From an uncultured Bdellovibrionales bacterium (GTDB lineage Bacteria > Patescibacteriota > Minisyncoccia > Moranbacterales > UBA1568): a DNA stretch of 64,000 nucleotides. The DNA is taken from contig CAYLJX010000004.1 in assembly GCA_964384235.1 (NCBI GenBank), forward strand, positions 15,916 to 79,915. The letters run 5' to 3'. This document shows, piece after piece, positions 1-64,000 of the stretch. Every line of letters starts with the position of its first letter. The first letter of the stretch is position 1. A program made the position numbers and the translations under genes. Under the pieces are notes generated by a model that ran no database searches, was not told where the DNA came from, and saw only the letters and a program-made list of their open reading frames with translations.

Positions 1-652
1 CGAAGTATGCGCCCGCGACCGGCCGCACGTCAAGCATCCGTTTCTCCAGATAGTGCTTGTGCATGTCGACGATCTCGAGCTCGCCGCGATCCGACGGCGT
101 GAGACCCTTGGCCACCTGCGGTGCCTCCCCGTCGAAGATGTAGATACCGGGAATGGCGAAATTGCTTTTCGGATTTTTCGGTTTCTCCTCGATGGAAACG
201 ACGTTATGATTACTGTCGAACTCGACGACACCGAAGCGCTCCGGATCCGGCACCTCCTTGGCGAAGATCCGTCCACCCTTTTCAAACGTCCGGATGGCCT
301 CACTGAAATCATCCTCGAAGATATTGTCCCCGAGGATGAGGGTCGACGGACCGCCATCAAGAAAATCCTCCGCCAGGATGAATGCGTCCGCGAGTCCCCG
401 CGGTGACGACTGCACGACGAAGGAGATGTTGATGCCGTGTTTGCGGAACATCGAACCCAGGAGGTTGAGGAAATTTCCCGAATAGTGCGGCGCCACGATG
501 ATGAGGATGTCGGTGATCCCCGCCTGGATCAGGGTATTGAGCGGATAGAAAATCATCGGCCGGTCATAGACAGGCAGGAGCTGTTTGGATGCGATGGCGG
601 TGATGGGGAGGAGCCGCGTGCCGTTCCCCCCGGCCAATATTATTCCTTTCAT
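1..652 (-). CDS. rmlA: glucose-1-phosphate thymidylyltransferase, partial (C-terminus beyond left window edge)
   Basis: Minus-strand ATG at 650-652 translates MKGIILAGGNGTRLLPIT..., the canonical RmlA N-terminus. The frame stays open to position 1; it is absent from the ORF track because there is no in-window stop. Confidence 0.85.
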   Translation of the reverse strand, partial: MKGIILAGGNGTRLLPITAIASKQLLPVYDRPMIFYPLNTLIQAGITDILIIVAPHYSGNFLNLLGSMFRKHGINISFVVQSSPRGLADAFILAEDFLDGGPSTLILGDNIFEDDFSEAIRTFEKGGRIFAKEVPDPERFGVVEFDSNHNVVSIEEKPKNPKSNFAIPGIYIFDGEAPQVAKGLTPSDRGELEIVDMHKHYLEKRMLDVRPVAGAYF

Positions 653-731
653 ACTGATTCAGTTATCCGGTTAAAAGGTTCACGAGTTAACGGGTTTGAA
701 CTTTTTAACCTGTAACTTGTTAACCCTTAAA

Positions 732-1973
732 CTATCTGTAGACAGGAAACTGCTTGCACAATCTCTTCACTTCTTTTCTGATGCTTGCGAGGACTTTTTC
801 GTTTCCTTCGGAGCGCAATGTTTCGTCGATCCAACCGGCGATCACCTTCACTTCCTGTTCCTTGAGGCCGCGCGTGGTGATGGCCGGCACGCCGATACGC
901 ACGCCGGACGGGTCCATCGGTCCGCGCGGATCGTCAGGAATCATGTTCTTGTTGATGGTGATGCCGACTTCGTCGAGGAGTTTCTCGGCCTCCTTGCCCG
1001 TGACAGAGTAGCTCTTGACCGTGTCGATGACGATCATGTGGTTCTCCGTCCCGCCGAAGAGAAGCGTCGCACCGCGCTTTTCCATTTCTTTCTGGAGTGT
1101 CTTGGCGTTCTTGAGGATCTGCTTGGCGTACTTCCTGAATTCCGGCTTCAACGCCTCGCCGAAGGCCACGGCCTTGGCTGCGATCACGTGCATGTGCGGA
1201 CCGCCCTGTGTCCCAGGGAAGATCGCCTTGTCGATCGCAGTCGCGTACTTTTCCCGACAGAGGATGAGACCGCCGCGCGGACCGCGGAGCGTCTTGTGCG
1301 TCGTCGCGGTCACGATATCGAAGTGTTCCACCGGATTGGGAAGTGCTTTCCCGGCGATGAGCCCGGCGATGTGCGCCATGTCCATCATCGTCATCGCGCC
1401 GACTTTCTTGGCAATGGCTGCGAATTTTTTGTAATCGATCTGGCGCGTGTACGACGAGAATCCCGCGAGCATGAGCTTGGGCTTTTCCTTCTTGGCGAGC
1501 GCCTCGAGCTTCTTGTAGTCGATGGTGCCGTCCGCTTCGGTCTTGTACCGGACGAAACGGTACACCTTGGCCGGGAGCGTCACCGGATGTCCGTGGGTGA
1601 GGTGTCCACCGTGCGAGAGATCCATACCAAGGACCGTGTCACCGGGATCGAGGATACCTGCGTACACCGCGAGGTTCGCCTGCGCGCCCGAGTGCGCCTG
1701 GACATTGGCGTGCTGCGCACCGAAAAGTTTCTTCACCCGCTCGATCGCGAGTGTTTCCACCTGGTCGGTGAATTCTTGTCCACCGTAATAGCGTCGTCCG
1801 GGATAGCCTTCGGAGTATTTATTGGTGAACACCGTACCGAGCGCCTCGAGCACCGCCATGGAGACATAGTTCTCCGACGCGATCATCTCGAGTCCTTCTT
1901 CCTGCCGCTTCTCCTCGCCCATCACCGTCTCGTACACCGCCTTGTCCGCCTTCTTTAGGATGTCGTGTTTCAT
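732..1973 (-). CDS. glyA: serine hydroxymethyltransferase
   Basis: 413-aa ORF. SHMT hallmarks are present: MIASENYVS, GYPGRRYYGG, TTHKTLRGPRGG. Confidence 0.9.
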   Translation of the reverse strand: MKHDILKKADKAVYETVMGEEKRQEEGLEMIASENYVSMAVLEALGTVFTNKYSEGYPGRRYYGGQEFTDQVETLAIERVKKLFGAQHANVQAHSGAQANLAVYAGILDPGDTVLGMDLSHGGHLTHGHPVTLPAKVYRFVRYKTEADGTIDYKKLEALAKKEKPKLMLAGFSSYTRQIDYKKFAAIAKKVGAMTMMDMAHIAGLIAGKALPNPVEHFDIVTATTHKTLRGPRGGLILCREKYATAIDKAIFPGTQGGPHMHVIAAKAVAFGEALKPEFRKYAKQILKNAKTLQKEMEKRGATLLFGGTENHMIVIDTVKSYSVTGKEAEKLLDEVGITINKNMIPDDPRGPMDPSGVRIGVPAITTRGLKEQEVKVIAGWIDETLRSEGNEKVLASIRKEVKRLCKQFPVYR

Positions 1974-2171
1974 AGATTTCAGAATTTGTTCAGCTAACGA
2001 GTTAACGCGTTAACGGGACTAAAACACTCAAAACTCACGAACAACTCGTGAACTCGCCAACCCGTTAACTAGAAAACTCATCTACACCATATTCGTTCCC
2101 TGATTCACAAATTCCCCCGTATTTCGGGAGGAATGTCTCCATGATACCAAAAAACCGCCCCTCCCGCACCA

Positions 2172-2200
2172 TTGACAAAAACTCTAAAAAGGTGTATACT
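2172..2200 (+). promoter_or_regulatory. sigma70-type promoter: TTGACA (2172-2177), 17-nt spacer, TATACT (2195-2200)
   Basis: Consensus -35 and near-consensus -10 with 17-nt spacing, about 90 nt upstream of the first of two tandem small membrane-protein genes. Confidence 0.5.
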
Positions 2201-2288
2201 ATATGGTTCAGTCAAACTGGACTTGTAGTACCCGAACAATTTAACCCATTCCAGAGGGTCGGATCTGGAGAGTCATAGGAGATAAAAG

Positions 2289-2573
2289 ATGTACACCATC
2301 GTCCTCAGCATCGTCATTCTCATTGCGCTCGCCATCATTTTCATCTGCGGCATGCGCACCGAGCGATCCGAAAGGATCGACGACCATGTGAACCCGAACT
2401 GGGCTTACCTGGCCGCTGCGCTGTGGTTCGTCACGATGTTTGCCTCATTGACGTTTGACGATCAGCGAACCATCGACCTCGCGGTCGCGGTCACGATGTT
2501 CGGCGGTATCGTCATCTTCGTGGCCGGCTACTGGTTCCCTAAGATCCGCAGCCGCATCCTGTTCCGGGTGTAA
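2289..2573 (+). CDS. small membrane protein (3 predicted TM helices), hypothetical
   Basis: 94-aa ORF. AGGAG RBS sits 7 nt upstream of the ATG. The protein is hydrophobic, and its size and topology resemble the next gene. Confidence 0.55.
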   Translation: MYTIVLSIVILIALAIIFICGMRTERSERIDDHVNPNWAYLAAALWFVTMFASLTFDDQRTIDLAVAVTMFGGIVIFVAGYWFPKIRSRILFRV

Positions 2574-2590
2574 CTACAAAGGAGAACTCC

Positions 2591-2857
2591 ATGAGAACAT
2601 CCGTCATTGTGCTTGCCGCATTGGCCATCAGCCTGCTCTGCGGGTGGATGATCCAGCGACCGATAACGGTGACTCGCTCGCGGACTATCGGAACAGTAGA
2701 TGTCCGCTGGTTCTTCATAGCGATCGCCGTATGGATCGTCGGCATGGTATCGGTCTCCGGTGCTTTTGCCTTGACATCCATCATCTTCGGCGTCCCAAGC
2801 GCATTCGTCGCCGGGTTCGTCCATCCGCTCATTCGGAAAACCCGGAGGAGTCGATAG
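2591..2857 (+). CDS. small membrane protein (3 predicted TM helices), hypothetical; tandem partner of 2289-2573
   Basis: 88-aa ORF. AAGGAG RBS sits 6 nt upstream of the ATG. Hydrophobic segments are present. Confidence 0.55.
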   Translation: MRTSVIVLAALAISLLCGWMIQRPITVTRSRTIGTVDVRWFFIAIAVWIVGMVSVSGAFALTSIIFGVPSAFVAGFVHPLIRKTRRSR

Positions 2858-2884
2858 GACAATCGACCGCCGACCCACCCATCG

Positions 2885-2940
2885 CCGCCCGAGATACCAC
2901 GCGTAACAGCGCGAACGTATCTGGGCGGTTTTCATTTTTC
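2885..2940 (+). terminator. rho-independent terminator
   Basis: Stem ccgcccgagatac (2885-2897) pairs with gtatctgggcgg (2917-2928) with one bulge, followed by ttttcatttttc. Confidence 0.55.
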
Positions 2941-3120
2941 TTAAAGTCGTTTCCCAGGGTGACCCCATCACCAGCAACCTTTTCTCTTTCCTCCCAAACT
3001 CGAACTGCTTTCAGTTACCGAAAAAAATCGCACCCGGTCAACGGCGGAAAAGCCATTTTTTTCGAACCGAAATCAGTTCTCAGACAGTGTGAGGATGCGA
3101 GAAAAGGTTCTGGCGAGAAG

Positions 3121-3999
3121 TCACTTGAATGTTTCTCGTGTTTCCAAAAATTCCTCCAGCGCTTCGGTGTAGGGACGAAGCGGGATGAACTTGGTATTGC
3201 GAAGCGCGGAATACTTCGGGCGCTTGGCGGGACGAGGAAAGGCGTCGGGCGACACCGGCTGCACGGTGACGTCCATGCCGGCCAGTCGGAACAGTTCCTT
3301 GGCCGCCTCGTACCACGTCACCGCTCCTTCGTTGATAATATGATAGACACCGTAGGGTTTCTGATACATCTCGAGCACCTTGCTCGCAAGCGCGAGATCC
3401 GGCGCATAGGTGAAACAGCTCTTCTCGTCGTCGATGACGGTAAGTTCTTTCTTTTCCTTTGTCACTTCAAGCATCTTTTCAAAAAAACTTTTCTTTCCCG
3501 TCGCGGATGTCGCCGGTTTTCCAAACAGTTTGGAAAGACGAACAAGATACTGTTTGCAACCAGATGCGATCACGTTCTTCTCTCCTTCCCGCTTGCTCGT
3601 CCCGTACTTCGATATCGGATTCGGTTCGGCATCCTCCGCATAGCCTTCCTGACCCTCCCCGTCAAAGACGTAGTCCGTCGAATAGTGAATGAGCGTCGCA
3701 TCGAGATCCTTAGTCAGGCGTGCGAGAAATCCTGGCACCTCGGCATTAAGGAGCATCGCCTTGTGAAACTCTTCTTCGCTCTCTTCGCACAAATCGACGG
3801 CGTTGTACGCCACGGCGTTTATGATGAGCGCCGGACCGAAACTCCGGATCTTCCCTTCCGCTGTGACAAAGTCCGCGAGGTCTATATCCTCGACATCCCA
3901 CGCCGCGACCTCGTATCCCTCGTCTTCCCGGTACACGCGTGCGAGCTCCTGCCCCAGCATCCCCTTGGCTCCCAGTATCAGCACTTTCTTTCTTTCCAT
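3121..3999 (-). CDS. rmlD: dTDP-4-dehydrorhamnose reductase
   Basis: The Rossmann N-terminus MERKKVLILGAKGMLG and the rest match RmlD. The ORF track extends to 4020 (MRKITLSM...), but the start is placed at the internal ATG at 3997-3999; 4020 is the alternative. Confidence 0.85.
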   Translation of the reverse strand: MERKKVLILGAKGMLGQELARVYREDEGYEVAAWDVEDIDLADFVTAEGKIRSFGPALIINAVAYNAVDLCEESEEEFHKAMLLNAEVPGFLARLTKDLDATLIHYSTDYVFDGEGQEGYAEDAEPNPISKYGTSKREGEKNVIASGCKQYLVRLSKLFGKPATSATGKKSFFEKMLEVTKEKKELTVIDDEKSCFTYAPDLALASKVLEMYQKPYGVYHIINEGAVTWYEAAKELFRLAGMDVTVQPVSPDAFPRPAKRPKYSALRNTKFIPLRPYTEALEEFLETRETFK

Positions 4000-4270
4000 A
4001 GATAAAGTAATTTTTCTCATTATACCATCATTCTTTCAAGTTCTCTCCTGATTTCTTTCCCTCAATCTTCCTCTCTCGACCACACTCATTTCCCCAGCGA
4101 GTCACTCGTTCCTAAAATTCCTCGCTCTCCCGACTTTCAGTCGGGAACCGTGCCCGCTCGGAATTTTAAGTGTCTCGATGAGAAAGATTTTCGGGAAAGA
4201 ATCTTTCTTCCGAACGAAAGATAAATCGTGTTCGAGGAGTCGTACAGCGAGAAAAGGGAGAGGGAGCGGA

Positions 4271-4325
4271 GGAAAAAAGAAAAAAATTTAAAGCGGATAC
4301 CTTGATGAGTCAAAGTTCCGCTTGC
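4271..4325 (-). terminator. rho-independent terminator (minus strand) downstream of gene 4479-5438
   Basis: On the minus strand, stem AAGCGGA/TCCGCTT (plus coords 4292-4298 and 4318-4324) is followed by a U-rich tract (plus-strand A-run 4271-4290). Confidence 0.45.
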
Positions 4326-4478
4326 TTTCCGAAAAAACCTTCTTCGATGCCGGATCGGTCGAGGGTGCATTCACCCCGCCGGTAAGATGCGGTGCCCGAT
4401 TCCGTTGCCCGCTCTTTTGTATCCCTTTTTATGCTCATCGAAGCCATCTGTTCCGTACGATTCCTGTCCGAGACCGCT

Positions 4479-5438
4479 CTACGTGATCTCGACGAGACTC
4501 CCGTCATCGAGCGCCCGCGCCACTGCACGCAAAAGATCGGCGTTCTCACGGGAAAATGGCGCATTGAGACATCGCCCCAGAGTCGCGTGTACATCCGAGA
4601 GGAGCTCATTTTCAGGAAGATATATGACTCCGCCTGAAACATCGCGACGAAGCGACGGGCATTTCCCGTCAGGACCCGGCTGTACCGTGTACTGGAACTT
4701 CCGAACATTCACATTCAGGTTATCCACATGCACCGTCGCCTGGACCATATCACCGATGCGTCTGACAACGTCATGCTCCTCCTGTGGCATAGCACCCCAC
4801 TCCTCCGGTCTCCCGGTGGAGACGACCGATGAGACGCGGACAGGTACTGATCCTCGACGCATGGCCGTCATTCCTGCCCGGCCGAGCGCCTCGAGCACCC
4901 AGACGAGAAGCAAGATGATGGCACAGAAAAAGACATACTGCCAGAAGCGGTGACTCTTGAGGAAAGACCACCACTCTTCCGGACTCGTCGCGCCCGACAC
5001 CACCGCGATCCGATCCGTGACGACCACCACGTGCTCGAAACGTCCCTTCATCTCCCTGACCGATGTTTCCAACGTATCGATCTTTCCCTGGAGCTGGTCG
5101 AGGTACTCTTTGGCTGCCGGACTCAAGTGACCGGCCGACTTCCATGACTCTTTGAGTTCCCGACACCGCACGTCGATCGCCTTGCCGGCCTGCATCAGCC
5201 GGTCGCTTCGGATACGGTTGGGCGTCAGGATGGAAGTCCGGACATTCGCAAGCGTCATCGGCTCCGCGCAGTAACGGGCATGCACCCCTCCCGGCGTCTC
5301 GCCGCGTTTAGGAACATCCCGTACCGCGGTCGGCACGCCCGAGGTATCGGTGACATACCCCGCGACGAGCGCCCATACCGGTACCGGCACCGACGCCAGA
5401 AGAAACAACAGGAACAACCGGATGATCCTTCTCATCAC
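4479..5438 (-). CDS. hypothetical secreted/membrane protein (N-terminal signal peptide, one internal TM segment)
   Basis: 319 aa. Strong RBS GGAGGAAAGGAG upstream. N-terminus MMRRIIRLFLLFLLASVPVPVWA. No recognisable catalytic motif. Confidence 0.55.
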   Translation of the reverse strand: MMRRIIRLFLLFLLASVPVPVWALVAGYVTDTSGVPTAVRDVPKRGETPGGVHARYCAEPMTLANVRTSILTPNRIRSDRLMQAGKAIDVRCRELKESWKSAGHLSPAAKEYLDQLQGKIDTLETSVREMKGRFEHVVVVTDRIAVVSGATSPEEWWSFLKSHRFWQYVFFCAIILLLVWVLEALGRAGMTAMRRGSVPVRVSSVVSTGRPEEWGAMPQEEHDVVRRIGDMVQATVHVDNLNVNVRKFQYTVQPGPDGKCPSLRRDVSGGVIYLPENELLSDVHATLGRCLNAPFSRENADLLRAVARALDDGSLVEIT

Positions 5439-5697
5439 ATACTCCTTTCCTCCATTGAACAGCGTTGGACAACGACGATATTCTTTTGTAAAGAACCTCC
5501 CCGCCCTTGTAATACACCGTTCGGCGTCATTTCACTCCACACGAAACCTCCCTCGTCAAACCCAAGAAAATCCCCTCCTTTTTCGTCTTTTACCTATCCA
5601 TCTTATCCATCTGCACACTATAACATACGGTCGGATAGTATAATGCGCATGAAAGAAAAACAAAAAAAGAGGCTACGGAAAGTATGAGAGTGTTTTG

Positions 5698-6354
5698 CTA
5701 TTCCAAGACAGCGGAGAAATCATGTGTCGAACCCTCAGTCATATCGACATACCTGATGCCGAGCGGCTCGAGGAGTGCTGTCGGGACGCGACGTGTCGGA
5801 CCGAGCTCGATCCCCTGCCGGAGCATGCCGTCATGCACCGGAAAGACTACCTTCGGCTTGATCGCTTTGGCGTATTCGACCGCCTCCTCCAACCGCATCC
5901 ACGGACCCGAGACCGGGAGAGCTAAGATCGAAATCTCTTTTTGCGGATCATGAAACGAATCGCCGGGATAAAAAAGTTTCTTGTCGATCAGAAACCCGGT
6001 GTTCTGCACCGGCGGCAAATCATGATGAATACAGGCGTGCTTGGTACCGGAGCTCTGTACAGATACTCCCTTCACGGTTTTCTCCTCCCCATCAGCGATC
6101 GCCTCCCATACGATACCGGCCTCATCCAGAATTTTCCCCACTCCCGCATGAGTAATGATCTTCGCTTCGGGATTCTTGGCGAGAACGATCGAGAGACTGT
6201 CTACATGACAATGGTCCTGGTGCTCATGAGTGATAAGGACCGCATCCACTCCCGTTACCATCGGCGTCTCGTTGTAATTCCCCGGATCAGTCAGGATCCG
6301 CACTCCTCCCGTCTCGATAAGGAGGCAACAGTGCCCGAATTTGGTGATATTCAT
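5698..6354 (-). CDS. metallo-beta-lactamase-fold hydrolase
   Basis: 218 aa with the HxHxDH motif (THEHQDH) and downstream His/Asp ligands. Confidence 0.8.
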   Translation of the reverse strand: MNITKFGHCCLLIETGGVRILTDPGNYNETPMVTGVDAVLITHEHQDHCHVDSLSIVLAKNPEAKIITHAGVGKILDEAGIVWEAIADGEEKTVKGVSVQSSGTKHACIHHDLPPVQNTGFLIDKKLFYPGDSFHDPQKEISILALPVSGPWMRLEEAVEYAKAIKPKVVFPVHDGMLRQGIELGPTRRVPTALLEPLGIRYVDMTEGSTHDFSAVLE

Positions 6355-6355
6355 A

Positions 6356-6817
6356 TCAAATCTTGAAGAACGAATTTAATACTTGTTCAAAACCAGGAAG
6401 GAGCTTGAGTCTCTTGGCGGCTTTCGGGGCGATCCATCGAAAATTCTGTGCCTCCCAGTCCAGGTGGACCGTGTCGGTGGCGACCGTCACCAGTACCGGG
6501 TGCACGATCCACGTCTTCTTGTACTTCGGAGCTTCCTGGTCGAAGATCTGTCCCAGACGGATGGAGAGGATATCTTTCTTCCTGAGACCGAGTTCTTCCC
6601 GCAGTTCGTCCCGCACCTTTTGTTCCAGGCTTCTCCGGTCGTCCAAAAATCCGGAGATGCCGTTCCAGTGGTTTGGATAGAGACGCATCCCGGCGCTCCT
6701 CTCCACGACCAGGATCTTTTGCTTGTACTTCACCACGCAGTTGATCACCGGACAGTAGCGCACGTCCGTAAAATCCACCTGCCCTGGCTTCGGTACGAAT
6801 TTTTCTTCTTTTCTCAT
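6356..6817 (-). CDS. NUDIX hydrolase
   Basis: 153 aa carrying the Nudix box GFLDDRRSLEQKVRDELREELG. Confidence 0.8.
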   Translation of the reverse strand: MRKEEKFVPKPGQVDFTDVRYCPVINCVVKYKQKILVVERSAGMRLYPNHWNGISGFLDDRRSLEQKVRDELREELGLRKKDILSIRLGQIFDQEAPKYKKTWIVHPVLVTVATDTVHLDWEAQNFRWIAPKAAKRLKLLPGFEQVLNSFFKI

Positions 6818-6920
6818 ACTTTACTTCTTCAGTTCCAGAAACTCTCCCTCGCTCACTATCTCGATATGATCATCGACAACCTTCAGGGCCGAATCATCAT
6901 CGAGAGAATATACCATCGGT

Positions 6921-7487
6921 CTATACCACTTTTACTTCTTTCAAATATGGAAAATCTTCCGGTGTCACCCGTAAGCGAGCCGCTGGAGTGACGGATTCAT
7001 AGGAAACCCATTCACTCGTCGACTTACCCTGATTATCCGTGGTTTGCACGAAATTTTCTTTCGGCAAGATATATACCACTCCATTTTTCCATGGATCTTT
7101 TTCCGATAATGTACCATCGATTTCGAAACTGTACGTTTTCACTCCCTGATCATCCGTACTATACCCGGAACGAACCATTCCATGAAGTCGATTCCGATCC
7201 TTAATGGCATAAAACAGCGGTAGTATCGGATCAGATACCGCATAGACTGCCTTTTGGTTTCCTGATTTTTTCGATGCGTCATTCGCTTGACGAGGCTCAA
7301 GCGCTTCCGTATCTTCGACCGAAGACCCATGAAGCAGATAGCCGTTCTCCAACAAGTAAGCTAAGAACTTATGTTTCGGGGAGTCGATACTATACTCGAC
7401 GTCTCCACCAAGACTCGCCCTCATTTCGTTCAGCAATTTCAAAAACTTTTCTTGCTCTGGATCTGAAACCGGATGTTCAAAACTCAT
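6921..7487 (-). CDS. hypothetical protein, translationally coupled downstream of rmlB
   Basis: 188 aa. The start is 9 nt after the rmlB stop. No recognisable motif. Confidence 0.5.
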   Translation of the reverse strand: MSFEHPVSDPEQEKFLKLLNEMRASLGGDVEYSIDSPKHKFLAYLLENGYLLHGSSVEDTEALEPRQANDASKKSGNQKAVYAVSDPILPLFYAIKDRNRLHGMVRSGYSTDDQGVKTYSFEIDGTLSEKDPWKNGVVYILPKENFVQTTDNQGKSTSEWVSYESVTPAARLRVTPEDFPYLKEVKVV

Positions 7488-7496
7488 AAGAGTCTC

Positions 7497-8501
7497 TTAG
7501 CGTTTTTCGTACTGCGTTTCGTAGTATTTCTGGTACTCTCCCGACTTTACGTTTCGCCACCAGGATTTGTTTTCCTGAAACCACGCGACGGTCTTCGCCA
7601 AACCCTCCTCGAGAGTCACCTGCGGTTCCCAACCGAGCTCGTTCTTGATCTTCGTATAGTCGATGGCGTAGCGGCGGTCGTGGCCGGCGCGGTCTTTGAC
7701 GAACTCGATTCTGTCTTCGCCTTTGCCGAGGAGTTTCAGAATTTCCTTGACGACGGAGAGGTTGGTCGGCTGGTTGCCGCCGCCCACGCAGTACGTCTCG
7801 CCGATCGTTCCCTTGCGCAGGACGAGATCGATCGCACGGCAGTGATCCTCGACGTAGAGCCAGTCGCGCACCTGGCCACCATCGCCGTAGACCGGGACTT
7901 TTTTTCCTTCCAGAAGGTTGGTGATGACCAACGGAAAGAGTTTCTCCGGAAAATGATAGGGCCCGTAGTTGTTGGTGCAGTTGGAAATCGTCACCGGCAA
8001 ACCGAAGGTGTGGAAGTACGCTCGCACGAGATGATCCGAAGCGGCCTTGGAAGCACTATAGGGACTCCTCGGGTCGTACGGCGTCGACTCGTCAAACGGC
8101 GGATCATCCGGCTCCAAGGCACCGAACACCTCGTCGGTCGAGACATGATGGAAACGCTTGCCGTGCTTGCGAGCCGCCTCGAGAAGGACATAGGTCCCGC
8201 GCACGTTGGTATCGACGAACGCTCCCGGATCGAGGATCGAGCGGTCCACATGCGACTCCGCCGCGAAGTGCACCACCGCGTCGCACTCCGCGACGAGCGG
8301 CTCCACCAGCTCGGCGTCCGTGATACTCCCCTTCACGAACCGGTGCCTCGGGTCGTCCTGATACGTGGCGACGTTCCCGAGATTTCCGGCATAGGTGAGC
8401 GCGTCGAGATTGATCACGCTGTCCTGTGGATAGTTATCCAGGATGTAGTGGACGAAATTCGATCCTATAAAACCAGCGCCTCCTGTTATAAGTAATTTCA
8501 T
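7497..8501 (-). CDS. rmlB: dTDP-glucose 4,6-dehydratase
   Basis: MKLLITGGAGFIGSNFV... with YxxxK; the start is placed at the internal ATG 8499-8501. The ORF track's 33-aa N-terminal extension is judged spurious. Confidence 0.9.
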   Translation of the reverse strand: MKLLITGGAGFIGSNFVHYILDNYPQDSVINLDALTYAGNLGNVATYQDDPRHRFVKGSITDAELVEPLVAECDAVVHFAAESHVDRSILDPGAFVDTNVRGTYVLLEAARKHGKRFHHVSTDEVFGALEPDDPPFDESTPYDPRSPYSASKAASDHLVRAYFHTFGLPVTISNCTNNYGPYHFPEKLFPLVITNLLEGKKVPVYGDGGQVRDWLYVEDHCRAIDLVLRKGTIGETYCVGGGNQPTNLSVVKEILKLLGKGEDRIEFVKDRAGHDRRYAIDYTKIKNELGWEPQVTLEEGLAKTVAWFQENKSWWRNVKSGEYQKYYETQYEKR

Positions 8502-8515
8502 AAAATAGAGATCAG

Positions 8516-9067
8516 CTATATATGGAATTCGGAAACAATATCCTTGAGAAGCGGCAACGCGGCATCCTTTTCCGAAACGAGCGCTTCCGAAGCCGGCCAC
8601 GCTATGCCCAAATCAGGATCATTCCAACAAACACCTCGGTCGGACGCCTTGTCATAGACATTTGTCACCTTGTACGTGAACACCGTATCATCCTCGAGTG
8701 CCATGAACGCATGCGCGAATCCTTCCGGAATCCAGAACTGCGCGTGATTTTCTTCGGAAAGTTCCACCATCACATGCTTCCCATAGGTGGGCGATCCTGT
8801 CCGGATATCCACCGCGACATCAAGGACTCGACCCCGAAGCACCGAGACGAGTTTCCCCTGCGCGAACGGCGGGGCCTGATAGTGTAATCCACGCACGACG
8901 CCCTTCTTCGATTTGGAAACGTTGTCCTGGACGAACCGTTCCGCGGGAATACCGAGTTCCTGGTACTTCTTGAGGCTGTACGACTCGAAAAAATACCCCC
9001 GGTCATCGGCATACACGTCAGGCACCAAAAGCATCGGCCCCTCGATATCGAACCGTTTCGTTTCCAT
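8516..9067 (-). CDS. rmlC: dTDP-4-dehydrorhamnose 3,5-epimerase
   Basis: 183-aa cupin with RmlC motifs: VRGLHYQ, FWIPEGFAHAF. Confidence 0.9.
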   Translation of the reverse strand: METKRFDIEGPMLLVPDVYADDRGYFFESYSLKKYQELGIPAERFVQDNVSKSKKGVVRGLHYQAPPFAQGKLVSVLRGRVLDVAVDIRTGSPTYGKHVMVELSEENHAQFWIPEGFAHAFMALEDDTVFTYKVTNVYDKASDRGVCWNDPDLGIAWPASEALVSEKDAALPLLKDIVSEFHI

Positions 9068-9104
9068 ACCGGTTTTCTCAAAAGTTATGTCCTTCCTATC
9101 CTAA

Positions 9105-9140
9105 CACAAAAGAAAGCCGCCCCACAGGGCGACTTTCTTG
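9105..9140 (-). terminator. rho-independent terminator for the KH-protein gene
   Basis: 12-bp stem (agaaagccgccc / gggcgactttct, one mismatch) with loop caca. A U-tract follows on the minus strand. Confidence 0.55.
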
Positions 9141-9160
9141 ATTCGCACACAAGAAAACTT

Positions 9161-9517
9161 TTACAGTTTGATGTCGTTCATCACGTCGTCGAGCGACCGC
9201 TTCTCCTCCTCGGCCGGGCGCTCCTCGCGAGCCTCACGCGGTTCGCGCGGCGGGCGCTCAGAACCTTCCGGTTCGTTGATCTTGAGATTGACACGGGCGT
9301 TGTTCCTCGCACCGATGACACGAAGGAGCGTTCGCAGGGCCTTGGCGGTCATGCCTTCGCGGCCGATCACCATACCCATATCCTTGGGATTGACATCGAG
9401 GGTGATGAGCACGCCCATCTCGTCGATCTTGCGTTCCACTTTCACGTCGTCGGGATTGTCGACGAGCATCTTCACGACATATTCGATAAACTCCTGGTCT
9501 CTTACATTGTCCGTCAT
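9161..9517 (-). CDS. KH-domain RNA-binding protein (KhpA/YlqC-like) with charged C-terminal tail
   Basis: Carries the KH motif VIGREGMTAKALRTLLRV, followed by an acidic/basic low-complexity tail. Confidence 0.7.
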   Translation of the reverse strand: MTDNVRDQEFIEYVVKMLVDNPDDVKVERKIDEMGVLITLDVNPKDMGMVIGREGMTAKALRTLLRVIGARNNARVNLKINEPEGSERPPREPREAREERPAEEEKRSLDDVMNDIKL

Positions 9518-9601
9518 AGACGTATTCGTTACAGGTTAACAGGAAGTCCCTCCTTCCACTCCCATATCATACTCTTTTTCCGAACCACCCGCAAGATGGG
9601 T

Positions 9602-10537
9602 TTACGGCGAGACCGTTTCCGGCATATCCCCCATCCTTCGACGCGACAGCCAGAAAAAATAACCGATGATGGCGATGGTTACAAGAGGCGAAAACCATTC
9701 CGGCACATGGTATCCGAAGCCTCCGGAAATCATCACCGCGCCGAGAATAAGGATCGAATACATGGCGCCGTTCTTGAGATAGGCGTAGCGCTTGACGCGC
9801 TCGATATTGGAGACGGTGAGCTGCCGCACCACGATCGCCCCGATGCCGTTCCCGAGAAGGATGAGCGGGACCGAGAGCGTGAAGGCGAAGGCCCCGAGCA
9901 CTCCGTCGATGGAGAAGCTCATATCGATGACTTCCAAGTAGAGGATCTTGCTCACATCGGAGAGATGGCTGTTGTGTACCATCTTCTGTTCCGCTTCCTC
10001 GGCGTGCTGACGGAAACCATGCGTGATGAAGAAAGCCGTCGAACCCACCACGGCCCCGAACGCGAGCATGGGATCGATCTTCATGGCAAACCAGACGATG
10101 ACCGAAAGTGCCACCGAGACGATGGCATAAAACCAGGCGCCCTGCTCGATGAAGAAGCATTCGGCCCGCAGTCCGATCTTCTTGGGCTCGAGAAAGAGCC
10201 AGTGGAGGAACAGGAAGAGGAGGAAGATACCGCCCCCCATGAGGAGGATCGGCGCGGAAGACTGGATAATCGCCGAGACATAGGGATCGTTGGAAAACGT
10301 GGCCGTGAGCGATCCGAACAATCCGAGCTCCGGCGCCGTCGCAAAGACGATGACCCATGGCAGAACGCCGCGCACCAGAAAGACCGCGAAGAAGATTCCC
10401 CACGTCAGGAAGAACCGCCGTGCCTTCTCCCCCATGGTGGAGAGCACTTCGGCGTTGATGACGGCGTTGTCGATGCTCGAGACCGTCTCAAAGAGGATCA
10501 GTCCCAGCACGATGAGTATCATTGAAAAGACATCCAT
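9602..10537 (-). CDS. DUF475/TerC-like integral membrane protein
   Basis: 311 aa with multiple TM helices. The N-terminal ILFETVSSIDNAVINA pattern is typical of the DUF475/TerC superfamily. Frame-shifted and antisense overlapping ORFs (9567-10403 minus, 9596-10525 plus) are judged spurious. Confidence 0.6.
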   Translation of the reverse strand: MDVFSMILIVLGLILFETVSSIDNAVINAEVLSTMGEKARRFFLTWGIFFAVFLVRGVLPWVIVFATAPELGLFGSLTATFSNDPYVSAIIQSSAPILLMGGGIFLLFLFLHWLFLEPKKIGLRAECFFIEQGAWFYAIVSVALSVIVWFAMKIDPMLAFGAVVGSTAFFITHGFRQHAEEAEQKMVHNSHLSDVSKILYLEVIDMSFSIDGVLGAFAFTLSVPLILLGNGIGAIVVRQLTVSNIERVKRYAYLKNGAMYSILILGAVMISGGFGYHVPEWFSPLVTIAIIGYFFWLSRRRMGDMPETVSP

Positions 10538-10540
10538 TCT

Positions 10541-10640
10541 GAAGAATCAGGAATTACGAATCATGAATCAAGAATAGACAAACAAGGGAAGAAATGCAAT
10601 TCCTCGCTCTTGATTCTCAATTCTTGATTCTTTATTCTGC
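10541..10640. repeat. inverted pair of 7-bp tandem-repeat arrays: (NNNGAAT)x5 at 10541-10577, 26-bp spacer, (ATTCNNN)x4-5 at 10604-10640
   Basis: Read directly from the sequence: gaagaat caggaat tacgaat catgaat caagaat ... ctcttg attctca attcttg attcttt attctgc. The element fills the gap between the murF stop and the DUF475 start. Confidence 0.6.
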
Positions 10641-10641
10641 T

Positions 10642-11949
10642 TTACTCAGTCCACTCGGCAGGCGGTACGAAGGGTTTCTTCCGCCATTCTTCCGTCTGTC
10701 GGCAGAGCAGAGCCGGCGCCTCTTTCGGATTGATGAGCAGCTGTTCGACGATCGTCTCCATGCGGAGTCCCTGCGAACCCTTGATGAGGATGAGGTCTTC
10801 CGGATGCACGATGTGGAGAAGCATCTGGATCGCCGAGAGCGGATCGGGAAGCCACAGGACCTGGAGCGGCGGAAAACCGGATGTCATGAGGGCGTCATAC
10901 AGCGCCCGACTGTGTTTGCCCACCGTCACCACCATATGAGCCCCGGAACCGAGGACGGCATCCTTGAGGGCGGCATGTTCCCGATCGGAGTCGGGGCCGA
11001 GCTCCAGCATATCCCCCAAAACTGCGATCTTGCGCGGAGCGGACAGTTCCCGAAGCGTTTCGAGAGCAGCGACTGTCGATACCGGCGAGGCGTTGTACGT
11101 ATCGTCGATCAGGATGGTACCTTCCCTTCCCGGCAAGAGCCGCAACCGTCCCGGGAGCGGTTCGAAGCGCTCCAATGTTCCGGCGATCTCGACCAGGTTC
11201 ATCTTGAGCGCGAGTCCCACGGACACCGCCGAGAGCGCCGCCGGGATATGATGACGTGCGATGAGCTTCGGCAGACGAAGCGGAATCGTCTTGCCGTCGA
11301 AGTTGAGCTTCAGACTGTACCCTTCGACCCGCTTGGCTTCTCGATGAAAAAGAATGTTATCCGCCCGTACTGCCGCACCCTCGGAAAATCCGTACGACAG
11401 CACTTTGGCCTTGGTCTTCTCCGCCATCTTCAGCGTACGCTTGTCATCCGCGTTCACGACAGCGAACCCGTCTTCTGGAAGTCCGACGATCAGGCGTCCT
11501 TTTTCTTTGGCGATATTGGTGATCGATCCGAAAAATTCCATGTGGCTCGACGACACCCCCGTCGCGACACCGACCTTCACCGGCACGAACGACAGGAGAT
11601 AGTCCATATCTCCCGGCCGATCGATTCCCATTTCCAGTACCAGTACCTGGGGATACCGCGTCGGAACCAGCATGAGCCAGAGGAAACGGAAACCCACTCC
11701 CGCCCAGCGAAAGAGGGAACTATTGCCGCTCCTGGCACCCAGGATAGTGAGCGGGATACCGACCTCGTTGTTGTAGTTCCCTTCGGATTTCCGGACATGG
11801 AACTGCGAAGAGAGCACGAGCGCGATCGCTTCCTTGGTCGAGCTTTTTCCCACCGAACCGGTCACTCCCACCACAAGCGGCTCATATTTCCGGAGTACCG
11901 CCTGGGCCATGAAGCGCAGGATCTGTTCCAACAGTTTTCTTTTTGTCAT
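10642..11949 (-). CDS. murF: UDP-N-acetylmuramoyl-tripeptide--D-alanyl-D-alanine ligase
   Basis: Mur ligase motifs are present (GVTGSVGKSSTKE, DDTYNASP). The start is placed at ATG 11949 (MTKRKLL...), giving a 4-nt overlap with the ftsI stop. The ORF track's 34-aa extension is unlikely to be real. Confidence 0.85.
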   Translation of the reverse strand: MTKRKLLEQILRFMAQAVLRKYEPLVVGVTGSVGKSSTKEAIALVLSSQFHVRKSEGNYNNEVGIPLTILGARSGNSSLFRWAGVGFRFLWLMLVPTRYPQVLVLEMGIDRPGDMDYLLSFVPVKVGVATGVSSSHMEFFGSITNIAKEKGRLIVGLPEDGFAVVNADDKRTLKMAEKTKAKVLSYGFSEGAAVRADNILFHREAKRVEGYSLKLNFDGKTIPLRLPKLIARHHIPAALSAVSVGLALKMNLVEIAGTLERFEPLPGRLRLLPGREGTILIDDTYNASPVSTVAALETLRELSAPRKIAVLGDMLELGPDSDREHAALKDAVLGSGAHMVVTVGKHSRALYDALMTSGFPPLQVLWLPDPLSAIQMLLHIVHPEDLILIKGSQGLRMETIVEQLLINPKEAPALLCRQTEEWRKKPFVPPAEWTE

Positions 11950-13724
11950 AACGGCTTTTTCTTCACTTCTTCCGTCGGCTGCACCTTGGAATACTCTAAC
12001 AGGAATTTCATGATCTGGCCAAAGGTCGGCGCGGCGCTCGACTCCGCCCATTCCACGTCCTTAGGGTTGTCGATCTTGACCAGGACGACGAACTTCGGAT
12101 CATCGATCGGAGCGTACCCGACGAACGAACCGATCGACACACCCTCCTCATACCCCTTGGCATCGCTCTTGGCTACCTGCGCCGTGCCCGTCTTGCCCCC
12201 GACGAGATATCCCGGCACATCGGCCCGCTTGCCATGGCCGTTCACGACGACGTTCCGGAGCATTTTGCCGATCTTCCGGCTCGTTTCCTCGCTTAAGACC
12301 TGGCGGATCGTCTCCGGTCGCACGTCCTCCACATCGCCGTCCGCATGGACGACACGGCTCACCAGATGGGGGCGCATGAGTCTGCCGCCGTTCGCGAGCG
12401 CCGCATAGGCCGTCACGAGCTGCAGGGGCGTCACCGTGATGCCCTGACCGAACGAGGCGGTGTAGAACTGGATATCACGCCGCGTATCCTCGAGATGGCG
12501 GATATTTCCGGAGAGCTCCGCCGGCAACTGCACGCCGGTCTTCTCACCGAAACCGAAACGTTTGAAATAATTCCTGAAGGCCGTGTTGCCGACGAGCTTT
12601 TCCACATAGATGACACCCGTATTGATGGATTCCTCCAGGACCTTGGTCATCGAGCTTTTCCCATACACCTTGTCTTCCGAGTTACGGATATGGTACCCGC
12701 CGATGCTCACCACGCCCGTATCGACATATTCCGTGTCCGGCGAGACTTTCCCTTCCTCCAGACCGATAGCCATCGTGATCGGCTTGATCACCGAGCCGGG
12801 TTCGTAGGAGAGGCTCACGGCCGGGTTGAGGAAGCGCGAGTAATCCGTCTCCTCGGAATACCGGTTCGGGTCGAACTGCGGCAGGGACGCCATCGAGAGG
12901 ACGTTCCCGGTCCCGGGATCCATGACGATCGCCGTCACCCGGTCGGCCCGGAATTTTTCCAGCGCCTCCTTGAGGATCTTTTCCGTCTCGTACTGGATGA
13001 CCCGGTCGAGCGTCAGTACGAGAGAGTCGCCGTTTTTCGCGCCGACGACCTCCCGGTCGGAAAACGGGATCCAGCGACCGGCCGCATCCTTCTCCTGGGA
13101 GAGTCGCCCGTCCTGCCCCTTGAGCGCGGCATCGAAAGACGTCTCTATGCCGTACCCGCCGGCCCCCCGCTCATCCAGACTCGCGAACCCGATCACCTGC
13201 GAAGCGAGCTCTCCCGCCGGATAATACCGGTACTTCTCGGGAAGAAGCGCCACTCCGCGGAGTCGCAGCTCTTTCACGCGCGACACCTCGTCGTCACTCA
13301 AGCGTTTCTTGACGATCTCGAACGGATCGTCGGGGCGATCGAGTTTCTCCCGGATGGTCCCGGCATCCAAGGAAAGGACCCGGGACAGTTCGATGGCGGT
13401 CCGGTCCTTCTCGGTCACGTCCTTGGGGACGACGTAGACCGTCTCGTACTCGCGATTGATGGCTATAGGATACGTTCCCTCGCTGTCGCGTATGGATATC
13501 TCTCCCCGGTCGGCGATGATGTCCTGAAAGAGGAAATGCTGGTCGCCGGCAAGCGCCGTCCACTTGTCATGCCCGTATACCTGGAGGAAATACAGCCGGA
13601 CCGTGAGTGCCGCTCCGATCAGAAGAAAAAAGACAAAAAAAAGACGAAGTCTCGTCCCTTCCCCTAATGTCCACCCGGATACCGTTTGCGGTTTGGAGCG
13701 TGAGTGAAAGGAGATCTTGCGCAT
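11946..13724 (-). CDS. ftsI: peptidoglycan D,D-transpeptidase (class B PBP, FtsI-like)
   Basis: 592 aa. N-terminal TM segment. Motifs SxxK (GSVIKP) and KTG (GKTGTA) are present. The gene sits at the ftsI position of the division/cell-wall cluster. Confidence 0.85.
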   Translation of the reverse strand: MRKISFHSRSKPQTVSGWTLGEGTRLRLFFVFFLLIGAALTVRLYFLQVYGHDKWTALAGDQHFLFQDIIADRGEISIRDSEGTYPIAINREYETVYVVPKDVTEKDRTAIELSRVLSLDAGTIREKLDRPDDPFEIVKKRLSDDEVSRVKELRLRGVALLPEKYRYYPAGELASQVIGFASLDERGAGGYGIETSFDAALKGQDGRLSQEKDAAGRWIPFSDREVVGAKNGDSLVLTLDRVIQYETEKILKEALEKFRADRVTAIVMDPGTGNVLSMASLPQFDPNRYSEETDYSRFLNPAVSLSYEPGSVIKPITMAIGLEEGKVSPDTEYVDTGVVSIGGYHIRNSEDKVYGKSSMTKVLEESINTGVIYVEKLVGNTAFRNYFKRFGFGEKTGVQLPAELSGNIRHLEDTRRDIQFYTASFGQGITVTPLQLVTAYAALANGGRLMRPHLVSRVVHADGDVEDVRPETIRQVLSEETSRKIGKMLRNVVVNGHGKRADVPGYLVGGKTGTAQVAKSDAKGYEEGVSIGSFVGYAPIDDPKFVVLVKIDNPKDVEWAESSAAPTFGQIMKFLLEYSKVQPTEEVKKKPL

Positions 13725-13756
13725 AAGGGGGAAAAGTCAGGAAACAGGAAAGGGAT

Positions 13757-14107
13757 CTACCGCAAGGCGACCTTGCCGCGCTCCTCGAGATAGATGACGT
13801 TATCGGGTTTCTGCATGTTCCCCACCTCGCCCGACGACTCCAACCGATAGAGCGAACGCAGGTCGGCTTCCGTGATCTTGAGCTCGGCATTCTCCTCCTT
13901 GAGCCGGTCAATCTCCTTTTCCAGAGTACGGATATGATAACCCTGTACCGCGCTTTGGTTGACCGAATACAGATACCACCCTCCCATGACGAAACAGGTC
14001 ATCAATACACCGATGAGGTACGGATGCACCGAACCGGAGACACTCTTCTTAGGAGACCTCGCGGGAACGGTCGGCTGGTTGTGCTGTACCATACGGCGCA
14101 TACGCAA
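13757..14107 (-). CDS. ftsL: cell division protein FtsL-like (TM anchor plus coiled coil)
   Basis: 116 aa. One TM helix followed by a heptad region (LEKEIDRLKEENAELK). Lies between rsmH and ftsI. Confidence 0.55.
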   Translation of the reverse strand: MRMRRMVQHNQPTVPARSPKKSVSGSVHPYLIGVLMTCFVMGGWYLYSVNQSAVQGYHIRTLEKEIDRLKEENAELKITEADLRSLYRLESSGEVGNMQKPDNVIYLEERGKVALR

Positions 14108-14163
14108 AAAGGATTCGATCAGGTTGTATATTGGTTTTTCTTTTCGGTCCGAAGCTTTCTGCT

Positions 14164-15171
14164 TCAGATCTTTTCCGCGACACGGAGCTTGGCGCTCCGG
14201 GCCCGTGGATTGTCCTCGATCTCTTTCTTGGTCGGAATGATCGGGCGTTTCGTGATGATCTTCAATCGCGGAGACTGCCCGCAGCGACAGACCGGGAACT
14301 CAGGGGGGCAGACGCAGCCGCGAGCCTCTTCCTGAAAGAACCGCTTCACCGCCCTGTCCTCGCCGGAATGAAACGTGATGACCGCCAACCGGCCGCCGGA
14401 TCGAAGCATCCGCATCGCCGCCGGCAGGAACCGCTCCAGACGTTCCTCCTCACGATTGACCGCGATACGGAGTGCTTGGAACGTTTTCGTCGCCGGATGG
14501 ATGCTCATCCGGAAACGCCGTCGTTTCGGATAGGCGCTCTCGATGAGATCCGCGAGCGCTCTGGTCGTCGCGATCGGTTTCTCTGTTCTCGCCGCGACGA
14601 TCGCTTTCGTAATGCGACGACTCTCCGGTTCCTCGCCGTAGTCGTGAAAGATCTTTTCGAGCTCTTCCGGAGCGTACGTATTGACAATTTCGTCCGCCGT
14701 CAACGTTTCGCTTCGATCGAGACGCATGTCGAGCGGCCCGTCCTTCTGAAAAGAAAGTCCGCGCGCATCACTCTCGATCTGATCCGACGAAAACCCCAGG
14801 TCGGCGAGGATCGCATCGACACTCGACACGCCGATCGCCGTCAATCGTTCCTCGAGATCGGCGAAGTTGCTCCGCAGCATGAGAAGTGTTCCCTCCTTGA
14901 ACGCTTCCCGTGCATACGGGACATCCGCGAGCCGATCCTGGAAACGATCGATGGCTTCCTGGTCGGTATCGAATGCGATGAGTCGACCTTCCGGCCTGCC
15001 CGAATCGCAACGCTTCGCTTGCGAATCGTTGCGGGCGGGACGGACGCGCTCGAGCATGGCGAGCGTATGCCCGCCACCGCCCAAGGTCGCATCCACCACC
15101 GTCATTCCTTTGGCAAGGTGCAGCCCTTCCACTGTCTCTTTCAGCAATACCGGAATATGTTTCGTCTTCGA
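14164..15171 (-). CDS. rsmH: 16S rRNA (cytosine1402-N4)-methyltransferase
   Basis: MSKTKHIPVLLKETVEGL..., DATLGGGGH, and the conserved RsmH/MraW C-terminus. The start is placed at ATG 15171. Confidence 0.85.
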   Translation of the reverse strand, partial: SKTKHIPVLLKETVEGLHLAKGMTVVDATLGGGGHTLAMLERVRPARNDSQAKRCDSGRPEGRLIAFDTDQEAIDRFQDRLADVPYAREAFKEGTLLMLRSNFADLEERLTAIGVSSVDAILADLGFSSDQIESDARGLSFQKDGPLDMRLDRSETLTADEIVNTYAPEELEKIFHDYGEEPESRRITKAIVAARTEKPIATTRALADLIESAYPKRRRFRMSIHPATKTFQALRIAVNREEERLERFLPAAMRMLRSGGRLAVITFHSGEDRAVKRFFQEEARGCVCPPEFPVCRCGQSPRLKIITKRPIIPTKKEIEDNPRARSAKLRVAEKI

Positions 15172-15180
15172 CATACAACC

Positions 15181-15290
15181 CAAAACTCAAAAGTCAAAAG
15201 AAATGTCACGCCTGAAAACTTTTTTCACTTTTGATTTTTGACTTGTACTTGTCTTTCGGTTTTCCCTGTTGCCTATCGCCTACTGCCTAT
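15181..15290. repeat. inverted heptamer arrays (CAAAAGT)x3 at 15181-15201, 18-bp spacer, (ACTTTTG-type)x4 at 15227-15254, then (YGCCTAY)x3 at 15270-15290
   Basis: Read directly from the sequence. The arrays fill the mraZ-rsmH intergenic gap, which is normally very short. Confidence 0.55.
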
Positions 15291-15300
15291 ATTTCCTGTC

Positions 15301-15735
15301 CTAATACACTCCCAGCTTCCCAAGCTCCTCCGCGATCTTGCCCGTGTTCTTCTCGGCGGACTGCTTGTACTTCTTCCACTTCTCTTCGCTCCAGATTTCC
15401 AATCGGTTATAGAGTCCCACCACGACCACGTCCTTCCTGAGTCCCGCGTACGACTTGAGGTATTCCGGCACGAGCACGCGGCCCTGACTGTCGAGATCGA
15501 CGTCCGTCGCGCCCGCGAGCATGAGCCGGATGAAACTGCGCGTCCCCGCCTCGCCGACCGGGAGATTGCCGAGCTTCTCGGCGAGTCCCTCCCACACCTT
15601 CATCGGATAGACAAAGAGACAGTCATCGAGACCGCGCGTCACCACCACGCGGCTCCCGAGCTCCCCGCGGAACTTCGAAGGAAGCGCGAGGCGCTTCTTG
15701 GGATCGATGGTATGTGAGTATTCGCCGATGAACAT
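15301..15735 (-). CDS. mraZ: transcriptional regulator MraZ
   Basis: MFIGEYSHTIDPKKRLALPSKFR matches the MraZ N-terminus. The start is placed at the internal ATG 15735. The ORF track's 42-aa extension to 15861 is judged spurious. Confidence 0.85.
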   Translation of the reverse strand: MFIGEYSHTIDPKKRLALPSKFRGELGSRVVVTRGLDDCLFVYPMKVWEGLAEKLGNLPVGEAGTRSFIRLMLAGATDVDLDSQGRVLVPEYLKSYAGLRKDVVVVGLYNRLEIWSEEKWKKYKQSAEKNTGKIAEELGKLGVY

Positions 15736-15931
15736 GACGCTCGGAAAAGGAATTACTCCGCGACGAAAACCAAAATGAAGAAACTTCAGAGAAAACATTT
15801 TCCCCCTGAAATGTTTCAAAGAAGATAGTGGTGCCTTTTCAAGTTCCCCACTTTCACCCACTTTGGTTCACCGTATCCCCATTGTACGCCACCCCTCCAC
15901 CCCCGTCAACATTCCGACTTATCCACAACAA

Positions 15932-15953
15932 AAACGGCTCTGCAGAGCCGTTT
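15932..15953 (-). terminator. perfect 22-bp palindrome aaacggctctgcagagccgttt; likely intrinsic terminator of pepA (minus strand)
   Basis: 11-bp perfect stem. On the minus strand it is followed by UUUUGUUGUGG. Lies about 200 nt downstream of the pepA stop. Confidence 0.45.
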
Positions 15954-16159
15954 ACCAACAAACCAAGAGTTTTCAAAACTTTCATTTTCTTTCTCCGTGT
16001 GACGTCGGTAACATTTCTCACGAACGAGCCGGTAACGGTCGAGCGTGACAGATGGTCTCGACAGGACAGCTCCCCGTTCGGCAGAGTGAGTAAGAAATGT
16101 TCGACGGAACGAAAGGGAAAGAAAATGCAAAGATTTTGAAAACGTTCCGTTAAATCTAA

Positions 16160-17563
16160 TCAGAACTTTTCTAGCAACTTCACTAATAGTCGTACCGGGG
16201 CGCCGGCAGAACCCTTGGAGAGGAACTCGTCGGGAAGCGTTTCCATGCGCGGCGCGATATCGAGATGCACCCACGGGTACGCTTTGTCCACGAACTGTTT
16301 GAGAAACGCGGCGGCCGTGATCGCTCCGCCCCATCTGGTCTTGCCAAAGTTGGAAATATCGCCGAAGGTACCCTTGATATCCTGATCGTACTCGTCCCAG
16401 AGCGGAAGCGGCCAGACATAGTCACCGCTCTCCTCGCCGAGATGACGGAAACGCCGTTCGAGTTCCTCGTTCTCCGTAAAGAGCGCGCTCGCCCGTTCGC
16501 CGAGCGCCACCATCGCCGCACCGGTAAGTGTCGCCACGTCCACGACGAGTGACGGCTTGTACCGCTTGGCATAGTGAAGCGCGTCGGCCAAGATGATGCG
16601 GCCCTCCGCATCGGTATTGTCCACCTGGATGGTCTTGCCGCTCATGGAGCGGAGCACATCACCGGGCCGGTAGCTCGATCCGGACGGCATGTTCTCGACT
16701 GCCGGAATGAGCGCGACGATATTCTTCTTCAGTTTCAGACGCGCCGCCGCCGCGAGCGCGTGGATGACCGCTGCGCCCCCTGACATGTCCATGTTCATCC
16801 CGAGGACGGCCTCGCTCGGCTTGAGGTTGATACCGCCCGTATCAAACGTCACGCCCTTGCCGACCAACACGATGGATTTTTCCTTTGCATTTTTTGCACC
16901 GAAATATTCGAGAATGATGAATCGTGGTTTCGCCTCCGATCCCTTACCGACACCGAGCACGCCACCCATCTTGAGTTTTTTCATGGCTTCCTCGTCAAGC
17001 ACCGTGAGCTTCACCGGCAGCCCCTTGACCGATGCCCTGACGTGCTTGGCCAGGAGCTCCGGCGTCATCTCGCCGCCAGGCATGGTCGCGATGTGACGCG
17101 AACGGTTCGTCTCTTCCCCGACGACTTGCCCCCGCTCGATGCCGTCACGCACTTCCTTGCCGGCCGCGTTCACCAGGACGATTTCCTCGACATGCACGAA
17201 CCCCTCCTTCGGCTCGGAGAGAAAATCCTCGAACGCGAAATCCGCCAGAAAACAATTGACTGCCAGGAGCTCCGCAAGGTCTCTATCGCTCATTCCAAGA
17301 TGCGGGAAGCGAAACGATGAAAAATCGATGACAATCGTCTTGTATTTCCTGGCGATAGCCTCACGCACGATGCGCCGCGCGAGAAGGATGAGTTTCCGTC
17401 GTGTCATCTCGTCACTCTTGCCAACGACGAGCGAGATCGTCGCCCGACCACCCTGTTCACGGAGCACTCCGTCTTTTCCTTCTTCCGCGAGTACGGCCGC
17501 AAGCGTGCCTTTCTTCTGCCAGTACGATACATTTTCCCGAGAGATCTTGAAACGCATAGGCAA
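16160..17563 (-). CDS. pepA: leucyl aminopeptidase (M17 family)
   Basis: 467 aa carrying the M17 signature NTDAEGRIILADAL and metal-binding residues. Confidence 0.85.
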   Translation of the reverse strand: MPMRFKISRENVSYWQKKGTLAAVLAEEGKDGVLREQGGRATISLVVGKSDEMTRRKLILLARRIVREAIARKYKTIVIDFSSFRFPHLGMSDRDLAELLAVNCFLADFAFEDFLSEPKEGFVHVEEIVLVNAAGKEVRDGIERGQVVGEETNRSRHIATMPGGEMTPELLAKHVRASVKGLPVKLTVLDEEAMKKLKMGGVLGVGKGSEAKPRFIILEYFGAKNAKEKSIVLVGKGVTFDTGGINLKPSEAVLGMNMDMSGGAAVIHALAAAARLKLKKNIVALIPAVENMPSGSSYRPGDVLRSMSGKTIQVDNTDAEGRIILADALHYAKRYKPSLVVDVATLTGAAMVALGERASALFTENEELERRFRHLGEESGDYVWPLPLWDEYDQDIKGTFGDISNFGKTRWGGAITAAAFLKQFVDKAYPWVHLDIAPRMETLPDEFLSKGSAGAPVRLLVKLLEKF

Positions 17564-17714
17564 AACCTTATCCGTTTATGGAAGTAGTATCCTACCATGT
17601 TTTAAAAAAAAGAAAAACCCGGGGCCATGTTGGACCGCCGGGGAAACCCGTCGAAGGTGGGAGGTTCCTTCACCAGGAAAGGGCTCGTTACATGCTTCTC
17701 AATACGAGAGACGG

Positions 17715-17861
17715 TTACTAGGAACCGTCTTCCTCGTGATCGTCGTCTCCGCCCCTTACCGGTTCATCGAGCTTCTCTTCGCTCGTTTCCGGATTCTCCG
17801 AAAAGTAACGATGACTGGTCAGCATGAACACCAGCCTTACAACAGTATCCGACACCTGCAT
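17715..17861 (-). CDS. possible small acidic protein (48 aa), speculative
   Basis: ATG preceded by GGAGAGAG. The stop codon lies in the loop of an 8-bp hairpin (17710-17731). The ORF is below the track's length cutoff. Confidence 0.25.
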
Positions 17862-18054
17862 ACTCTCTCCTTCCCATTCCAGTTGTTAAGATCCTAAAAA
17901 ACAAAAACGGCCGCGCGCAACGGTGGGTCGTTTTTCTCTGTGCCAAAATCCCCTCAGGCACCAAGAGAGTCTAGCACGGATTCCTCCCCATGTCAATTCT
18001 CACAAGAAAAGCAAAAGACCCGCGAGCAGATCTTCTGCTTACGAGCCATAGCTC

Positions 18055-18405
18055 TCACGAAACTCCCAGAAACGGGAAGATCTGGACACGTACCGGGAGA
18101 TCACGCCCACCGTCCGGAAGATGCTTCCGTACCTCCTGCACGATGAAATCCTCGCATTCAGCATGCCGCTCATGGTGTTCCGAGGAACCGCTCGTCCAAA
18201 TGACGATCTCGACGGCGGACATATTGACGTCCGCCGGCCCGGCCGCTTGCACCGCTACCCTGACATCGGACGATGCGACGCGCTTGCCCGCACCTTTCCC
18301 TTCCGGATCGAACAGTGCCGAAACGATACCGGGAAGAGCGCCCGCAAGACGCCTCAGCTGGTCGCTTTTCAATCCGTTCTTGTACCACAGCATCACCAAC
18401 GGCAT
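18055..18405 (-). CDS. tautomerase-superfamily-like protein (Met-Pro N-terminus), hypothetical
   Basis: AAGGAG RBS sits 7 nt upstream of the internal ATG 18405, giving MPLVMLWYKNG... The Pro1 position and the overall beta-alpha-beta pattern resemble 4-OT/DUF1904-type tautomerases. The ORF track's 20-aa extension is unlikely to be real. Confidence 0.45.
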   Translation of the reverse strand: MPLVMLWYKNGLKSDQLRRLAGALPGIVSALFDPEGKGAGKRVASSDVRVAVQAAGPADVNMSAVEIVIWTSGSSEHHERHAECEDFIVQEVRKHLPDGGRDLPVRVQIFPFLGVS

Positions 18406-18481
18406 GATTTCTCTCCTTGTTAAGTTTCTGTCCAAATGGACTCCCGACGATACCATGTATCCCATCTTTTGTCCGCTTCCG

Positions 18482-19705
18482 TCACTTGAAATCGATGTAC
18501 TTCCTCCCTTTCAGTCTGTCGGGGAAGTATTCCTGTTTCGTGTCTTCGGCGGTCTTGAAATCGGGAGTATATTTGTATCCTTTTCCGTATTCCAGTTCCT
18601 TCATAAGCTTCGTCGGGGCGTTGCGAAGGTGGAGCGGCACCGGTTCGTTGGGAAACTTCCGCACGTCGTCCTTGACCTGGCCGTAGGCGACATAGAGGGC
18701 GTTACTTTTCTTGGACTCGGCGAGATAGACGACCGCCTGGGCGAGATGTACCTCACATTCCGGCATACCGAGCATCTGACACGCCTGAAACGCCGCTACC
18801 GCCTGCGGCAGCGCGAACGAATTGGCCAGTCCGACATCCTCCGATGCGAAGCGCACCAGCCGACGTGCGACGTAGAGCGGATCCTCCCCTGCCTCGAGCA
18901 TCCGCCCGAGCCAGTAGAGCGCGGCATTCCCGTCGCCACCGCGCATGGATTTGTGCAGGGCCGAGATGATATTGTAGTGTTCCTCGCCGCCCTTGTCATA
19001 GAGGATGTGCGAGCGCTTCACCACCTGCTCGACGGAGCGCGTATCGATACGGTCATACTGGAGCGCACAGGCTTCCAGGGTATTGAGCGCCGTGCGCGCG
19101 TCGCCGCCGGACACCGCCGCGATGAAGGCGAGCGCCTCGTCATCGGCCGTCACGTCCTTTCCGAAATATTCCTGCGACTCAGCAAGCGCGCGCCGCAGAA
19201 GCGAGATGAGTGCCTTCTCGGAGTGTTTCTCAAGGACGAGCACACGCGTACGTGACAACAAGGCGGCGTTCACCTCGAAGCTCGGGTTCTCCGTCGTCGC
19301 CCCGATGAGAATGATCGTGCCACACTCCACGTGCGGCAGAAGCGCATCCTGCTGGGCCTTGTTCCAACGATGGATCTCATCGATGAAGAGGATGGATTTC
19401 CGACCGGCTTCCTTGTTGGCCGCGGCTTTTTCCAGAACGGATCGGAGATCCTTCACGCCGCTTCCCACGGCGGAGAGCTGGAAAAACTCCGCCTCGGTTT
19501 CTCGTGCGATGAGCAAAGCGAGCGTCGTCTTGCCGCTCCCGGGCGGTCCCCAGAAGAGAAGCGACGGTACACGATCCGAAGCGATCGCCTCGCGCAAAAA
19601 CGCCCCCTCACCGAGGATCTTCTCCTGTCCCAGAAATTCTTCCAGCACCTTCGGCCGCATCCGCTCCGCAAGCGGGATGCGCGTTTCATTTCGGTTATTC
19701 TTCAT
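18482..19705 (-). CDS. rarA: replication-associated recombination protein A (AAA+ ATPase)
   Basis: Walker A GPPGSGKTTLA, Walker B ILFIDEIHR, and the MgsA C-terminal domain. Confidence 0.9.
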   Translation of the reverse strand: MKNNRNETRIPLAERMRPKVLEEFLGQEKILGEGAFLREAIASDRVPSLLFWGPPGSGKTTLALLIARETEAEFFQLSAVGSGVKDLRSVLEKAAANKEAGRKSILFIDEIHRWNKAQQDALLPHVECGTIILIGATTENPSFEVNAALLSRTRVLVLEKHSEKALISLLRRALAESQEYFGKDVTADDEALAFIAAVSGGDARTALNTLEACALQYDRIDTRSVEQVVKRSHILYDKGGEEHYNIISALHKSMRGGDGNAALYWLGRMLEAGEDPLYVARRLVRFASEDVGLANSFALPQAVAAFQACQMLGMPECEVHLAQAVVYLAESKKSNALYVAYGQVKDDVRKFPNEPVPLHLRNAPTKLMKELEYGKGYKYTPDFKTAEDTKQEYFPDRLKGRKYIDFK

Positions 19706-19711
19706 AGCAGG

Positions 19712-19990
19712 CTATCCGGTTATTTGAAATCCCTTTTCATCCGGTATCGGTTCGATGAACTCGACTGAGATCTTTTTCACTCGTGAGAGACGCGGCCCCC
19801 GCATCATAAAGAGCACGAACTGCTCCGTCATCACCCGCTCTCCCTGCGCCTCGCACAGGACATCCTCCCCTTCGTTCTTCACCCAGCCCGAAAGACCGAG
19901 CGCATGAGCGATCTTCCGGGTCGTGTGACGGAAGAACACCTTCTGCACCCGGCCGCCGACGAGGATACGCATGCGGACGATGTGCGACAT
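19712..19990 (-). CDS. acyP: acylphosphatase
   Basis: 92 aa. VQKVFFRHTTRKIAHALGLSGWVKNEGEDV matches the acylphosphatase signatures. Confidence 0.8.
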   Translation of the reverse strand: MSHIVRMRILVGGRVQKVFFRHTTRKIAHALGLSGWVKNEGEDVLCEAQGERVMTEQFVLFMMRGPRLSRVKKISVEFIEPIPDEKGFQITG

Positions 19991-20037
19991 GGGAAAAGAT
20001 GTAAATACTTAAAGAGTGAGAGTGTATATTTACATTT

Positions 20038-20847
20038 TTAAATCTGTAGGGTGATCCCGATAGGACAGTGGTCCGAGCCGGTGACTTCGGGCAGGATGAA
20101 GGCGTCTTTGACATGCTTCCGCAGGCTCCCACTCACGAAGAAATAATCGATACGCCAACCGATATTCCGCGCCCGGGCATTGGCGAAATGGGACCACCAA
20201 GTGTAATACCCCGTTCCCTCGTGAAATATTCGGAAGGTGTCGACGAAACCGCTTGCTATTACCCTGTCGATGCCCTCGCGCTCCTCGTCCGTGAACCCGT
20301 GTTTCCCGACGTTGTCCTTGGGCCGGGCCAGATCGTCTTCCGTATGGGCCACGTTGAGGTCGCCGCAGAAGATGACGGGTTTTTTCTTTTCCAAATCCTT
20401 CACATAGGCGAGAAACGCCGGATCCCAATGCTGGTGACGAAGTTCCAACCGGCTCAGGTCCTCTTTGGAATTGGGCGTGTAGACCGTGACGACATAATAT
20501 TTCTCGAACTCAGCCGTGATGACGCGCCCTTCCCTGGCGGCATCGCGCGCCGCCCCGTCGATGAAACGGTACTTCTTGGAAAAATCGTCCGGATACCCGT
20601 TGATGACCGCGATCGGTTTCACCTTGGTAAAGATCGCCGTCCCGGAATACCCCTTCTTCTCGGCGGAGTTCCAATACTCCTCATAGCCGGAAAGATCGAT
20701 CTCCGCCTGCCCCTGAAGCGCCTTGGTTTCCTGGAGACACAGGATGTCCGGCCGGTATTTCTCGATGAACGGCAAAAAAAGACCTTTCCTATGCACGGCC
20801 CGGATGCCGTTGACATTCCAACACAAAAGCGTGAGCGGTTTGGACAT
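20038..20847 (-). CDS. xth: exodeoxyribonuclease III (AP endonuclease)
   Basis: LLCWNVNGIRA, LCLQETK and the C-terminal DHCPI motif. Confidence 0.9.
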   Translation of the reverse strand: MSKPLTLLCWNVNGIRAVHRKGLFLPFIEKYRPDILCLQETKALQGQAEIDLSGYEEYWNSAEKKGYSGTAIFTKVKPIAVINGYPDDFSKKYRFIDGAARDAAREGRVITAEFEKYYVVTVYTPNSKEDLSRLELRHQHWDPAFLAYVKDLEKKKPVIFCGDLNVAHTEDDLARPKDNVGKHGFTDEEREGIDRVIASGFVDTFRIFHEGTGYYTWWSHFANARARNIGWRIDYFFVSGSLRKHVKDAFILPEVTGSDHCPIGITLQI

Positions 20848-20859
20848 ATGATTGAAGAA

Positions 20860-20887
20860 GTGAGTAGTGGGTAGTTGGTAGTGAGTA
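20860..20887. repeat. tandem heptamer array (GTKRGTA)x4: gtgagta gtgggta gttggta gtgagta
   Basis: Read directly from the sequence, 13 nt upstream of the xth start codon. Confidence 0.5.
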
Positions 20888-20926
20888 GTCTATGAAAACC
20901 AAGGGGGCATTCCCATTGTAGCGGCA

Positions 20927-20971
20927 CGAGGAGAAAACAAAAAGGGCTAGCCGTACACGTACGCCTAGCCC
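20927..20971 (-). terminator. rho-independent terminator (minus strand) after gene 20986-21225
   Basis: Stem GGGCTAG/CTAGCCC (20944-20950 and 20965-20971). On the minus strand it is followed by CUUUUUGUUUUCUC. Confidence 0.5.
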
Positions 20972-20985
20972 CTGGCACTCTTTGA

Positions 20986-21225
20986 CTATTCGTCTAAGTG
21001 ACCCTGCAACTCCCCCAAGGTTCGGGGATTGTTAAGAGTCCGCAAATCCTCTCGGGCCTCTCTCCCTGTCAGTGCCTCCTGGAGACACCTCTGAATCTCA
21101 GCATCCAGGAGGAGACAGACGATACAACCTGCAATTGCCTGCCCCACGGGAAGATCGAGCCACATCGGCGCCGTCATGAAAAACAACAGCCCGATTGCCA
21201 CAGCAACCCAAGTATGGTCCTTCAT
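20986..21225 (-). CDS. small membrane protein, hypothetical
   Basis: 79 aa with one or two hydrophobic helices. A terminator lies immediately downstream. Confidence 0.45.
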   Translation of the reverse strand: MKDHTWVAVAIGLLFFMTAPMWLDLPVGQAIAGCIVCLLLDAEIQRCLQEALTGREAREDLRTLNNPRTLGELQGHLDE

Positions 21226-21462
21226 GATGCGCCTCCACGAGATGTAGATAAAAGGAACCGTAGTCCCCCTATGCCGTAATCATACCACTTTTCATTACAG
21301 CAACCAAGTATTATACTCCTAAAAACTCCCTCTGTCAAGGGTGATTGAGTATTTTTTGCTTTATAAAAGCCATTTTTAAGGAAAAGTAAAGCCGGCAAGT
21401 GGGTACTTGTCGGCAGGAAAGAGAAAAATGGACGTTGTCCCTCTTCCTCAAATGCTGTCTGG

Positions 21463-21933
21463 TCAGTGCAGCGACGGCTCGCGATGAAAATCTTCGGGGT
21501 AAATATTGAACAGCGCACCCCTCGACTGCAATCCCCAGGCCCGCTTTGCGATGCGAACAAACAATCTGAACTCGTCCGGATGCTGTTTTTGAAAAAGCTT
21601 CAGTATCTCTACACCGAGTTTCGGAGACACGTAGGATACGCGCTGATGAGGTATTCTGGCACGCGACCCCCCATTCCGATACCACCACGATGTCGTCTCT
21701 TTTGGAAACCCTCTCTCGGCCAGGGTTTTCAAGAGATCCTCCTTGAAAGTAAATTTCAGTACGAAATCATCTATCCTTCCATCCTCACCACGGCGCCAGC
21801 TACCCCTGAACCGGACGATATCGAACAGGCTGCCGATGCACGGCACCCGATTGTCTTCGGACGATGAAACACCTACAGCATAATTGCGTCCAAGAACCAA
21901 AACCCTCCCTTTCTGTATTGAAATATCCGTCAT
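21463..21933 (-). CDS. hypothetical protein
   Basis: The start is placed at ATG 21933 (MTDISIQKG...), which has a GGAG RBS 9 nt upstream. The AT-rich 31-aa extension in the ORF track is unlikely to be real. No motif was recognised. Confidence 0.5.
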   Translation of the reverse strand: MTDISIQKGRVLVLGRNYAVGVSSSEDNRVPCIGSLFDIVRFRGSWRRGEDGRIDDFVLKFTFKEDLLKTLAERGFPKETTSWWYRNGGSRARIPHQRVSYVSPKLGVEILKLFQKQHPDEFRLFVRIAKRAWGLQSRGALFNIYPEDFHREPSLH

Positions 21934-22067
21934 GCGGTCTCTCCTCTCTGTCAGGAAAATTTTCAGGCTTGTTTTGTTAAAGGCCTTTTTTGGGTCCGTA
22001 TATACAGACTCCCAAATATTATACACCGTATCATGATATTTTCTTCACCCCTACCGCTTCGACAGCC

Positions 22068-23225
22068 TTACTGACCAGAAAACCCCTTGAATGTCACGGC
22101 GTCAAGCTCCCGGAAGCGACGCTGCTTCTCCTCGATCGGCACGTCGTCTTGCATCCCCTTGGTCGCGGCTGTTCCGGGCCGAGGTGAATACCAGGCGATA
22201 AAGGCTTTCTCGAAATCGACGCGTTTAGCCAAGTCGATCGTCTCCTCGAACTGCTCCCTCGTCTCTCCAGGAAACCCGACGATGATATCCGTCGTAAACC
22301 GCGCGTCAGGGACACAGGCACGGATCTTGTCGACGAGCGCCATGTATTCCTCACGTGTGTACCAGCGGTTCATCCGCTTGAGCACCTCGTCGCTCCCTGC
22401 CTGGATAGGCAGGTGGAGCAGACGGTCGATATTCGGATATTTCGCGATCACATCGATGAGCTCGTCGGAAAAGTCCCATGGGTTGGAAGAGATGAAGGAA
22501 ACTTTTTTCAGTCCCTTGATCTGTGCGACACGCTCCAGGAGATACGGGAAGAGCGTCGGGATACGGTGACGGTTGAGGTGTTTCACCATGACGGGCTTCA
22601 CCTTCTTTCCGTCAGGCAAGACATACTCCCCACCTTCCTTCAAAGTGCCTAAGAGAAAGTCCGCGCCGTACGAATTGACGTTCTGACCGAGGAGCATCAC
22701 TTCCTCATAGCCCTCCCCGGCCACACGCTCCGCTTCGGCGACGATCTCCTCGAACGAACGCGAGCGTTCCTTTCCGCGGGAGAACGGCACGATACAGAAG
22801 GCGCAGTAGTTGTTGCAGCCGTTGGAGATGACGATGGACGCTATCTTCCCCTTGGCACGTCTCGGCTCGTGCTCGAAGCCGACATCCTCCATGGGGAGAA
22901 ACTCAACATCTGGGAGCCGCGCCTGCATGCGCTTCATCATCTTGCCATCCGGGACGCGGGCCGCCGCTCCCACGAGACAGCCCGTCACGACGATGTGCTG
23001 CTTCCGGCCGGTTTTCCCGAGCCTCAGACGGATATTCTTGACGAGACCGTAGACCTTTTCCTCCGCCCGATCACGCACCACGCAGGTATTGAGGATGACC
23101 GTATCCGCCTCCTCCATCGTCTCGGCCCGCCCGAAGCCGCGCGCCTCATACAGGCTCGCGATCCGCTCCGAATCCGCCACGTTCTGCTGACACCCGAACG
23201 TCTTGATGAAATATTTCTGAGACAT
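22068..23225 (-). CDS. MiaB-family radical-SAM tRNA methylthiotransferase (C-terminal TRAM domain apparently absent)
   Basis: FIKTFGCQQNVADSE (MTTase N-terminal domain) and the radical-SAM cluster CNNYCAFC. The protein ends shortly after the radical-SAM core. Confidence 0.8.
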   Translation of the reverse strand: MSQKYFIKTFGCQQNVADSERIASLYEARGFGRAETMEEADTVILNTCVVRDRAEEKVYGLVKNIRLRLGKTGRKQHIVVTGCLVGAAARVPDGKMMKRMQARLPDVEFLPMEDVGFEHEPRRAKGKIASIVISNGCNNYCAFCIVPFSRGKERSRSFEEIVAEAERVAGEGYEEVMLLGQNVNSYGADFLLGTLKEGGEYVLPDGKKVKPVMVKHLNRHRIPTLFPYLLERVAQIKGLKKVSFISSNPWDFSDELIDVIAKYPNIDRLLHLPIQAGSDEVLKRMNRWYTREEYMALVDKIRACVPDARFTTDIIVGFPGETREQFEETIDLAKRVDFEKAFIAWYSPRPGTAATKGMQDDVPIEEKQRRFRELDAVTFKGFSGQ

Positions 23226-23230
23226 ATTCT

Positions 23231-24277
23231 TTATGCCTTGTTTTTTTCTACAATTAACTGTCCGCAGGCGGCAGCAATATCGTCCCCCATGGTGCGGCGG
23301 CGGGTCACCGTCACTCCCGCCGTTTCGAGTCGTTCCTGGAACCTCGCAAAATCCCCTGGCAGACTGTCACGGTAGACCGCTCCGGTGAAATTGTACGGGA
23401 TGAGGTTGATACGGACCTTCCCGACTTTTCTCGCGAATTTGATAAGTGCCTGCGCATGCATCTCGGTATCGTTCACCTTGGAGAGCATGACGTACTCAAA
23501 GGTGAGGTGTCGGCGGCGACTGTCGAACTTCTCGAAATAGTCGGCAGTCCACGCGGCGAGCACGTCGAGGAAACCGTCATACGAACTCGGCATCATGCGC
23601 TTCCTGGTATCATTGTCCGCGCTGTGAAGCGACACCGCGAGACGCACCGGCGGCCAGTCCGGGTCATTGAGAAGTTTCTTGAGCATCGGCACGAGCCCTA
23701 CCGTCGAGACCGTGATGCGCGTCGCCCCGATATCGGTATGCGCGAGGATGGTTTTGATCACCTCTTTGACATTGTCATAGTTGGCCAAGGGTTCCCCCAT
23801 CCCCATGAAGACGATGTTACTGATGCGCTGCGGCAATTTCGGATGTTCCCGCAGGAAAATATTCCAAAATCTGTACTGATCGACGATCTCGTCGGAAGAG
23901 AGATTCCTCGTGAAGCCCATCGTACCGGTCGCACAGAACGTACAGGCCATGGCACACCCGACCTGTGACGACACGCAGACCGTCCACTGACCGCGGGCAT
24001 TTTGCATGAGCACCGTCTCGACACGCTTGCCGTCAGAGAGTTCGACTATCGCCTTGTAGGTGTCTTTCTTCTTGCTTTCGAGGATATGTGCCGGCCGAAC
24101 GGACAGCCACGGCAGTTCTTTGGCGAGCGTCTCGCGCATGGACTTCGGCATCACCGTCACATCGGAAAAACCGCCGAAGCTTTCCGAAAACAAAGCTTCC
24201 TCCATCTGCCTGAGACGGAATGCAGGAGCATCAGGAAAAAGATTCCGGAACTGCGCCCGGCGGGTAAGAGGTATCAT
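23231..24277 (-). CDS. rlmN: 23S rRNA (adenine2503-C2)-methyltransferase, radical SAM
   Basis: CAMACTFCATG cluster and the C-terminal GDDIAAACGQL with the conserved cysteine. Confidence 0.9.
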   Translation of the reverse strand: MIPLTRRAQFRNLFPDAPAFRLRQMEEALFSESFGGFSDVTVMPKSMRETLAKELPWLSVRPAHILESKKKDTYKAIVELSDGKRVETVLMQNARGQWTVCVSSQVGCAMACTFCATGTMGFTRNLSSDEIVDQYRFWNIFLREHPKLPQRISNIVFMGMGEPLANYDNVKEVIKTILAHTDIGATRITVSTVGLVPMLKKLLNDPDWPPVRLAVSLHSADNDTRKRMMPSSYDGFLDVLAAWTADYFEKFDSRRRHLTFEYVMLSKVNDTEMHAQALIKFARKVGKVRINLIPYNFTGAVYRDSLPGDFARFQERLETAGVTVTRRRTMGDDIAAACGQLIVEKNKA

Positions 24278-24326
24278 AGTCCCGATACTCTACCACGAAG
24301 ATGAGCGGATGTCCACCCGCCCCCTG

Positions 24327-24638
24327 TCACCGGAAGATATCCCGCTTCACCGAAAAGTCCTCCTTGTAGGAATCCTCGCGGGCCTTCAGCCGTTCCACGA
24401 TGTCCTGGAACTGGACTTCCTTGAAGTGCGTCTCCTTGACGTACGAGTCGAGATATTTCTTCTTCTCCTCCTCGCTCCACTGGTAGCGATAGAGGCTCTG
24501 ATACCAGTTCCATCCCCCCATCCCGAGCACGACCAGAAACAGGAAGAAAAAGAGAATCTTGTAATTCCGGTACCATGCGGAGAGCCACTCCCGCGAAGAG
24601 AAATATTTTTTCCAGTTCCTAAACGATGAGAGTTCCAT
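24327..24638 (-). CDS. hypothetical membrane protein at the distal end of the pilus block
   Basis: 103 aa. One TM helix followed by a charged coiled region. Confidence 0.5.
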   Translation of the reverse strand: MELSSFRNWKKYFSSREWLSAWYRNYKILFFFLFLVVLGMGGWNWYQSLYRYQWSEEEKKKYLDSYVKETHFKEVQFQDIVERLKAREDSYKEDFSVKRDIFR

Positions 24639-24649
24639 AAGACATCCGG

Positions 24650-25384
24650 CTATTCATTGGTTTTTTCGAGATAAACGACCGTTTCCAAGACCGCTTCCAA
24701 TCTCGCCTGCGGCGCCGATACGGATGCCGAGGCCTCGGTCCCCGAAGACGAGAACGGGTTTACCCCGCTTCCGACCGGCAGATCGGCCCGTTGTTCGCGG
24801 CTTTCCCCCTGCTGCAAGGAAACCGAGACGACATCGAGCGCGACCGGCAATTTCTCGAGTTTGTGAAGGAACGAGAGGACGTCGCGATACTCGCCGGTCA
24901 GACGGATGGAGAGCGAAAGATACGGATTGAACGGCAGGTTGCCGAGAATGGACATGTCTTTCTTTTCCTGGGCAGCGGTCGCTTCTGCGGCATCGCCCTC
25001 ATTCGCCGGTTTCGCGGCGGGCTTTTTCTTGGCCGGAGCCATGCTCATACTGTCTCCCTTGGATTCGATGGCGATCGCTACCTCCGTATCCGCCGCCACA
25101 CCCTCGAGGGTCTTGACGAAATCGACGATGCGATCCTTGGAAACGAGGATATTGAGCTTCGCCTCGTCCTTGGCGATACTCTCGAACTGGTCGCGAAGCT
25201 CCGGCAGGGTCTGGATCTGTCGCTCACGGTATTCGCGGTTGGCATGGAACTTCTGGATATCGTCCATTTTCCCTTTCAGGACGGCCTGAAGCGGCAGGAT
25301 GCCGTACCAGAGGATGGCTCCCATCCCGATGACGAGGACGCCCATGAGGACGGCCGGGATATGTTTCTTGTACTCGGTATTCAT
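24650..25384 (-). CDS. PilO-like pilus assembly protein
   Basis: The start is placed at ATG 25384 (MNTEYKK...), giving a 4-nt ATGA overlap with the upstream gene. N-terminal TM segment, coiled coil, then a C-terminal domain. Positioned after PilM/PilN. Confidence 0.5.
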   Translation of the reverse strand: MNTEYKKHIPAVLMGVLVIGMGAILWYGILPLQAVLKGKMDDIQKFHANREYRERQIQTLPELRDQFESIAKDEAKLNILVSKDRIVDFVKTLEGVAADTEVAIAIESKGDSMSMAPAKKKPAAKPANEGDAAEATAAQEKKDMSILGNLPFNPYLSLSIRLTGEYRDVLSFLHKLEKLPVALDVVSVSLQQGESREQRADLPVGSGVNPFSSSGTEASASVSAPQARLEAVLETVVYLEKTNE

Positions 25385-25944
25385 AGTCCGTTCTTCTTGA
25401 GACACTCCTGTTTCAGCGTGAAGTCGACCTGGAACTCCACGTCCTTCTGCGAGAACAGGTTCGAGATCGGCACGTTGACACCGGCGACACACGGGAGATC
25501 CTTCAGGCGGTCTTCGAAGAGGAGCAGGTCGTCGCGTGTCTTGGCATTGCCGGAAAGCAGTACCGTATAGTCCTTGGTCGAAAGACGATCGAGACGGACG
25601 TCTTCCGGAAGCGTCTCGTCCAGCAGGAGAAAGATCTCCGAAAAAAGCAGATGGTTGCGGTCGATCTGCGAAACGACCGCGATGCGTTCGTTGGTCTCCC
25701 GGAATTTCCGCTCGTACTGGTCGAGCGACCGCCCCTCCTGATAGAAAGATCCCTCGGCAGCACCCATCATCTCCAGGTTCTTGGCCTGGACATCCAGGAT
25801 GAGATAGATCCCGACGAGGATGCTCACATAGAAGAGCTCCAGCATGAGGAGGAGGAACACCTGCCAGAGAAGAAAACGGAAACGCAGCCTCCGCTGGAGG
25901 ATACCTTTCTCTTCTTCCGGCAACAGATTAAGCAAAGTCTTCAT
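25381..25944 (-). CDS. PilN-like pilus assembly protein
   Basis: 187 aa. Short cytoplasmic N-terminus, one TM helix, then a periplasmic domain. Overlaps the pilM stop. Confidence 0.5.
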   Translation of the reverse strand: MKTLLNLLPEEEKGILQRRLRFRFLLWQVFLLLMLELFYVSILVGIYLILDVQAKNLEMMGAAEGSFYQEGRSLDQYERKFRETNERIAVVSQIDRNHLLFSEIFLLLDETLPEDVRLDRLSTKDYTVLLSGNAKTRDDLLLFEDRLKDLPCVAGVNVPISNLFSQKDVEFQVDFTLKQECLKKNGL

Positions 25945-27019
25945 ATTCGTCCAAACCTCTTAGCGCGAGACCGATAGCCGTCGAATACTGCACCGAACGC
26001 TTGCGGTCGATGAGCGGAAGCGTCTTGCCGAGACGGACATTCACCCACGGATTGCCGAACTCGATGGGCCGTCCGAGACGCCGCGACAGGTACGGGAGCA
26101 ACCCGTTCATGTTCGCGCCGCCGCCGCACAGGATGATGGAATCGACCCCTTCCGAATACCCGAGATTGTTGAGATAGAAGTCGATCGATTTCTCGACTTC
26201 CACCGCGAGATTTTCCAGGACCGGCTGGGCCGCCTTGAGCACCGGACTCTTCATGGCAAGCGACCCCAGACCCTGCTTGATCTTGATGGCCTCGGCTTCC
26301 TGGAACGAGATGTGCAGTTCCTTGGAAATGGCGTCCGTAATCATCTGCGACGAGAGCGGCACGCTCGACGTGAAACACGGCGTGCTCCCCACCGAGATGA
26401 GGAAGCTCGACCGACGGTCGCCGATATCGACGATGAGCGTGGTATTCTTCTCCTTCTCCTCGGGCAAAAGACTTCTCGCCTGCGCGATGGACTCGGTCTC
26501 GAGACCCACCACTTCCAGACCGGCACTCTCGAGCACCGCCTGGAACTGATCGACGACGCTCCGCGCCACCGCCACGACGAGCACGTTGAGTTTCTTGTCC
26601 TGGGTCAACGTGAAGTCGAGCACCTGATAATCATAGTACACCTGGTCGAGCGTGAGCGGGATGTTCGCCTCGATCTCCCACTTGATCGCCTCCTTCACTT
26701 CGTCCTCGGCCATCGCCGGCAGCTTGATGACACGCAGGAACGCCTTCGTCTCAGGAAGGGAACACATCACTTTTCTGGTTTTCAGTTTCTTCGGTCCGGA
26801 CATCTTGAGGAGCTTGACGATGGCGTCGCGCACCGCGTCCGCATTGACGATCTCCCCGTCCACCACGCTCCCCTGGGCGAGCGGCACCGAGCCGAAACTC
26901 ACGAGACTGTCCTTCTTGCCTTCGCGGTCCAGCCAGACGAGCTTGATCGACAAGTCGCTCAAGTCCAATCCGAACGATCCCGGAAACAGGTCGAAGATTT
27001 TTTTCTGCAGAAAGCTCAT
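25928..27019 (-). CDS. pilM: type IV pilus assembly ATPase-like protein PilM (actin fold)
   Basis: 363 aa with an actin-like ATPase fold and PilM N-terminal pattern. GGAGG RBS sits 8 nt upstream. Confidence 0.8.
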   Translation of the reverse strand: MSFLQKKIFDLFPGSFGLDLSDLSIKLVWLDREGKKDSLVSFGSVPLAQGSVVDGEIVNADAVRDAIVKLLKMSGPKKLKTRKVMCSLPETKAFLRVIKLPAMAEDEVKEAIKWEIEANIPLTLDQVYYDYQVLDFTLTQDKKLNVLVVAVARSVVDQFQAVLESAGLEVVGLETESIAQARSLLPEEKEKNTTLIVDIGDRRSSFLISVGSTPCFTSSVPLSSQMITDAISKELHISFQEAEAIKIKQGLGSLAMKSPVLKAAQPVLENLAVEVEKSIDFYLNNLGYSEGVDSIILCGGGANMNGLLPYLSRRLGRPIEFGNPWVNVRLGKTLPLIDRKRSVQYSTAIGLALRGLDEYEDFA

Positions 27020-27101
27020 TTTGTTTTTCCTCCTTTTTTTCCTTCTTATTGTATCATACCCTCCCCTTCATCCTCTCGTCTCCCCTCTCCTCCCTCCTCA
27101 T

Positions 27102-27129
27102 TCCTGTCTCCTACTTCCTATCTCCTACC
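27102..27129. repeat. tandem heptamer array (TCCTRYY)x4: tcctgtc tcctact tcctatc tcctacc
   Basis: Read directly from the sequence. Overlaps the 3-prime end of gene 27125-28531. Preceded by a CT-rich tract (27061-27100). Confidence 0.45.
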
Positions 27130-28531
27130 TTTCCTCCCACAGGTCCATCTCGTACTGCGTCCCGGTGGGGAAGAACGGCGGCGGACAGTACAGGAGATTA
27201 TTGTCATAGGAGAGATTGCGCGTGGCATATCCGGTCCCGTCCGTCCAGGCGAATCCGTACCGCTGGTTGGTCGCGATCGCGCCGTAGACGGTGATGACGC
27301 TTTTCGTTATCCCTCCGCTATAGTGCGCCCGTCCGACACGCCCGGTCTGAGCCAGGAGCGCACCGTCGATCCGCAGATCGTCTTCGCTTCCCTTGTATAT
27401 CTCTATATCGTCCTGCCCGATGATACCGACGACGTCCGGGCAATCATTGCCGGTGATGTCGTAGTCGGTATAGCGGATGTCCTTGCCGATGTAGATACTC
27501 TTGAGCGATGACGAAATGAGATTGGCCGCCACGATCGTCACCCGCTTGTCACTCACCGTCCCCTCGAGCCAGACGTTGTTCTCGACGAAGATGACCCCCT
27601 CATCAGGAATGGTGTAGGTCGACCAGCCGCCCTGATAGTTGTTGATCTCGTTGGTAGAGGAGACGAAACTCCGCACCGTCCGGATACTGAACGTACCGTC
27701 GGCATTGAGAATGATATGCCGTCCCTGGTGCACATTGTCAAAATAGAGACTCCCGTTCGTTCCGGCCTGGGCCTCGCTCTTGATATAGGAAAGATCGCCG
27801 AGCACCCCGTTGAAGTCGGTCGAGGCGACCGGAAAGGTCCGTCCGCTCTCGAAGACGTCCGGGCGGTCCGGAACGGCCGTCGGAGGCAGAGGATCGGTCG
27901 GACTGTCATGCGTATGCACGCCGAACTCGTTCCCGCCGGTATGATCCTGATCGTTGTAGTCCGAGACGGCGCTTGAGACGACGTTGTGCGCCAACCCGTC
28001 GAACCGGATGCCCTGGTTGGAATGGATCTTGCCGAAGACTTCCGTCCCTGCCCCGAAACGGAGGTAATCATTGGCGAGCACGATATGCTCGCTCCAGGCC
28101 GGTTTGCGCAGACGCACCTCGATGATACGCGTCACGTCCGGATACCGGTAGGTCCAGCCGGTCGCCCTGACGATGACCACCGACGACCCCGTCGGCGGCG
28201 GGGTCACTTCGAGCCGGTACTTGCCGATAGCGCTTCCTCCCGGATCCTGGTATTCCACCTCATAGGGCGTGGCGACACCGTAGGGATTGCCCGTCTCCCA
28301 GAAATCAGCCACCTGCTGCGCGGTGCGGCCCTCCACCTGGTGCGCCAGGTACCAGCGGTAGAAATGGATGCCGGACTCCGCGATCTGGAAGGCCTGTTCC
28401 CTGGCGTGCACCGTGAGGGCATACTTGGTCTGCGACGCGATAAAGCTCACGATGGCCGTCAGGATGATCGCCACCATCGTCATGATGATGATCCCGTACG
28501 GCAGGATGGATCCCTTGAGCGCTCTATTCAT
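27125..28531 (-). CDS. pilus-associated large protein with N-terminal TM anchor (PilX/PilY-like role conjectural)
   Basis: The start is placed at ATG 28531 (MNRALKGSILPYGIIIMTMVAIILTAIV...), which overlaps the upstream stop by 8 nt. 469 aa. Lies between the pilin genes and pilM. Confidence 0.5.
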   Translation of the reverse strand: MNRALKGSILPYGIIIMTMVAIILTAIVSFIASQTKYALTVHAREQAFQIAESGIHFYRWYLAHQVEGRTAQQVADFWETGNPYGVATPYEVEYQDPGGSAIGKYRLEVTPPPTGSSVVIVRATGWTYRYPDVTRIIEVRLRKPAWSEHIVLANDYLRFGAGTEVFGKIHSNQGIRFDGLAHNVVSSAVSDYNDQDHTGGNEFGVHTHDSPTDPLPPTAVPDRPDVFESGRTFPVASTDFNGVLGDLSYIKSEAQAGTNGSLYFDNVHQGRHIILNADGTFSIRTVRSFVSSTNEINNYQGGWSTYTIPDEGVIFVENNVWLEGTVSDKRVTIVAANLISSSLKSIYIGKDIRYTDYDITGNDCPDVVGIIGQDDIEIYKGSEDDLRIDGALLAQTGRVGRAHYSGGITKSVITVYGAIATNQRYGFAWTDGTGYATRNLSYDNNLLYCPPPFFPTGTQYEMDLWEER

Positions 28532-29156
28532 AGAGATGGAGGTTACGTAGGTCGACAAAAGACTCGATATTGACGTTGTTCGGGGCGCGCACCGGATCGA
28601 TGTTGACGAGGAGGTGCACCTTGACCAGCTGGATGTTGCCGACGCTCGTCGGCGTGGCAAGCGGATTGTTCACCGTATCGCCGGGATAATCGTCGTTGTA
28701 ATAGTAGAACACCGGGTCGTCGCTCTCGTTCACGATATACTCGGCCATGACGGTGACGGACTGGTCGCCGGCAGGATAACTGGGCGGGACCGAGCTGTCC
28801 GGTTCGGTCACGCCGACCTTCAGCTGATCGGTGGCAAGGTCGAGGAAATAGTGCACCCGTTCCGTCACACCGTCGTCATCGATATCGATATAGGCCGTCA
28901 GGTCGAAATCGTCCGCGGACTCGACGGGGTAGTCCCCGTTGTCCGCCTGCTTCGTCCCGCGGAGACCGATGACGACTTTGTTCGTCGCGCGCGAGGCCGT
29001 GGCCGAGGCCATGCCTTCCTCGAGGATGAACTTGTTGGCATCCCAGGTCCGGACGAAGAGCAGCGTGAATCCCTCCATGGCGATGAGTGCCACCGAGATG
29101 GCGACAAGCATCTCCATGAGCGTCATCCCCTTCAGTCGTTTTCGTGAGACAGGCAT
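28524..29156 (-). CDS. prepilin-type N-terminal cleavage/methylation domain protein (pilin/pseudopilin, 210 aa)
   Basis: Leader MPVSRKRLKG followed by MTLMEMLVAISVALIA (G-1, hydrophobic, E5). Confidence 0.7.
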   Translation of the reverse strand: MPVSRKRLKGMTLMEMLVAISVALIAMEGFTLLFVRTWDANKFILEEGMASATASRATNKVVIGLRGTKQADNGDYPVESADDFDLTAYIDIDDDGVTERVHYFLDLATDQLKVGVTEPDSSVPPSYPAGDQSVTVMAEYIVNESDDPVFYYYNDDYPGDTVNNPLATPTSVGNIQLVKVHLLVNIDPVRAPNNVNIESFVDLRNLHLYE

Positions 29157-29157
29157 A

Positions 29158-30567
29158 TCAATTGGGAGTCATCTGGATATTTTCCGTCACCAAGGCACTA
29201 CCGACACCGACGGTCTTCGTCTCGGTACCGAATCCCGAAGCGGTCACCTCGACATCGTATGAACCGTTGACCAGGGCCGGGAGCGACGTCGGGAAATACG
29301 CGATACCGTACTGGTCCGTCGTGACCGTCGCATCATATGGGACGGACGTATTGGTCAGCCGGACGCTCGCCCCGGAAACGGGAGAATCGTCCGCCGAGCT
29401 CTTCACCGTCACCTTCACGGAACCGATGTTCTTGTCGAGGAGGATCGCTTCCATCGTGCCGGACGATCCCGGGACGAGATCCATGACATCGGCCGTCGAC
29501 GATGTTTCCGGATGCATCTTGTAAAACTCGTAATCAGCGTCGGAAACGGTCAGCGTATACTGACCGTAACTCTGGTCGGAGTAGGTCTTCTCGCCGGAGC
29601 TGTCCGTGGTTGACGTATCGGAAAAACCATAGACGTTCGCTCCGGTACCCGCATCCGTCCCAAGGACCCGGCCGCCGGAGAGCGTGAAGCCGATATCCGG
29701 GACATCCGTACCGAACGGATCCTTGGTCCGGAGCGGGATATCGACGTTTTGGTCCATGACGATCGTCTTCTGATTGAGGGTAGCTTCCACGACCGAGGCA
29801 TGAACATCGACCGGGTTGTACGCGGACGTCGGATAGGACGCGTATGTGGTCGCACCGTAATAGCCGCCCTTGGAAACGGTGAGAGTATAGGCTTCGACAC
29901 CGGCCGGCGCACCGGGAAGCATCACGTTGCCGGTCGAATCGGTCGTGGCGGTCGTGTCGATGCTCGCACCCGAATTGACGATGCGCACGCTCGCGCCCGA
30001 TACCCCGCTCCCGGTCGCATCCAGGACATTGATGGAAAGCGTCCCGCCGCCGCCGGACGTCTCCACGCCGTTGGGAGAGAAATTTCCGAAGATGACGACT
30101 TTCTGGTCATCCCCTCCCCCTCCCCACTCGACCGTGAGGCGGACGCGCTTATAATCGGTCGAAACCGTGTCATTGGGCGAGCCGCCGATCGTTCCGTCGA
30201 ACGAGTCGTCGACGTACTGCACGAAGGTATGCACGTCGTATCTCACCGTGTTGACACTGATCGTCTCGTCCTCCAGGAGTTCGCCGCCCGGGATACCATA
30301 GAGCCACGCCGACCCGTTCCAGCGCTTGGTACCGATGTCGTCATAGGCGATGCTCCGGATGATCTCCATCTTCTGGTTAGCGAGAGCCGTCGCGCCGAGA
30401 CGGTTCTTGGACTCGATGATCATACGCGTCCCCGTAGCATACACCTGAAAGAAGACCACCCCAATCAGAGCGAAGATGAACAGGAAAACGAGGGATTCAA
30501 TCAGGGTGAAGCCCTTTAACTTTGTATCTTGTATTTTGTATCTTGTATTTTGTATTGAAGAATTCAT
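29158..30567 (-). CDS. large prepilin-type protein (about 470 aa)
   Basis: The start is placed at ATG 30567 with leader MNSSIQNTRYKIQDTKLKG, then FTLIESLVFLFIFALIGVV. The GGAG RBS is about 10 nt upstream. The ORF track start at 30588 is less likely. Confidence 0.7.
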   Translation of the reverse strand: MNSSIQNTRYKIQDTKLKGFTLIESLVFLFIFALIGVVFFQVYATGTRMIIESKNRLGATALANQKMEIIRSIAYDDIGTKRWNGSAWLYGIPGGELLEDETISVNTVRYDVHTFVQYVDDSFDGTIGGSPNDTVSTDYKRVRLTVEWGGGGDDQKVVIFGNFSPNGVETSGGGGTLSINVLDATGSGVSGASVRIVNSGASIDTTATTDSTGNVMLPGAPAGVEAYTLTVSKGGYYGATTYASYPTSAYNPVDVHASVVEATLNQKTIVMDQNVDIPLRTKDPFGTDVPDIGFTLSGGRVLGTDAGTGANVYGFSDTSTTDSSGEKTYSDQSYGQYTLTVSDADYEFYKMHPETSSTADVMDLVPGSSGTMEAILLDKNIGSVKVTVKSSADDSPVSGASVRLTNTSVPYDATVTTDQYGIAYFPTSLPALVNGSYDVEVTASGFGTETKTVGVGSALVTENIQMTPN

Positions 30568-30618
30568 AAAAGTCCGTCTCCGCATCATACGAGATACTTG
30601 ATACAGGATACGAAATAC
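30522..30618. repeat. inverted heptamer arrays: (TTGTATY)x5 at 30522-30556, 34-bp spacer, (NNGATAC)x4 at 30591-30618
   Basis: Read directly from the sequence. The first array encodes the prepilin leader residues IQNTRYKIQDTK. The second lies immediately after the pilC stop. The spacer holds the pilin RBS and ATG. Confidence 0.55.
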
Positions 30619-31839
30619 TTACTTTATGTTCTCGAGGACGGAATACATCGGTTGGAGCATAGCGACCGCGAAAAATCCCACGCCGCCACCGATGAGGAGC
30701 ATGAGGATCGGTTCGATGATGGAGGACATGTTCTTGGTGATCTGGGAGACTTCCTCCTCGTAGAATTCCGCCAGACGCTGCAGGACGACATCCGTCTTTC
30801 CCGTCTCCTCGCCCACCTCGAGGATCTGCGGCACGAGGATGGGGAAGATGCGCGGGTACTTGGCGATGATCTTGGAAAGGTCGACACCCTTCTGGATCTC
30901 CGCGATGGCTTCGGCCAGGGCATCCTTGTAATAGACGTTCCCCAGGGTCTTGGATACGATGGTAAGGCCGTTCACGACCGATATGCCGGATTTGAGGAGC
31001 GAACTGTAGATGCGGGCGAACCGGGCGCAATTCACCTTGATGACGATGTTGCCGACGATCGGCATCCGCACGAAGAGCATACCGAAGAAGCGTTTCCCTG
31101 CCGGCGTCCCGGCGAACATCTTGACGCCGATAATCGCCGCCGCGACGATAGCGACGCTCAGGATGGCATGCTCCCGAAGGAAATCGCTCAGCTTCATGAT
31201 GAACTGCGTCGTGGCCGGCAACTCGACGTTCATGTCCTTGAAGACGCCGGTGATCTTGGGCAGGATGTAGGTGAGCATGAGGATACCGATGCCGATCATC
31301 GCCACCACGATGACCGCCGGGTAGATGAGCGCGCCGCGCACCTTGGAGAGGAGGTCGTTTTCCTTCTCGAGCTGCAGGGCCAGGATGTCGAGCACTTCCT
31401 CGAGGTTGCCGGAGACCTCGCCGACCGAGATCATGTTGACGAAGAGTTCGTTGAAAACGCCCGGGAACTTGGCGAGTCCCTCGGAAAGCTGCTTGCCGCC
31501 CTGCACGTCCTCATAGACGCTTTCCAGGACCTTCTGGAAACGGACGTTCTTGGTCTGAAGGCTCAGGTTGTGTATGGCGCGCGATACCGTGAGACCCGAC
31601 GACACCATCACGGCGAGGTTCCGGGTAAAGACCATCTTCTCCTTGAGCGGCACCGTCTTGAAACGGTCGAAGAACTTGATTTGGATGCCGGTCGACTCTT
31701 CCAGAAGACGCTGCGACGTGAGCAAGAGCCCCTCGGCGCGGAGTTCCTGCGCCAGAGCCTTCTCGTCCTTGGCGTTCATCTCTCCACCCTTGGTCTCACC
31801 GGTGGAGATGTTTTTTGCAGTATATAAATATTTCGGCAT
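30619..31839 (-). CDS. pilC: type IV pilus / type II secretion platform protein (GspF/PilC family)
   Basis: 406 aa with the two GspF-domain repeats and three TM segments. The start is MPKYLYTAKNI. Confidence 0.85.
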   Translation of the reverse strand: MPKYLYTAKNISTGETKGGEMNAKDEKALAQELRAEGLLLTSQRLLEESTGIQIKFFDRFKTVPLKEKMVFTRNLAVMVSSGLTVSRAIHNLSLQTKNVRFQKVLESVYEDVQGGKQLSEGLAKFPGVFNELFVNMISVGEVSGNLEEVLDILALQLEKENDLLSKVRGALIYPAVIVVAMIGIGILMLTYILPKITGVFKDMNVELPATTQFIMKLSDFLREHAILSVAIVAAAIIGVKMFAGTPAGKRFFGMLFVRMPIVGNIVIKVNCARFARIYSSLLKSGISVVNGLTIVSKTLGNVYYKDALAEAIAEIQKGVDLSKIIAKYPRIFPILVPQILEVGEETGKTDVVLQRLAEFYEEEVSQITKNMSSIIEPILMLLIGGGVGFFAVAMLQPMYSVLENIK

Positions 31840-31859
31840 AGCCGATTTGGTATGTGTTT

Positions 31860-31900
31860 TTGTGTGATTCCATTATATCACACACGCCGGTTCCCTTGTC
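31860..31900 (-). promoter_or_regulatory. candidate pil promoter: extended -10 TGATATAAT (plus coords 31871-31879 as attatatca) overlapped by inverted repeat gtgtgat/atcacac
   Basis: The -10 is seen on the minus strand 25-35 nt upstream of the pilC ATG. The 7-bp inverted repeat 31861-31867 and 31877-31883 flanks it. Confidence 0.4.
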
Positions 31901-31917
31901 TCTTGTCGTTTGATCCC

Positions 31918-32841
31918 TTACGCGCCGAGACGCGCCTTGAACTGCTCGAACACCCTCGGGCCACGAGGCTTGGGAAGAAAGATGAGCGCGCGATCGTGCG
32001 CCTCGATGTGACTCCCCTCGAGAGCCGTCTTGGGATTGCGACGGATCTTTTCCTTCTGCCACGAGCCGAGCCAGTCTTCGACCGGGAAGAAATCCAGCAC
32101 CTGCTCGAGGAATCGCTGCACACTCACGGCCAGACGGGACGACGGCACCGACCACGTGCTCGCAATGAGCGTCGGAGCGAAGTTCGGCTGGTATTCGCGG
32201 ATCCAGCGGTTCTTGCGTTCGAACGTCTGATAAAGCGGAAAATTGATGAGTGGGATGAGGAAGCGGTACTCATGGGCCGAGTAGAGATCCTTGATCCCGA
32301 TCTCGAGATGATCGTCCGTCACGAAGTAGTTGAGACAGGCGCGATCGGTCACCTTGTTTCCGTGACGGCGCTTGCCGATCATATGGAGGAAGCCTGTGAG
32401 AACCGTCCGTCCCGTCCAGATCCTCCCCGACTTGAGCACGACGAACATGTCCCAGTCGCTCTTTTTGCTTCCGTGCTTCATCGAGAGGCTCCCGGTCGCT
32501 CCTACCATCCGGACATACGGCACGAAGGCGAGCAATCGCGCGAGGCGACGCTCCCGCTTGAGTTTCCGGACGGAGATCTTTTCCAGGCGGATGCGTTCTT
32601 CCACCAGTCGGTCGCGACCCTTGAGAAAAAAGAAGCCGTCTTTCCGTCCGAGTTTCTCCCGGCAAAAGTCGGAATCGAGGAGTGTGACGATATCGGACAG
32701 CTTGGATGGCACGGCGCACAGGTCGTTGTCACGCTCGTATACGATGAGGTGCCGCCATATCTCGAACGCCGTGAGCGGCATATCCATCACGTCGTAGTAC
32801 GTCACCGTCGCGAGAATATTTTTGGAAAGCTGGTACGACAT
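31918..32841 (-). CDS. pol-beta-superfamily nucleotidyltransferase-like protein (orphan)
   Basis: 307 aa. GATGSLSMKHGSKKSDWDMFVV fits the G[GS]-x(9-13)-DxD NTase motif. A later VTDDHLEIG may supply the third acidic residue. Confidence 0.5.
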   Translation of the reverse strand: MSYQLSKNILATVTYYDVMDMPLTAFEIWRHLIVYERDNDLCAVPSKLSDIVTLLDSDFCREKLGRKDGFFFLKGRDRLVEERIRLEKISVRKLKRERRLARLLAFVPYVRMVGATGSLSMKHGSKKSDWDMFVVLKSGRIWTGRTVLTGFLHMIGKRRHGNKVTDRACLNYFVTDDHLEIGIKDLYSAHEYRFLIPLINFPLYQTFERKNRWIREYQPNFAPTLIASTWSVPSSRLAVSVQRFLEQVLDFFPVEDWLGSWQKEKIRRNPKTALEGSHIEAHDRALIFLPKPRGPRVFEQFKARLGA

Positions 32842-32845
32842 AAGA

Positions 32846-32933
32846 GAGGCAATAGGCAGAAGGCAGAAGGCGGTCCAGAAAGAGCATTCTTATCTCATCC
32901 CTACTGCCTCAGTATCTATTGCCTACTGCCTAT
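32846..32933. repeat. inverted heptamer arrays: (NAGGCRR)x4 at 32846-32873, 28-bp spacer, (TGCCTNN) units at 32902-32933
   Basis: gaggcaa taggcag aaggcag aaggcgg ... tgcctca ... tgcctac tgcctat. The element fills the gap between the uvrA stop and the NTase start. It shares the gcctactgcctat 13-mer with 15278-15290. Confidence 0.5.
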
Positions 32934-35735
32934 CTACAAGTATTTCGAAGTAAAGCTCTTCTTGCAAGATTTCAGTTTGTTCGGCGGACCGGCGAAGATG
33001 AGCTCGCCGCCTTTTTCACCACCCTCGGGACCGAGTTCCAGAACCCAGTCCGCCGAGCGGATGACATCGGTGTTGTGCTCCACCACAAGGACGGTATTGC
33101 CTTTATCGACGAGCGCTTCGAGCACTTCGAGCAGTCGCCGCACGTCCTCGAAGTGCAGCCCGATGGTCGGTTCGTCGAGGATGTAGAGCGTCTTGCCGGT
33201 CGATTTGCGAGCAAGCTCGGTGGCAAGCTTGATACGCTGCGCCTCACCGCCGGAGAGGTTGGTCGCACTCTGACCGAGGACGAGGTAACCGAGGCCAACT
33301 TCTTCGAGCACGCGGAGTTTCTCCTCGATCATCGGCTGATCAAGGAAAAAGCGTCTCGCCTCCGTCACGGTCATGCGCAGGATCTGGGCGATGTTCATCC
33401 CGCGGTACTCGATGGAGAGCGTCTTCATGTTGTAACGCGTCCCCTGACAGACCTCGCACGGGATATAGACGTCCGGTAGGAGGTACATCTCGATCTTTTT
33501 CAGTCCCCCACCCTGGCACGTCTCACAGCGTCCGCCGCGCATATTGAAGGAAAAGTGGCTGGCGGAATACTTTTCCCGTTCAGCCTCCGGCGTCGCGGCG
33601 AAGAGGTCGCGGATGAGCCCAAAGACCCCGGTGTAGGTGGCAGCGTTGGAGCGCGGCGTGCGACCGATCGGATCCTGCGTCACGGCGATCACCTTGTCGA
33701 TATGGTCGAGACCCGTGATCTTCTTGTGCGCGCCCGGCTCGGCCTTGGCATGATAGAAATGCTTGGAGAGCGCCCTCGAGAGGATGTCATGGACGAGGCT
33801 CGACTTGCCGGAGCCGGAGACTCCGGAGACCGCGACGAGCATCCCGAGAGGGATCTTAGCATCGACGTTTCGGAGGTTATGCTCCGTCGCGCCGACGATC
33901 TCAATGGACTTGCCGGATCCTTTGCGGACTTTTTTCTTGGAAGAGACGCTTCGCTTACCGGAGAGGTACTGGCCGGTCAGGAGTTTGGAACGCATGAGCT
34001 TTTCCGGCGTCCCTTCGAAGATGACCTCGCCGCCCTCGCTCCCCGCACCGGGACCCATGTCGATGATATAGTCCGCTCGGCGCATGATGGCGACATCGTG
34101 CTCCACGACGACGAGGGAGTTGTTGGCCGAGCGCAGTTCCTCGAGTGCATTGATGAGCTTCTCCGTATCGCGGCTATGCAGCCCCACCGACGGTTCGTCC
34201 AGGACATAGATGATGCCGGAGAGTCCCGACTTCATCTGGACCGAGAGACGGATACGCTGCGCCTCGCCGCCGGAAAGGGTGTCAGCTCCGCGGGAAAGTT
34301 CGAGATAACCGAGACCCACCTTTTCCACCGAACGCACACGCATCTCCATCTCACGGAAGAGCGGATCGACGATGTCTTTCTCCCCGACTTTGAGAAGCGC
34401 CTCGCGCAGGGGTTTCAGTTCCGTGAGAAATTTCTCGACACTCCGGTCGACGATCTCGTTCATGGAGAGGCCGTTCACCTTGACCGACAACGATTCGGGC
34501 TTGAGCCGCTTGCCCTGGCAGTCCGGGCACGTCTTGGAAAGCATGTAGGTCTCGATCTCGGCGCGCAGATGGTCGGATTTGGTATCGCGGTATTTCTGCT
34601 CGAGGATCGGGATGACGCCGGGAAAAACATTTTCTTTCCCTCCCTCCTCTCCGAAGAGGACGAGCTTCATCTGCTTCGCGGACAGTTTCTTAACCGGGAT
34701 GTCGAGGGAAAATTTAGATTTCTTGGCGAGCTCACGAAGGAGCAACATCGGACCGCTCTGGGCGTGCCGATCACCGTTCATTTTGCTCCAGGGACGGATG
34801 GCACCTTCGGAAAACGAGAGGTTCTTGTTGGGGATGACGAGCTCCGGATCGAATTCCAGTGTCCGCCCGAGACCCGAACACTTTGGACAGGCCCCTTCGG
34901 GAGAGTTAAAGGAAAAATGACTCGGGGTGAACTCGGGCAGATGCACGTCGCACTCCTCGCAGCGGTACTCCTCGTTGTAGACGCGTTCCTCACCAGAACC
35001 GTTGATGCGAAGCGTGAGCGTCCCCTGTCCGACACGAAAAGCAGTCTGCAGGGAATCCAGGATGCGCTCCTTGTCCGGACGGACGGCGGAGAGCGCCATG
35101 CGATCGATGACGATACCGATGGTCGAGATATCCGAAGGAGAGGCTTCCGCAATAGCCTCGGCGATGGGGCGGATCTCGCCATGGAAGAGCACCCGAACAT
35201 ACCCCCACCCGTCGATCTGTGAGAGCACTTCTTTCTCCGTCTTTTCCACGAGGAGCGGACTGTAGGCCAAAAACGCGAGCGGCGTCTCATCGGGCAGAAG
35301 CAGGATCTCGTCGAGGATTTCCCGCACGCTCTTGCGTGAGAGCGTCTTGCCACACTGAGGACAATGTGGGACACCAAGCTTGGCGAAGAGGATACGCAGG
35401 TAGTCGTAGACCTCGGTCATGGTGCCGACCGTCGAGCGCGGAGAGCGCGACACGCTCTTCTGATCGATGGAGATGGCCGGCGAGAGGTTGTGAATGGCGT
35501 CCACGTCCGGCTTGTCGAAGCCTTCCATGAAGTTTCTCGCGTACGAGGAGAGCGATTCGACATAACGGCGGTTGGCCTCTGCAAAGAGCGTATCGAAGGC
35601 GAGCGATGACTTGCCCGAACCGGAGAGTCCCGTGATGACGACAAGCGAATCACGCGGGATATCGACCGAAACGTTCTTGAGATTATTGACACGCGCTCCC
35701 CGGACTTCGATCACCGACTTCTTGTTGTTTGGCAT
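32934..35735 (-). CDS. uvrA: excinuclease ABC subunit A (canonical, with insertion domain)
   Basis: 933 aa. Two ABC modules ([19 protein letters not shown]), zinc-finger cysteine pairs, and about 100 aa of insertion-domain region between CPKCSGLG and CPDCQGKRL. Confidence 0.9.
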
Positions 35736-35757
35736 ACCACCTTTATGCGCTAAAAAA

Positions 35758-35774
35758 GAGAAACATTGTTTCTC
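35758..35774. promoter_or_regulatory. perfect palindrome GAGAAACA-T-TGTTTCTC, 23 nt upstream of the uvrA start codon
   Basis: 8-bp arms with a 1-nt centre. Preceded by an A-run, and followed on the minus strand by a U-tract. Candidate operator or attenuator between uvrC and uvrA. Confidence 0.4.
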
Positions 35775-35828
35775 AGTCTACTCCCTTTTCCGAGCGTGGT
35801 CAATACGAGAAGGTATGTGGATAACCTG

Positions 35829-37166
35829 CTACCGCAGGAATTCCTTACCGCGACGGCGGCGATGAAAGACGATGGCAAAACGGTGGGCTTCGCCGTTCGC
35901 GAGGAGGATGTCTTTTTTGAAACGCTTGACGAGCGACTGGTCGCCGACGAAACTTTTCGGCTGGTGTCGCTCGTCCTTGACGACACCGAGCACGGGAATG
36001 GTGAGGTGCACTTGTCGCAGGACCGAGAGCGCGACGCTCCGCTGCAGTTCCCCTCCGTCTACCACTATCATATCCGGAAGCGACCATTCGGTATGCCCGA
36101 GACGCCGCGTGAGGATTTCCCTGAGAGCCGTGAGGTCGTTTCCTTGGTGATCGCCTCGCAGACGGAATTGCCGATATTCGTCCTTGTCCGGTCGACTCCC
36201 CTCCACTACTGTCATGACCCCGACGCTCGCCACTCCCTGGAGATGTGCCACGTCATACGCCTCAATCCGAATTCTTGATTCTTGATTCTCAATTCTTGAT
36301 TCTTCCTTGATGAGCGCTATATCCTGGATATGTTGCAACCCGTAGAGGGTGTTGCGAAGCTCGGCCGCCCGTTCGAATTCCATCGCCTTCGCCGCCGCCT
36401 TCATTTCCCGCTCGAGACCCTTCACGAGTTTCTGCTTGTGCCCCTCGAAGAAGAGTCGGATATGCTGGATGGTCCGGCCGTACTCCCGTACGCTCACCTC
36501 TCCCGTACACACCCCGGGACACAGTCCGATCTGCCTGTTGAAACACGGGCGCACGCCTGTGTCCCGGACTCGATCCGGGACCCTCCCGTTACCACGAGAT
36601 CCCGAATCGCGCTTCGCTTGTCCGGGATGCTTCGCCGTTCTTTCGAACGGCTCGCATTTGTCCCTATACGGAAACAGTTTTCGCACGATCTTCATCGCCT
36701 CTTTCAGTCCCAGTCCCGAGAGGAACGGACCGAACATGTATTTCACTTTCGCGTCGAACTTCCCCTGCTCGATGTCTCGGCCGCGAACGATGAGCACCCG
36801 CGGGAACGGCTCGTCCGTGATGACGACATGGTTGTAGCTCTTGTCGTCCTTGGCGTCGGTGTTGTAGGGCGGCTGATGCTCCTTGATGAGACGCGATTCG
36901 AGGATGAGCGCCTCAAGGACCGAATCGGTCTGCCGGTAGGCGATGTACGAGACCTTGGGCAGCATGAGCGCGATCTTGGGGCCTCTCGTCTCCATCAGGT
37001 CGCTTGCGAAATAGCTCCGCACCCGGTCGCGCAAGGACGTCGCCTTGCCGATATAGAGGAGCGTTTTGGTCTCATCCAGGAAGAAGTACACCCCTGGATG
37101 CTCCGGCAGGGCGTTCTTCTTCTGAAACGACAGAAGCGTATGCGATTTTTCCCACAGTGTAGCCAT
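35829..37166 (-). CDS. uvrC: excinuclease ABC subunit C (short form, no C-terminal HhH pair evident)
   Basis: GIY-YIG motif (GVYFFLDE...[13 protein letters not shown]), UvrBC-interaction region and endonuclease domain. The start is placed at ATG 37166 (MATLWEK...). The ORF track's 24-aa extension would overlap the divergent gene. Confidence 0.8.
36271..36305. repeat. tandem heptamer array (ATTCTTG)x5 embedded in frame in uvrC coding sequence
   Basis: attcttg attcttg attctca attcttg attcttc on the plus strand encodes ...[16 protein letters not shown]... in UvrC. It is the same unit family as the 10541-10640 intergenic element. Confidence 0.5.
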
Positions 37167-37214
37167 AAATCGTGTCAGTACTATTGACTTCCAAGATAAA
37201 AAGGAGTATAATGT

Positions 37215-37583
37215 ATGAAAGTTAATTTTACAACTCACTCACAAAGAAGGAGGTTGGTTGTGGGAAACAATGTCAACACTTACGACATGATGGCGAACGA
37301 AGTGTACACCGTCATGAAGTCACCGAAGGAATTTGATCTACAACTCTACCGGGGAGCATTCGCCACCGTGGCACATAGGCACGGGATATGGCATCATCAA
37401 TACGCTCCGACGTACAACCGCTATTTCAAGCAAGTGATGGACCGGGTAAAGAACCTCATCCAAAATCCTCGCGGACTACAACCGGTGACACCCTCCGCTA
37501 CTCTCACACCTCCCCCGACACATGTCTACCACCGGCAATATGTCGATAACAAGATGCTTGCCGCCGGCGACTACGACGACTGA
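37215..37583 (+). CDS. hypothetical protein
   Basis: 122 aa. AAAAGGAG RBS sits 8 nt upstream of the ATG. A clean intrinsic terminator lies downstream. An alternative GTG start lies at about 37259 after AAGGAGG. Confidence 0.5.
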   Translation: MKVNFTTHSQRRRLVVGNNVNTYDMMANEVYTVMKSPKEFDLQLYRGAFATVAHRHGIWHHQYAPTYNRYFKQVMDRVKNLIQNPRGLQPVTPSATLTPPPTHVYHRQYVDNKMLAAGDYDD

Positions 37584-37621
37584 CCTCCCCTCGCGCAACA
37601 CCACCTCCCTGCGAGGGATTC

Positions 37622-37663
37622 ACGGATACCAAGGACCACGTGCCATGGTATCCGTCTTTTTTT
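37622..37663 (+). terminator. rho-independent terminator
   Basis: 10-bp stem acggatacca / tggtatccgt (37622-37631 and 37646-37655) followed by ttttttt. Confidence 0.6.
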
Positions 37664-37734
37664 ATTGAATTTTTTCAAAAAGAAATCGGGTCGGGAACAT
37701 TCGCTCCCGACCCTTGTTTCATACCTACGCCGTT

Positions 37735-38175
37735 TCACAGTTTTTCCTTCGGGATTCCCTCAAACACCCTCCTTGCCTCCCCGTTTCCGTCGGAAAGTTT
37801 CGTCTTGGATCCCTTGAAGGAAAAATCCGTTCGCTCGACCGCCTTATAACCGATATGCCGGCTGAACACCGTGAATGCGATTCGCATATCCGCGTTGCTC
37901 CACATGAACCTGTACAGATCGGGTATCAGATCATGCCGTATCTGCCACACATCATGAGGCATTCCTTCTCCGTCGCACACCTCGAGCAGGTCTTCGTCCG
38001 CCAGGCCGTGTTCCGCAAGCCAGACCGCCGCATGGACACTGACCGGGACATCGTTGATTTCGATAAACCATTCACATCTTTCCGGCATCGGCAGCTGCTG
38101 CCGAAGCCAGGCTTCCCCGAACAACCGACTCATCATTATGCTCCTTCTTGTTGGAAAAAATGTTAAACAACCCAA
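37735..38175 (-). CDS. hypothetical protein
   Basis: 146 aa. GGAG RBS sits 8 nt upstream of the ATG at 38175. No recognisable motif. Confidence 0.5.
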   Translation of the reverse strand: MGCLTFFPTRRSIMMSRLFGEAWLRQQLPMPERCEWFIEINDVPVSVHAAVWLAEHGLADEDLLEVCDGEGMPHDVWQIRHDLIPDLYRFMWSNADMRIAFTVFSRHIGYKAVERTDFSFKGSKTKLSDGNGEARRVFEGIPKEKL

Positions 38176-38199
38176 GACACAAGCCTACTCCGAATATAC

Positions 38200-38240
38200 A
38201 TGAAAAAACAAGAGGGTGCACCCCCTCTGATCTTTTTCTC
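38200..38240 (-). terminator. bidirectional-looking intrinsic terminator (used on minus strand after the PEBP gene)
   Basis: Stem AGAGGG/CCCTCT (38211-38216 and 38223-38228). Flanked by an A-run on the left and a T-run on the right. Confidence 0.6.
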
Positions 38241-38242
38241 TG

Positions 38243-38707
38243 TCATCTCTTCCGGTCGTAGCGACCCATCAGTTCCGCGAGACCGATGACATGCCCCTCC
38301 ATCGCCTGTTCCAGATCGATCTCGATCGCCGTCTCCGGGAGCGCGAGCGTCGTATCCAAGGCGTAGAGCTTGAAGAAATACCGATGCTCCCGATCGGGCG
38401 GACAGGGGCCACCGTACTTGGTCACGCCCGCAGTGGTCGTCCCCTGCACGGCTCCCGGCGGTACGGAATCCTCATCGATACCGGCGATTTCCGGATCGAT
38501 GTTCCACATCACCCAGTGTACCCAGAGTCCGTCTTCCCGGACGCTTCTCGGCACATCCGGATCGTCCACGAGGAGGACCAGGCTCTGCGCCGCTTCCGGT
38601 ACGCCGGCTATGACAAGCGGCGGGCTGATATCTTCCCCGTCACAGGTGTACCGTGCCGGAATCACCCCGCCCGATTCGAACGCCGGACTGGTAAGCTTGA
38701 GAGACAT
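38243..38707 (-). CDS. YbhB/YbcL-family phosphatidylethanolamine-binding protein (PEBP/Raf kinase inhibitor-like)
   Basis: MSLKLTSPAFESGGVIPARYTCDGEDISPPL..., DDPDVP and GPCPPDREHRYFFKLYALD. The start is placed at ATG 38707; the ORF track start at 38743 is a TTG codon. Confidence 0.8.
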   Translation of the reverse strand: MSLKLTSPAFESGGVIPARYTCDGEDISPPLVIAGVPEAAQSLVLLVDDPDVPRSVREDGLWVHWVMWNIDPEIAGIDEDSVPPGAVQGTTTAGVTKYGGPCPPDREHRYFFKLYALDTTLALPETAIEIDLEQAMEGHVIGLAELMGRYDRKR

Positions 38708-38761
38708 ACGCGTGCGAAAAAAATCTGGCACGCTGTAATACAACGCAAACTCCCCGGCTTT

Positions 38762-39154
38762 TCAGTGGAGCACCTCGCGGACCAGTCCGGCCACCTTGTC
38801 CGGGGTCGTGAGCGACTTGATGGCGTAGAAACGCGTCTCGAACTTCCCGACTTCCTTGAAAATCGCTTCGTCGTCGACGTTGCTCAGGACGATGACGGGA
38901 ATTCGCGAAAGCTCAGGATCCTGTTTGAGCTCCGCGAGCACATCCAGCCCGTTCTTGACCGGCATCTGGATATCCAAAAGGATGACTTCGGGCCGCGTCT
39001 CACGGACCACTCTCATTCCGACCTCCCCGTTTTCGGCGGTCGAGACCTCAAAGCCCTCCAGACTCAGTTTCATCCGGTAGATTTCCCGGATATCGTCGTC
39101 ATCGTCGATGACGCATACCTTTCTTCTTTCCCACGGACTTTCGTTTCCTGTCAT
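38762..39154 (-). CDS. stand-alone response-regulator receiver (CheY-like REC) domain protein
   Basis: KVCVIDDDDDIREIY...ILLDIQMPVKNGLDVL...IVLSN...K. The start is placed at ATG 39154. The upstream 48 codons in the ORF track are AT-rich and unlikely to be coding. Confidence 0.7.
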   Translation of the reverse strand: MTGNESPWERRKVCVIDDDDDIREIYRMKLSLEGFEVSTAENGEVGMRVVRETRPEVILLDIQMPVKNGLDVLAELKQDPELSRIPVIVLSNVDDEAIFKEVGKFETRFYAIKSLTTPDKVAGLVREVLH

Positions 39155-39330
39155 AGGCTCGATTTGTATGTTATGCCTTTCAATAGTATCATACTGATGA
39201 AAGCCTTCAGAACGGAGAGTGATGAGCCTCGCAAGAGACTCTAATTGAAACCCACCTTGATTTTCAGGGAAAAAATGTAATTTTTTTCCGTTACTCATTT
39301 TTACGGGATTCAGCCGCTTTCCTGCATTGA

Positions 39331-39435
39331 CCCCGTTACATTGTCCTCGTTTCTCTAGAAGACGTCCTCTGTAACGGGGACGGGCTTTTTTATTATGACC
39401 AAAGCTACCTGGGTCATCGAGGAATGTAACCGGGG
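39331..39435. repeat. three copies of TGTAACGGGG-type motif: ccccgttaca 39331-39340 (inverted), tgtaacgggg 39370-39379, tgtaaccgggg 39425-39435, each direct copy followed by GGGC-T-run
   Basis: Read directly from the sequence. The first two form a 10-bp stem with a 29-nt loop. Possible structured RNA or protein-binding site in the 380-bp leader region of the REC-PEBP genes. Confidence 0.35.
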
Positions 39436-39475
39436 TTGAGGGCTTTTTGTATTTTCATGACTGATGGTCCGAGGC

Positions 39476-39520
39476 CAAGAAAAAACATTCCCCCTCATCG
39501 CAGACCGCGAAGGGGGGAAA
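39476..39520 (-). terminator. rho-independent terminator (minus strand) after gene 39537-40043
   Basis: Stem ttccccc / gggggaa (39488-39494 and 39513-39519). On the minus strand it is followed by UGUUUUUUCUU. Confidence 0.55.
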
Positions 39521-39536
39521 TACATCGAAAGATACT

Positions 39537-40043
39537 TCAGGGAGGAAGGTGTTCTTCATCGCAGCCGACGTGTGTCATCGCCATCCTGACCGGCCGATAG
39601 ATACCGTAACGGAGTAAAAAATCCCGCTGTACCTTGTAGGCCTCACGTTCCAGATCGATGATCTTACCGCAACCCACGACCGCTCCGTCACTTGCTGCCA
39701 ATCCATCCCGACCGACACACTGCTTTCCGGAACTGCATTGCAGATAGTGCGTCATCTCATGGACTACGGCCGACGCTGGAAAGGTCTCGAAGTAGTCGAT
39801 CTCCTCGAGCAGATACACCTCCCGGCCGCCGCGATACCACCCGTACACCCTGCATTCCTTTCCGTTGCAGGCGTTCTGCACGAAGAACTCGTGCGGGACA
39901 AATACCACTTGCGGCAGCTCATCGGGTTTTGAGTACCCCGAAAGCGTCACAGCCCATGACAACAGGACTACGAACAGGTCTTCCACGGCAATACTCCTTC
40001 CAAAGAAAAAGAACCGGAAAAATATCTTTATGCGATACGGCAC
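39537..40043 (-). CDS. hypothetical protein with HExxH motif (putative zinc metallopeptidase-like), likely secreted
   Basis: 168 aa with a GTG start. Hydrophobic N-terminus. VVHEMTHYLQ and several cysteines are present. Confidence 0.45.
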   Translation of the reverse strand: MPYRIKIFFRFFFFGRSIAVEDLFVVLLSWAVTLSGYSKPDELPQVVFVPHEFFVQNACNGKECRVYGWYRGGREVYLLEEIDYFETFPASAVVHEMTHYLQCSSGKQCVGRDGLAASDGAVVGCGKIIDLEREAYKVQRDFLLRYGIYRPVRMAMTHVGCDEEHLPP

Positions 40044-40123
40044 GGGATTCCCCGTACCATCTCCTCTGCCAACACTCTATCGCCAAGCGACCTTTTCGTC
40101 AAAGAGAACGGGCTTGGGAGATA

Positions 40124-40735
40124 TCAGGTCTTACTCTTTCCGATCTGGGGTTTGCGGAGGACGAAGAAAGCGACAGTAGCAACGATCGCTCCGAGCGTGT
40201 CGGCGAGCATGTCTTTCTGCGCGTCCCAGACGTCGCCCTGGCTCCCGAGGTAGGCTGCGCCGGCCGCCGGATCGTTCATGATGGCAAAGATCCACTCGAC
40301 GAGCTCGTAGCCCATGGCCACCGTCGCGATGACAAAGACCGGGTAAGTAAACAAAAGAAAACGGTTCGCCACCAGACGTTTGGCGAGCAGCCACTCGGCG
40401 ATGGCAAAGGCGTAAAACCCGACCGTGAAGTGTGCCATACGGTCGTAATGGTTGCGCTCGAAGCCGAAGAAGTCCGTCACATAGTCGAACGGTACCAGGG
40501 CGAACGTCCAGTGCCCGCCGATGGTGTGGAGATAGACGAGGACGAACATAAGCGCGTAGGCCGTCCGACTGAAGCGGATCCCCGACACGTAGAGTCCGAG
40601 AATGGCCGCGAGAATAATCCATACCGTGAGATTTTCCGCGAACCACGTCGCCCGATCGACCGGATCGATGGCCAGAACAAGAAACAATACCGCATATATC
40701 ACAAGCAGCACAAACAAAAATTTGTTTTTGAACAT
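40124..40735 (-). CDS. DUF2238-like multi-pass membrane protein
   Basis: 203 aa with about 6 TM helices. The pattern resembles the YjdF/DUF2238 family. Confidence 0.5.
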   Translation of the reverse strand: MFKNKFLFVLLVIYAVLFLVLAIDPVDRATWFAENLTVWIILAAILGLYVSGIRFSRTAYALMFVLVYLHTIGGHWTFALVPFDYVTDFFGFERNHYDRMAHFTVGFYAFAIAEWLLAKRLVANRFLLFTYPVFVIATVAMGYELVEWIFAIMNDPAAGAAYLGSQGDVWDAQKDMLADTLGAIVATVAFFVLRKPQIGKSKT

Positions 40736-40799
40736 AGCGTTTGAATATTCAAAAAAGAACCGTCTCCTCGGCCCCTTATGGACATTATACCCGATTTCG

Positions 40800-41261
40800 T
40801 CACTCCTCGAACAGCTTCAGATATTCGCCGTAGCCTTCGCGTTCGAGGTCCTCTTTGGGGATGAACCGGAGCGCGGCGGAGTTCATGCAATAGCGCTTGC
40901 CGCCTTGTTCCGGCGGACCGTCATCAAACACGTGCCCCAGATGCGAGTCCGCGACGGCCGAACGTACTTCCGTCCGCGTCGAAAAGAGCCGGTCGTCCTC
41001 ATGCAGGGTCACGCTCTCCGGACGGATCGGTTGCGTAAACGACGGCCACCCCGTACCGGAGTCATACTTGTCCCGCGACGAATAGAGCGGCTCGCCTGAG
41101 ACGACATCGACATAGAGGCCCTCGGCATGATTGTCGGCATATTCGTTCGTAAACGGCGGCTCCGTCCCCTCCTCTTGCGTCACCTCATACTGCAAGGGCG
41201 TGAGCTCCGCTTCCAGCTCGGTTTCTGAGGGTTTAATAAATTTTTTCCAATCCTTTTTCAT
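40800..41261 (-). CDS. msrB: peptide-methionine (R)-S-oxide reductase
   Basis: GTGWPSF, HLGHVF and RYCMNS motifs are present. It is the form lacking the zinc-binding CxxC pairs. Confidence 0.85.
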
Positions 41262-41279
41262 AACGACCTGATTATATCC

Positions 41280-42002
41280 CTAAAAATCCCACCCCGTCTT
41301 GGGGACCTCGAAAACAAGAAAGGTCGCGTCGGAAAGCGCTTGGATCGAGACAGTTTCAGATTTCTCTATGCCGATGGCATCGCGATCAGAAAGCGTCTCA
41401 CCTTCGATCTCGACACTACCGGAAACGACGAGGATATAGAGACCGTTTTGAGGGACATGTACCGTATAATCCAACGACTGCCCTTCCTCGAGAGCGCCAC
41501 GAGAGACAAACGCATCCTGATGGATCATGAGCGACCCCTCCCGACCGTCAGGCGATACCAGGAGCTCGAGCGTATTCTTGTTCCATGTTGTCCCGAACGA
41601 TTTCTGATCGTACCGTGGCACGATGTTTCGTTCGCGCGGGAGGATCCATATCTGGAACAACTTGAGTGTGGCGTCTTTGGAGCGATTGTATTCGGCATGC
41701 GTCACGCCGGTCCCGGCCGACATGACCTGTACATCCCCGGCCGGCACGGCATACCGGTTACCCATACTGTCCTCATGCGTCACCGCCCCTTCCATCACGA
41801 GGGTGATGATTTCCATGTTGTCATGCTGGTGCGGACCAAAACCCGAATCCGGCGCGATCGTATCATCGTTTATCACCCGAAGCGTCCCGAAACCCATCCG
41901 TTCCGGATCATACCAGTGAGCGAAGCTGAAACTGAACCGCGTAGACAACCATCCGTGTTCTCCTCTGCCTCTCTCCTTCGCCCTATGAACGATGTATGAC
42001 AT
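41280..42002 (-). CDS. pirin-family bicupin protein
   Basis: N-terminal cupin with the HQHDNMEIITLVMEG metal motif, followed by a second cupin. Confidence 0.85.
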   Translation of the reverse strand: MSYIVHRAKERGRGEHGWLSTRFSFSFAHWYDPERMGFGTLRVINDDTIAPDSGFGPHQHDNMEIITLVMEGAVTHEDSMGNRYAVPAGDVQVMSAGTGVTHAEYNRSKDATLKLFQIWILPRERNIVPRYDQKSFGTTWNKNTLELLVSPDGREGSLMIHQDAFVSRGALEEGQSLDYTVHVPQNGLYILVVSGSVEIEGETLSDRDAIGIEKSETVSIQALSDATFLVFEVPKTGWDF

Positions 42003-42035
42003 ATCTCTCCTCTTTTCCTTGCTCCTTTCTACAAG

Positions 42036-42470
42036 TTACTTATCGCTCGTCTCCATATGTTCCCCTCTCTCCACTGCGGCGGGATCCATCCAAAAGTATT
42101 CCCAGATGTGACCGTCGAGGTCGCGAAGGGCCCGACCGTACATGAAGCCCATGTCCTGCGTCTCGCGTGCCTCCGTCCCGCCGGCCGCCAACCCTTTCTC
42201 GACGATCGCGTCCACCGCTTCCTTGCTCTCACATGAGAGCGCGGTCAGCACCTCCGTCACCTTGGACGTGTCGGCGATGTCGGTACCGCGCAAGAAACTC
42301 TTGAAGAACGGCTCCGTGAGAAGCATCGCGTAGATATCCTCGCCGATCACCATGCAGGTCGCCTTGTCATCAGTGAACTGCGGGTTGAACGAATAGCCCA
42401 GGCTTCCGAAAAACGCTTTCGTCTTTTCCAGATCTTTCACCGGCAGATTCACGAATATCTTCGTGGTCAT
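42036..42470 (-). CDS. VOC-family (glyoxalase/bleomycin-resistance fold) protein
   Basis: 144 aa with a paired beta-alpha-beta-beta-beta pattern and conserved E/H positions. Confidence 0.7.
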   Translation of the reverse strand: MTTKIFVNLPVKDLEKTKAFFGSLGYSFNPQFTDDKATCMVIGEDIYAMLLTEPFFKSFLRGTDIADTSKVTEVLTALSCESKEAVDAIVEKGLAAGGTEARETQDMGFMYGRALRDLDGHIWEYFWMDPAAVERGEHMETSDK

Positions 42471-42640
42471 ATGACTTTATCATCCCGAACTTACCTGTCC
42501 GCCCCAGGAGGAATCCGGGAACCTTTATGAAATTACACACGTACTACATTACGATACAACAAATCATTTCAGGAAAGAAATCAGGGAAGACGGTAGTGTC
42601 TTCCCTTGAGTATGGAGCGTGGCTCCCTGTCGTATTGTCA

Positions 42641-42994
42641 TCAGCCCTCCTGCGGTTTGGCGGCCGGCTTGGTAGGCTTCTTGACCGGCTTGTCGGCCAC
42701 TGTCGTCTTGACCGGCTTGTCGGCCACTGTCGTCTTGGCCGGCTTGGTAGGCTGGGTCGCCGGAGGGGGGACCGGCTTCTCCGCGGCTGCCTCCTGCGCG
42801 TCCTTGGCTTCCCGCTTCGCGGCGTGCTTGTCCAGCACGTCAGCGGATCCACTGGCAGCCTTGGCGCCGACCCGGGCCATGTCCGCCGACAGACTCATCA
42901 TGCTGGCACAGCCGCCGAGACCAAGGGAAATGACTGTCACCGCAAGAACGGTAAGAACTTTGTTCACGATAAACCCCCTTCGTAAAAAACGCAC
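42641..42994 (-). CDS. lipoprotein with proline/lysine-rich repetitive C-terminus
   Basis: Signal peptide plus lipobox LGLGGC. Carries the tandem KTTVADKPV repeat. Confidence 0.6.
   Translation of the reverse strand: MRFLRRGFIVNKVLTVLAVTVISLGLGGCASMMSLSADMARVGAKAASGSADVLDKHAAKREAKDAQEAAAEKPVPPPATQPTKPAKTTVADKPVKTTVADKPVKKPTKPAAKPQEG
42681..42746. repeat. exact 27-bp tandem duplication (ttgaccggcttgtcggccactgtcgtc x2) plus partial third copy inside the lipoprotein gene
   Basis: Copies at 42681-42707 and 42708-42734 are identical, followed by the partial ttggccggcttg. Confidence 0.7.
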
Positions 42995-43095
42995 TGACGG
43001 ATTGCCAGTGCTTCCCTTATACCATTTTTTTCTGAAACTGTCAACCGTTTTTACCGGTAAACAGATTATTTATGGCTTGAAAAAGGGAAATTCCA

Positions 43096-43626
43096 TCACC
43101 GGAAACGAATCGGGATGCGGATTTCAGCGGCGTTTTCCGGGAGACCGGAGGGATTGTCTTTTTCGAGGACGAGCGTGCCGGTCGCGGTTTCGGATTCCGG
43201 AAACGTGAGCACTGTTTCGAACGGGACGAATTCCGTCGTCATCCACTCGGCCAAAGCCTGGGCCGGCATGACGGCGAGCTCCTTACCATTGCCATCAAGG
43301 AGACGCACCGGAAAGGACGCCTCGAAATACCACGTTCCCCTCGCTTCCCCCGTGACCCGGAGCGGGCTCGTCACGACGCTCTCCGGGAGAGGAGAACTCA
43401 GACGGACATTGTCATCGGCGTACGGTGTAGGCGTGGCTGTCACCGGAACTGTCGGACACGATGTGAACTCGCACCGGGGCGGCACCCGTCCCACGTACGA
43501 CCCATCGGGACAGAGCCTCGCCTCCATCGTACATGCGACCTCCTGCCCCGAGAGCCGTTGATACACGAAAAACCCTATCCCCCCGATCACCAAGAGACAG
43601 AATATGACGACGAAAGAACGTTTCAT
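43096..43626 (-). CDS. Gmad2 immunoglobulin-like domain protein, membrane-anchored
   Basis: N-terminal TM segment and a cysteine-rich linker. GEARGTWYFEASFPVRLLDGNG resembles the Gmad2 pattern. Confidence 0.5.
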   Translation of the reverse strand: MKRSFVVIFCLLVIGGIGFFVYQRLSGQEVACTMEARLCPDGSYVGRVPPRCEFTSCPTVPVTATPTPYADDNVRLSSPLPESVVTSPLRVTGEARGTWYFEASFPVRLLDGNGKELAVMPAQALAEWMTTEFVPFETVLTFPESETATGTLVLEKDNPSGLPENAAEIRIPIRFR

Positions 43627-44108
43627 ACTTTCGGTTTCAATGCTGTAAGGTCCGCGAGGATGGCTTCGGCGTGAGCATCCGGTTTGACGTTCTCATAGAT
43701 TTTGGCGATCTTGCCCGCGGGATCGATGAGAAATGTCGTGCGAAGCGTCCCCATGTACTCGCGTCCCATGAATTTCTTCTTGGCCCACACGTGGTACTTC
43801 AAGACGACGGTCCTGTCCTCGTCGGAAAGCAACGTAAAGGGAAGCGAGTACTTCTCCACGAACTTGGCATGCTTCTTCACCGGATCGACCGACACTCCGA
43901 GCACTACCATACCCTGACGCTTCAGCCGCGCGAAGTTATCCCGGAACGAACAGGCCTCCGCCGTGCACCCCGGCGTATCGTCCTTGGGATAGAAATACAA
44001 GACGACCCACTTGCCGAGATAGTCTTTGAGCGCATGCGTCTTCCCCTCCTGATCCGGGAGCCGAAACCCCGGCGCCTTCGATCCGACTTTGAGCATAAGT
44101 AAAATCAT
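43623..44108 (-). CDS. bcp: thioredoxin-dependent peroxiredoxin Bcp/PrxQ
   Basis: FYPKDDTPGCTAEAC active site. The start is placed at ATG 44108 (MILLMLKVG...), which has a GAGGGA RBS. The ORF track's 65-aa extension is unlikely to be real. Confidence 0.85.
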   Translation of the reverse strand: MILLMLKVGSKAPGFRLPDQEGKTHALKDYLGKWVVLYFYPKDDTPGCTAEACSFRDNFARLKRQGMVVLGVSVDPVKKHAKFVEKYSLPFTLLSDEDRTVVLKYHVWAKKKFMGREYMGTLRTTFLIDPAGKIAKIYENVKPDAHAEAILADLTALKPKV

Positions 44109-44149
44109 TTTCGGATTATCCCTCGCTTGTTTCCTTACACTCCGAAAGA

Positions 44150-44395
44150 CTACTTCTTCCAACGCGGGGCGAAGCGGATGAGGAAGGTGAAGAATTTCGC
44201 CTTGAGCGGATTCATCCCGCCCTTTATCATGTTCTCGTAGGCGCGCTTTTGAAATTCTTTGAGGTCGTTCCCCTCGTAGCAGAGCTTGCCGTCGCGGAAA
44301 CACAGGTTACAGTACCGTTCGTTCTCCCGAGTCATCTGCCCGTGCGCCTCATCCAGCGGCATCATGCAGCTCTCGCAGTGTTTGTGCTTCGCCAT
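44150..44395 (-). CDS. putative zinc-ribbon domain protein
   Basis: 81 aa with MAKHKHCESCMMPL...CNLCF providing a Cys4 arrangement. Confidence 0.5.
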   Translation of the reverse strand: MAKHKHCESCMMPLDEAHGQMTRENERYCNLCFRDGKLCYEGNDLKEFQKRAYENMIKGGMNPLKAKFFTFLIRFAPRWKK

Positions 44396-44461
44396 AGTTT
44401 TTGCTTTATTATTACTTTTTCAGTATACACCCGAACGAAAACCGGTCCTGTTTCCGGGACT

Positions 44462-45232
44462 CTAGCGTCTTCGTTTGGCGGAGAGATCCCACACCATATC
44501 GAACTGGAGCCGCATCAGACGGGCGAAGTCCGCGCTCTGCACGACAAACCCGAAGGCCTCGGCCGCCGAACTGACGAACAGCACCTTGTCGCCATAGACC
44601 GTGTAGGCCATGTCCGGAGCGAATCCCGCCGGAGCGAAACGCCGTTCCACGTCGGCATCGCGGTCCTGCCACAGCAAGGCTTTGCCGGATGTGGGAGCCG
44701 GAGCCCAGATGGTCCGCAGACGAAGACCGTTGCGTATCCGTTTCTCGTTGAACGTGGCGAGCTCCTTGCTCCCCAGCGCCCGGATCATCTCATCATACGG
44801 CCAGAGCGCGCAGAGCGTCACCCGCTCGTCCCAGAGCATGTCGTGCATGGCGGTCACGATGGATCGGCGGCCCCGGAAAAACCGGATTCGCGGATCGACG
44901 GACTGATGACCTTTGACGAGCGACTCCTTCTTGCGGGCCAAAGTCTGACGGAGACCCTTGAGACGTTCCTCTTCATCGGAGAGCATCCGCTCCACGTCGG
45001 AAAGATCGCGCACCATGAACTCCGTCCGCCCGTCGATATCGCGCTCCACGATGAGCGTCCGGGCAACGAGGACCTTGAGCTGATCATACACCGACGGCCG
45101 GGTCATACCGAGACGCGTCGCGATCGTACGCGCCGAGGATGCCCCGTTCGCCACCAAGTCGCCAAAGACCACCCGGGCCGGAGCGGGTACGTCGAGCGCC
45201 CCCAAGATGTCGTCGAGAAGACGGTTTGCCAT
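44462..45232 (-). CDS. TrmB-family transcriptional regulator
   Basis: N-terminal wHTH (SARTIATRLGMTRPSVYDQLKVL) plus a C-terminal TrmB-like sensor domain. Confidence 0.6.
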   Translation of the reverse strand: MANRLLDDILGALDVPAPARVVFGDLVANGASSARTIATRLGMTRPSVYDQLKVLVARTLIVERDIDGRTEFMVRDLSDVERMLSDEEERLKGLRQTLARKKESLVKGHQSVDPRIRFFRGRRSIVTAMHDMLWDERVTLCALWPYDEMIRALGSKELATFNEKRIRNGLRLRTIWAPAPTSGKALLWQDRDADVERRFAPAGFAPDMAYTVYGDKVLFVSSAAEAFGFVVQSADFARLMRLQFDMVWDLSAKRRR

Positions 45233-45349
45233 ATTTGTCGAAATTCGTCGACAGTATAACAGACTGAAAAGAATCTGGCAAGATGCGGGTACAGCAGTCA
45301 GGACCGTTCATTCACAACCTTGTTCCTAACCCTTTCACAGGAGGCCATC

Positions 45350-45880
45350 ATGGCAAAGAAACCCGTCCTCGCCGTACCCAAAAACACGCTGGAAGCCAAC
45401 GCTTCCCTCTACCGGATCGGCACCATCGATCGCGACATCACCGACATCGAAGCCTCGCTCGCGGCGGCCATCGCCACCCTGCAGAACGAGGCGGTCGCGA
45501 AGCTCAAGTCGCTCGTCAATGAGCGCAAGGATCGGCTCGCCGGTCTCGAGCAGTTCGCCGTCGACAACCGTACGGACATCCTCGCAGGCGGCCGGAAGTC
45601 CGTCGAGCTCGCCGCCGGTGTCATCGGCTGGAAGATGACTCCCCCGAAGGTCGTGCTCGCCCGCGGAGGAGAAAAGAAGGCGCTCGAAACGCTCAAGCGC
45701 CTGAGACTCCAGAAGTACATCCGGACCAAGGAATCCCTCGACAAGCAGTCGCTCCTGCGCGAGCGTCCCGAGATCACAGGTATCCGGTACGTCCAGCGCG
45801 AAGCGTTCTTTGCCGAGGCCAAGACGGATACTCCTCCAGAAGCGGCCGCAAACGTCATCGCCCTGGCGCGCCCCGCCTAG
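45350..45880 (+). CDS. gam: phage Mu Gam-like host-nuclease inhibitor (Ku-like DNA-end-binding) protein
   Basis: GGAGG RBS sits 5 nt upstream. IGWKMTPPKVVLARGGEKKALETLKRLRLQKYIRTKESLDKQSL aligns closely by eye with Mu Gam (VSWRVRPPSVSIRGMDAVMETLERLGLQRFIRTKQEINKEAIL). Confidence 0.7.
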   Translation: MAKKPVLAVPKNTLEANASLYRIGTIDRDITDIEASLAAAIATLQNEAVAKLKSLVNERKDRLAGLEQFAVDNRTDILAGGRKSVELAAGVIGWKMTPPKVVLARGGEKKALETLKRLRLQKYIRTKESLDKQSLLRERPEITGIRYVQREAFFAEAKTDTPPEAAANVIALARPA

Positions 45881-45944
45881 GCACCCCACCACTACCCCGA
45901 CAGACATCGTTCTGTCGGGGTTTTCTTGTAAAAAGAATGAAGTG

Positions 45945-46430
45945 CTACAAAATCACCTTTGCAAGAAAAACGATGATCATGATGAGGCCGAGGAGGAATT
46001 TAAGAACGGTGCCACCAAGGAAACCGATGACGCTCCCCCATCCGGCCTTGAGCGAATGCTCCGTGCTCTTGCCAGCGAAGAGGAGTTCCGCGAACGCCGC
46101 ACCGAAAAAAACGCCGAGGATGAGTCCGATGACGTTGAAGACAACCATGCCGACGAGACCGCCGAGGATCGACCCCGTCACGCCCCATCTGGTCGAGCCG
46201 TACCTCTTGGCACCATAGGCACTCCCGAGATAGTCGAAAAGGAGCGACAGCGCGGCTGCGATTCCCAGCACGACGAGCGTCACCACTCCAACCGTCTCGA
46301 TGCCGAACGAAAGGGCGTAGATGAGAATCCCAAGAAAGATGAGTCCCGTCCCAGGAAGCACCGGGAGTACCGTCCCCGCCAACCCAACGAGGAGAAGTGT
46401 CGCGACAAGGATGATGACGAGAGCGGACAT
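45945..46430 (-). CDS. DUF456-family membrane protein
   Basis: 161 aa with 4 TM helices and glycine-rich helices typical of DUF456. Confidence 0.6.
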   Translation of the reverse strand: MSALVIILVATLLLVGLAGTVLPVLPGTGLIFLGILIYALSFGIETVGVVTLVVLGIAAALSLLFDYLGSAYGAKRYGSTRWGVTGSILGGLVGMVVFNVIGLILGVFFGAAFAELLFAGKSTEHSLKAGWGSVIGFLGGTVLKFLLGLIMIIVFLAKVIL

Positions 46431-46524
46431 GAGATATGAGGTATATGAGATAGGAGATATGAAATCCGTATTGCATCAGACGATGACGAACGAAACGGTG
46501 ACGAGGTCGCCGTCGGAAAATAAG

Positions 46525-46968
46525 CTATTCCAAATCGAGAGAGCGGGTCGGGCGCATGATGGATTTCGGGTCGGTCTTCCAAGCGTCGGAAACGTCGGCG
46601 TAAAGCTCGAGCTGGTTACCGTCCGGGTCGAGGATGTAGAGGCTGTGCGTCACCGCGTGGTCGCCTGAGCCGACGATGGCGACATTCCCCTTTTCCTTGA
46701 GCTCCCGGTACGCCTCTTTCACCGCATCCGGTCCGTCGCCGATCTTGAAGCCGATGTGGTACAGGCCCGGCTCCGGCAAATGCGCATCCCTCGGCTTCCC
46801 ACCCACCTCCAAGAGCATGAGTTCGTGATGCGTGCGCCCGGCAGAATAGACCGCGTATCCGCGGCCACGGTCGATCTCGTGAAAGCCGAGCGTGTCACGG
46901 TAGAAATCCGCCGACCGTGCGAGATCAGTGACATAGAGCACGACATGTCCAAGTTCGTGAATACGCAT
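46525..46968 (-). CDS. VOC-family protein (glyoxalase/extradiol dioxygenase-like)
   Basis: HVVLYVTDLARSADFYRDTLGF and a second module carrying H/E ligands. Confidence 0.7.
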   Translation of the reverse strand: MRIHELGHVVLYVTDLARSADFYRDTLGFHEIDRGRGYAVYSAGRTHHELMLLEVGGKPRDAHLPEPGLYHIGFKIGDGPDAVKEAYRELKEKGNVAIVGSGDHAVTHSLYILDPDGNQLELYADVSDAWKTDPKSIMRPTRSLDLE

Positions 46969-46973
46969 AGCAG

Positions 46974-47216
46974 TTATTGCAGCGGTATGCCGTTATCGCG
47001 TATGTCGATGATTTGGTTGATTTCCTCTTCGCGTCTTTTCTCTTCCTCTTCTTCCCTTTTGATCCTTTCCAGGTTGCCTTCGATCTGATACTCAGTATCG
47101 ATTTCCGGTGTCGGGGCGACCTCTCCTACTTCCGGTTGAACATCAGGATGTTCCGGCTTCTCAGGCTCCGGCTGATCCTCTTCCTTCCGCGGAACGAATT
47201 TTTCGATGAAATTCAT
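46974..47216 (-). CDS. small acidic hypothetical protein
   Basis: The start is placed at ATG 47216 (MNFIEKF...). This avoids an overlap with the upstream gene that the ORF track start at 47327 would create. The protein is rich in E/K/P. Confidence 0.4.
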   Translation of the reverse strand: MNFIEKFVPRKEEDQPEPEKPEHPDVQPEVGEVAPTPEIDTEYQIEGNLERIKREEEEEKRREEEINQIIDIRDNGIPLQ

Positions 47217-47265
47217 AGATGATAAGGAGTAAGAGACAAGGGACAAGTAACAAGAAAAGGGGGAG

Positions 47266-47703
47266 TCACGATTTTTTTCTTGTTTTCCACCATTCCCAAG
47301 CAAACATCGCAAGGCTGATGACAACAAAAAGCTCGCTCATCGCGATGGAAACCGACAATTTTGTCGGGCCGATACCAAGCCAACCCCCCACAGAAACCGG
47401 AACCAACGAAATCAAAACAACAGAAACAAAAAACCAACCCAAAGCGAATCGAAACCACTTTATGAAGAGTCCGTCTCGAACAAAAAAGAGAAAAAAAGAA
47501 ACAATAATCAATGCAATAGACAGCCAGTAGAGTGGCTTTCCTACAGTTTGTGAGCTCTTATCAAGACATCCTTGATAATCACCAAAATTATATTGGTTAT
47601 CACAAATACCAAACATCAGCTGATTACGAGTAATGTAGGATATTCCAAACAGCACAACGGCCAACAAAAGAACCGTTATCCTCCACCAATATGTCTTTTG
47701 CAT
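47266..47703 (-). CDS. hypothetical multi-pass membrane protein (lower-GC gene)
   Basis: 145 aa with 4 hydrophobic helices. The local GC content is clearly below the window average. Confidence 0.5.
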   Translation of the reverse strand: MQKTYWWRITVLLLAVVLFGISYITRNQLMFGICDNQYNFGDYQGCLDKSSQTVGKPLYWLSIALIIVSFFLFFVRDGLFIKWFRFALGWFFVSVVLISLVPVSVGGWLGIGPTKLSVSIAMSELFVVISLAMFAWEWWKTRKKS

Positions 47704-47712
47704 ATTTTTCTT

Positions 47713-50700
47713 TTAGTAACTTATTTTCACCTTCCCCTGCCCTGTCTGCATGAAGGGCACTACGAGTCCTGAGAGCTCCTTCTTCATCGGTCGAGTATCG
47801 ACTCTGTCATCGTCTTCTTCCTCGTCCAATTCTTCCGGTTTTTCCATGATCACTGTCACGTCTTTCTTGGGACGATAGTGCGATTCGACCTTCATCTCGC
47901 CGCTTCGGAAGAACGAGGCAAGGATGAGGTATTTCTTCTCCTTCTCATTATATACCCATTTGTACCGGAAGGCCGTATCAGAGAGCTTGGTCACTTGGCC
48001 ATCGTATGAGATGGATTCGAGCGTACGAACGATACGGTGCTCTTTATCCTTGACATCGGAGAACGTGAGCAACGTGACATGACCAGCTTCATCGATGAGG
48101 GAAACAGTCGTCTCGTCTTTTTTCTTGCGGTCTTTCTTATTGTCTTTTTTCGAAGATTCCGGATCAGAGTCCGGGACGACCACTGAGACAGTGGTCAGAT
48201 TGTCCGTACCGGTGATATCGAGCTTCTGGGTATCCTTGTTAAACTGAATCTTGGCTTCGGGAACAGTCTTGTCGATTTTGATCGTTACCGTCTTTTTCTC
48301 TTCTTTGTTCTCTTCTTTGTCGGTGGAGAAATACTGAAGTGTATCCGTGCCCTCCTTGGAAAGGATAATCGGTTCGTCATATTCCTTCCATGTCTTGCCA
48401 TCATCGAGGGAGTATTCCGTCTTGTCGATACCGCTGCCTCCTTCGTCATCCGTGGCAGTAAGCGTAACCGTGACATCGCTCACGTACCAGCCATTCTTGC
48501 CTTCCGTACCAGAAAGGAAGTGTTCCGTAACCGGAGGAACGATATCGCCGAGCGTCGCGGTACCATCCGGTACCGGGACGACCCGATAGTCTTTCCCATC
48601 ATCGCCGTCCACGTCGGCTTCCAACGGTTCGAGGTCGTCCAGACCACTCTCCGGAATATCCAACGAAACGACCGTATCGGCAGTGGTCGGCAAGTTCTCG
48701 AACGTCGTATAGGAAACGATTTCCTCGTCAGTCGCCGTCGGTTTCACTTCCTGGAGTTTGAGCGTATACGATCCGGTCGCATAGCCGTCCATCCGGACGC
48801 GGATATGCTCGCCACCGCCGAATCCGACATACTTTCGGTCGCCGAACTGGTAGTAGTAGCTGTTGGGAATACCCTCCTCGAAAGCGATGCGTTCCTCTCC
48901 ATCGATCGTCACCTTCTTTGGTCCGGTATGGCGCCCCTCATCATCGTAGAGATGGATGTCGAGCGGTGAGTAGAGAGACATACGAAGACGGGATTCATTG
49001 TCATCAGTCTCCGGTCGAGCGCTTCTTATAAACACAGATGAATAGCTGTCCTCACTGTTAGTGACAATGTTTGCAAGTAACTGCTGAACTGGACCTACTT
49101 CGGTAAGATTTCTATGCGTATAATTCTTCTCCTCTTGAGAATTAATGTAGCCATTAAGATCCACCCAATACCTCTTCACGTTTTCAGACCCTGAAAACAT
49201 GAGTGCACTCGGTGTGACTACCACTTCGTCGCCATCCACGGTGAACTTCGGTTCATAGACCGGCTCGTACTCGGTGGTCTCACCACAGAGAGGGATGAAT
49301 CCGCCATCATCATCACATTCCACCATTTTCTTTTCCGTATATTCCACACCGCTCACCGTGTCCAATCCCCAACCGGCGATCTGGATCACCTGGATATCCA
49401 AGGGCGGTGTCCATGCATCCAGACGTGCGTGCATCCCGGCCGCCTTATCCAGCAGGTCGTCGTCCAAGACGTTTTCCAGATCCGTCTCGTTCTTGCCCGG
49501 TTCGTCACGTCCATCCTCCGTCCCGAGGAGGAATTTCTTGAACTCATCGTAGTCCCCGATAGTGTCGCCGTACGCATTCTTGAAATCCTCATAGCGTGTC
49601 CGCTCCGATGAGAAGCGTATGAACGGATCGTTCATCCGGTCGAAATACGTGGCCGAAGGAAGGAGTCCGTACGCGCCCGGCATATTCTCCGCGAGCTCGC
49701 GCGCCTCTCCCTGAGACATGAGGGTCGGAATCGGCTCGTCATAGCCGTAGAGCAGCGAAAGAACCGAGAGCGGCGTGCCCATCTGTGGCGAACCGACGAA
49801 GACGATCTTGTCCACGAGACCCGTCTTGCCCTGCCGGTCGAGTTCGAGCATGATCGCCTTGGCGAGGAGGCCGCCGTTGGAATGAGCGATGATTGTCACT
49901 TTGTCACTCTTGGAACTCTCGGAGAGAGCCTGGAGCCTCTCGAGAGCGGAGCGTATCTCGCCATCAGGATACGGCGTTCCGTCCCTCGCTATGTCTTCCA
50001 CGTCCATCCGCCAGTCATAGGCAAACGCTTCGTAGTCATTGATGGTACCACCTGATTTGAGCTCAGCGAGCTTGTCGAGGAATCCTTTGTAGAGAGGCCC
50101 CCCGACCACCAGGTAATCGATTGACTTCAAGACGTCTCTCGTATACACGCTCTCGATGCTCTTGCCATCCTCATCGAGTGAGAGTTCTTCGATGTCATCA
50201 CCGAACTGGTTCGGGAGCCACAGTTGGTCCTCCGTACCGAGAGCACCGTTCTTGTAGAGCTTGCTCGCCTTGATACCAGGAAGAAAGAAGACGTTGGAAT
50301 GACAATTTTCAACGCATCCCGCAAACGGATCCTCGGTCAGAAAGTTTTCCGTATCCACGCCGTTGAAGAACTTCGTCCAATCCGGACCCTCGGGGCGCCC
50401 CCACCAGTTGGACTGAAAGTTCCAGCGGATCTGGCCGGTGAGGTTCGCGACATCGAACTTGGTGTTATTGAAAAAGCGGGAACGGTTCACCCGGATATTC
50501 GTCCCGCGTTCCGAGTAGATATCGGAAATCATGATCCCGACGGCGACCAGGCTGTCATGGAAACTCGAATGCTCCACGGTGAGATAGGCCGTATCATAGA
50601 CCATCAACGTCCCTGTGATTTCCTGGTACCAGTTGTCGAGACCGGGTACCATGACGATCCGACCGCCACCGCTCACGTCGGCATAGTCGAGATCGATCCA

Positions 50701-51042
50701 TCCCTGCTGCGTGGCTCTGAAAAAATATGTCTCGTCGGAGTTTCCGGGATTCTCTTTCCTGAAAACGATCTGCTCATCGTACGTTCCCTGCGCATCGAGC
50801 TTGCCCTGGACATCGAGGATGGCATTGTTGACGAATGAGATGACGGATCCTTTGGCGACCGTCAGCGTCACGCCGGGAGCCACCCGGACCGTCCCTGCGA
50901 TGGTCCGATTACCGGACCAGACTGTGTCCTCGGTAATCATCTGAACATCTTCAGCCTGAGCGGATTTCAGACTGAAAAGACCGAGCGTCAATACGAAAAC
51001 AACCATCCCTCCCAGGACAATCTTCCGGAGCATACCTCTCAA
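47713..51042 (-). CDS. large secreted multidomain protein with central alpha/beta-hydrolase (lipase class 2 / PGAP1-like) domain
   Basis: 1109 aa. Signal peptide, an N-terminal beta-helix-like region, and the GxSxG nucleophile elbow IIAHSNGGLLAK inside a VFVGSPQMGTP-type lipase fold. Long C-terminal beta-rich domains follow. Confidence 0.65.
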   Translation of the reverse strand: MRGMLRKIVLGGMVVFVLTLGLFSLKSAQAEDVQMITEDTVWSGNRTIAGTVRVAPGVTLTVAKGSVISFVNNAILDVQGKLDAQGTYDEQIVFRKENPGNSDETYFFRATQQGWIDLDYADVSGGGRIVMVPGLDNWYQEITGTLMVYDTAYLTVEHSSFHDSLVAVGIMISDIYSERGTNIRVNRSRFFNNTKFDVANLTGQIRWNFQSNWWGRPEGPDWTKFFNGVDTENFLTEDPFAGCVENCHSNVFFLPGIKASKLYKNGALGTEDQLWLPNQFGDDIEELSLDEDGKSIESVYTRDVLKSIDYLVVGGPLYKGFLDKLAELKSGGTINDYEAFAYDWRMDVEDIARDGTPYPDGEIRSALERLQALSESSKSDKVTIIAHSNGGLLAKAIMLELDRQGKTGLVDKIVFVGSPQMGTPLSVLSLLYGYDEPIPTLMSQGEARELAENMPGAYGLLPSATYFDRMNDPFIRFSSERTRYEDFKNAYGDTIGDYDEFKKFLLGTEDGRDEPGKNETDLENVLDDDLLDKAAGMHARLDAWTPPLDIQVIQIAGWGLDTVSGVEYTEKKMVECDDDGGFIPLCGETTEYEPVYEPKFTVDGDEVVVTPSALMFSGSENVKRYWVDLNGYINSQEEKNYTHRNLTEVGPVQQLLANIVTNSEDSYSSVFIRSARPETDDNESRLRMSLYSPLDIHLYDDEGRHTGPKKVTIDGEERIAFEEGIPNSYYYQFGDRKYVGFGGGEHIRVRMDGYATGSYTLKLQEVKPTATDEEIVSYTTFENLPTTADTVVSLDIPESGLDDLEPLEADVDGDDGKDYRVVPVPDGTATLGDIVPPVTEHFLSGTEGKNGWYVSDVTVTLTATDDEGGSGIDKTEYSLDDGKTWKEYDEPIILSKEGTDTLQYFSTDKEENKEEKKTVTIKIDKTVPEAKIQFNKDTQKLDITGTDNLTTVSVVVPDSDPESSKKDNKKDRKKKDETTVSLIDEAGHVTLLTFSDVKDKEHRIVRTLESISYDGQVTKLSDTAFRYKWVYNEKEKKYLILASFFRSGEMKVESHYRPKKDVTVIMEKPEELDEEEDDDRVDTRPMKKELSGLVVPFMQTGQGKVKISY

Positions 51043-51122
51043 GCGTCAATAATTAACGTTTTAGGATACAGGGGAAATATGGCTTCAGTCAAGGAACAGC
51101 CGATGTGTGGTAAAGTGAGAGC

Positions 51123-51812
51123 ATGGATACGTCTTTTCGGGAAAATCAGAATAAAAATCCTCTCTCGCTTGGAACGCTTCTGCCGTCGGTCATAGGGATC
51201 GGCATACTGTTCGGATTGGGACTTTTGTTCACGCGCGTGTTCCGGGAAGACATCCTCGCCACGCTTGCGGGACATGCGTACCTCGGAATCCTCGTTTTCG
51301 TAAGTACTACCGCACTCGCGGTCGTTCTCCCCTTTTGGAGCAACTTGCCCCTCATACCGGTCGCGACACTCCTCTATGGTCCGCTTGCGACGACCGGACT
51401 CCTCATCCTCGGGTGGACCATCGGGTCGGTCGTCTCGTTCGCGTTCGCACGCGGCTACCAGCACTGGATGATTCGTCGTTTTCCCACGCTCTCGCGCTAT
51501 GCTTTCGTCGACAGCCTGGTCCATCCGCGACATCCGTTCCTTTCGCTCGTGATTTTGCGCATGACGCTGCCGGTCGACATTCTTTCCTATGCTCTCGGAT
51601 GTTTCAGTTTGCGTGTCTCTCCACGGATGAACCTTTTTTCGACTCTCGTCGGTATCGCGCCGTTCTCCTTTGTCTTCGGATACTTCGGCGCGCTCTCGCC
51701 CGAGACTCAAGTCTTGGTGTCCGTGCTCGCCGCCGCCGGGTTTCTCACGTATTACTTCATGTTTCTCAAACGAATGAGAGGAAACATAGACAAAAGAGAG
51801 AAAATTCAATAA
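51123..51812 (+). CDS. TVP38/TMEM64 (DedA-superfamily) membrane protein
   Basis: 229 aa, multi-TM. The glycine-rich re-entrant pattern is typical of DedA/TVP38. The 270-aa antisense ORF 51039-51851 is low-complexity and judged spurious. Confidence 0.6.
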   Translation: MDTSFRENQNKNPLSLGTLLPSVIGIGILFGLGLLFTRVFREDILATLAGHAYLGILVFVSTTALAVVLPFWSNLPLIPVATLLYGPLATTGLLILGWTIGSVVSFAFARGYQHWMIRRFPTLSRYAFVDSLVHPRHPFLSLVILRMTLPVDILSYALGCFSLRVSPRMNLFSTLVGIAPFSFVFGYFGALSPETQVLVSVLAAAGFLTYYFMFLKRMRGNIDKREKIQ

Positions 51813-51825
51813 TGTAAAAGTACTG

Positions 51826-51857
51826 GATTCCCGCCTTCGCGGGAATGACATTTTTTA
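51826..51857 (+). terminator. rho-independent terminator
   Basis: Stem attcccgc / gcgggaat (51827-51834 and 51839-51846), loop cttc, then gacatttttt. Confidence 0.65.
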
Positions 51858-51863
51858 GGACAC

Positions 51864-52469
51864 ATGACCAAAGACAACAATCCACAATCCGAGGTGAAGC
51901 CTCTCCTTGAAAGAGTGGCGCTCGGGGCACCGAAATATGTCGGGTCGCCTGTTTCGCTCGTCCTCCACACGATCTTCTTCGTGGGGATTTTCGGCTTGCA
52001 GTTCGTCGGCTTCGGCTTCGACCAGATCATGCTCATCCTCACCACGGTCGTCTCGCTCGAGGCCATCTACCTCTCCATCTTCATCCAGATGACGGTCAAC
52101 CACCAGGCCAAGCAGATCGAGGAAGTGAGCGAGGACGTCGAGGAGATCAGCGAGGACGTGGAAGGCATCTCTGAGGACGTCGAGGAAATTTCCAAGGACA
52201 TTGATGACATCCAGGAGGACGTGGAGGACATTTCGGAAGACGTGGAAGAGATTTCCAAGGACATTGATGACATCCAGGAGGACGTCAAGGAAATCGGTGA
52301 GGACGTGGAGGAAATATCGGAAGACGTGGAAGATATCGGCGAGGAAATCGAAAAGGATGACAAGGAGTATACCGCCGACCGCACGCAGGACGTCCAAAAG
52401 ATCCAAAAAATCGAGGGCGTCCTCGAAGAGCTTCTGAAAGAGATCAGGGAGATGAAGGTACGCAAGTAG
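51864..52469 (+). CDS. DUF1003-family membrane protein with C-terminal acidic heptad-repeat tail
   Basis: The N-terminal two-TM core with LILTTVVSLEAIYLSIFIQMTVNHQ matches the DUF1003 pattern. The C-terminus carries (SEDVEEI)-type 7-aa repeats x11. Confidence 0.65.
   Translation: MTKDNNPQSEVKPLLERVALGAPKYVGSPVSLVLHTIFFVGIFGLQFVGFGFDQIMLILTTVVSLEAIYLSIFIQMTVNHQAKQIEEVSEDVEEISEDVEGISEDVEEISKDIDDIQEDVEDISEDVEEISKDIDDIQEDVKEIGEDVEEISEDVEDIGEEIEKDDKEYTADRTQDVQKIQKIEGVLEELLKEIREMKVRK
52118..52355. repeat. 21-bp (7-codon) tandem repeat x11 with a 63-bp higher-order duplication, inside gene 51864-52469
   Basis: EEVSEDV EEISEDV EGISEDV EEISKDI DDIQEDV ... The 35-nt string atttccaaggacattgatgacatccaggaggacgt occurs at both 52187-52221 and 52250-52284. 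Confidence 0.75.
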
Positions 52470-52486
52470 TCAAAAATATCTGTGTA

Positions 52487-52528
52487 AAAAAATCTCCGTG
52501 GAGAGAACGATCCTCTCCACGGATTTTC
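52487..52528. terminator. bidirectional intrinsic terminator between convergent genes
   Basis: Perfect 11-bp stem tccgtggagag / ctctccacgga (52495-52505 and 52513-52523). A-run on the left, T-run on the right. Confidence 0.6.
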
Positions 52529-52546
52529 ATTGCCTGACTGTGTGGT

Positions 52547-53638
52547 TCAGGGAGACGAGGACTGCACCACGAACTCACGCGTATCGTGATCGAAGCGAAG
52601 TTTCTTCTTCCTGTCCTCGAACGGCATATCCCACTTGTACAGCCGACCCCGTTCATCGGCGGCACGGATGATTTCCCGCATCCGCCATGGCCGCAGGAGC
52701 GCGACCGTCCCGATAGCGATGCCGCTCGCCCCGGCATGCCAGAGCTCCGCTACGTTGGCGGCATCCTGGATGCCGTTGCCGGCGATGATGGGGATCCTGA
52801 TACCGGCCTCGCGTGCCTCCCTCGCCTTTTCGCGGGTGAGGTGAAAGCACATCGGCCCGGAGAGACCTCCTTTCTTGGTAGACGTGACAGGATCCTCGTC
52901 GAAACGCCTCGGCAATGCCGAGAGGCCCCCTTGTTCCAGATAGCCCCAGTCGATCTCCGGCGTCGAACCCCACGGAATCGCGTTCGCGATCCAGAAGGCG
53001 TCCGCCAGATGTTCGACCGTCGTCAGGACTTTCACCGGAACCAGCGCATTGAGATTGACGATGAGCGGGATGCCGAGGTACCGAAGCGCTTGCAGCACTG
53101 CGCCTATCATGCCGTAAAGCGTGGCAGGATCGATGCCGGTGTTGGGACAGGCGAAGTTCACATGAAGCGCCACCGGTCCCTTGAAATGTCCGAGATGCGG
53201 TTGGAACCGCCGGACAAATTCCTCCGCCTGGAGAACCATATCCGATGAAAAATCTCCCTTGGGCATAAAGGAAAGCATGATCGGATCGGTCCGCCGCTGC
53301 CATACCCCCTTCTTGAGAAGCGCGTCCATACCGGGATTGGTCAACCCTACCGTGTTTACGATGTGGCCGCTCTTGGGATACGCCTTGATACTCCTCGGGA
53401 GCCACTCCTTAGGATGAAGGTCCGGCCGTAACGGGGTGTTGCCGACGTTTGGCTCGAGCGTCATGGTCTTGGCCACGAAACTGCAGCCGCCCCACGTATA
53501 TCCGAGAAACAACTTCCAGAGCCACGAGTACCAGTACTCATTCTCGCAGAAAAACCCACGGGCTCCGGGAGCGTTGAATGCGTATCCGAATTCCACGTCG
53601 ACGCCCGCATATCTTCCACTTCTTGGTTTCAGTTTCAC
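52547..53638 (-). CDS. dihydroorotate-dehydrogenase-like TIM-barrel flavoprotein (divergent, with N-terminal extension)
   Basis: NTVGLTNPG, FACPNTG, and the C-terminal IIAGNGIQDAANVAELWHAGASGIAIGT FMN-binding pattern. Confidence 0.55.
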   Translation of the reverse strand: MKLKPRSGRYAGVDVEFGYAFNAPGARGFFCENEYWYSWLWKLFLGYTWGGCSFVAKTMTLEPNVGNTPLRPDLHPKEWLPRSIKAYPKSGHIVNTVGLTNPGMDALLKKGVWQRRTDPIMLSFMPKGDFSSDMVLQAEEFVRRFQPHLGHFKGPVALHVNFACPNTGIDPATLYGMIGAVLQALRYLGIPLIVNLNALVPVKVLTTVEHLADAFWIANAIPWGSTPEIDWGYLEQGGLSALPRRFDEDPVTSTKKGGLSGPMCFHLTREKAREAREAGIRIPIIAGNGIQDAANVAELWHAGASGIAIGTVALLRPWRMREIIRAADERGRLYKWDMPFEDRKKKLRFDHDTREFVVQSSSP

Positions 53639-53732
53639 TGCCTGCTCCTTTCTCTTCAGGTTGTCGAGGAACTACGCCAAAACGAACGTTCTCGTTTCGA
53701 CGCAGTGTAGTACGGAAGCCGAAAAGCGTCAA

Positions 53733-53780
53733 CACAAAAAAGACGAAAGCGGGCCGTGATGTTCTACGAGCCCGCTTTTG
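53733..53780 (-). terminator. rho-independent terminator (minus strand) ending the ogt-ydjC-uvrA2-small-gene transcription unit
   Basis: Stem agcgggc / gcccgct (53748-53754 and 53770-53776). On the minus strand it is followed by UUUCGUCUUUUUUGUG. Confidence 0.55.
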
Positions 53781-53792
53781 CTACCAACTGGA

Positions 53793-54140
53793 TCAGGAAG
53801 ATAGGAAGCGTCGTTCCTTGGTATAAAGTCGTCCCTCCAACGTATCCCGCTGGAAAACGATATAGAACTCGTGTTTGCATCTGTCTCCCCTGAAACGATA
53901 GGTGACCCTTGCCAAGTACACACCCGGATGTGTTTCCGGTTTGATGGGAAACCTCCCGAAGGATATTTCCCTTCTTGCTTCCGGATCAGTCCGGCCGTAA
54001 TGATATTCCAGAACGATGGCGAGTATCTTTTCACGGAGAATTCTCTCGCACGTTTTCCTGCAGGAAGAACTCTTCTTCCGAAACTCCACTTTCTCTTCCG
54101 GAGTAAAGGAAATTCTCACGCCAGCAATTTCACGTTGCAC
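53793..54140 (-). CDS. hypothetical small protein (GTG start) downstream of uvrA paralog
   Basis: Strong RBS GGAAGGAGG sits 6 nt upstream of the GTG at 54138-54140. 115 aa. No motif was recognised. Confidence 0.5.
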   Translation of the reverse strand: MQREIAGVRISFTPEEKVEFRKKSSSCRKTCERILREKILAIVLEYHYGRTDPEARREISFGRFPIKPETHPGVYLARVTYRFRGDRCKHEFYIVFQRDTLEGRLYTKERRFLSS

Positions 54141-54202
54141 GATAGACCTCCTTCCTTGTCGCGTTGTTCAAGAACCGCCCCCAACCTATTAGTCCCCAGT
54201 CT

Positions 54203-56797
54203 CTACCCTCTTTTCCCTGTTGTCAACACCTTCTTGAGATACATACCGGTATACGAGCCGGTTTTGCGGGCGACTTCCTCGGGCGTGCCATGGGCGACGA
54301 GCTTGCCGCCGCCCGATCCGCCTTCCGGTCCGATATCGATGACATAGTCGGCGCTCTTGATGAGATCCATGTTGTGCTCAATGACGAGGACGGTATTACC
54401 CTTCACCACGAGACGTTCGAGGATCTCGATCAGTTTCTTGACATCCTCGTAGTGGAGCCCGATGGTCGGCTCATCGAGGAGATAGATGGTGCGCTCGATG
54501 TGCTGGCGGTAGAGCTCGCTCGCGATTTTCACGCGCTGCGCTTCGCCGCCGGAGAGCGTGGTCGCGGATTGGCCGAGCTTGAGATAACCGAGACCCACTT
54601 CGTTGAGCGTCTTCAGCCGGTCGGCGATGGCCGGGATGTCATGGAAGAACGCGTAGGATTCCTCGATGGTCATCTCGAGCACCTCGTAGACGTTCTTGTG
54701 CTTGTACTTGACCTCGAGGGTTTCCTTGGTGAAGCGCTTGCCATCGCAGACGTCGCACGTCACGTAGACCGTCGGGAGAAAGTGCATCTCGACGGCGATG
54801 AAGCCGTTCCCCTCGCACGTCTCGCAACGCCCGCCGGGACGATTGAAGGAAAAGCGGCCGGCGCGCCACCCCCTGACCCGCGCCTCTTCCGTCGAGGCGA
54901 AGAGGTCGCGCACGTGCGTCCACGCGCCGGTGTAGGTGGCCGGATTGGAGCGAGGCGTCCGACCGATCGGACTCTGATCGATGAGGACCGCGCGGGAGAG
55001 GTACTCGCTCCCGGTGAACGTCTTGCAATGGAAGGTCTTGTTGGATTTGTAGCGGCGGTCGAAACGGGTCTGGAGGTTCTTGTGGATGATCTCGTAGAGA
55101 AGGGTCGACTTGCCCGAGCCGGACACGCCCGTGATGACGTTGAAGCGTCCGAGTGGGATGTCGACGTTCATGTTCTTGATATTGAAGAGCTCTCCGCCGC
55201 GGACCTTGAGCTCGCCCTTTTCCTTGGTCCGGCGGGTCGCCGGGACAGGCACGCGCGTCTCGTCACGCAGGTATGAGAGCGTGAGCGACCCCGATTTGTT
55301 CTTGGGCGCGGTGAGGAGCTCATCGAGAAAACCGGAAACCACGACGCTTCCGCCATGGACGCCGGCACCGGGTCCGATATCGACGATGTAGTCCGAGGCG
55401 AAGATCGTGTCCTCGTCATGCTCCACCACGATGATGGTGTTGCCGAGGCTCCGCAGGGCCTGGAGCGTCTCGATGAGCCGCTCGTTGTCACGTTGGTGCA
55501 GACCGATGGTCGGTTCGTCGAGGACGTAGAGCGCGCCCACGAGCTGGGAGCCGAGCTGCGAAGCGAGCCGGATACGCTGGGCCTCGCCGCCGGAGAGTGT
55601 GTTGGCCCGACGATCGAGGGTGAGATAGTTGAGGCCGACATTGAGGAGAAACTGCAGCCGCGAGCCGATCTCACGGAGGACCACCGCGGCGATCTCACGC
55701 TCACGCTCGGTGAGATCGAGTCCGTCGAAAAAATTCCTCGCGTCTTCGGTGGTGAGCTTGGTCAGTTCGACAATGTTTCGTTTGCCGACGAGGACGTGGA
55801 GCGCTTCCTCGCGCAGACGCGTCCCGTGACAGACCTCACACGGCTCGTCGCCGAAAAAGTGCTTGGTCCCGAGACCGTTGCAGGCCTCACAAGCACCATA
55901 GGGAGAGTTGAAGGAGAAAAGGCGCGGCTCGACCTCCGGATAGGAGAAGCCGTCATAAGGACAGGCGAACTTGGCCGAGAGGACGAACGGATCCGCACCA
56001 AGATGGATTTTCACGAGACCTTCGCTCTCCTCGATAGCGCGCTCCACCGCTTCGGAGAGACGCTCGCCGGACGTCTCGGGAAACTTCTCGAATTCGATGA
56101 GCGGCACCTCGTCGACGATGAGGTCGATGTCATGCTTCTTGTTCTTGGAGAGGATGACCTGTTCGCGCAGGCTCTTGCGCTCGCCGTCGAGGAAGATTTC
56201 CGAGAAACCTTTGCTCAGGGCATTGTAGAGGAGCTGATAGTACTCCCCTTTGCGGCCGCGCACCACCGGTGCCGTGATGATGAGCGAATCGTTTTTTTTC
56301 TTCGGCGAAACAAGAGCTTTCTTCATCCGTTCGCGCACGATCTCGAGCATCTCCTCGGTGGAGAGCTTTTGGATCTCGCGGTTGCAGACGAGACAGTGCG
56401 GCCGGCCCAACCGTGCGAAGAGCACGCGCAGGTAGTCATAGATCTCCGTCACGGTAGCGACCGTCGACCGAGGGTTCCTGCTCGCGGACTTCTGGTCGAT
56501 GGAGATGGCCGGTGAGAGACCGACGATCTCGTCCACGTCCGGCTTCTGCATGGTATTGAGGAATTGCCTGGCATACGCAGAAAGCGACTCGACGTAGCGG
56601 CGCTGCCCCTCGGCGAAGATCGTATCGAAGGCCAGGGAGGACTTGCCGGAACCAGAAAGACCGGTGAAGACGACCATCTTGTTCCGTGGCATCTCGACGG
56701 TGATGTTCTTGAGATTGTGAGTGCGCGCGCCCTTCACGACGATCCACTCAGAGGGTTCGTGTTTCATTGGGGTCATGTTTTTCGATGATTTGGACAT
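54203..56797 (-). CDS. uvrA: excinuclease ABC subunit A paralog lacking the insertion-domain segment
   Basis: 864 aa with both ABC modules and zinc-finger cysteines. After CEACNGLG...CEVCHGTRL the sequence continues directly into the signature region. The paralog at 32934-35735 has about 100 extra residues at this position. The N-terminal start is uncertain (56797, 56776 or 56767). Confidence 0.85.
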
Positions 56798-56858
56798 ACA
56801 AAAAAAGAAGCTATTGGTCCGTCAGTATACCCCGAAGCGAGGAAAGAATCAATGTTCG

Positions 56859-57554
56859 TCAGAAATACTCTCGGATCAGACGGTACTCGTCTTCACGCTC
56901 GGGATGGACGACGAGTTCGACCGTTCCAGCGGGAACCGTCTCGAAAAAACGCTTCGGATCGGAAAGCCAATCGAGACTCATCATATAGTCGGAAGTAGGA
57001 AGCGGCATCTTTGCATGCATATCCCGTGTGCGTCGCCACAGGACTGAGAGAATTCTTCCTACGAAAGTATTCGTGTGATTGAACATGCCCTGCCGTCCGA
57101 ACCGCACATATCCTATGCCGTATTGCTCCGCCAGCCCGAGAAACACGCGAAAGAATTTCGGAAAGTAATGGATATGCTCATGGGAGTTCAATCCGTCCGG
57201 CAGACGGCCGAAGAGTTCGCGGAAACGCTCTATCTGTACCTGCCACTGCTCTTCGGCGTGCCGAGCCGTCACCTGACCGGTGAGATAGCGCCAGGTAAAA
57301 CTCATGCCACGGAAAAAAGCGCTCCCCCGGACGTTCGTTCCGCTCTTCAGGAAATCGATGAGTTCCAGATGGAGATCGATCTTGACGCCTGTCTCGAGGA
57401 GATCAGCCGCCTCTTCGGGTGTCGTGAAATGGATGAGCACCGCCACACGGTCCAGTTTTCCTTCGCGAGCCAAATGCAAAATCGGCCGGGAAGTCTCCCG
57501 GATACCGTAATCGTCCGCCGTAAGGATGAGTTTGGAACGGATGTCTGCTGTCAT
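56859..57554 (-). CDS. ChbG/YdjC-family carbohydrate deacetylase
   Basis: LILTADDYGIRETSRPILHLAREGKLDRVAVL matches the YdjC N-terminal metal site. 231 aa. Confidence 0.75.
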   Translation of the reverse strand: MTADIRSKLILTADDYGIRETSRPILHLAREGKLDRVAVLIHFTTPEEAADLLETGVKIDLHLELIDFLKSGTNVRGSAFFRGMSFTWRYLTGQVTARHAEEQWQVQIERFRELFGRLPDGLNSHEHIHYFPKFFRVFLGLAEQYGIGYVRFGRQGMFNHTNTFVGRILSVLWRRTRDMHAKMPLPTSDYMMSLDWLSDPKRFFETVPAGTVELVVHPEREDEYRLIREYF

Positions 57555-57871
57555 GAGGTAAACGTTACCCTCCCATTCTCTATCCTTACTCCCTCCTTGG
57601 CAAGACGGCGTGCCTTTTCTGTGGAACCACCGCGATTGTACTCGCCGATACGCCCGTCAGACCGGACGACCCGGTGACACGGCACCGATTCGTCGAAGTT
57701 GTCCCTCATGACGGTCCCGACGGCGCGGGCCGCTCCGGGAAAACCGGCGCGCTTCGCGACTTCTCCATAGGAGAGTGTTTGGCCGCGTGGAATCTTTCGC
57801 ACGGTATCCCGCACTGCTTCCGCGAAATCCTTCTTATTCAGTTTTTTGATATGACTTTTCATATTTTCCAC
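57551..57871 (-). CDS. MGMT-family protein (O6-alkylguanine-DNA alkyltransferase DNA-binding/active-site domain only)
   Basis: 106 aa with VPCHRVVRSDGRIGEY (active-site Cys retained) and the HTH region. 4-nt overlap with the ydjC-like gene. Confidence 0.75.
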   Translation of the reverse strand: MENMKSHIKKLNKKDFAEAVRDTVRKIPRGQTLSYGEVAKRAGFPGAARAVGTVMRDNFDESVPCHRVVRSDGRIGEYNRGGSTEKARRLAKEGVRIENGRVTFTS

Positions 57872-58018
57872 TTCAATATACGTAATACAACAGTATCATA
57901 CGGTTTTTCCGTTTGTACATAATTTCTAACGACCGCGACAAATTATGTACAGGCTTCAAGAAACAAAAAACAAAAGAGGACTCCCTCTGAAGGAAGTCCT
58001 CTTTGAAGACCTGGCTTG

Positions 58019-58870
58019 CTAATTGGTCGTTTCGGTCTCACCGAAAGCCTTCTTGAGCTCAGCTCGGGCGGCTGCGACCGTCACCTTGAAGTCATCGAGT
58101 GCCTTCTTGACAGCCGTGCGGCGCGTCTCGGCGAGCTTCTTCACCTGCTCCCCGACCTTCTCGGCATCCTGCCGATCGGCATTGAGCGTCTTTCGGGCGG
58201 ACTCGAGACTGGACTTGAACGTCGAACGGACAGTCTCGGGGTCGGTACCGGCCTCACAGTCGGACTTGGCCTTGGCGATGGCCGCATCGACCGCCGTCTT
58301 GAACTTGTCGGCGGCACTCTCCATCGAAGACTTGCGACCGGAGATGGCACTGTCTACGCCGGTCCGGAACGCAGCGATCGCCGCGTCCACGGCGGCACGC
58401 CTCGTTTCCACCGCCTTGTCGACGGTTTCCTTGAATTTCGCTACGGCAGCCTTTTGCTCATCGGTCGTCGCTTTCTCATCAAGCTTGGTATACCATCCGC
58501 TCCGCCTGGAGTCCTGATTGTCGCGCTTTTCCTCAAGCTTGCCGGTGCGCTCCTCGCGACGCTCTCCGATCTTGGCGACACGCTCCGTCTTGCGCTCCTC
58601 GAACTTGGTGTGCTTCTCACTGAGCTTCTCGGAGATGTTGGCCGCGTGTTCGGTGAAACGGGTACAGAACGCTTCCTGGCGTTTCTCCTGGCGCTCCGCC
58701 ATCCTCTCCTCTTTCTTTTCCTGGAATTCCGCCATGCGCTCCTGCTGCTTGGCTTTGACCGCCTCGGCACGCTCCTTGGCATCCGTGGCCCAATTGGCCG
58801 ATGCGGTTCCCGGCACGAGCATCACCCCGACACCGAGCACGGCAAAAAACTTATAGGCTGTTTTCATCAT
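58019..58870 (-). CDS. secreted alpha-helical coiled-coil protein, hypothetical
   Basis: Signal peptide MMKTAYKFFAVLGVGVMLVPGTASA followed by 250 aa of K/E/A-rich heptads. Confidence 0.55.
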   Translation of the reverse strand: MMKTAYKFFAVLGVGVMLVPGTASANWATDAKERAEAVKAKQQERMAEFQEKKEERMAERQEKRQEAFCTRFTEHAANISEKLSEKHTKFEERKTERVAKIGERREERTGKLEEKRDNQDSRRSGWYTKLDEKATTDEQKAAVAKFKETVDKAVETRRAAVDAAIAAFRTGVDSAISGRKSSMESAADKFKTAVDAAIAKAKSDCEAGTDPETVRSTFKSSLESARKTLNADRQDAEKVGEQVKKLAETRRTAVKKALDDFKVTVAAARAELKKAFGETETTN

Positions 58871-59195
58871 AAGAATTTCCTAAATCATTAACACTCTCGC
58901 TGTCGCTCTCGATATCGGACATTTCTCCGGCCTCCTCGTCATCGAGCGCCGAACCGTCAGCAGCCGCCTGCGCCTCGATGTTGGCAGCGACCTCGTCGAT
59001 GTTCTTCGGTTCCGGATTCTGGACCGGCGTCTGGGAAGCACCCGAAGGCATCGTCTGTTTCTTCATGGGAGCGGTCTGGGTTACCGGATTCGCAACTCCC
59101 CGCTCCGGCATCGTGAATTGTCGATAGACCAACACGAACGCCAGCACGGCTACAGCCACGCCAGCCACCACTCCTATGGCTTGTTTTTGTGACAT
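58851..59195 (-). CDS. membrane-anchored hypothetical protein with acidic C-terminus
   Basis: 114 aa. One TM helix (AIGVVAGVAVAVLAFVLVY) followed by a Pro/Gln-rich then acidic tail. Confidence 0.4.
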   Translation of the reverse strand: MSQKQAIGVVAGVAVAVLAFVLVYRQFTMPERGVANPVTQTAPMKKQTMPSGASQTPVQNPEPKNIDEVAANIEAQAAADGSALDDEEAGEMSDIESDSESVNDLGNSYDENSL

Positions 59196-59410
59196 ATCTT
59201 AAAAATGATTACGTTTGTTTAGTACGGGGGACGACCCTTTCCTCCCTGTTCGTACAGTATACCACACGATTTTTTTCCTTTTCTGAAGCGTTTTTATACC
59301 ATATTGACAAATTCTGTAGGAGGAGTATGCTCGCGGCAGAGGGGGCGGTGCCCCTTTTGTGTTTGTGTATTACAGGTCCTTAAAAACCTGGCAGCTTATG
59401 GAGGTTCGAA

Positions 59411-59761
59411 ATGAAACTGCGACTCTGCCAAACTCTCCCATCCCCTGAAGTTCCTCCCTTGCGGAGATTCGTCAGGAAATTCCACCTCAAGATCATTCCG
59501 CCAAGCATTGAACCGGGTCCCGCCCGACACTCCTGTTGGGAAGACGATATCATGGGTTTCGATGAGAACGATGCCATCATCAGAGGTATCGCCATCTGGA
59601 TCATGCAACAATACGGCGAAATAAGGCTCAGCCTGCGGCGCAATGACCGAACCGTGACAAAGCTTGGGTTCGCAAAAGAAGGACTCCCGGATGGAACGGT
59701 ATTCGACTGCCGACCGATCGGAATGTTGGAAATCCCGAAACTTGTCCTGGTACGGAACTAG
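59411..59761 (+). CDS. hypothetical protein
   Basis: GGAGG RBS sits 6 nt upstream of the ATG. Convergent with uvrB, and a hairpin plus T-run (59812-59847) lies downstream. The competing minus-strand ORF 59396-59860 would span that terminator. Confidence 0.4.
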   Translation: MKLRLCQTLPSPEVPPLRRFVRKFHLKIIPPSIEPGPARHSCWEDDIMGFDENDAIIRGIAIWIMQQYGEIRLSLRRNDRTVTKLGFAKEGLPDGTVFDCRPIGMLEIPKLVLVRN

Positions 59762-59866
59762 AACCGAACCAGAGGAGGAGACATCATGACCCCTCAACCC
59801 CAATACAGTAAGGCCCGAGTCCGCCAAAGAGCAGACCGGGCCTTTTTCTTCATCCTTCAAAATTTT

Positions 59867-61906
59867 TCAACCCCGTTTGCGGTGCGAACGTTTGCCGCCG
59901 AGACTTTCCTCCAGTGCGCGGATCTCATCGCGCAGGATAGCGGCCGTCTCGAAATCGAGCACTTTGACCGCCGCCTGCATCTCCTTTTCCTTCAGACGGA
60001 TGAGTTTCTGCGGATCCTTAGCAAAGATCTCCTGGTCCAGGACGACATTGGCACGAACCGCCTTGTCATGCTCGCTCTCGAGATGCTCGGTGATATCGTG
60101 GATGTTCTTCTTGATCGTCTGCGGCGTGATGCCGTGTTCTTGGTTGTATGCCATCTGAAGCGCCCGACGACGATTGGTCTCGTCGAGGGCATAGCGCATC
60201 GATCCGGTGACCGAATCGGCATAGAGTGTCACCCGTCCGGCGACGTTTCGCGCGGCGCGGCCGATGATCTGGATGAGTGACGTCTCGGAACGGAGAAACC
60301 CTTCCTTGTCCGCGTCGAGGATCCCGATGAAGGACACTTCCGGCAGGTCCAGTCCCTCGCGCAAGAGATTGACGCCGACGAGACAGTCGAATTCGCCCTT
60401 GCGGAAGGCGGTGAGGATCTTGATCCGTTCGATCGTCTTGATATCGCTGTGGAGGTACTCGGCTTTGAGATGTTTTTCCTTAAGATAGGTGCTCAGGTCT
60501 TCGGCCATCTTCTTGGTGAGCGTCGTCGCAATGACACGACCACCCTTTTGTATTTCCCGTTCTGCTTCCGCGATGAAGTCCTGGATCTGACCAGGATACA
60601 CTCCCTGTTCACGGATGGGGCGTACCACGACCTCCGGATCGAGGAGTCCCGTCGGACGGATGACTTGTTCGACGATCCGTGTGCTCGTTTCACGCTCCTC
60701 TTGTGAAGGCGTCGCCGAAGTGAAAACTATCTGTCCCACCCGCTCGACGAATTCCTCATAGCGGAGCGGCCGGTTGTCGAGAGCGCTCGGCAGGCGGAAT
60801 CCGTACTCGACAAGCGTCTTCTTGCGCGACTGATCGCCGGCATACATGCCCCGAAGCTGCGGCAGCGTCACGTGCGACTCGTCGATGACCGTGAGAAAAT
60901 CCGGCCGACCGTCGCTCGTGTGCGGGAAGTAGGAGAGAAGCGTCTCGGGAGGATCGCCCTGGTTCTTTCCGGAGAGGTGACGGGAATAGTTTTCGATACC
61001 GTTGCAGTAGCCGATCTCCTGGATCATGGCGAGGTCATAGTTGGTGCGACGCTTGAGGCGCTCGACTTCGAGGATCTTGCCTTCGGCTTCCAGAACCTTG
61101 AGCCGTTCGTCGAGCTCGAGACGGATCGATAGGATGGCGCGTTCCTGCTCGGCCTTGTCCGTGATGAAGTGCTTGGCCGGGAAGAGAAAGACGTTCTCGA
61201 GCGTGCCAAGGATCTTCTGTGAGACAGGATCGATCTTGGTGATCATCCCCAACTTTCCACCGACGATCTCGAGGAGGTAGATGAACTTCTCCGAGACCGG
61301 CATGATCTCGATACGGTTGCCGAGACTGCGGAACTGACCAGGACTGAGATCCGCATTGGTGCGCTCGAAGAAAATGGAGACAAGCTTGTGCAGGAGTTCA
61401 GTGCGCGAGCACGCCATCCCGACCTCGAGGTGAAGGTTTTCCTTCTTGTATTCCTCCGGGCTCCCCAATCCGTAGATGCACGACACCGACGCGACGATAA
61501 TGACATCCTGACGCGTGAGCAGGGACTGCGTGGAGGCGTGCCGCAACCGGTCGATCTCCTCGTTGATGGCGGCGTCCTTCTCGATGTAAGTATCGGTCAC
61601 GGGGAGATAGGCTTCCGGCTGGTAGTAGTCGTAGTAGGAGACGAAGTAGTGCACGGCATGATCGGGAAAGAATTCCTGGTACTCCTGGGCGAGCTGGGCG
61701 GCGAGCGTCTTGTTGTGAGCGATGACGAGGGTCGGTTTACCGACGGCCACGATGACATTGGCCATGGTGAACGTCTTGCCGGAGCCAGTGACACCGAGAA
61801 GTGTCTGACGCGGCTCGCCTTTCTTCAGGCCGTCGACGAGCGACGCGATCGCCTGAGGCTGATCACCAGAAGGACTGAACTTGTTGTGAAGATTAAACAC
61901 GGACAT
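59867..61906 (-). CDS. uvrB: excinuclease ABC subunit B
   Basis: 679 aa. GDQPQAI, Walker A GVTGSGKTFT, the helicase motifs and the C-terminal UVR domain are present. Confidence 0.9.
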   Translation of the reverse strand: MSVFNLHNKFSPSGDQPQAIASLVDGLKKGEPRQTLLGVTGSGKTFTMANVIVAVGKPTLVIAHNKTLAAQLAQEYQEFFPDHAVHYFVSYYDYYQPEAYLPVTDTYIEKDAAINEEIDRLRHASTQSLLTRQDVIIVASVSCIYGLGSPEEYKKENLHLEVGMACSRTELLHKLVSIFFERTNADLSPGQFRSLGNRIEIMPVSEKFIYLLEIVGGKLGMITKIDPVSQKILGTLENVFLFPAKHFITDKAEQERAILSIRLELDERLKVLEAEGKILEVERLKRRTNYDLAMIQEIGYCNGIENYSRHLSGKNQGDPPETLLSYFPHTSDGRPDFLTVIDESHVTLPQLRGMYAGDQSRKKTLVEYGFRLPSALDNRPLRYEEFVERVGQIVFTSATPSQEERETSTRIVEQVIRPTGLLDPEVVVRPIREQGVYPGQIQDFIAEAEREIQKGGRVIATTLTKKMAEDLSTYLKEKHLKAEYLHSDIKTIERIKILTAFRKGEFDCLVGVNLLREGLDLPEVSFIGILDADKEGFLRSETSLIQIIGRAARNVAGRVTLYADSVTGSMRYALDETNRRRALQMAYNQEHGITPQTIKKNIHDITEHLESEHDKAVRANVVLDQEIFAKDPQKLIRLKEKEMQAAVKVLDFETAAILRDEIRALEESLGGKRSHRKRG

Positions 61907-62104
61907 AGCAGTTTCAATTGTTCCTTAGCTGCTCTCGCCCCGCACCAATGCGAAGCATTCGGTGCTGGGGTCGCCAGAAGGCTTGAATTTTCCACTGAGA
62001 GTAAAAACAGACATAACTGGTATTACCCGCGGGGCAAGCCCCGCTCCCAATCCCCACGCGGCAAGCCGCGGGGTATCGACCCGATTTTACCTGCGCTCCG
62101 CTCG

Positions 62105-62128
62105 GAAACGAAAGCATGCTTTCGTTTC
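62105..62128. promoter_or_regulatory. perfect 24-bp palindrome GAAACGAAAGCA|TGCTTTCGTTTC in the uvrB / ICMT divergent promoter region
   Basis: Read directly from the sequence. Lies 28 nt upstream of a TATACT -10 (62157-62162) for the plus-strand gene, and about 200 nt upstream of uvrB. Neither side has a U-tract, so it is not a terminator. Confidence 0.5.
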
Positions 62129-62171
62129 GCTCGCTACGCTTGGTAATGAAAAATGATATACTATTGGATAT

Positions 62172-62615
62172 ATGCGCTCCCCTATCCTTTCATTTTCGCT
62201 CGTCGGTGTCCAGTTCGCGACGTTCCTGTATCTCCTCCTGACGATCCCTCTTCCTTTTGCTTCGATGGGTGCTTTGGCGTTATTCGTCGCGGGTGTGGTT
62301 GTGAGTCTCTCCGGCGTCTACGCCATACGCAAGAGCCGTTTCTCGATCATCCCCGACGTGGCCCGAGGCGCGACCCTCGTCACGAGCGGTCCTTACCAGC
62401 TTATCCGCCATCCGATGTACTCGGGCGTGCTGCTCTCCGCACTCGGACTCCTCATCGCGTCGCCGATCATGCCGCGCCTCGTCACCTTTGCGATCCTCCT
62501 CATCAATCTCAATATCAAATACCGTTACGAGGAGCGCCTCCTCTCACAGGCCTTCCCCAAGGAATACCCCGCCTATCGGAAGCGTACCAAAGCGCTCATT
62601 CCTTTTCTTTACTAG
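62172..62615 (+). CDS. isoprenylcysteine carboxyl methyltransferase (ICMT/PEMT-family) membrane methyltransferase
   Basis: 147 aa, multi-TM, with the GPYQLIRHPMYSG signature. Confidence 0.75.
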   Translation: MRSPILSFSLVGVQFATFLYLLLTIPLPFASMGALALFVAGVVVSLSGVYAIRKSRFSIIPDVARGATLVTSGPYQLIRHPMYSGVLLSALGLLIASPIMPRLVTFAILLINLNIKYRYEERLLSQAFPKEYPAYRKRTKALIPFLY

Positions 62616-63306
62616 AAAGCCGGTCCAGGAACTTCCGGCACTGTGCCCCGCAGTAACGCATGAACCGTTGCCCGCGGCCGCGATGCATATACAGGAAGAA
62701 CAGGAAAGCGACGATGCCGATCGCCACGGCGATATCGGCTCCGAATTTCAGCGGCATGAGCGTGTGCCAGAGCTTGCGAAGTGACGCGAGACCGGCATAC
62801 CCGGCGTAGATATAGAAAAGGTCCTTCACAAAATTGCCGGCATACGTCGCCACGAGGAATATCCGCAGGTCGAGCTTGATGATACCGGCGGCAAGGGAGA
62901 CCGGGGTCGTCGGGACGAAGGGAATGACCCGCAGGAAAAACAGGAGACCGCCGTCCTTCCAGTGATGTCCCTGAAACCGCTTCCCGATGCTCTCGATCTC
63001 CTTGTGCGTGACGCCCAGGAACCGGCCGATCCGACCGATGAGCAGGTCCTCGAGCTTGTCACCGAGGAAATAGTAGAGCCAGGCGCCGAGCGTCTTGCCG
63101 ATATTGCCGAAAGCAGCCAGAAAGACGAGGAACCAGAGCGGCTCACCGTGCATGAGCGCAAGCGACCCGGCCGTCCCCATGATGAGGGCCGAGGGAATGG
63201 GACTCACCACCTCCTCAAAGAACGATCCGAAAAACACGAACCATTCGAGCGGCATCTGCAGGGCGGCATCCCTCACGAAATGTTCGATGGCCTTGAAGAA
63301 ATGCAT
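62596..63306 (-). CDS. DedA-family membrane protein
   Basis: 236 aa with the DedA pattern (FFGSFFEEVVSPIP, GRFIP-like VIPFVPTTPVSLAAG). Confidence 0.75.
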   Translation of the reverse strand: MHFFKAIEHFVRDAALQMPLEWFVFFGSFFEEVVSPIPSALIMGTAGSLALMHGEPLWFLVFLAAFGNIGKTLGAWLYYFLGDKLEDLLIGRIGRFLGVTHKEIESIGKRFQGHHWKDGGLLFFLRVIPFVPTTPVSLAAGIIKLDLRIFLVATYAGNFVKDLFYIYAGYAGLASLRKLWHTLMPLKFGADIAVAIGIVAFLFFLYMHRGRGQRFMRYCGAQCRKFLDRLSSKEKE

Positions 63307-63809
63307 CAGCGGAGCATTGCCTTACCGAATCCGACTGAAAACCGTTTGCACCAGATCCAGACTTCGTCGTACTGTGTGACATCGATGCTTGACGGTACCG
63401 CGTAGTTCTGTCCGCCCGAGTTCCCTTTGAGCGGCGCGAGCAACCCCTCCGATCGATACTCTCCGGCCCTACCGAAAGACACGTAGAGGTCCGGTCCGTT
63501 GGTCACGTCAAAATCGTCATCAAGACGGACAAAGTATTTCTCCCCGTCCCGGACCAGGAGCGCCGTCCCCTTGGCACTGTGCGCTCCCACCCCTTCGAAG
63601 CTTCCTCGTTTGAGGATTTCGGGTTCGGCCGCTTTCGACATGACCGATTCCGCAGGCATAGACGTTTCCGTCGCAGGCAGAGCGTTCTGCTGTAAGACGA
63701 TGTCTTCAAGCTTCTCCGATGCTTTCTTCTGCGTGAAAAACGGATGAAAGAAATACGCGAGCGCGGAGGCGATCAGCACTCCGACGACAATCACTATGGC
63801 TTTTTTCAT
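63306..63809 (-). CDS. DM13-domain protein, membrane-anchored
   Basis: N-terminal TM segment. GSFEGVGAHSAKGTALLVRDGEKYFVRLDDDFDVTNGPDLYVS matches the DM13 consensus. Confidence 0.6.
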   Translation of the reverse strand: MKKAIVIVVGVLIASALAYFFHPFFTQKKASEKLEDIVLQQNALPATETSMPAESVMSKAAEPEILKRGSFEGVGAHSAKGTALLVRDGEKYFVRLDDDFDVTNGPDLYVSFGRAGEYRSEGLLAPLKGNSGGQNYAVPSSIDVTQYDEVWIWCKRFSVGFGKAMLR

Positions 63810-63885
63810 ATTTTCAACGTGAAGTATTACATCCTCAGATGTACTACCATCATACCACTTTCTTTCTTCGGATTCCTTCCGACCG

Positions 63886-64000
63886 TCAATCTATGAACGT
63901 GAGCGCGTTGCCGGTCTTGTGGCCGCGGCCGGTCCGGCCGATGCGATGGACGTAGTCCTCGTAGTTTTCCGGAACGTCGTAGTTGATGACGTGCGTCACG
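63886..64000 (-). CDS. DEAD-box RNA helicase, partial (C-terminal end only; N-terminus beyond right window edge)
   Basis: The minus-strand translation ends ...[37 protein letters not shown], which carries motif [10 protein letters not shown]. Confidence 0.75.

Follow-up and report, generated by a model that had tools for sequence, protein, structure and literature searches.

The stretch of DNA analysed here (64,000 nucleotides, hereafter the window) belongs to the genome of a Candidatus Moranbacteria (Patescibacteria/CPR), which is streamlined and compact. Shine-Dalgarno (SD) sequences are mostly absent from this genome and were present in ∼12 of the 37 called genes of the window. Tandem arrays were called with Tandem Repeats Finder (TRF) across the 64-kb window. 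The seven loci with 7-bp arrays that were reported in a first-pass annotation were all present in the sequence at the coordinates given, including four inverted pairs. The identities of the DUF475, Mur ligase, RsmH, MraZ and PilC genes were confirmed by Pfam, and those of UvrA and UvrC from the Pfam families on record. The name NTase, which had been given to a 307-aa gene product, was not retained, as it corresponds to a sub-threshold match only (MTPAP-like palm, E 0.08); the next relative of this protein is 67% identical. All of the arrays of the window described below lie on the minus strand, and their units are given in gene sense, followed where available by the TRF unit.

Heptamer arrays and their neighbouring genes

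Pair 1 is located at the Mur ligase/DUF475 junction. Its start-proximal arm (10538..10575; ATTCTTG ATTCATG ATTCGTA ATTCCTG ATTCTTC AGA; TRF, AAGAATC x4.9 at 10542-10575) directly adjoins the ATG (10535-10537) of the DUF475/TerC gene, where no SD is present, and its stop-proximal arm (10598..10641; GAATAAA GAATCAA GAATTGA GAATCAA GAGCGAG GAATT; TRF, TCTTGAT x4.4 at 10608-10638) opens right behind the Mur-ligase stop (10642-10644). The region between the arms (10576..10597) is the apical part of the hairpin and is largely paired, with a 6-nt loop. In a direct reading of the sequence, the variable positions of one arm did not mirror those of the other, and recent arm-to-arm copying is therefore unsupported at this pair. 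Pair 2 occupies the rsmH/mraZ junction, with a start-proximal arm (15175..15203; CTTTTGA CTTTTGA GTTTTGG GTTGT; TRF, CAAAAGT x2.9 at 15181-15200) that adjoins the rsmH ATG (15172-15174) and a distal arm at 15216..15252 (ACAAGT ACAAGT CAAAAAT CAAAAGT GAAAAAAGT). A further array (15268..15290; TAGGCAG TAGGCGA TAGGCAA) is located 11 nt past the mraZ stop (15301-15303) and has its unit family in common with the arrays at 32899-32933 and 27100-27130.

A single array at 20859..20889 (CTACTCA CTACCAA CTACCCA CTACTCA; TRF, AGTGAGT x4.4 at 20859-20889) stops 11 nt upstream of the ATG (20845-20847) of an Exo_endo_phos gene; it has no inverted partner and is absent from the orthologues. The four-unit array annotated at 27102-27129 is present, but as the tail of a longer array of ∼10 purine-rich units (27060..27130; TAGGAGA TAGGAAG TAGGAGA CAGGAAT GAGGAGG, continuing; TRF, CTCCTAC x3.3 at 27108-27130), which begins at the TAG stop (27125-27127) of a PilX-like gene and heads towards pilM. 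An SD-like AGGAG core is found in every unit of this array, and the true pilM SD lies further downstream.

Pair 3 extends into the pilin gene. The coding arm (30521..30556; (AATACAA/GATACAA)x5; TRF, TTTGTAT x5.1 at 30521-30556, perfect at period 14) encodes the prepilin leader IQNTRYKIQDTK, immediately before the G|FTLIE cleavage motif, while the spacer (30557..30584) contains the pilin SD (GGAG) and ATG (30565-30567), and the stop-side arm (30585..30618; AGTATTTC GTATCCT GTATCAA GTATCTC GTATGAT) directly follows the pilC stop. At pair 4, the start-proximal arm (32842..32873; CCGCCTT CTGCCTT CTGCCTA TTGCCTC TCTT; TRF, AGGCAGA x2.6 at 32854-32871) adjoins the ATG (32839-32841) of the 307-aa gene and the stop-proximal arm (32899..32933; ATAGGCAG TAGGCAA TAGATAC TGAGGCAG TAGGG) starts immediately past the uvrA TAG stop (32934-32936). 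The arms had been described as flanking the ribosome-binding site and start at all four junctions. This holds for the pilin gene only; the DUF475, rsmH and 307-aa genes have both arms upstream, with the second arm adjoining the ATG.

The second coding array, annotated as in frame within uvrC, was likewise found as described (36271..36305; GAAGAAT CAAGAAT TGAGAAT CAAGAAT CAAGAAT; TRF, ATTCTTG x4.9 at 36271-36304). It encodes 12 residues of a linker of variable length, located between the conserved HIQDIALIK and a 10-residue segment, and overwrites this linker. Outside the range covered by the first-pass annotation, an additional array (46431..46465; ATTTCAT ATCTCCT ATCTCAT ATACCTC ATATCTC) adjoins the ATG (46428-46430) of a 161-aa membrane protein, and another (47217..47262; CTTTTCT TGTTACT TGTCCCT TGTCTCT TACTCCT TATCATCT) adjoins a probable ATG at 47214-47216, an uncertain assignment, as no stop interrupts the ORF within the array. 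One more array is located upstream of nrdD, ∼7 kb beyond the right edge of the window.

Periodicity, placement and unit anatomy

The window contained 10 period-7 rows against a mean of 1.4 in 40 dinucleotide shuffles (∼7-fold), which served as the chance baseline, and six period-14 rows against 0.2. The comparison set of 1.36 Mb of related Patescibacteria DNA, in which arrays of ≥3.5 copies were counted, presented 54 arrays of period 7, 12 of period 6, 4 of period 8 and 6 of period 9. Lag-7 periodicity flagged 14/371 and 11/264 intergenic regions of Patescibacteria but 0/190 in a mixed, mostly non-CPR control, and other lags flagged ∼0–1% of intergenic regions. The lag-7 and shuffle comparison thus favours the initial view that the seven loci are one non-random phenomenon, and the arrays are a real, lineage-wide feature. 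Chance low complexity or an assembly artefact has next to no probability: the units are AT-rich (77% A+T on average), as is intergenic DNA, but the signal was missing from the shuffles and from the other-lag, reverse-only and complement-only controls, and identical arrays were recovered in independent assemblies from ∼nine metagenomes.

The arrays were mostly intergenic (64%), with intergenic sequence making up only ∼9% of the DNA, and a further 17% fell within the first 60 nt of ORFs. Flagged bases amounted to 7.7–11.7 per kb in intergenic DNA against 0.6–0.8 per kb in coding DNA. Arrays adjoin stops and starts, and convergent gaps are depleted in them. Hardly any lie outside non-coding spacers and coding segments that tolerate them, namely the prepilin leader and the UvrC linker.

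The units are repeated 3–10 times in tandem and consist of a conserved 4–5-nt core and 2–3 variable positions, with mismatches concentrated at particular unit positions (442 vs 396 ± 14; z ∼3.3). Such anatomy is what would be seen if the arrays were binding sites for proteins with a ∼7-nt footprint, each unit family having its own factor; these could be single-strand binders of RNA or DNA (cold-shock proteins, S1, KH proteins) or duplex DNA binders. The ToxR heptad site, TTTTGAT, is an example on duplex DNA. The genome-specific unit families are compatible with this reading, and so are the locus-specific cores that outlast synonymous saturation: in species with saturated four-fold sites (identity 0.3–0.5), arrays upstream of the 307-aa gene still have an ATT core in 7-nt phase, and the GTATC/GATAC core is present at pilin in the window and in three other sequences (L010, L024 and L039). 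MacGregor suggested S1, Csp or CsrA binding to the TAACTGA repeats (PMC4679880), which points in the same direction. We nevertheless regard binding sites as quite an unlikely explanation. The 62 distinct canonical units among 111 arrays, with at least seven unit families in 78 kb of the host genome, are too many for a few factors; period-14 block duplication can mimic the core-plus-variable pattern without selection; and arrays next to starts showed no strand bias across genomes.

Inverted pairs and folding

The window has four inverted pairs, and 17 explicit pairs were identified in nine genomes. An inverted partner was found for 31/113 arrays (27%), compared with 1/113 (∼1%) in composition-matched reverse-only and complement-only partner searches. 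About one quarter of the arrays therefore have a reverse-complement partner array within ∼130 nt, and 73% stand without a partner. The folding of the pairs, which had been put forward as a check, was evident for all four in the window, which form long interrupted hairpins (z = -2.7 to -5.9 vs shuffles). The pairs were originally read as arm-spacer-arm units, and the arms stand; the spacer, however, is mostly base-paired, so that each element is one long quasi-palindrome. The pair and its partly paired middle span the entire stop-to-start gap in the compact host genome, with the upstream arm 0–11 nt past the stop and the downstream arm ending 0–11 nt before the ATG. At one locus (L067), the units are nested in the mirror order A B loop B' A' and the variant units are in common. 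No match to a known structured RNA family was obtained at the Rfam gathering threshold over the whole window. Intrinsic terminators were rejected, since the terminator scan placed no site in any array and the stems are AT-rich with no T-run after them.

This geometry suits a selected cis-regulatory RNA, in which the stop-to-start hairpin would be the functional unit and period 7 only a route to building a stem. The terminating ribosome would melt the stem base and free the downstream start (coupling or re-initiation), or the hairpin would act as an RNase III-type processing or stabilising site. The scarcity of SD sequences agrees with this, as does the location of 15 of the 21 classifiable pairs between co-directional genes. 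The recurrence at given junctions, which exceeds the base rate, and the joint replacement of both arms in a strain, described below, argue on the same side. Divergent and convergent gaps contain pairs too, however, and the better-folding strand was sense in six cases and antisense in six, with no strand-specific G-U signal; at the pilin locus folding was far stronger for the antisense strand (-34.6 vs -21.2 kcal/mol for sense). The partnerless majority and the many orthologous junctions that have no hairpin (z ∼0) or a gap of 2–20 nt also weigh against it. We consider this reading possible but rather doubtful. Among the four roles suggested in the first-pass annotation, RNA hairpins controlling initiation are still the best functional candidate, although the even split between strands gives them no strand-specific support.

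Shared units, relatives and strains

The analysis of unit sharing showed that each genome re-uses a few unit families. Identical units made up 7.9% of comparisons within a genome and 1.45% between genomes (odds ratio 5.8, p = 2e-6), and the GAAT, TAGG and GATAC families each occur at 2–3 loci, the GATAC family being present at a third locus. Two reported cases of sharing were verified: the 10541 and 36271 arrays have the exact 25-mer TCTTGATTCTCAATTCTTGATTCTT in common (at 10608 and 36280; 0 matches expected), and the 13-mer GCCTACTGCCTAT is found at 15278 and 32921. Full-length copies or shared spacers between elements were not detected in the 64-kb window and a further 14 kb, where sharing was at unit level only.

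The architecture was retained in the orthologous spacers of relatives, so that this second check set by the first-pass annotation was passed like the shuffle comparison. Other species have arrays at the same gene junctions, built of different units, at 10/35 and, for the array in the 5' coding region of the pilin gene, 9/42, against a base rate of 9.8%. The same junction has spacers of 2–20 nt in many relatives and of 60–170 nt where arrays are present, and the arrays therefore look like expansions. In one strain contig (L005), the entire 32842-32933 spacer is exchanged for a TGAATGA/TCATTC inverted pair, both arms having changed together, and the replacement still folds as a hairpin (z = -5.7).

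These observations could also be understood if each pair were a small non-autonomous hairpin element of a miniature mobile, REPIN- or MITE-like kind, the shared sequences being traces of transposition. The 25-mer and 13-mer at distant loci, the wholesale spacer swap, junction length differences that resemble insertions, and the GC-rich perfect hairpins flanked by heptamer arrays at three loci (L054, L056 and L028) all fit such an origin. It is highly unlikely even so, because no two elements share a spacer or full-length sequence, single arrays without a partner are the majority, and no transposase or RAYT was seen in the window. No target-site duplications were visible at the boundaries between L005 and the window, which are the stop and start codons. 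REP/BIME/REPIN and MITE elements were accordingly rejected for want of dispersed full-length copies in the window and the further 14 kb and of boundary duplications. CRISPR was rejected as well, given that the 7-nt units follow one another without a gap and CRISPR needs repeats of ∼23–50 nt with unique spacers; both agree with the initial assessment. The tiny mobile element and the iteron-like sites that had been listed as candidates are unlikely, lacking their defining features: iterons are 17–22-bp direct repeats at a replication origin, bound by a Rep initiator, and the present units are only 7 bp long and dispersed among housekeeping genes.

Slipped-strand contingency loci, in which the gain or loss of 7 nt would toggle the pilin or a neighbouring gene, had also been listed. 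The frameshift-prone array at the 5' end of the major pilin coding sequence, its recurrence in relatives and its perfect period 14 in the window are as such a locus would have them. About a dozen strain-level contigs from ∼nine metagenomes, however, presented no copy-number change, and the arrays are therefore very probably not phase-variation loci. The protein clusters showed no length variants: the 90% cluster of the pilin consists of a single member, found on 7 contigs, and the UvrC cluster members are all 445 aa. Most arrays are moreover imperfect and located beside housekeeping genes, which leaves this role extremely improbable. Array copy number and unit differ between species, whereas near-identical strains showed no variation and no slippage event was seen among them; the arrays are stable between strains.

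Proposed origin and function

Taken together, the arrays are probably slippage-born heptanucleotide simple-sequence repeats, representing in Patescibacteria a heptamer repeat class previously recorded from Xanthomonas, from Nostoc and other cyanobacteria, and from Beggiatoaceae. They would arise and lengthen through strand slippage during replication. Mismatch repair does not correct 7-nt loops, and a match of the 7-nt unit to the polymerase footprint has been proposed (Mrazek 2007, as cited in PMC4679880 and PMC4692102). Inverted pairs may have formed where repeats grew on either side of a short hairpin that was already there or, alternatively, through inverted duplication by quasipalindrome template switching, and units would reach other loci through a copying step.

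Once transcribed, a pair would form a long imperfect stem-loop that brings the upstream stop next to the downstream start and buries the start region. Such a stem-loop may tune how strongly the downstream gene is expressed, by way of start-site access, ribosome hand-over or mRNA processing, and our guess is that some arrays are retained for this. The clustering of mismatches and the ATT core kept past four-fold saturation suggest selection beyond neutral slippage. A stronger version is that Patescibacteria, at least Moranbacteria and Parcubacteria, carry lineage-wide, selected, gene-proximal heptamer-periodic elements, either as "zipper" hairpins bridging stop to start or as arrays read by an RNA/DNA chaperone with a 7-nt footprint. 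The joint replacement of arms, the ATT and GTATC cores held in phase past synonymous saturation and the junction recurrence are compatible with it, but we judge it unlikely. If true, zipper hairpins would hand over ribosomes where SD sequences are largely lacking, and the genome-specific unit families would form a small regulatory code.

Comparison with known repeat systems

REPs are imperfect palindromes of 20–40 nt of one sequence; hundreds of dispersed copies exist, which RAYT transposases mobilise. The REP/BIME/REPIN elements resemble the present pairs in forming inverted doublets between co-transcribed genes that fold in mRNA; they differ in being one sequence, whereas the arms here are tandem heptamers, the elements differ from each other and no RAYT accompanies them in the window. 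The contingency loci of host-adapted bacteria (reviewed in PMC4679880 and PMC4692102) likewise have a tract whose unit length is not a multiple of three at the 5' end of a surface-structure gene, here the pilin, but the present arrays showed no copy-number polymorphism, their units are imperfect and most of them adjoin housekeeping genes.

The closer parallels are heptanucleotide repeats, and the first impression that no described element class has this architecture did not hold. Heptanucleotide simple-sequence repeats are over-represented in bacteria (Mrazek, Guo & Shah 2007, PNAS 104:8472, as cited in PMC4679880 and PMC4692102). According to the accounts in these two papers, such repeats (LSSR) and the STRR of Calothrix PCC 7601 (via PMC4692102) favour 7 among 5–11-nt units and have a sporadic phylogeny, as here; units that are not multiples of three are kept out of coding DNA, and cyanobacteria have several unit families per genome. 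In these accounts, Patescibacteria lie outside the surveys, and stop-to-start hairpins and the exchange of units between strains are not described.

The TAACTGA repeats of marine Beggiatoaceae, some Cyanobacteria and Bacteroidetes (MacGregor 2015, PMC4679880) are similarly present in 2–6 copies and nearly all intergenic. In Beggiatoaceae they end within a few nt of start codons, the largest class ends ∼1 nt before the start, canonical SD sequences are rare nearby and the downstream genes show no functional pattern, all as observed here (PMC4679880). They are, however, one unit across phyla with practically no inverted pairs (one "indirect repeat" among 170 sets) and a strong orientation bias to the downstream gene, in contrast to the many units, the pairs and the lack of a general strand bias in the present arrays.

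The anatomy is most alike in the Xanthomonas GGGAATC and Nostoc GGGGA(C/T)T repeats (Rehm et al. 2015, PMC4692102), which are tandem 7-nt units in ∼4 copies with a core, variable positions and inverted pairs. The Xanthomonas arrays hold ∼4 units, are 89–93% intergenic and lie mostly between co-directional genes; two convergent sites that can form stem-loops were counted in 70–75 cases per genome, of 186 and 183 repeat sites (PMC4692102). The repeats of both genera recur at the same junctions in related species with varying length and sequence, have no link to gene function, and their role is not known (PMC4692102). They represent one G-rich family with G-quadruplex potential, located mainly near the end of the upstream ORF, whereas the present arrays are AT-rich, comprise many families per genome with no G3 tract in the units of the window, and often adjoin the downstream start in a streamlined CPR host. 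The heptamer arrays thus belong to an already described kind of bacterial repeat.

Heptamer arrays in the window

Tandem 7-bp repeats had been described at seven loci between 10541 and 36305 in the first-pass annotation, and all seven were borne out by direct reading and by Tandem Repeats Finder (TRF), which placed them at 10542–10575 with 10608–10638 (an array pair), 15181–15200, 20859–20889, 27108–27130, 30521–30556, 32854–32871 and 36271–36304. Additional arrays beyond that range were located at 46431–46465 and 47217–47262, each adjoining a minus-strand start codon, and upstream of nrdD on a contig of the same organism, ∼7 kb past the right edge of the window. TRF returned 10 period-7 rows in the window, whereas 40 dinucleotide-preserving shuffles averaged 1.4 at an equal threshold, which confirms the excess over shuffled sequence; period-14 rows numbered six against 0.2 in the shuffles. 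A stricter lag-7 scan (mismatch penalty −3) recovered one array only, and TRF with shuffles was adopted instead. The feature is genuine, with robust statistical support.

The grouping of the seven loci holds, as do the sequences said to be shared among them: an exact 25-mer occurs at 10608–10632 and 36280–36304, where none is expected, and GCCTACTGCCTAT is present at both 15278 and 32921. At least three multi-locus unit families (GAAT/ATTC, TAGG/CCTA and GATAC/GTATC) were found in the genome of the window. The array reported at 27102–27129 is real, but it is the tail of a ∼10-unit NAGGAGA repeat and not a whole element; this repeat is purine-rich in the gene sense, and its first unit begins with the TAG stop of the upstream gene. 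At three genes (27125–27127, 32934–36 and 15301–03), the TAG stop coincides with, or is closely followed by, the start of heptamers that contain TAG (TAGGAGA, TAGGCAG). A stop-bearing 7-nt unit closes all three frames within 21 nt; the proposal that units carry stops to close all frames was rejected as a rule, being true for the TAGG family and the ATTC-arm junctions and failing for the Exo, 46431 and 47217 arrays. Arrays also keep reading frames open (29158–30588 vs. a called start at 30567; also 46974–47327), and frames held open in this manner mislead start-codon calling. All six start-abutting arrays of the window are pyrimidine-rich in the gene sense, a bias that was absent in other genomes (n = 23, p = 0.5–0.6).

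The array inside uvrC was confirmed to be in frame, and it takes the place of a length-variable linker between two conserved motifs. Arrays are kept out of coding sequence apart from segments that tolerate them; there, prepilin leaders and protein linkers acquire peptides with a 7-aa period. Over 35 nt, the uvrC-internal array (36271–36305; gene sense GAAGAATCAAGAAT...) is 89% complementary to the start-proximal arm upstream of DUF475 (10541–10575), and pairing of the two mRNAs in trans is conceivable in principle. UvrC (35829–37166) is short, at 445 aa; its Pfam families on record are GIY-YIG, UVR, UvrC_M and an RNase H-like domain, with no C-terminal helix-hairpin-helix domain among them. 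The window further contains a second UvrA-like paralogue (54203–56797, minus strand), in which aligned stretches show 63–81% nucleotide identity to uvrA (32934–35735), an in-frame 21-nt (7-aa) coding tandem repeat of ∼11 copies with acidic EDVEEIS-like units (52087–52372, within the plus-strand ORF 51864–52469), and a separate 27-nt repeat of 2.5 copies at 42679–42746 (97% matches).

Inverted pairs and gene junctions

The four inverted pairs claimed upstream of DUF475, rsmH, the pilin gene and the gene following uvrA are real, and their arms are reverse-complementary at a 4–5-nt core. The intergenic stretch of each pair folds as a long interrupted hairpin (z-scores −2.7 to −5.9). Given the fact that the spacer between the arms is mostly paired, each element is one quasi-palindrome centred in the middle of the intergenic gap. 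It had been proposed that the arms flank the ribosome-binding site and start of the downstream gene. This is correct for the pilin gene only, whose GGAG and ATG (30565–30567) lie within the spacer and whose prepilin leader, IQNTRYKIQDTK, is encoded by the second arm. For DUF475, rsmH and the gene following uvrA, both arms are upstream; the first starts 0–11 nt past the upstream stop and the second ends 0–4 nt before the ATG. A promoter and terminator consensus scan of 9–28 kb placed no site inside any array, and neither Rfam (at the gathering threshold) nor ARAGORN gave a match anywhere in the window.

Pfam confirmed the gene labels DUF475/TerC, Mur ligase, RsmH, MraZ, PilM, PilC and pilin-like protein, and the Pfam families on record supported UvrA and UvrC. 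The 'NTase' label of the gene following uvrA (31918–32841) drew a sub-threshold match only. Its 307-aa product belongs to a nameless family of ∼500 homologues at E<1e-40 without a Pfam domain, which appears, from the few named matches, to be largely confined to Moranbacteria.

Period preference and anatomy across related genomes

The best matches to PilC showed 82–83% amino-acid identity, with farther relatives in Parcubacteria and Saccharibacteria, and on this basis the window belongs to Candidatus Moranbacteria (Patescibacteria/CPR). In 1.36 Mb of related loci, TRF gave 54 non-overlapping arrays of 3.5 copies or more at period 7, and 12, 4 and 6 at periods 6, 8 and 9, respectively. A lag test on intergenic regions (at least 17/21 matches, with a low-complexity filter) flagged lag 7 in 14/371 regions of Moranbacteria-like loci, 11/264 of other Patescibacteria and 0/190 of a mixed control that was assumed, without a taxonomy check, to be mostly non-CPR; lags other than 7 were flagged in ∼0–1% of regions. 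The control consisted of RsmH metagenome matches at 41–49% identity. The RsmH scan gave at most 51% identity overall, and only loci L086 and L099 were useful for orthology, the remainder serving as the negative control. Array density per 100 kb was ∼6.6 in Moranbacteria-like, 19 in other Parcubacteria-like and 3.4 in Saccharibacteria loci.

The anatomy of the arrays was counted on 113 arrays of at least three copies across the related loci. Intergenic DNA, which makes up ∼9% of the total, held 64% of them, and a further 17% fell at the beginnings of predicted ORFs (first 60 nt). Arrays were ∼3-fold depleted in convergent-gene gaps; in co-directional gaps, the upstream stop was no more than 5 nt from the beginning of 17/44 arrays, and the downstream start no more than 11 nt from the end of 15/44. 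Of the 113 arrays, 31 had a reverse-complement partner (score of at least 12) at a distance of up to 130 nt, compared with 1/113 for each of the reverse-only and complement-only controls and six direct partners, and explicit inverted pairs were found in nine genomes; 73% of arrays had no inverted partner. The units were 77% AT, with 62 canonical units among 111 arrays, and mismatches clustered at particular unit positions. An identical unit at two loci was observed in 7.9% of cases within a genome vs. 1.45% between genomes (odds ratio 5.8, p = 2e-6).

GC-rich, near-perfect hairpins were also seen in AT-rich spacers of Parcubacteria and Moranbacteria (L054:40–150, L056:4530–4560 and 8620–8700, and the uvrA/307-aa spacer of L028). 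They are REP-like, flanked on both sides by heptamer arrays, and repeated within L054; the spacer in L028 has a folding energy of −84 kcal/mol (z = −9.3).

Stability and turnover

Contigs from approximately nine metagenomes were 99–100% identical to the window and showed zero indels or substitutions in the arrays, while SNPs were present in the coding DNA near them. Pilin and UvrC protein clusters at 90% identity were searched for copy-number variants, and each contained a single length. Since no array changed among strains and the clusters were of single length, the arrays are stable and not hypervariable. One strain-level contig, L005, carries a diverged import at 32836–33105 (∼10% coding differences); here the entire stop-to-start spacer from uvrA to the 307-aa gene is another inverted pair, (TGAATGA)x6 ... 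(TCATTC)x3, and the replacement still folds (z = −5.7). Apart from the arrays, the small gene adjoining uvrC (37215–37583) is highly diverged from strain-level contig L001 although the strains are otherwise 99–100% identical, and the clustered substitutions and indels at ∼37240–37620 look like a recombination or hypervariable tract.

Among more distant relatives, the array architecture recurs at orthologous junctions. With a base rate of 9.8% for heptamer arrays in gene-upstream regions, arrays were present upstream of the 307-aa gene in 10/35 cases (p = 0.0014) and downstream of pilC, in the pilin leader, in 9/42 (p = 0.018); upstream of uvrA, uvrC and the exonuclease gene, they were present in 0/63 orthologous loci. 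In two other lineages (L086 and L099), inverted pairs of heptamer arrays lie at the mraZ–rsmH junction. The units differ by clade (ATTC-type, ATTAGAA-type, and CTGCCTT in the window), and within clades they persist despite saturated four-fold degenerate sites (identity 0.3–0.5). A search for relatives of intermediate divergence using 307-aa protein homologues found none, the nearest protein outside this species being only 67% identical. At the uvrA-to-307-aa junction the gap is only 2–20 nt long in many genomes, and in others no stable hairpin forms; it follows that the hairpin can be gained and lost and is not a universal requirement. In six loci where the 307-aa orthologue does not directly follow uvrA (L007, L008, L010, L012, L019 and L051), a conserved promoter-like motif GTCAATAGTGAG...GAAAATGGTAAAAT (extended −10-like TGnTAAAAT) lies ∼60–110 nt upstream of the orthologue, and the heptamer array separating it from the ATG falls in the presumed 5′ UTR.

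Origin and possible function

Loops of 7 nt escape mismatch repair, and arrays are probably born and lengthened by slipped-strand replication. In the summaries given by PMC4679880 and PMC4692102, Mrazek et al. (2007) ascribed the preference for 7 to the polymerase footprint. Pairs could arise by two routes. Expansion of both flanks of a short hairpin would explain the core-only complementarity of the pair upstream of DUF475. Alternatively, an inverted duplication or template switch might copy a whole arm; related locus L067 holds a mirror-order nesting of two different arrays with variant units in common. The occurrence of identical tracts at loci far apart implies ectopic copying of some kind.

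If transcribed, a pair would bury the start region in a long imperfect stem, the base of which would juxtapose the upstream stop and the downstream start. A Shine-Dalgarno (SD) sequence was recognisable in ∼12/37 called genes (starts taken from the L001, L166 and L167 calls), and the Moranbacterium of the window seems to initiate largely without one. The context ahead of most starts is pyrimidine-rich (...CT/TT ATG). Because only about a third of called genes have an SD, start-site accessibility and ribosome hand-over are plausible targets of the paired arrays, and this is our preferred functional guess. As a general rule it is argued against by three observations: folding of the pair-containing spacers gave no sense-strand advantage (sense 6 vs. 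antisense 6), 73% of arrays are unpaired, and the hairpin is missing at many orthologous junctions. Replacement of the SD as a special property of arrays was rejected, as about two thirds of all called genes lack one anyway. The clustering of mismatches and the persistent phased cores suggest selection beyond neutral decay, and block (period-14) duplication and concerted evolution could mimic both. No new mechanism is required as yet.

Comparison with known heptanucleotide repeats

Bacterial heptamer repeats have, to our knowledge, been a puzzle since 2007: a length of 7 is favoured, and the arrays adjoin genes. CPR genomes are ∼1 Mb and strongly streamlined, yet they carry roughly 7–19 arrays per 100 kb, which is informative; the arrays either are products of very strong mutational pressure or pay their way.

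CRISPR, iterons, intrinsic terminators, REP/BIME/REPINs and MITEs were each ruled out on a defining feature. The architecture had been regarded as undescribed, a claim that fails, as a heptanucleotide repeat class is already known (PMC4692102, PMC4679880). The arrays are a CPR, AT-rich, multi-family version of this class; a full-text literature search for heptamer repeats in CPR/Patescibacteria found no report. The closest match is the Xanthomonas GGGAATC repeat, along with the Nostoc GGGGA(C/T)T repeat (PMC4692102). Xanthomonas GGGAATC arrays have ∼4 units with a conserved core and variable positions, are 89–93% intergenic and mostly between co-directional genes, include 70–75 convergent, stem-loop-capable two-site cases per genome (of 186 and 183 sites), and occupy the same junctions in sister species with differing lengths; they follow no functional theme, and no role was found (PMC4692102). 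The arrays described here share the ∼4 units with a core, the intergenic bias, the co-directional gaps, the convergent pairs and the recurrence at junctions. TAACTGA repeats of Beggiatoaceae, cyanobacteria and Bacteroidetes end ∼1 nt from start codons, with no SD nearby (PMC4679880).

Unlike the known heptamer repeats, the present arrays occur in CPR bacteria, are AT-rich and not G-quadruplex formers, belong to several unit families per genome, and fill the entire stop-to-start gap. Three handles are gained over what Xanthomonas and Beggiatoa offer. Many unit families coexist, the stop-to-start geometry of the hairpins is clean and set in an SD-poor genome, and there is a natural experiment, with one strain bearing a different inverted pair at the same junction. 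The long-standing heptamer question becomes more tractable through this natural arm swap, the hairpin geometry and the streamlined genome.

Follow-up and report, generated by a model that had tools for sequence, protein, structure and literature searches.

The murF-DUF475 junction and the array within uvrC

In the 64-kb stretch of DNA analysed here (the window), which comes from a Patescibacteria host of the Moranbacteria type, murF (10642-11949, minus strand; Pfam Mur_ligase_M and Mur_ligase_C) is followed downstream by a gene for a DUF475/TerC-family membrane protein (9602-10537, minus strand). Genes were mapped using a codon-usage model and Pfam checks in place of longest-ORF calls, since antisense ORFs are misleading in this DNA; a long antisense ORF (10594-12408) lies opposite murF. 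The murF stop codon (TAA, 10642-10644, minus strand) and the DUF475 start codon (ATG, 10535-10537, minus strand) are separated by a gap of 104 nt which, on the mRNA strand, reads TAA AGCA, an arm of GAAT heptads, ATTTCTTCCCTTGTTTGTCT, an arm of ATTC heptads, and AGA ATG.

The stop-proximal (5') arm (10596-10637, minus strand) begins 4 nt past the murF stop and comprises, on the mRNA strand, GAATAAA, GAATCAA, GAATTGA, GAATCAA, GAGCGAG and GAATTGC. The start-proximal (3') arm (10541-10575, minus strand) comprises ATTCTTG, ATTCATG, ATTCGTA, ATTCCTG and ATTCTTC and stops 3 nt short of the DUF475 ATG. On the mRNA strand the first arm repeats GAATCAR, and the second arm repeats the complement of this unit. 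The inter-arm segment ATTTCTTCCCTTGTTTGTCT (10576-10595, minus strand) is a degenerate extension of the 3' arm and is predicted to pair with the inner heptads of the 5' arm.

Read on the plus strand, the start-proximal arm is a run of five NNNGAAT heptads (GAAGAAT, CAGGAAT, TACGAAT, CATGAAT and CAAGAAT; 10541-10575), with three bases (10538-10540) between the run and the DUF475 start codon. The five GAAT heptamers that the preliminary description placed at this ATG are therefore confirmed, and its coordinates were right to within 1-2 bases. Where that description saw four or five ATTC heptamers running towards the murF stop, the plus strand at 10599-10640 holds five ATTCNNN heptads and one degenerate unit (ATTCCTC, GCTCTTG, ATTCTCA, ATTCTTG, ATTCTTT and ATTCTGC), and the run ends at 10640, one base short of the murF stop codon (TTA on this strand).

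Matches to GAATN3GAATN3GAAT, with at most one mismatch, number 9 in the 64-kb window against 0.55 expected, a count reached by none of 100 shuffles, and all nine belong to the murF-DUF475 gap or to uvrC. TRF detected both arms as arrays of period 7, with 4.9 copies at 10542-10575, 4.4 copies at 10608-10638 and 77-80% matches. We also considered the repeats as GANTC (GAATC/GATTC) methylation or restriction sites and rejected this, the 213 such sites observed in the window against ~242 expected being neither avoided nor enriched.

The copy in uvrC, of which the gap had been described as the intergenic counterpart, was found as stated. A GAATCAA/GAATTGA heptad array (36264-36304, minus strand) is read in frame there, within the variable linker that joins the UVR domain to the endonuclease domain. 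We compared 15 uvrC homologs (65-71% identity) and none carries the array; most have DDIRERHAHRIE at this position and are 3 residues shorter, while the homologs P0135 and P0143 have insertions of their own at the same site. Thus, the uvrC array arose in place within a tolerant loop, and its presence inside the linker shows that the array-making process acts where a hairpin or promoter role is implausible.

The start-proximal arm is G-poor and contains no Shine-Dalgarno motif. Since only ~21 of 61 genes are preceded by a Shine-Dalgarno-like motif, DUF475 is not special in this respect. The usual leader of TerC-family genes is the yybP-ykoY (Mn2+) riboswitch, and this candidate was rejected in the absence of an Rfam match to it at the gathering score or at E up to 10. 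No Rfam family matched at the gathering threshold in the whole window, or at E up to 10 in 10450-10750, where only weak microRNA-precursor models were returned, reflecting no more than hairpin shape. A search for tRNA and tmRNA genes found none.

Heptad arrays in the window and in other bacteria

Self-matches were scanned at periods 3-15, and strong arrays in the 64-kb window occurred only at period 7 and its multiple 14. An invariant-column test, requiring at least four invariant columns over four units, identified 10 arrays at period 7 and 0-2 arrays at periods 5, 6 and 8-11. The arrays of the murF-DUF475 gap keep four invariant columns across at least four units in this test.

The window contains three inverted pairs of arrays which share a common layout, with a stop codon followed by an arm, a spacer of ~25 nt, the complementary arm and a start codon. 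In addition to the pair between murF and DUF475, one pair (30521-30618, minus strand) lies between a T2SSF gene and a large pilin-like gene. Here, five GTATNNN units (30584-30618) begin directly past the T2SSF-gene stop, five ATACAAR units (30521-30555) are translated as the prepilin-type leader of the pilin-like gene, and GGAG and ATG are placed between the two arms. Gain or loss of a heptad within these leader codons would shift the reading frame. The remaining pair (32844-32933, minus strand) lies between uvrA and the next gene, with NTAGGCA-type heptads (32898-32933) that begin at the uvrA stop codon and four GCCTNNN units (32844-32871) that end 2 nt before the next ATG.

Other arrays are single, with no partner, and are found directly 5' of start codons or 3' of stop codons. 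An Exo_endo_phos gene and a DUF456 gene are preceded by ACTACYC and CATATCT, respectively, and CTTGTNN precedes the ATG of a probable ORF at ~47216 (minus strand); TAGGCA follows mraZ, and the purine-rich NNAGGAG is located upstream of pilM. As a class, the arrays are located past stops, before starts, across starts and occasionally in tolerant coding linkers. Several different heptad units, with at least six unrelated cores, are present in the one genome, and other loci of related genomes follow the same period-7 trend.

These comparisons show a population of period-7 arrays specific to the Moranbacteria-type lineage, of the intergenic-heptamer kind seen in Xanthomonas, Nostoc and Beggiatoaceae. 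The murF-DUF475 element can be identified securely as a pair of heptanucleotide arrays of the intergenic type already known, and it is better seen as belonging to a class of heptad arrays spread through the genome and the lineage than as a special device.

The nearest known counterpart is found in Xanthomonas, whose intergenic heptameric repeats form ~185 (GGGANTN)n arrays per genome, with unit positions 1-4 and 6 conserved (Rehm et al. 2015, PMC4692102). The Xanthomonas arrays mostly have four units, are 89-93% intergenic and near the end of the upstream ORF, and lie chiefly between co-directional genes; each genome has 70-75 convergent pairs. Whether an array is single or paired stays the same from species to species although lengths change, and G-quadruplexes have been proposed for these arrays (PMC4692102). 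The arrays described here resemble the Xanthomonas heptamers (GGGAATC) in their 7-nt unit with a conserved core of 4-5 nt, the shared GAATC and a usual length of ~4 units, as well as in their intergenic placement near the upstream ORF end, the few intragenic examples and the opposite-strand pairs that allow a stem-loop. As in Xanthomonas, the type of the gap element (an inverted pair) is kept, in five genomes, while its length varies. The differences are that the unit here lacks a G-tract, several unrelated units coexist, the pairs fill the whole stop-to-start gap, and the host belongs to a small-genome Patescibacteria lineage. Since the GAAT unit has no G-tract, the G-quadruplex proposal is inapplicable here, and these arrays already show that paired heptamer arrays cannot in general be explained by G-quadruplexes.

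In Haemophilus influenzae, the (ATCTTTC)n array in the hmw1A 5'UTR forms one arm of a functional hairpin that is processed by RNase III (PMC12721329). The likeness is that of a heptamer array upstream of a gene serving as an arm of a long hairpin, which is a prediction in our case. The second arm of the hmw hairpin is a G-rich region without repeats, and the hmw repeat is perfect and variable in number, whereas here both arms are imperfect arrays, with no length variation among five assemblies of the strain.

Tandem heptamers directly 5' of starts, often 1-3 nt before the ATG and with a suspected role in translation, are a further point of likeness to marine Beggiatoaceae, where TAACTGA direct repeats lie just upstream of start codons (PMC4679880), and to Nostoc and Calothrix, where heptamer (STRR-type) repeats lie upstream of starts (bioRxiv 10.1101/2022.06.06.494920). 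Those are mostly single direct arrays, each genome having one dominant unit, whereas several units are used here and many have an inverted partner beside the preceding stop. Heptamers are the reported commonest long simple-sequence repeat in bacteria, for which the proposals comprise G-quadruplexes (Xanthomonas), translation control (Beggiatoaceae, Nostoc) and an RNase III hairpin (one Haemophilus gene). In the literature searched, we found no report of heptamer repeats in Patescibacteria or the candidate phyla radiation. The lineage offers a clean comparative system, with small genomes, several unrelated units that are not G-rich and one stop-to-start layout.

The same junctions in related genomes

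We compared the murF-DUF475 gap between relatives, the best DUF475 match among species-representative genomes being 79% identical. GAAT/ATTC arrays occupy the same gap in L005 (88-89% DUF475 identity) and in L013, L016 and L018 (75-79%), with different variable bases and spacers. The gaps of the five genomes with the inverted GAAT/ATTC pair measure 104, 128, 116, 162 and 129 nt, and in L018 a 20-nt G+C hairpin is inserted within the start-proximal arm. In the alignment of these orthologs the GAAT and ATTC cores are invariant and the other three heptad positions vary; in L016 and L018 the first 'heptad' is ATGC, in which the ATTC core is broken and TATNCT is kept. At four-fold degenerate sites of DUF475 the window is 37-59% identical to the four relatives, and 37-47% identical, close to saturation, to L013, L016 and L018.

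Other relatives carry inverted heptads of a different unit in this gap, AAGAT/ATCTT type in L051 and AAAATG/CATTTT type in L010. L018 and L051 are 78% identical at four-fold sites, yet they differ in their heptad units, as do the relatives L016 and L010. In six further genomes (L006, L008, L015, L021, L023 and L042) the gap is only 9-19 nt and has no arrays. Depending on the relative, the orthologous junction thus keeps the GAAT unit, replaces it or lacks the element. The difference in unit between the close pair L018 and L051, together with the cores kept across near-saturated relatives, indicates that the architecture outlasts the sequence, and the relatives with a 9-19 nt gap show that the element is an expansion of, or insertion into, a formerly tight junction. 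A small leader ORF was considered and rejected; its product would be MIRNS* in the window and MMRNS* in L013, but L005 and L018 do not conserve it, and it is a by-product of TGA-containing heptads.

Turnover of the unit is also observed at other junctions. Between mraZ and rsmH, the unit is TAGGCA in the window, CTAAT/ATTAG in L008, ATCAAT/ATTGAT in L010 and CAGGAAT in L053 and L056. The gene after uvrA has GCCT heptads upstream in the window and ATTC heptads in L108 and L110, and heptad arrays with units differing between genomes are present at the rfbC-rfbB junction. In each of the four genomes examined, the pilin-like gene has an array in or across its leader-peptide codons, and the unit is different every time. 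The same genes keep arrays across genomes while the unit turns over, even within the prepilin-type leader codons.

Within the strain, the murF-DUF475 gap is identical in five independent assemblies from different samples, and no heptad copy-number polymorphism was found among these five or among four assemblies of the L018 type. This bears on the idea of a contingency (phase-variation) locus, at which heptad gain and loss would switch or tune DUF475 within the population, as at H. influenzae hmw. The repeat class is shared with hmw and the gap length differs between species (104-162 nt), but the arrays are imperfect (77-80% matches) and hence poorly mutable, the five assemblies do not differ, and DUF475 encodes a housekeeping-type membrane protein and not a surface antigen. 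We consider phase variation to be very improbable.

The inverted ends, the intergenic position and the absence from some relatives could equally describe a miniature mobile element (MITE-like or REP-like) or an intrinsic murF terminator. REP/BIME repeats likewise lie between the genes of operons, form hairpins and can influence how stable the mRNA is. REP is a defined palindromic family of 20-40 nt with many dispersed copies, whereas the gap element has only a 7-nt periodic architecture and no fixed sequence. The gap element is no dispersed mobile unit, since its inter-arm sequence occurs only once in the 64-kb window and the heptad unit alone is found again; in addition, it is flanked by no target-site duplication, its arms are arrays with no defined terminal repeat, and it has no Rfam match. 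The terminator scan called no intrinsic terminator in the gap, which lacks a G+C-rich stem and T-run, its stem being A+T-rich and followed by GUAAUUCC. Neither a mobile element nor a terminator is at all likely given these features.

Predicted RNA folding and the proposed role of the gap arrays

The minus-strand transcript is predicted to form a stable structure of -34 to -35 kcal/mol. For the RNA of 10530-10650 the predicted fold has -35.4 kcal/mol (z = -3.45), and for the gap alone -34.4 kcal/mol (z = -4.1); the gap folded as DNA is weaker (z = -2.3). The main predicted hairpin (10556-10640, minus strand) is imperfect and has 32 bp, with a 5' side at 10640-10600, a 3' side at 10593-10556 and the loop UUGCAU at 10594-10599 (TTGCAT in DNA), which is the symmetry centre of the fold. 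The tail before the AUG (10538-10555), including the two start-nearest heptads (10541-10555), lies outside the predicted stem. The 26-nt 'spacer' that had been assigned between the arms did not hold up, since in the predicted fold it is mostly base-paired as a degenerate continuation of the arms.

The proposal of a long imperfect hairpin in the preliminary description stands in part. As a prediction it has the fold above and a consensus across the five orthologous gaps, in which RNAalifold recovered 21 arm-to-arm pairs. The same five-ortholog analysis gave no covariation for the stem, nearly all pairs being the invariant GAAT:ATTC cores, with two compensatory pairs (covariation term +1.32). 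Permuting the order of heptads within each arm left the stability unchanged (p ~0.3), the order of units was irrelevant to folding in five of six tested pairs, and shifting the register by 7 nt stayed within 2 kcal/mol of the optimum. Thus, the arms are best described as complementary arrays that would zip in several registers, and an exact colinear palindrome is ruled out by the equal stability of the permuted order. The gaps of L005, L013, L016 and L018 have fold z-scores of -1.3, -2.4, +0.6 and -2.6, so that the L016 gap folds no better than shuffles and the L005 gap reaches only -1.3. Of 13 pairs, 10 fold more stably as sense than as antisense RNA; with orthologs collapsed the count falls to 7 of 9 and is not significant. 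We take this bias as a weak hint of constraint at the RNA level.

We propose, with a probability of roughly 0.4, that the slippage-derived pair of heptad arrays acts as an intercistronic RNA hairpin or leader that affects DUF475 expression, by a mechanism that we infer as follows. The arrays would originate by replication slippage of 7-nt units, and template switching between the arms would preserve their complementarity. murF and DUF475 would share one transcript, as is implied by the lack of a terminator in the gap and by the 9-19 nt gap of the relatives, which has no promoter. The purine-rich arm, 4 nt past the murF stop, would zip onto the G-poor, pyrimidine-rich DUF475 leader to give a register-tolerant imperfect hairpin of ~30 bp, in which only ~18 nt before the AUG would stay partly free. 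This hairpin would set DUF475 output from the read-through transcript. Ribosomes terminating at murF might open it (translational coupling), or a double-strand-specific RNase might cut it, as happens to the heptamer hairpin of H. influenzae hmw; the ORFs of the 64-kb window include none with an RNase III signature. Function would then depend on the architecture, with complementary 4-nt cores repeated at a 7-nt pitch, and not on a particular sequence.

The common stop-to-start layout of the three pairs, the retention of GAAT/ATTC in four relatives, the inverted layout with other heptads in L051 and L010, and the Xanthomonas and hmw precedents count for the hairpin, while the many relatives that lack the element count against it. 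Both the uvrC copy and the partnerless single arrays indicate that arrays arise where a hairpin function is implausible. The latter point leads to a reading that we rank next after a role at the RNA level, in which the element is a functionless by-product. On this account, heptanucleotide slippage and template switching in the lineage reshape arrays wherever sequence is free to vary, the gap pair is filler, and its apparent conservation reflects concerted evolution and a mutational preference for certain units. Heptamers are reportedly the commonest long simple-sequence repeat in many prokaryotes and are ascribed to polymerase slippage, according to reviews cited by two papers (PMC4679880, PMC4692102). 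The arrays within the uvrC linker and leader-peptide codons, the relatives without the element, the arms without covariation or colinearity, and the turnover of units between close relatives (L018 against L051, L016 against L010) would all be accommodated. An invariant 4-nt core with three variable positions is, however, unexpected from slippage alone, which copies whole units. Nor do the arrays decay to random sequence, the inverted layout recurring with new units at the same junctions; copy number is constant in the five assemblies of the strain and the four of the L018 type, and there is the weak sense-strand folding bias. On balance we consider a purely neutral origin unlikely, though a serious competitor to the hairpin.

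A third account, ranked after the functionless by-product, places control at the DNA level, with a weak internal DUF475 promoter (TTGNNN-N17-TAT(T/G)CT) between the arms, arrays that serve as operator-like or UP-like sites, for example for a protein polymerising on 7-bp repeats, and the start-proximal arm as a transcribed leader. A candidate weak promoter-like pattern, TTGCAT-N17-TATTCT (10571-10599, minus strand), matches the consensus at 7 of 12 positions. The relaxed pattern is shared in relative position by the window, L013, L016 and L018, with a diverged 17-nt spacer and a -10 element ending 33-37 nt before the ATG (discounting the L018 insert), and where the first heptad of L016 and L018 has become ATGC it is TATNCT that survives the loss of the ATTC core. 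A conserved core with variable flanks also resembles protein-binding sites. Yet the hexamers match only 7-8 of 12 consensus positions, so that no site is called at a 9/12 threshold; ~20% of shuffled gaps contain the relaxed pattern, the four sequences that share it are homologous and not independent, and L005 does not have it. By comparison, the next gene has a clear promoter, an extended -10 element in the gap between DUF475 and the KH-domain gene, and every relative conserves it.

Protein binding to such repeats has a precedent in the omega repressor of inc18 plasmids (pSM19035), which polymerises on contiguous 7-bp heptads, direct and inverted, around promoters. The omega heptads are conserved over all seven positions and accompany a cognate ribbon-helix-helix gene, whereas here there are many different cores. 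At least six unrelated cores in one small genome would require as many binding proteins, which makes a single binder, and the dimeric protein suggested in the preliminary description, less likely. We therefore regard a promoter or operator as quite unlikely. The promoter-like pattern also touches the hairpin reading, since it could mean that the two arms are often on separate RNAs.

If the intercistronic hairpin is extended to the whole class, the heptad arrays might be an expression device of conserved architecture, independent of sequence, in Shine-Dalgarno-poor Patescibacteria. G-poor repeats would keep the start region open, and the complementary array past the stop would provide a register-tolerant 'zipper' hairpin, to be opened by terminating ribosomes or by a double-strand RNase, such that translation of the downstream gene would be coupled to that of the upstream gene. 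We offer this generalization as speculation, and think it improbable as a whole. Were the hairpin and coupling true, they would explain linked expression of neighbouring genes in an organism with few Shine-Dalgarno sites; were they wrong, the arrays would be a mutational signature of the replication machinery. The practical consequence for the murF-DUF475 gap itself is modest. Similar inverted arrays with GAATC-like units were also observed at two deltaproteobacterial loci.

The murF-DUF475 gap and the neighbouring regulatory region

DUF475 is separated from the KH-domain (KhpA-like) gene by a gap (9518–9601 in the window) that neighbours, on the other side of DUF475, the murF-DUF475 gap with its GAAT/ATTC inverted heptad pair (10541–10640). 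We compared this DUF475-KH gap with its orthologous counterparts in six comparison loci (L005, L006, L008, L018, L048 and L051). A conserved extended -10 box, TGnTATnAT, lies directly after the DUF475 stop codon and is followed, in the leader of the KH-domain gene, by a conserved GGAAG...CTTCC hairpin. Judged from this sequence comparison, the DUF475-KH gap is a real conserved regulatory region. Within the murF-DUF475 gap itself, the ATTC array preceding the DUF475 start codon in L018 contains a 20-nt G+C-rich hairpin, CCTGCCTGCCGGTAGGCAAG, at approximately 2966–2985, an insert common to L018 and L054–L056.

GAATC is recurrent across phyla. In two deltaproteobacterial loci obtained through DUF475 homology (L028, 4438–4530; L026, 6657–6742), heptads of the CAGAATC and CCGGAAT types form strong inverted arrays; these GAATC-like units resemble the intergenic heptameric GGGAATC unit of Xanthomonas.

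Heptad arrays at other gene junctions

Arrays were present at the mraZ-rsmH junction in every genome inspected (window 15184–15300; L008 5415–5520; L010 5126–5242; L053 1199–1235; L056 846–883) with differing units, comprising TAGGCA, CTAAT/ATTAG, ATCAAT/ATTGAT and CAGGAAT. Upstream of mraZ in L056 (230–409), AAGTGGG direct repeats with a 10-nt pitch look like MraZ boxes, and these are followed in the 5′UTR by an inverted heptad pair of the ACTTACG/TTGTTAG type.

The intergenic stretch between the uvrA stop codon and the following ATG (32844–32933) consists entirely of an inverted heptad pair, NTAGGCA/GCCTNNN. Orthologues of the gene after uvrA are preceded by ATTC heptads in L108 (15068–15102) and L110 (15183–15225), and by a gap of just 6 nt in L112. 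An ACTACYC array (20855–20893), G-free in the mRNA sense, reaches the start codon (ATG) of an Exo_endo_phos (xth-like) gene. A TACAAT box and a terminator hairpin, the latter clear, lie upstream of the array, which is accordingly in the 5′UTR. More arrays occur at 27020–27124, 46431–46465, 47230–47258 and 31880–31910. Among their units, purine-rich NNAGGAG lies between a stop codon and pilM, four copies of CATATCT immediately precede a DUF456 gene, and GACAAGN forms arrays at two loci; certain units are found at more than one locus.

A leader-encoding array in a pilin-like gene

A large pilin-like gene combines a KGFTLIE prepilin motif with CarboxypepD_reg domains, and in all four genomes examined its leader peptide is encoded by a near-perfect heptad array (window 30521–30567; L108 17388–17440; L110 17493–17530; L112 16970–17006). 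Both unit and peptide differ in each genome (MNSSIQNTRYKIQDTKLKG, MFFRSQHSTFNIQHSIRG, MYHISGVKSPKG and MQTTNYKLQTTNGKG). Adding or losing a single 7-nt unit would cause a frameshift, and on that ground the gene has the look of a phase-variable pilus or adhesin candidate. The unit count was equal in L108 and L109 over the overlapping part compared.

Gene map and longer repeats

Approximately 52 of the 59 modelled genes in the window lie on the minus strand. Very long ORFs run antisense to real genes, such as one of 604 aa opposite murF (10594–12408, plus strand); these are a composition artefact, by which longest-ORF gene maps were misled in this genome. TRF also reported a tandem repeat of 21/42/63/84 nt (52117–52351), acidic and E/D-rich if translated, and a 27-nt repeat of 2.5 copies with 97% identity (42679–42746).

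Follow-up and report, generated by a model that had tools for sequence, protein, structure and literature searches.

We find that the junction between mraZ and rsmH, the first of the cell-division (dcw) operon, is occupied by a conserved structure. On the mRNA strand, two inverted arrays of 7-nt units are predicted to fold into one long hairpin that encloses the rsmH start codon. A long spacer (65-164 nt) with a hairpin ending at or near that codon is present in 14 of the 16 Moranbacteria-like relatives that we sampled. Because the hairpin recurs at the same spot in relatives, it is probably an inherited control element and not a recent insertion. We give about an even chance to the reading that it works post-transcriptionally, either limiting or gating translation of rsmH or marking a site of RNA processing. 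The anatomy, conservation, covariation and strand bias of the element, and the occlusion of the start codon, were demonstrated in silico.

Locus and anatomy of the spacer

The window, meaning the whole 64-kb stretch of DNA that was analysed, comes from a CPR/Patescibacteria bacterium near 'Candidatus Moranbacteria/Moraniibacteriota'. Named RsmH homologues are labelled Candidatus Moraniibacteriota, and the closest non-identical RsmH has 62% identity. Nearly every gene of the window lies on the minus strand, and the local order is M17 aminopeptidase, mraZ, rsmH, an ftsL-sized ORF, ftsI, murE and a DUF475/TerC gene (Table 1). A KhpA-like KH protein has its gene a few positions further downstream. 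The ends of mraZ and rsmH were reproduced by independent gene calls on identical public contigs. A search of the window for tRNA and tmRNA genes found none.

The initial annotation had called the spacer, put at 130 bp, unusually long. At 126 nt it is indeed unusual for bacteria generally, yet ordinary within the host clade. Among the matches listed, 130 loci from other phyla have a median distance of 11 nt from mraZ stop to rsmH start (quartiles 2/11/34), and the distance is at least 100 nt in 10 of them.

On the mRNA strand, the spacer reads UAG-gacaggaaat-AUAGGCA GUAGGCG AUAGGCA-acagggaaaaccgaaa-gACAAGUACAAGU CAAAAAU CAAAAGU GAAAAAAGU and continues -uuucaggcgug-ACAUUUC UUUUGAC UUUUGAG UUUUGGG UUGU-AUG. 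Seen from the plus strand, CAAAACT CAAAAGT CAAAAG stands at 15181-15200 (TRF: period 7, 2.9 copies, 92% matches), and a loop of 18-19 nt separates it from an imperfect ACTTTTT/ACTTTTG/ATTTTTG/ACTTGT array at 15220-15247. The inverted-repeat arms, 15174-15208 and 15213-15247, are 35 nt long and 77% complementary; a lag-autocorrelation scan places the period-7 arrays of the spacer at 15177-15200 and 15254-15289. The inverted CAAAAGT/ACTTTTG arrays described in the initial annotation are therefore present around a loop of that size, with small differences in their perfection, and its TGCCTAY triplet is also there, although the order of the units is TGCCTAT CGCCTAC TGCCTAT.

This triplet is single-stranded in a 420-nt fold, and no pairing partner for it was found within ±2 kb. 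Its 18-mer ATAGGCAGTAGGCGATAG (15273-15290, mRNA strand) is found again just past the uvrA stop, which bears out the claim that TGCCTAY units recur near 32902-32933. Exact copies of ATAGGCAGTAGGCRATAG occur in the window only at 15273-15290(-) and 32916-32933(-), both directly 3' of a stop codon (mraZ and uvrA, respectively). With up to three mismatches allowed, there are four matches in the window against a chance expectation of 0.05.

The mRNA-strand hairpin (15253-15170) has a predicted free energy of -27.1 kcal/mol (z = -4.54), and none of 200 dinucleotide shuffles was equally stable; the opposite strand reaches -22.5 kcal/mol. The stem begins about 47 nt past the mraZ stop, and the rsmH AUG lies inside it with a predicted pairing probability of at least 0.9 across 4-50 °C. 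Averaged over positions -20 to +3, pairing probability is 0.71 for rsmH vs 0.51 for 60 other genes taken from the same loci with leaders of at least 45 nt (Mann-Whitney p = 0.002). The downstream start codon and its leader are thus base-paired in a stable predicted structure. Pairing of positions -12 to +3 stays at 0.81-0.85 between 4 and 50 °C. Given that no fourU/ROSE-like melting is predicted over that range, we dropped the reading of the element as an RNA thermometer.

Table 1. Features of the window at and around the mraZ-rsmH junction, and other heptad arrays and hairpins.
Feature	Position	Strand	Details
M17 aminopeptidase gene	16160-17563	-	first in local order, before mraZ
mraZ upstream context	15844-15909	-	predicted promoter TTGACG-17-TACAAT (15909-15881), then GTGGN6GTGG MraZ-box-like repeat (15861-15848)
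mraZ CDS, 144 aa	15301-15735	-	Pfam MraZ 5.7e-37; stop TAG 15301-15303
mraZ-rsmH intercistronic spacer, 126 nt	15175-15300	-	~33% G+C; window 56% G+C
Heptad triplet ATAGGCA GTAGGCG ATAGGCA (plus strand TGCCTAT CGCCTAC TGCCTAT)	15270-15290	-	begins 10 nt past mraZ stop
Hairpin 5' arm, A-rich heptads	15218-15253	-	GACAAGUACAAGU CAAAAAU CAAAAGU GAAAAAAGU
Hairpin apical region	15205-15217	-	small CAGGCGUG stem-loop, from fold
Hairpin 3' arm	15170-15204	-	ACAUUUC UUUUGAC UUUUGAG UUUUGGG UUGUAUGUC; includes rsmH start codon 15172-15174
rsmH (mraW) CDS, 336 aa	14164-15174	-	Pfam Methyltransf_5 3.7e-107; ATG at 15174
Stop-to-start heptad hairpin, murE / DUF475-TerC gene	10538-10641	-	AGAATCA-type and GATTCNT-type; -34 to -37 kcal/mol
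Stop-to-start hairpin, uvrA / next gene	32842-32933	-	5' arm ATAGGCA GTAGGCA has the 18-mer common with the mraZ-rsmH spacer; -39 kcal/mol
Inverted heptads GUAUYYN x5 and AUACAAR x5, downstream of T2SSF (pilC-like) gene	30500-30618	-	plus strand folds better than mRNA strand
Single heptad array adjoining start codon	20848-20889
Single heptad array adjoining start codon	27020-27124
Single heptad array adjoining start codon	46431-46460
Single heptad array adjoining start codon	47231-47257

The junction in relatives

The initial annotation had suggested that repeat elements were inserted into a conserved operon junction. This is not supported: the long spacer is found in most of the relatives, and the hairpin can be aligned in two other lineages (L175/L178 and L169). 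In the relatives, whose loci were retrieved individually by exact-protein look-up, spacer lengths are 102 nt in L085, 114 nt in L086, 99 nt in L005, 155-164 nt in L087, 159 nt in L006, 124 nt in L089, 118 nt in L102, 65 nt in L092, 127 nt in L169, 145 nt in L170, 82 nt in the L175 group, 112 nt in L185, 117 nt in L186 and 89 nt in L187. The check proposed in the initial annotation, whether relatives have a long spacer of unrelated and non-repetitive sequence, gave a mixed result: a long spacer is common and its sequence often unrelated, yet again heptad-repetitive and hairpin-forming. By this comparison, a long spacer is the ancestral state for Moranbacteria-like bacteria. The spacer is just 8 nt in L090 and 1 nt in L091/L097; some lineages can thus do without the element.

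In every long spacer, the stem includes the rsmH start codon or stops approximately 0-12 nt before it. The species with junction hairpins span 37 to 56% G+C. The loop between the arms varies from ~13 to ~80 nt across loci while the arms stay complementary, which argues for an intramolecular hairpin and not a duplex operator.

The hairpins take more than one form. In type I (L085, L086, L005, L006, L089, L102 and L187), one stem fills nearly the whole spacer, from 3-8 nt past the mraZ stop to the start codon. Its 5' arm is (AATTNNN)4 and its 3' arm (NNNAATT)4, with an invariant AATT core and a mismatch at each seventh position. In a six-species alignment of a 27-pair stem, 86.4% of cells are paired vs 77.6±1.6 after shuffling (0/500), and double-sided changes affect 10 pairs vs 5.3 expected (0/500), in shuffles that ignore kinship among hairpin species that are phylogenetically non-independent. 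Controls with slid partners lower pairing to 33-60%. Against such shuffles, the covariation of the six-species type I stem is strong and significant. Note that arm-to-arm gene conversion, without any RNA function, could be the source of this covariation.

Type II comprises three lineages: the window, the L175/L178 group and L169. These can be aligned to a consensus, UCAAAAAU…UUUUGA…GGGUUGWAUG (also written UCAAAAAUMAAA…UUUUGA…GGGUUGWAUG), with 26 consensus pairs that include the AUG; the 3' arm motif GGGUUGUAUG is kept in relatives. The type II covariance model scores 76.8 bits on the sense strand of the window vs 33.7 on the antisense strand, and it detected no further copy, either elsewhere in the window or among 54 loci (best other match E = 0.26). 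Between the window and L175, the hairpin is 69% identical vs 40% at third codon positions of mraZ (83% amino-acid identity in mraZ). Between the window and L169, hairpin identity is 53%, not above the third-position identity of 50%. The four-sequence type II alignment that includes the window has one compensatory pair only, and conservation in this type is mostly sequence identity within a low-complexity, A/T-rich context.

A third form (L087, L170 and L186) is a non-heptad hairpin of another kind, in which a GGAGG Shine-Dalgarno-like motif and the start codon are both buried; in L087, an AGGAATC heptad array lies upstream of it. RNAalifold returned no consensus for the window, L169, L087 and L170 taken together; the hairpin of L087, L170 and L186 differs, and alignment succeeded once L175/L178 were included. 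Among four near-identical strains and 12 contigs of the L175 group, no gain or loss of units was found, only a single point change.

Period-7 arrays in the window and the clade

Local shuffles of the window lead one to expect 0.57 arrays of period 7, whereas 11 are present, and each of the other periods from 4 to 15 gives three or fewer. Inspection places 10 of these 11 between ORFs. At least three further heptad hairpins occupy gene-to-gene spacers of the window (Table 1). One heptad array lies in frame within uvrC, in an inter-domain linker, and ATTCTTG arrays are common to three sites.

This excess extends across the clade. Over 157 kb from 13 clade loci, we counted 34 period-7 arrays (21.7 per 100 kb; clade range, 17-22 per 100 kb), with any other period giving nine or fewer. 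Among the matches listed, 152 loci from other phyla have 24 such arrays in 1.3 Mb (1.8 per 100 kb), a 12-fold lower density, and the commonest period there is 6. The pattern AATT-N3-AATT-N3-AATT occurs 29 times in clade loci and never with another spacing. The mRNA strand of the heptad hairpins tends to be the more stable one: the sense strand is favored in 14 of 18 (mean -2.6 kcal/mol; Wilcoxon p = 0.034), a weakly significant comparison of hairpins that are not all independent. The hairpin at 30500-30618 is a counter-example, more stable on the antisense strand. The excess of G-U pairs on the sense strand (46 vs 34 on the antisense strand) is not significant, and a count of G-U vs A-C (46 vs 9) is biased by minimum-free-energy folding.

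Intergenic heptamer repeats have precedents. GGGAATC in Xanthomonas and GGGGAYT in Nostoc form arrays for which slippage has been proposed, some of them inverted and capable of forming stem-loops (PMC4692102). The arrays described here are like these in having at least three head-to-tail copies, and in the over-representation of period 7, mainly in non-coding DNA. They differ in that their units are A/T-rich or mixed and not G-rich, so that no G-quadruplex is possible. In addition, units of the host are typically paired as stop-to-start hairpins within operons, and one junction is conserved with covariation. The Xanthomonas and Nostoc heptamers vary between close species. The close strains of the host show no change in copy number. 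The STRR heptamers of cyanobacteria are likewise tandem 7-nt units.

The single arrays at 20848-20889, 46431-46460 and 47231-47257 also resemble the direct repeats of TAACTGA described from Beggiatoaceae, cyanobacteria and Bacteroidetes, which lie a few nucleotides upstream of starts without a Shine-Dalgarno sequence and for which a translational role has been proposed (PMC4679880, MacGregor 2015). However, the TAACTGA family has one fixed unit genome-wide and is almost never inverted, whereas host units (CAAAAGT, ATAGGCA and others) vary with the site, and the element at the mraZ-rsmH junction consists of an inverted pair.

Such arrays may need no function. A possible, though rather unlikely, explanation of the junction hairpin is that it is a neutral by-product: replication or repair would amplify 7-nt units in dispensable DNA, and template switching would homogenise the resulting quasi-palindromes. 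The generality of period-7 arrays in the clade speaks for this, as do their presence at many junctions with unrelated units, the in-frame array in the uvrC linker and the complete absence of the long spacer from some relatives. Furthermore, heptamer over-representation in many bacteria has been ascribed to polymerase slippage (PMC4692102). A purely neutral origin nevertheless fits poorly with the distribution of the arrays, since mraZ-rsmH spacers hold 14 of the 34 clade arrays (41%) in 0.8% of the bases, in species that differ widely in G+C. In L085 and L086, this spacer alone has arrays among spacers of up to 330 nt. It also fits poorly with a stem that adjoins the start codon in every case, with more stable folding of the sense strand, and with the GGGUUGWAUG and UCAAAAAU motifs being conserved beyond third-codon-position identity.

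Heptamer slippage probably gave rise to the hairpin and reshaped it. Its heptad make-up is best put down to a clade-wide mutational habit in which slippage amplifies 7-nt units in non-coding DNA, and the complementarity of the arms would be upheld by selection, by arm-to-arm template switching or by both.

Candidate function and its alternatives

The function that we favor for the hairpin can be outlined as follows. We assume that mraZ and rsmH are co-transcribed; the hairpin would then most likely exert its effect on the polycistronic dcw mRNA, after transcription. Both read-through of the spacer and any influence on translation or processing are inferred from the sequence alone. The two arms consist of 7-nt units in inverted arrays, and the 3' arm extends over the final ~30 nt of the leader and over the AUG. 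The rsmH initiation region would then be locked in an A-U-rich stem of ~34 bp, and independent ribosome loading would be low. As a result, RsmH output would be low, or conditional on an opening event. The stem could be opened by ribosomes coming from mraZ, by a helicase or through cleavage by a double-strand RNase (e.g. RNase III). Cleavage of the duplex would also disconnect the message for mraZ from the division genes that follow.

In the type I relatives, classical translational coupling may operate: on reaching the end of mraZ, a ribosome would unwind the lowest part of the stem and so free the rsmH start. This resembles the sequestering intercistronic hairpins of MS2 coat-replicase and of ribosomal protein operons, in which the distal start codon and leader are paired. 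The other arm of type I stems, 3-8 nt past the proximal stop, has the geometry for ribosome-mediated unmasking. The stems are unlike MS2-type hairpins in being much longer (30-50 bp) and in having a mismatch at every seventh position. The window departs from the MS2-type geometry as well, since its 5' arm lies ~47 nt beyond the stop; at that distance the stem would stay closed when a ribosome terminates, so another route of opening is needed. Simple translational coupling would therefore suit type I relatives better than the window locus. In the window, the hairpin may instead be opened by cleavage with a duplex-specific RNase, or a ribosome may stand by on the unpaired, purine-rich ATAGGCA/AGGG segment.

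A broader version of this proposal, which we consider unlikely, is that heptad-register hairpins form a dedicated post-transcriptional system of 'operon punctuation' in Moranbacteria, with a specific reader or a shunt-like form of coupling. The long stems would be recognizable by their 5-6-bp helices broken at every seventh position (with an AAUU core in many species) and by running exactly from stop to start. The reader could be a helicase, an RNase specific for duplexes or an RNA-binding protein with heptad periodicity. In the shunt-like form, ribosomes that terminate might cross the base of the stem and re-initiate. If this were true, the mraZ-rsmH copy would be a conserved master switch that stands at the head of the cell-division operon and sets the ratio of MraZ to RsmH.

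It is distinctly unlikely that the element acts as DNA, with the inverted heptads serving as a protein-binding array, a cruciform, an operator for MraZ or another protein, a nucleoid-protein site or an internal promoter. Cruciforms extrude easily from A/T-rich inverted repeats, and six relatives have an invariant palindromic AATT core at every 7 bp. Heptad direct repeats serve as protein sites elsewhere, as for TTTTGAT in the cholera toxin promoter (bioRxiv 10.1101/2021.05.14.444153). Yet an arm spacing of ~13 to 80 nt conflicts with a fixed duplex operator, and AATT heptads are absent from the window hairpin. The focal spacer has no sigma-70-like promoter, and 10 of the 11 spacers scanned were negative on the sense strand. 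MraZ binding repeats are GTGG-type motifs repeating every 10 bp (bioRxiv 10.1101/2022.02.09.479790). The sole GTGGN6GTGG repeat of the window, at 15848-15861, is in the canonical operator position 5' of mraZ, outside the spacer. An MraZ operator in the spacer was ruled out, as its repeats have period 7 and not 10 and GTGG is absent. Together, the variable loop, the greater stability of the sense strand and the rsmH-specific pairing favor an intramolecular RNA hairpin over a DNA site.

We regard it as very unlikely that the hairpin is a transcription attenuator or terminator reducing read-through from mraZ to rsmH. A stable hairpin directly 3' of mraZ with a U-rich 3' arm in the window would be compatible with such a role, but a scan of 15175-15300 found no intrinsic terminator. 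Instead of a G+C-rich stem and a U tract, the ~33% G+C stem is followed by AUGUCGAAG, and the 3' arm is A-rich in type I relatives. Moreover, no promoter of their own is detectable downstream for rsmH and the essential ftsL, ftsI and murE.

A small mobile repeat (MITE- or REP-like) inserted at the junction is highly improbable: an imperfect palindrome at an intergenic site, the 18-mer ATAGGCAGTAGGCRATAG common to the uvrA junction and the ATTCTTG arrays at three sites would suit it, but the hairpin is orthologous and alignable in other species, neither repeat search nor the covariance model found dispersed copies in 64 kb (best other E = 0.26), terminal repeats with target-site duplication were not seen, and presence and copy number are constant in four near-identical strains. 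Like enterobacterial REP/BIME, the element is an imperfect palindromic hairpin between genes within one operon. REP sequences exist in hundreds of copies with one consensus and are mobilised by RAYT transposases, whereas each host junction has its own sequence and identical copies are not dispersed through the 64 kb. REP/BIME elements have known roles in mRNA stability and, when near the stop, in translation of the upstream gene.

The closest positional analogue of the hairpin is the mraW RNA motif (Rfam RF01746), a conserved structured RNA of the actinobacterial mraW/rsmH leader and a candidate cis-regulator (PMC3890552, PMC4046766). Both lie in the mraW/rsmH leader, downstream of mraZ and at the head of the dcw operon. 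Unlike RF01746, the element belongs to another phylum, consists of one long, A-U-rich heptad hairpin enclosing the start codon, and has no covariance model match. Rfam searches gave no match at the gathering score in the whole window and none at E<=1 in 15100-16200. Among open-access papers and bioRxiv preprints, we found none that describes a hairpin in the rsmH leader of CPR bacteria, or that connects heptamer arrays with CPR, Parcubacteria or Moranbacteria.

Structured mraW/rsmH leaders and heptameric SSR hairpins are kinds already known, and the clade-conserved heptad hairpin adds to both. The parallel with the actinobacterial motif suggests, by analogy, that control of rsmH entry may be a recurrent need; MraZ and RsmH are reportedly antagonistic in E. 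coli division. The excess of 7-nt arrays in the clade extends a long-standing bacterial bias toward heptamer repeats to a new phylum, and the heptad hairpins provide natural examples of slippage building and remodelling RNA stems. A/T-rich heptad palindromes can also disturb the assembly and gene calling of metagenome-assembled genomes. CPR/Patescibacteria are nearly all uncultured and little is known of their gene regulation, and the hairpin at the mraZ-rsmH junction offers a concrete, testable candidate for a cis-regulator in this group.

Inverted heptad hairpins at other gene junctions

Inverted heptad arrays, forming hairpins, fill three further spacers between co-directional genes in the window (see the table), with sense-strand folds of -21 to -39 kcal/mol. 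The hairpin at 30500-30618 is much more stable on the antisense (+) strand than on the mRNA strand; a model in which the hairpins act at the RNA level does not explain this. We also found a second inverted heptad hairpin (ACAACUG… / GUUGUAG…) common to the mraZ-rsmH loci of two relatives, L089 (1275-1358) and L102 (5958-6043). Judging from the rsmH coordinates, it would occupy the junction immediately following that gene in both. Thus, more than one dcw junction can bear such stems.

Features of the mraZ region, hairpin spacers and start-codon arrays (window positions)
Feature	Position	Strand	Detail
Terminator-like hairpin	15953-15932	minus	upstream of mraZ
Near-consensus promoter	15909-15881	minus	TTGACG-17-TACAAT; upstream of mraZ
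MraZ-box-like repeat	15861-15848	minus	GTGGN6GTGG; sole one in window
Inverted heptad hairpin spacer	10538-10641		
Inverted heptad hairpin spacer	30500-30618		
Inverted heptad hairpin spacer	32842-32933		
Pyrimidine-rich array	20848-20889		unit CUACUCA…
Pyrimidine-rich array	46431-46460		unit AUAUCUC…
Pyrimidine-rich array	47231-47257		unit CUUGUYN…

Heptad arrays in coding sequence and near start codons

The uvrC gene (ORF 35829-37238, minus strand) contains an in-frame array of five heptamers at 36271-36304, reading GAAGAAT CAAGAAT UGAGAAT CAAGAAT CAAGAAT on the mRNA. The array falls within the linker that joins the UVR motif (amino acids 270-298) to the RNase H-like domain (amino acids 320-455); slippage arrays therefore enter coding linkers too. 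Its unit is identical to that of the murE-DUF475 hairpin arm (10608-10638).

Genes in the window lie almost entirely on one strand, and most of them show no recognisable Shine-Dalgarno sequence. Three pyrimidine-rich single heptad arrays abut the start codons of genes that lack a Shine-Dalgarno sequence, and these arrays are similar to the TAACTGA repeats reported for Beggiatoaceae. Upstream of pilM (27020-27124), a purine-rich array (GGUAGGA GAUAGGA AGUAGGA GACAGGA AUGAGGA GGGAGGA …) presents about 10 consecutive Shine-Dalgarno-like GGAG/AGGA motifs and is nearly devoid of secondary structure (-2.9 kcal/mol).

Other repeats and gene content

Coding tandem repeats of 21/42/63 nt occupy 52087-52372 (21-nt unit in about 11 copies; 65-79% matches) and specify an acidic, E/D-rich repeat protein. 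A 27-nt unit recurs in tandem at 42679-42746, with 2.5 copies that are almost perfect (97% matches). Several DNA repeat families, 63-81% identical, mark two UvrA-like paralogues that lie about 21 kb from each other; the copy at 32934-35735 was checked with Pfam, and the putative copy at 54203-56797 is recognised by the DNA repeats and by an ORF of 864 aa. The whole 64-kb window gave no hit to a tRNA, a tmRNA or any Rfam family.

The region upstream of mraZ

Position 16080, 345 nt upstream of mraZ, is the common exact end of three independent Logan assemblies (L001, L002 and L003) of the same organism; the ENA contig L172 and the window cross it without a break. Strain variation or the edge of a repeat may account for this shared contig end. 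A terminator-like hairpin, a near-consensus promoter and an MraZ-box-like repeat all precede mraZ (15844-15953, minus strand). This arrangement suggests that ordinary MraZ autoregulation is kept in this CPR lineage.
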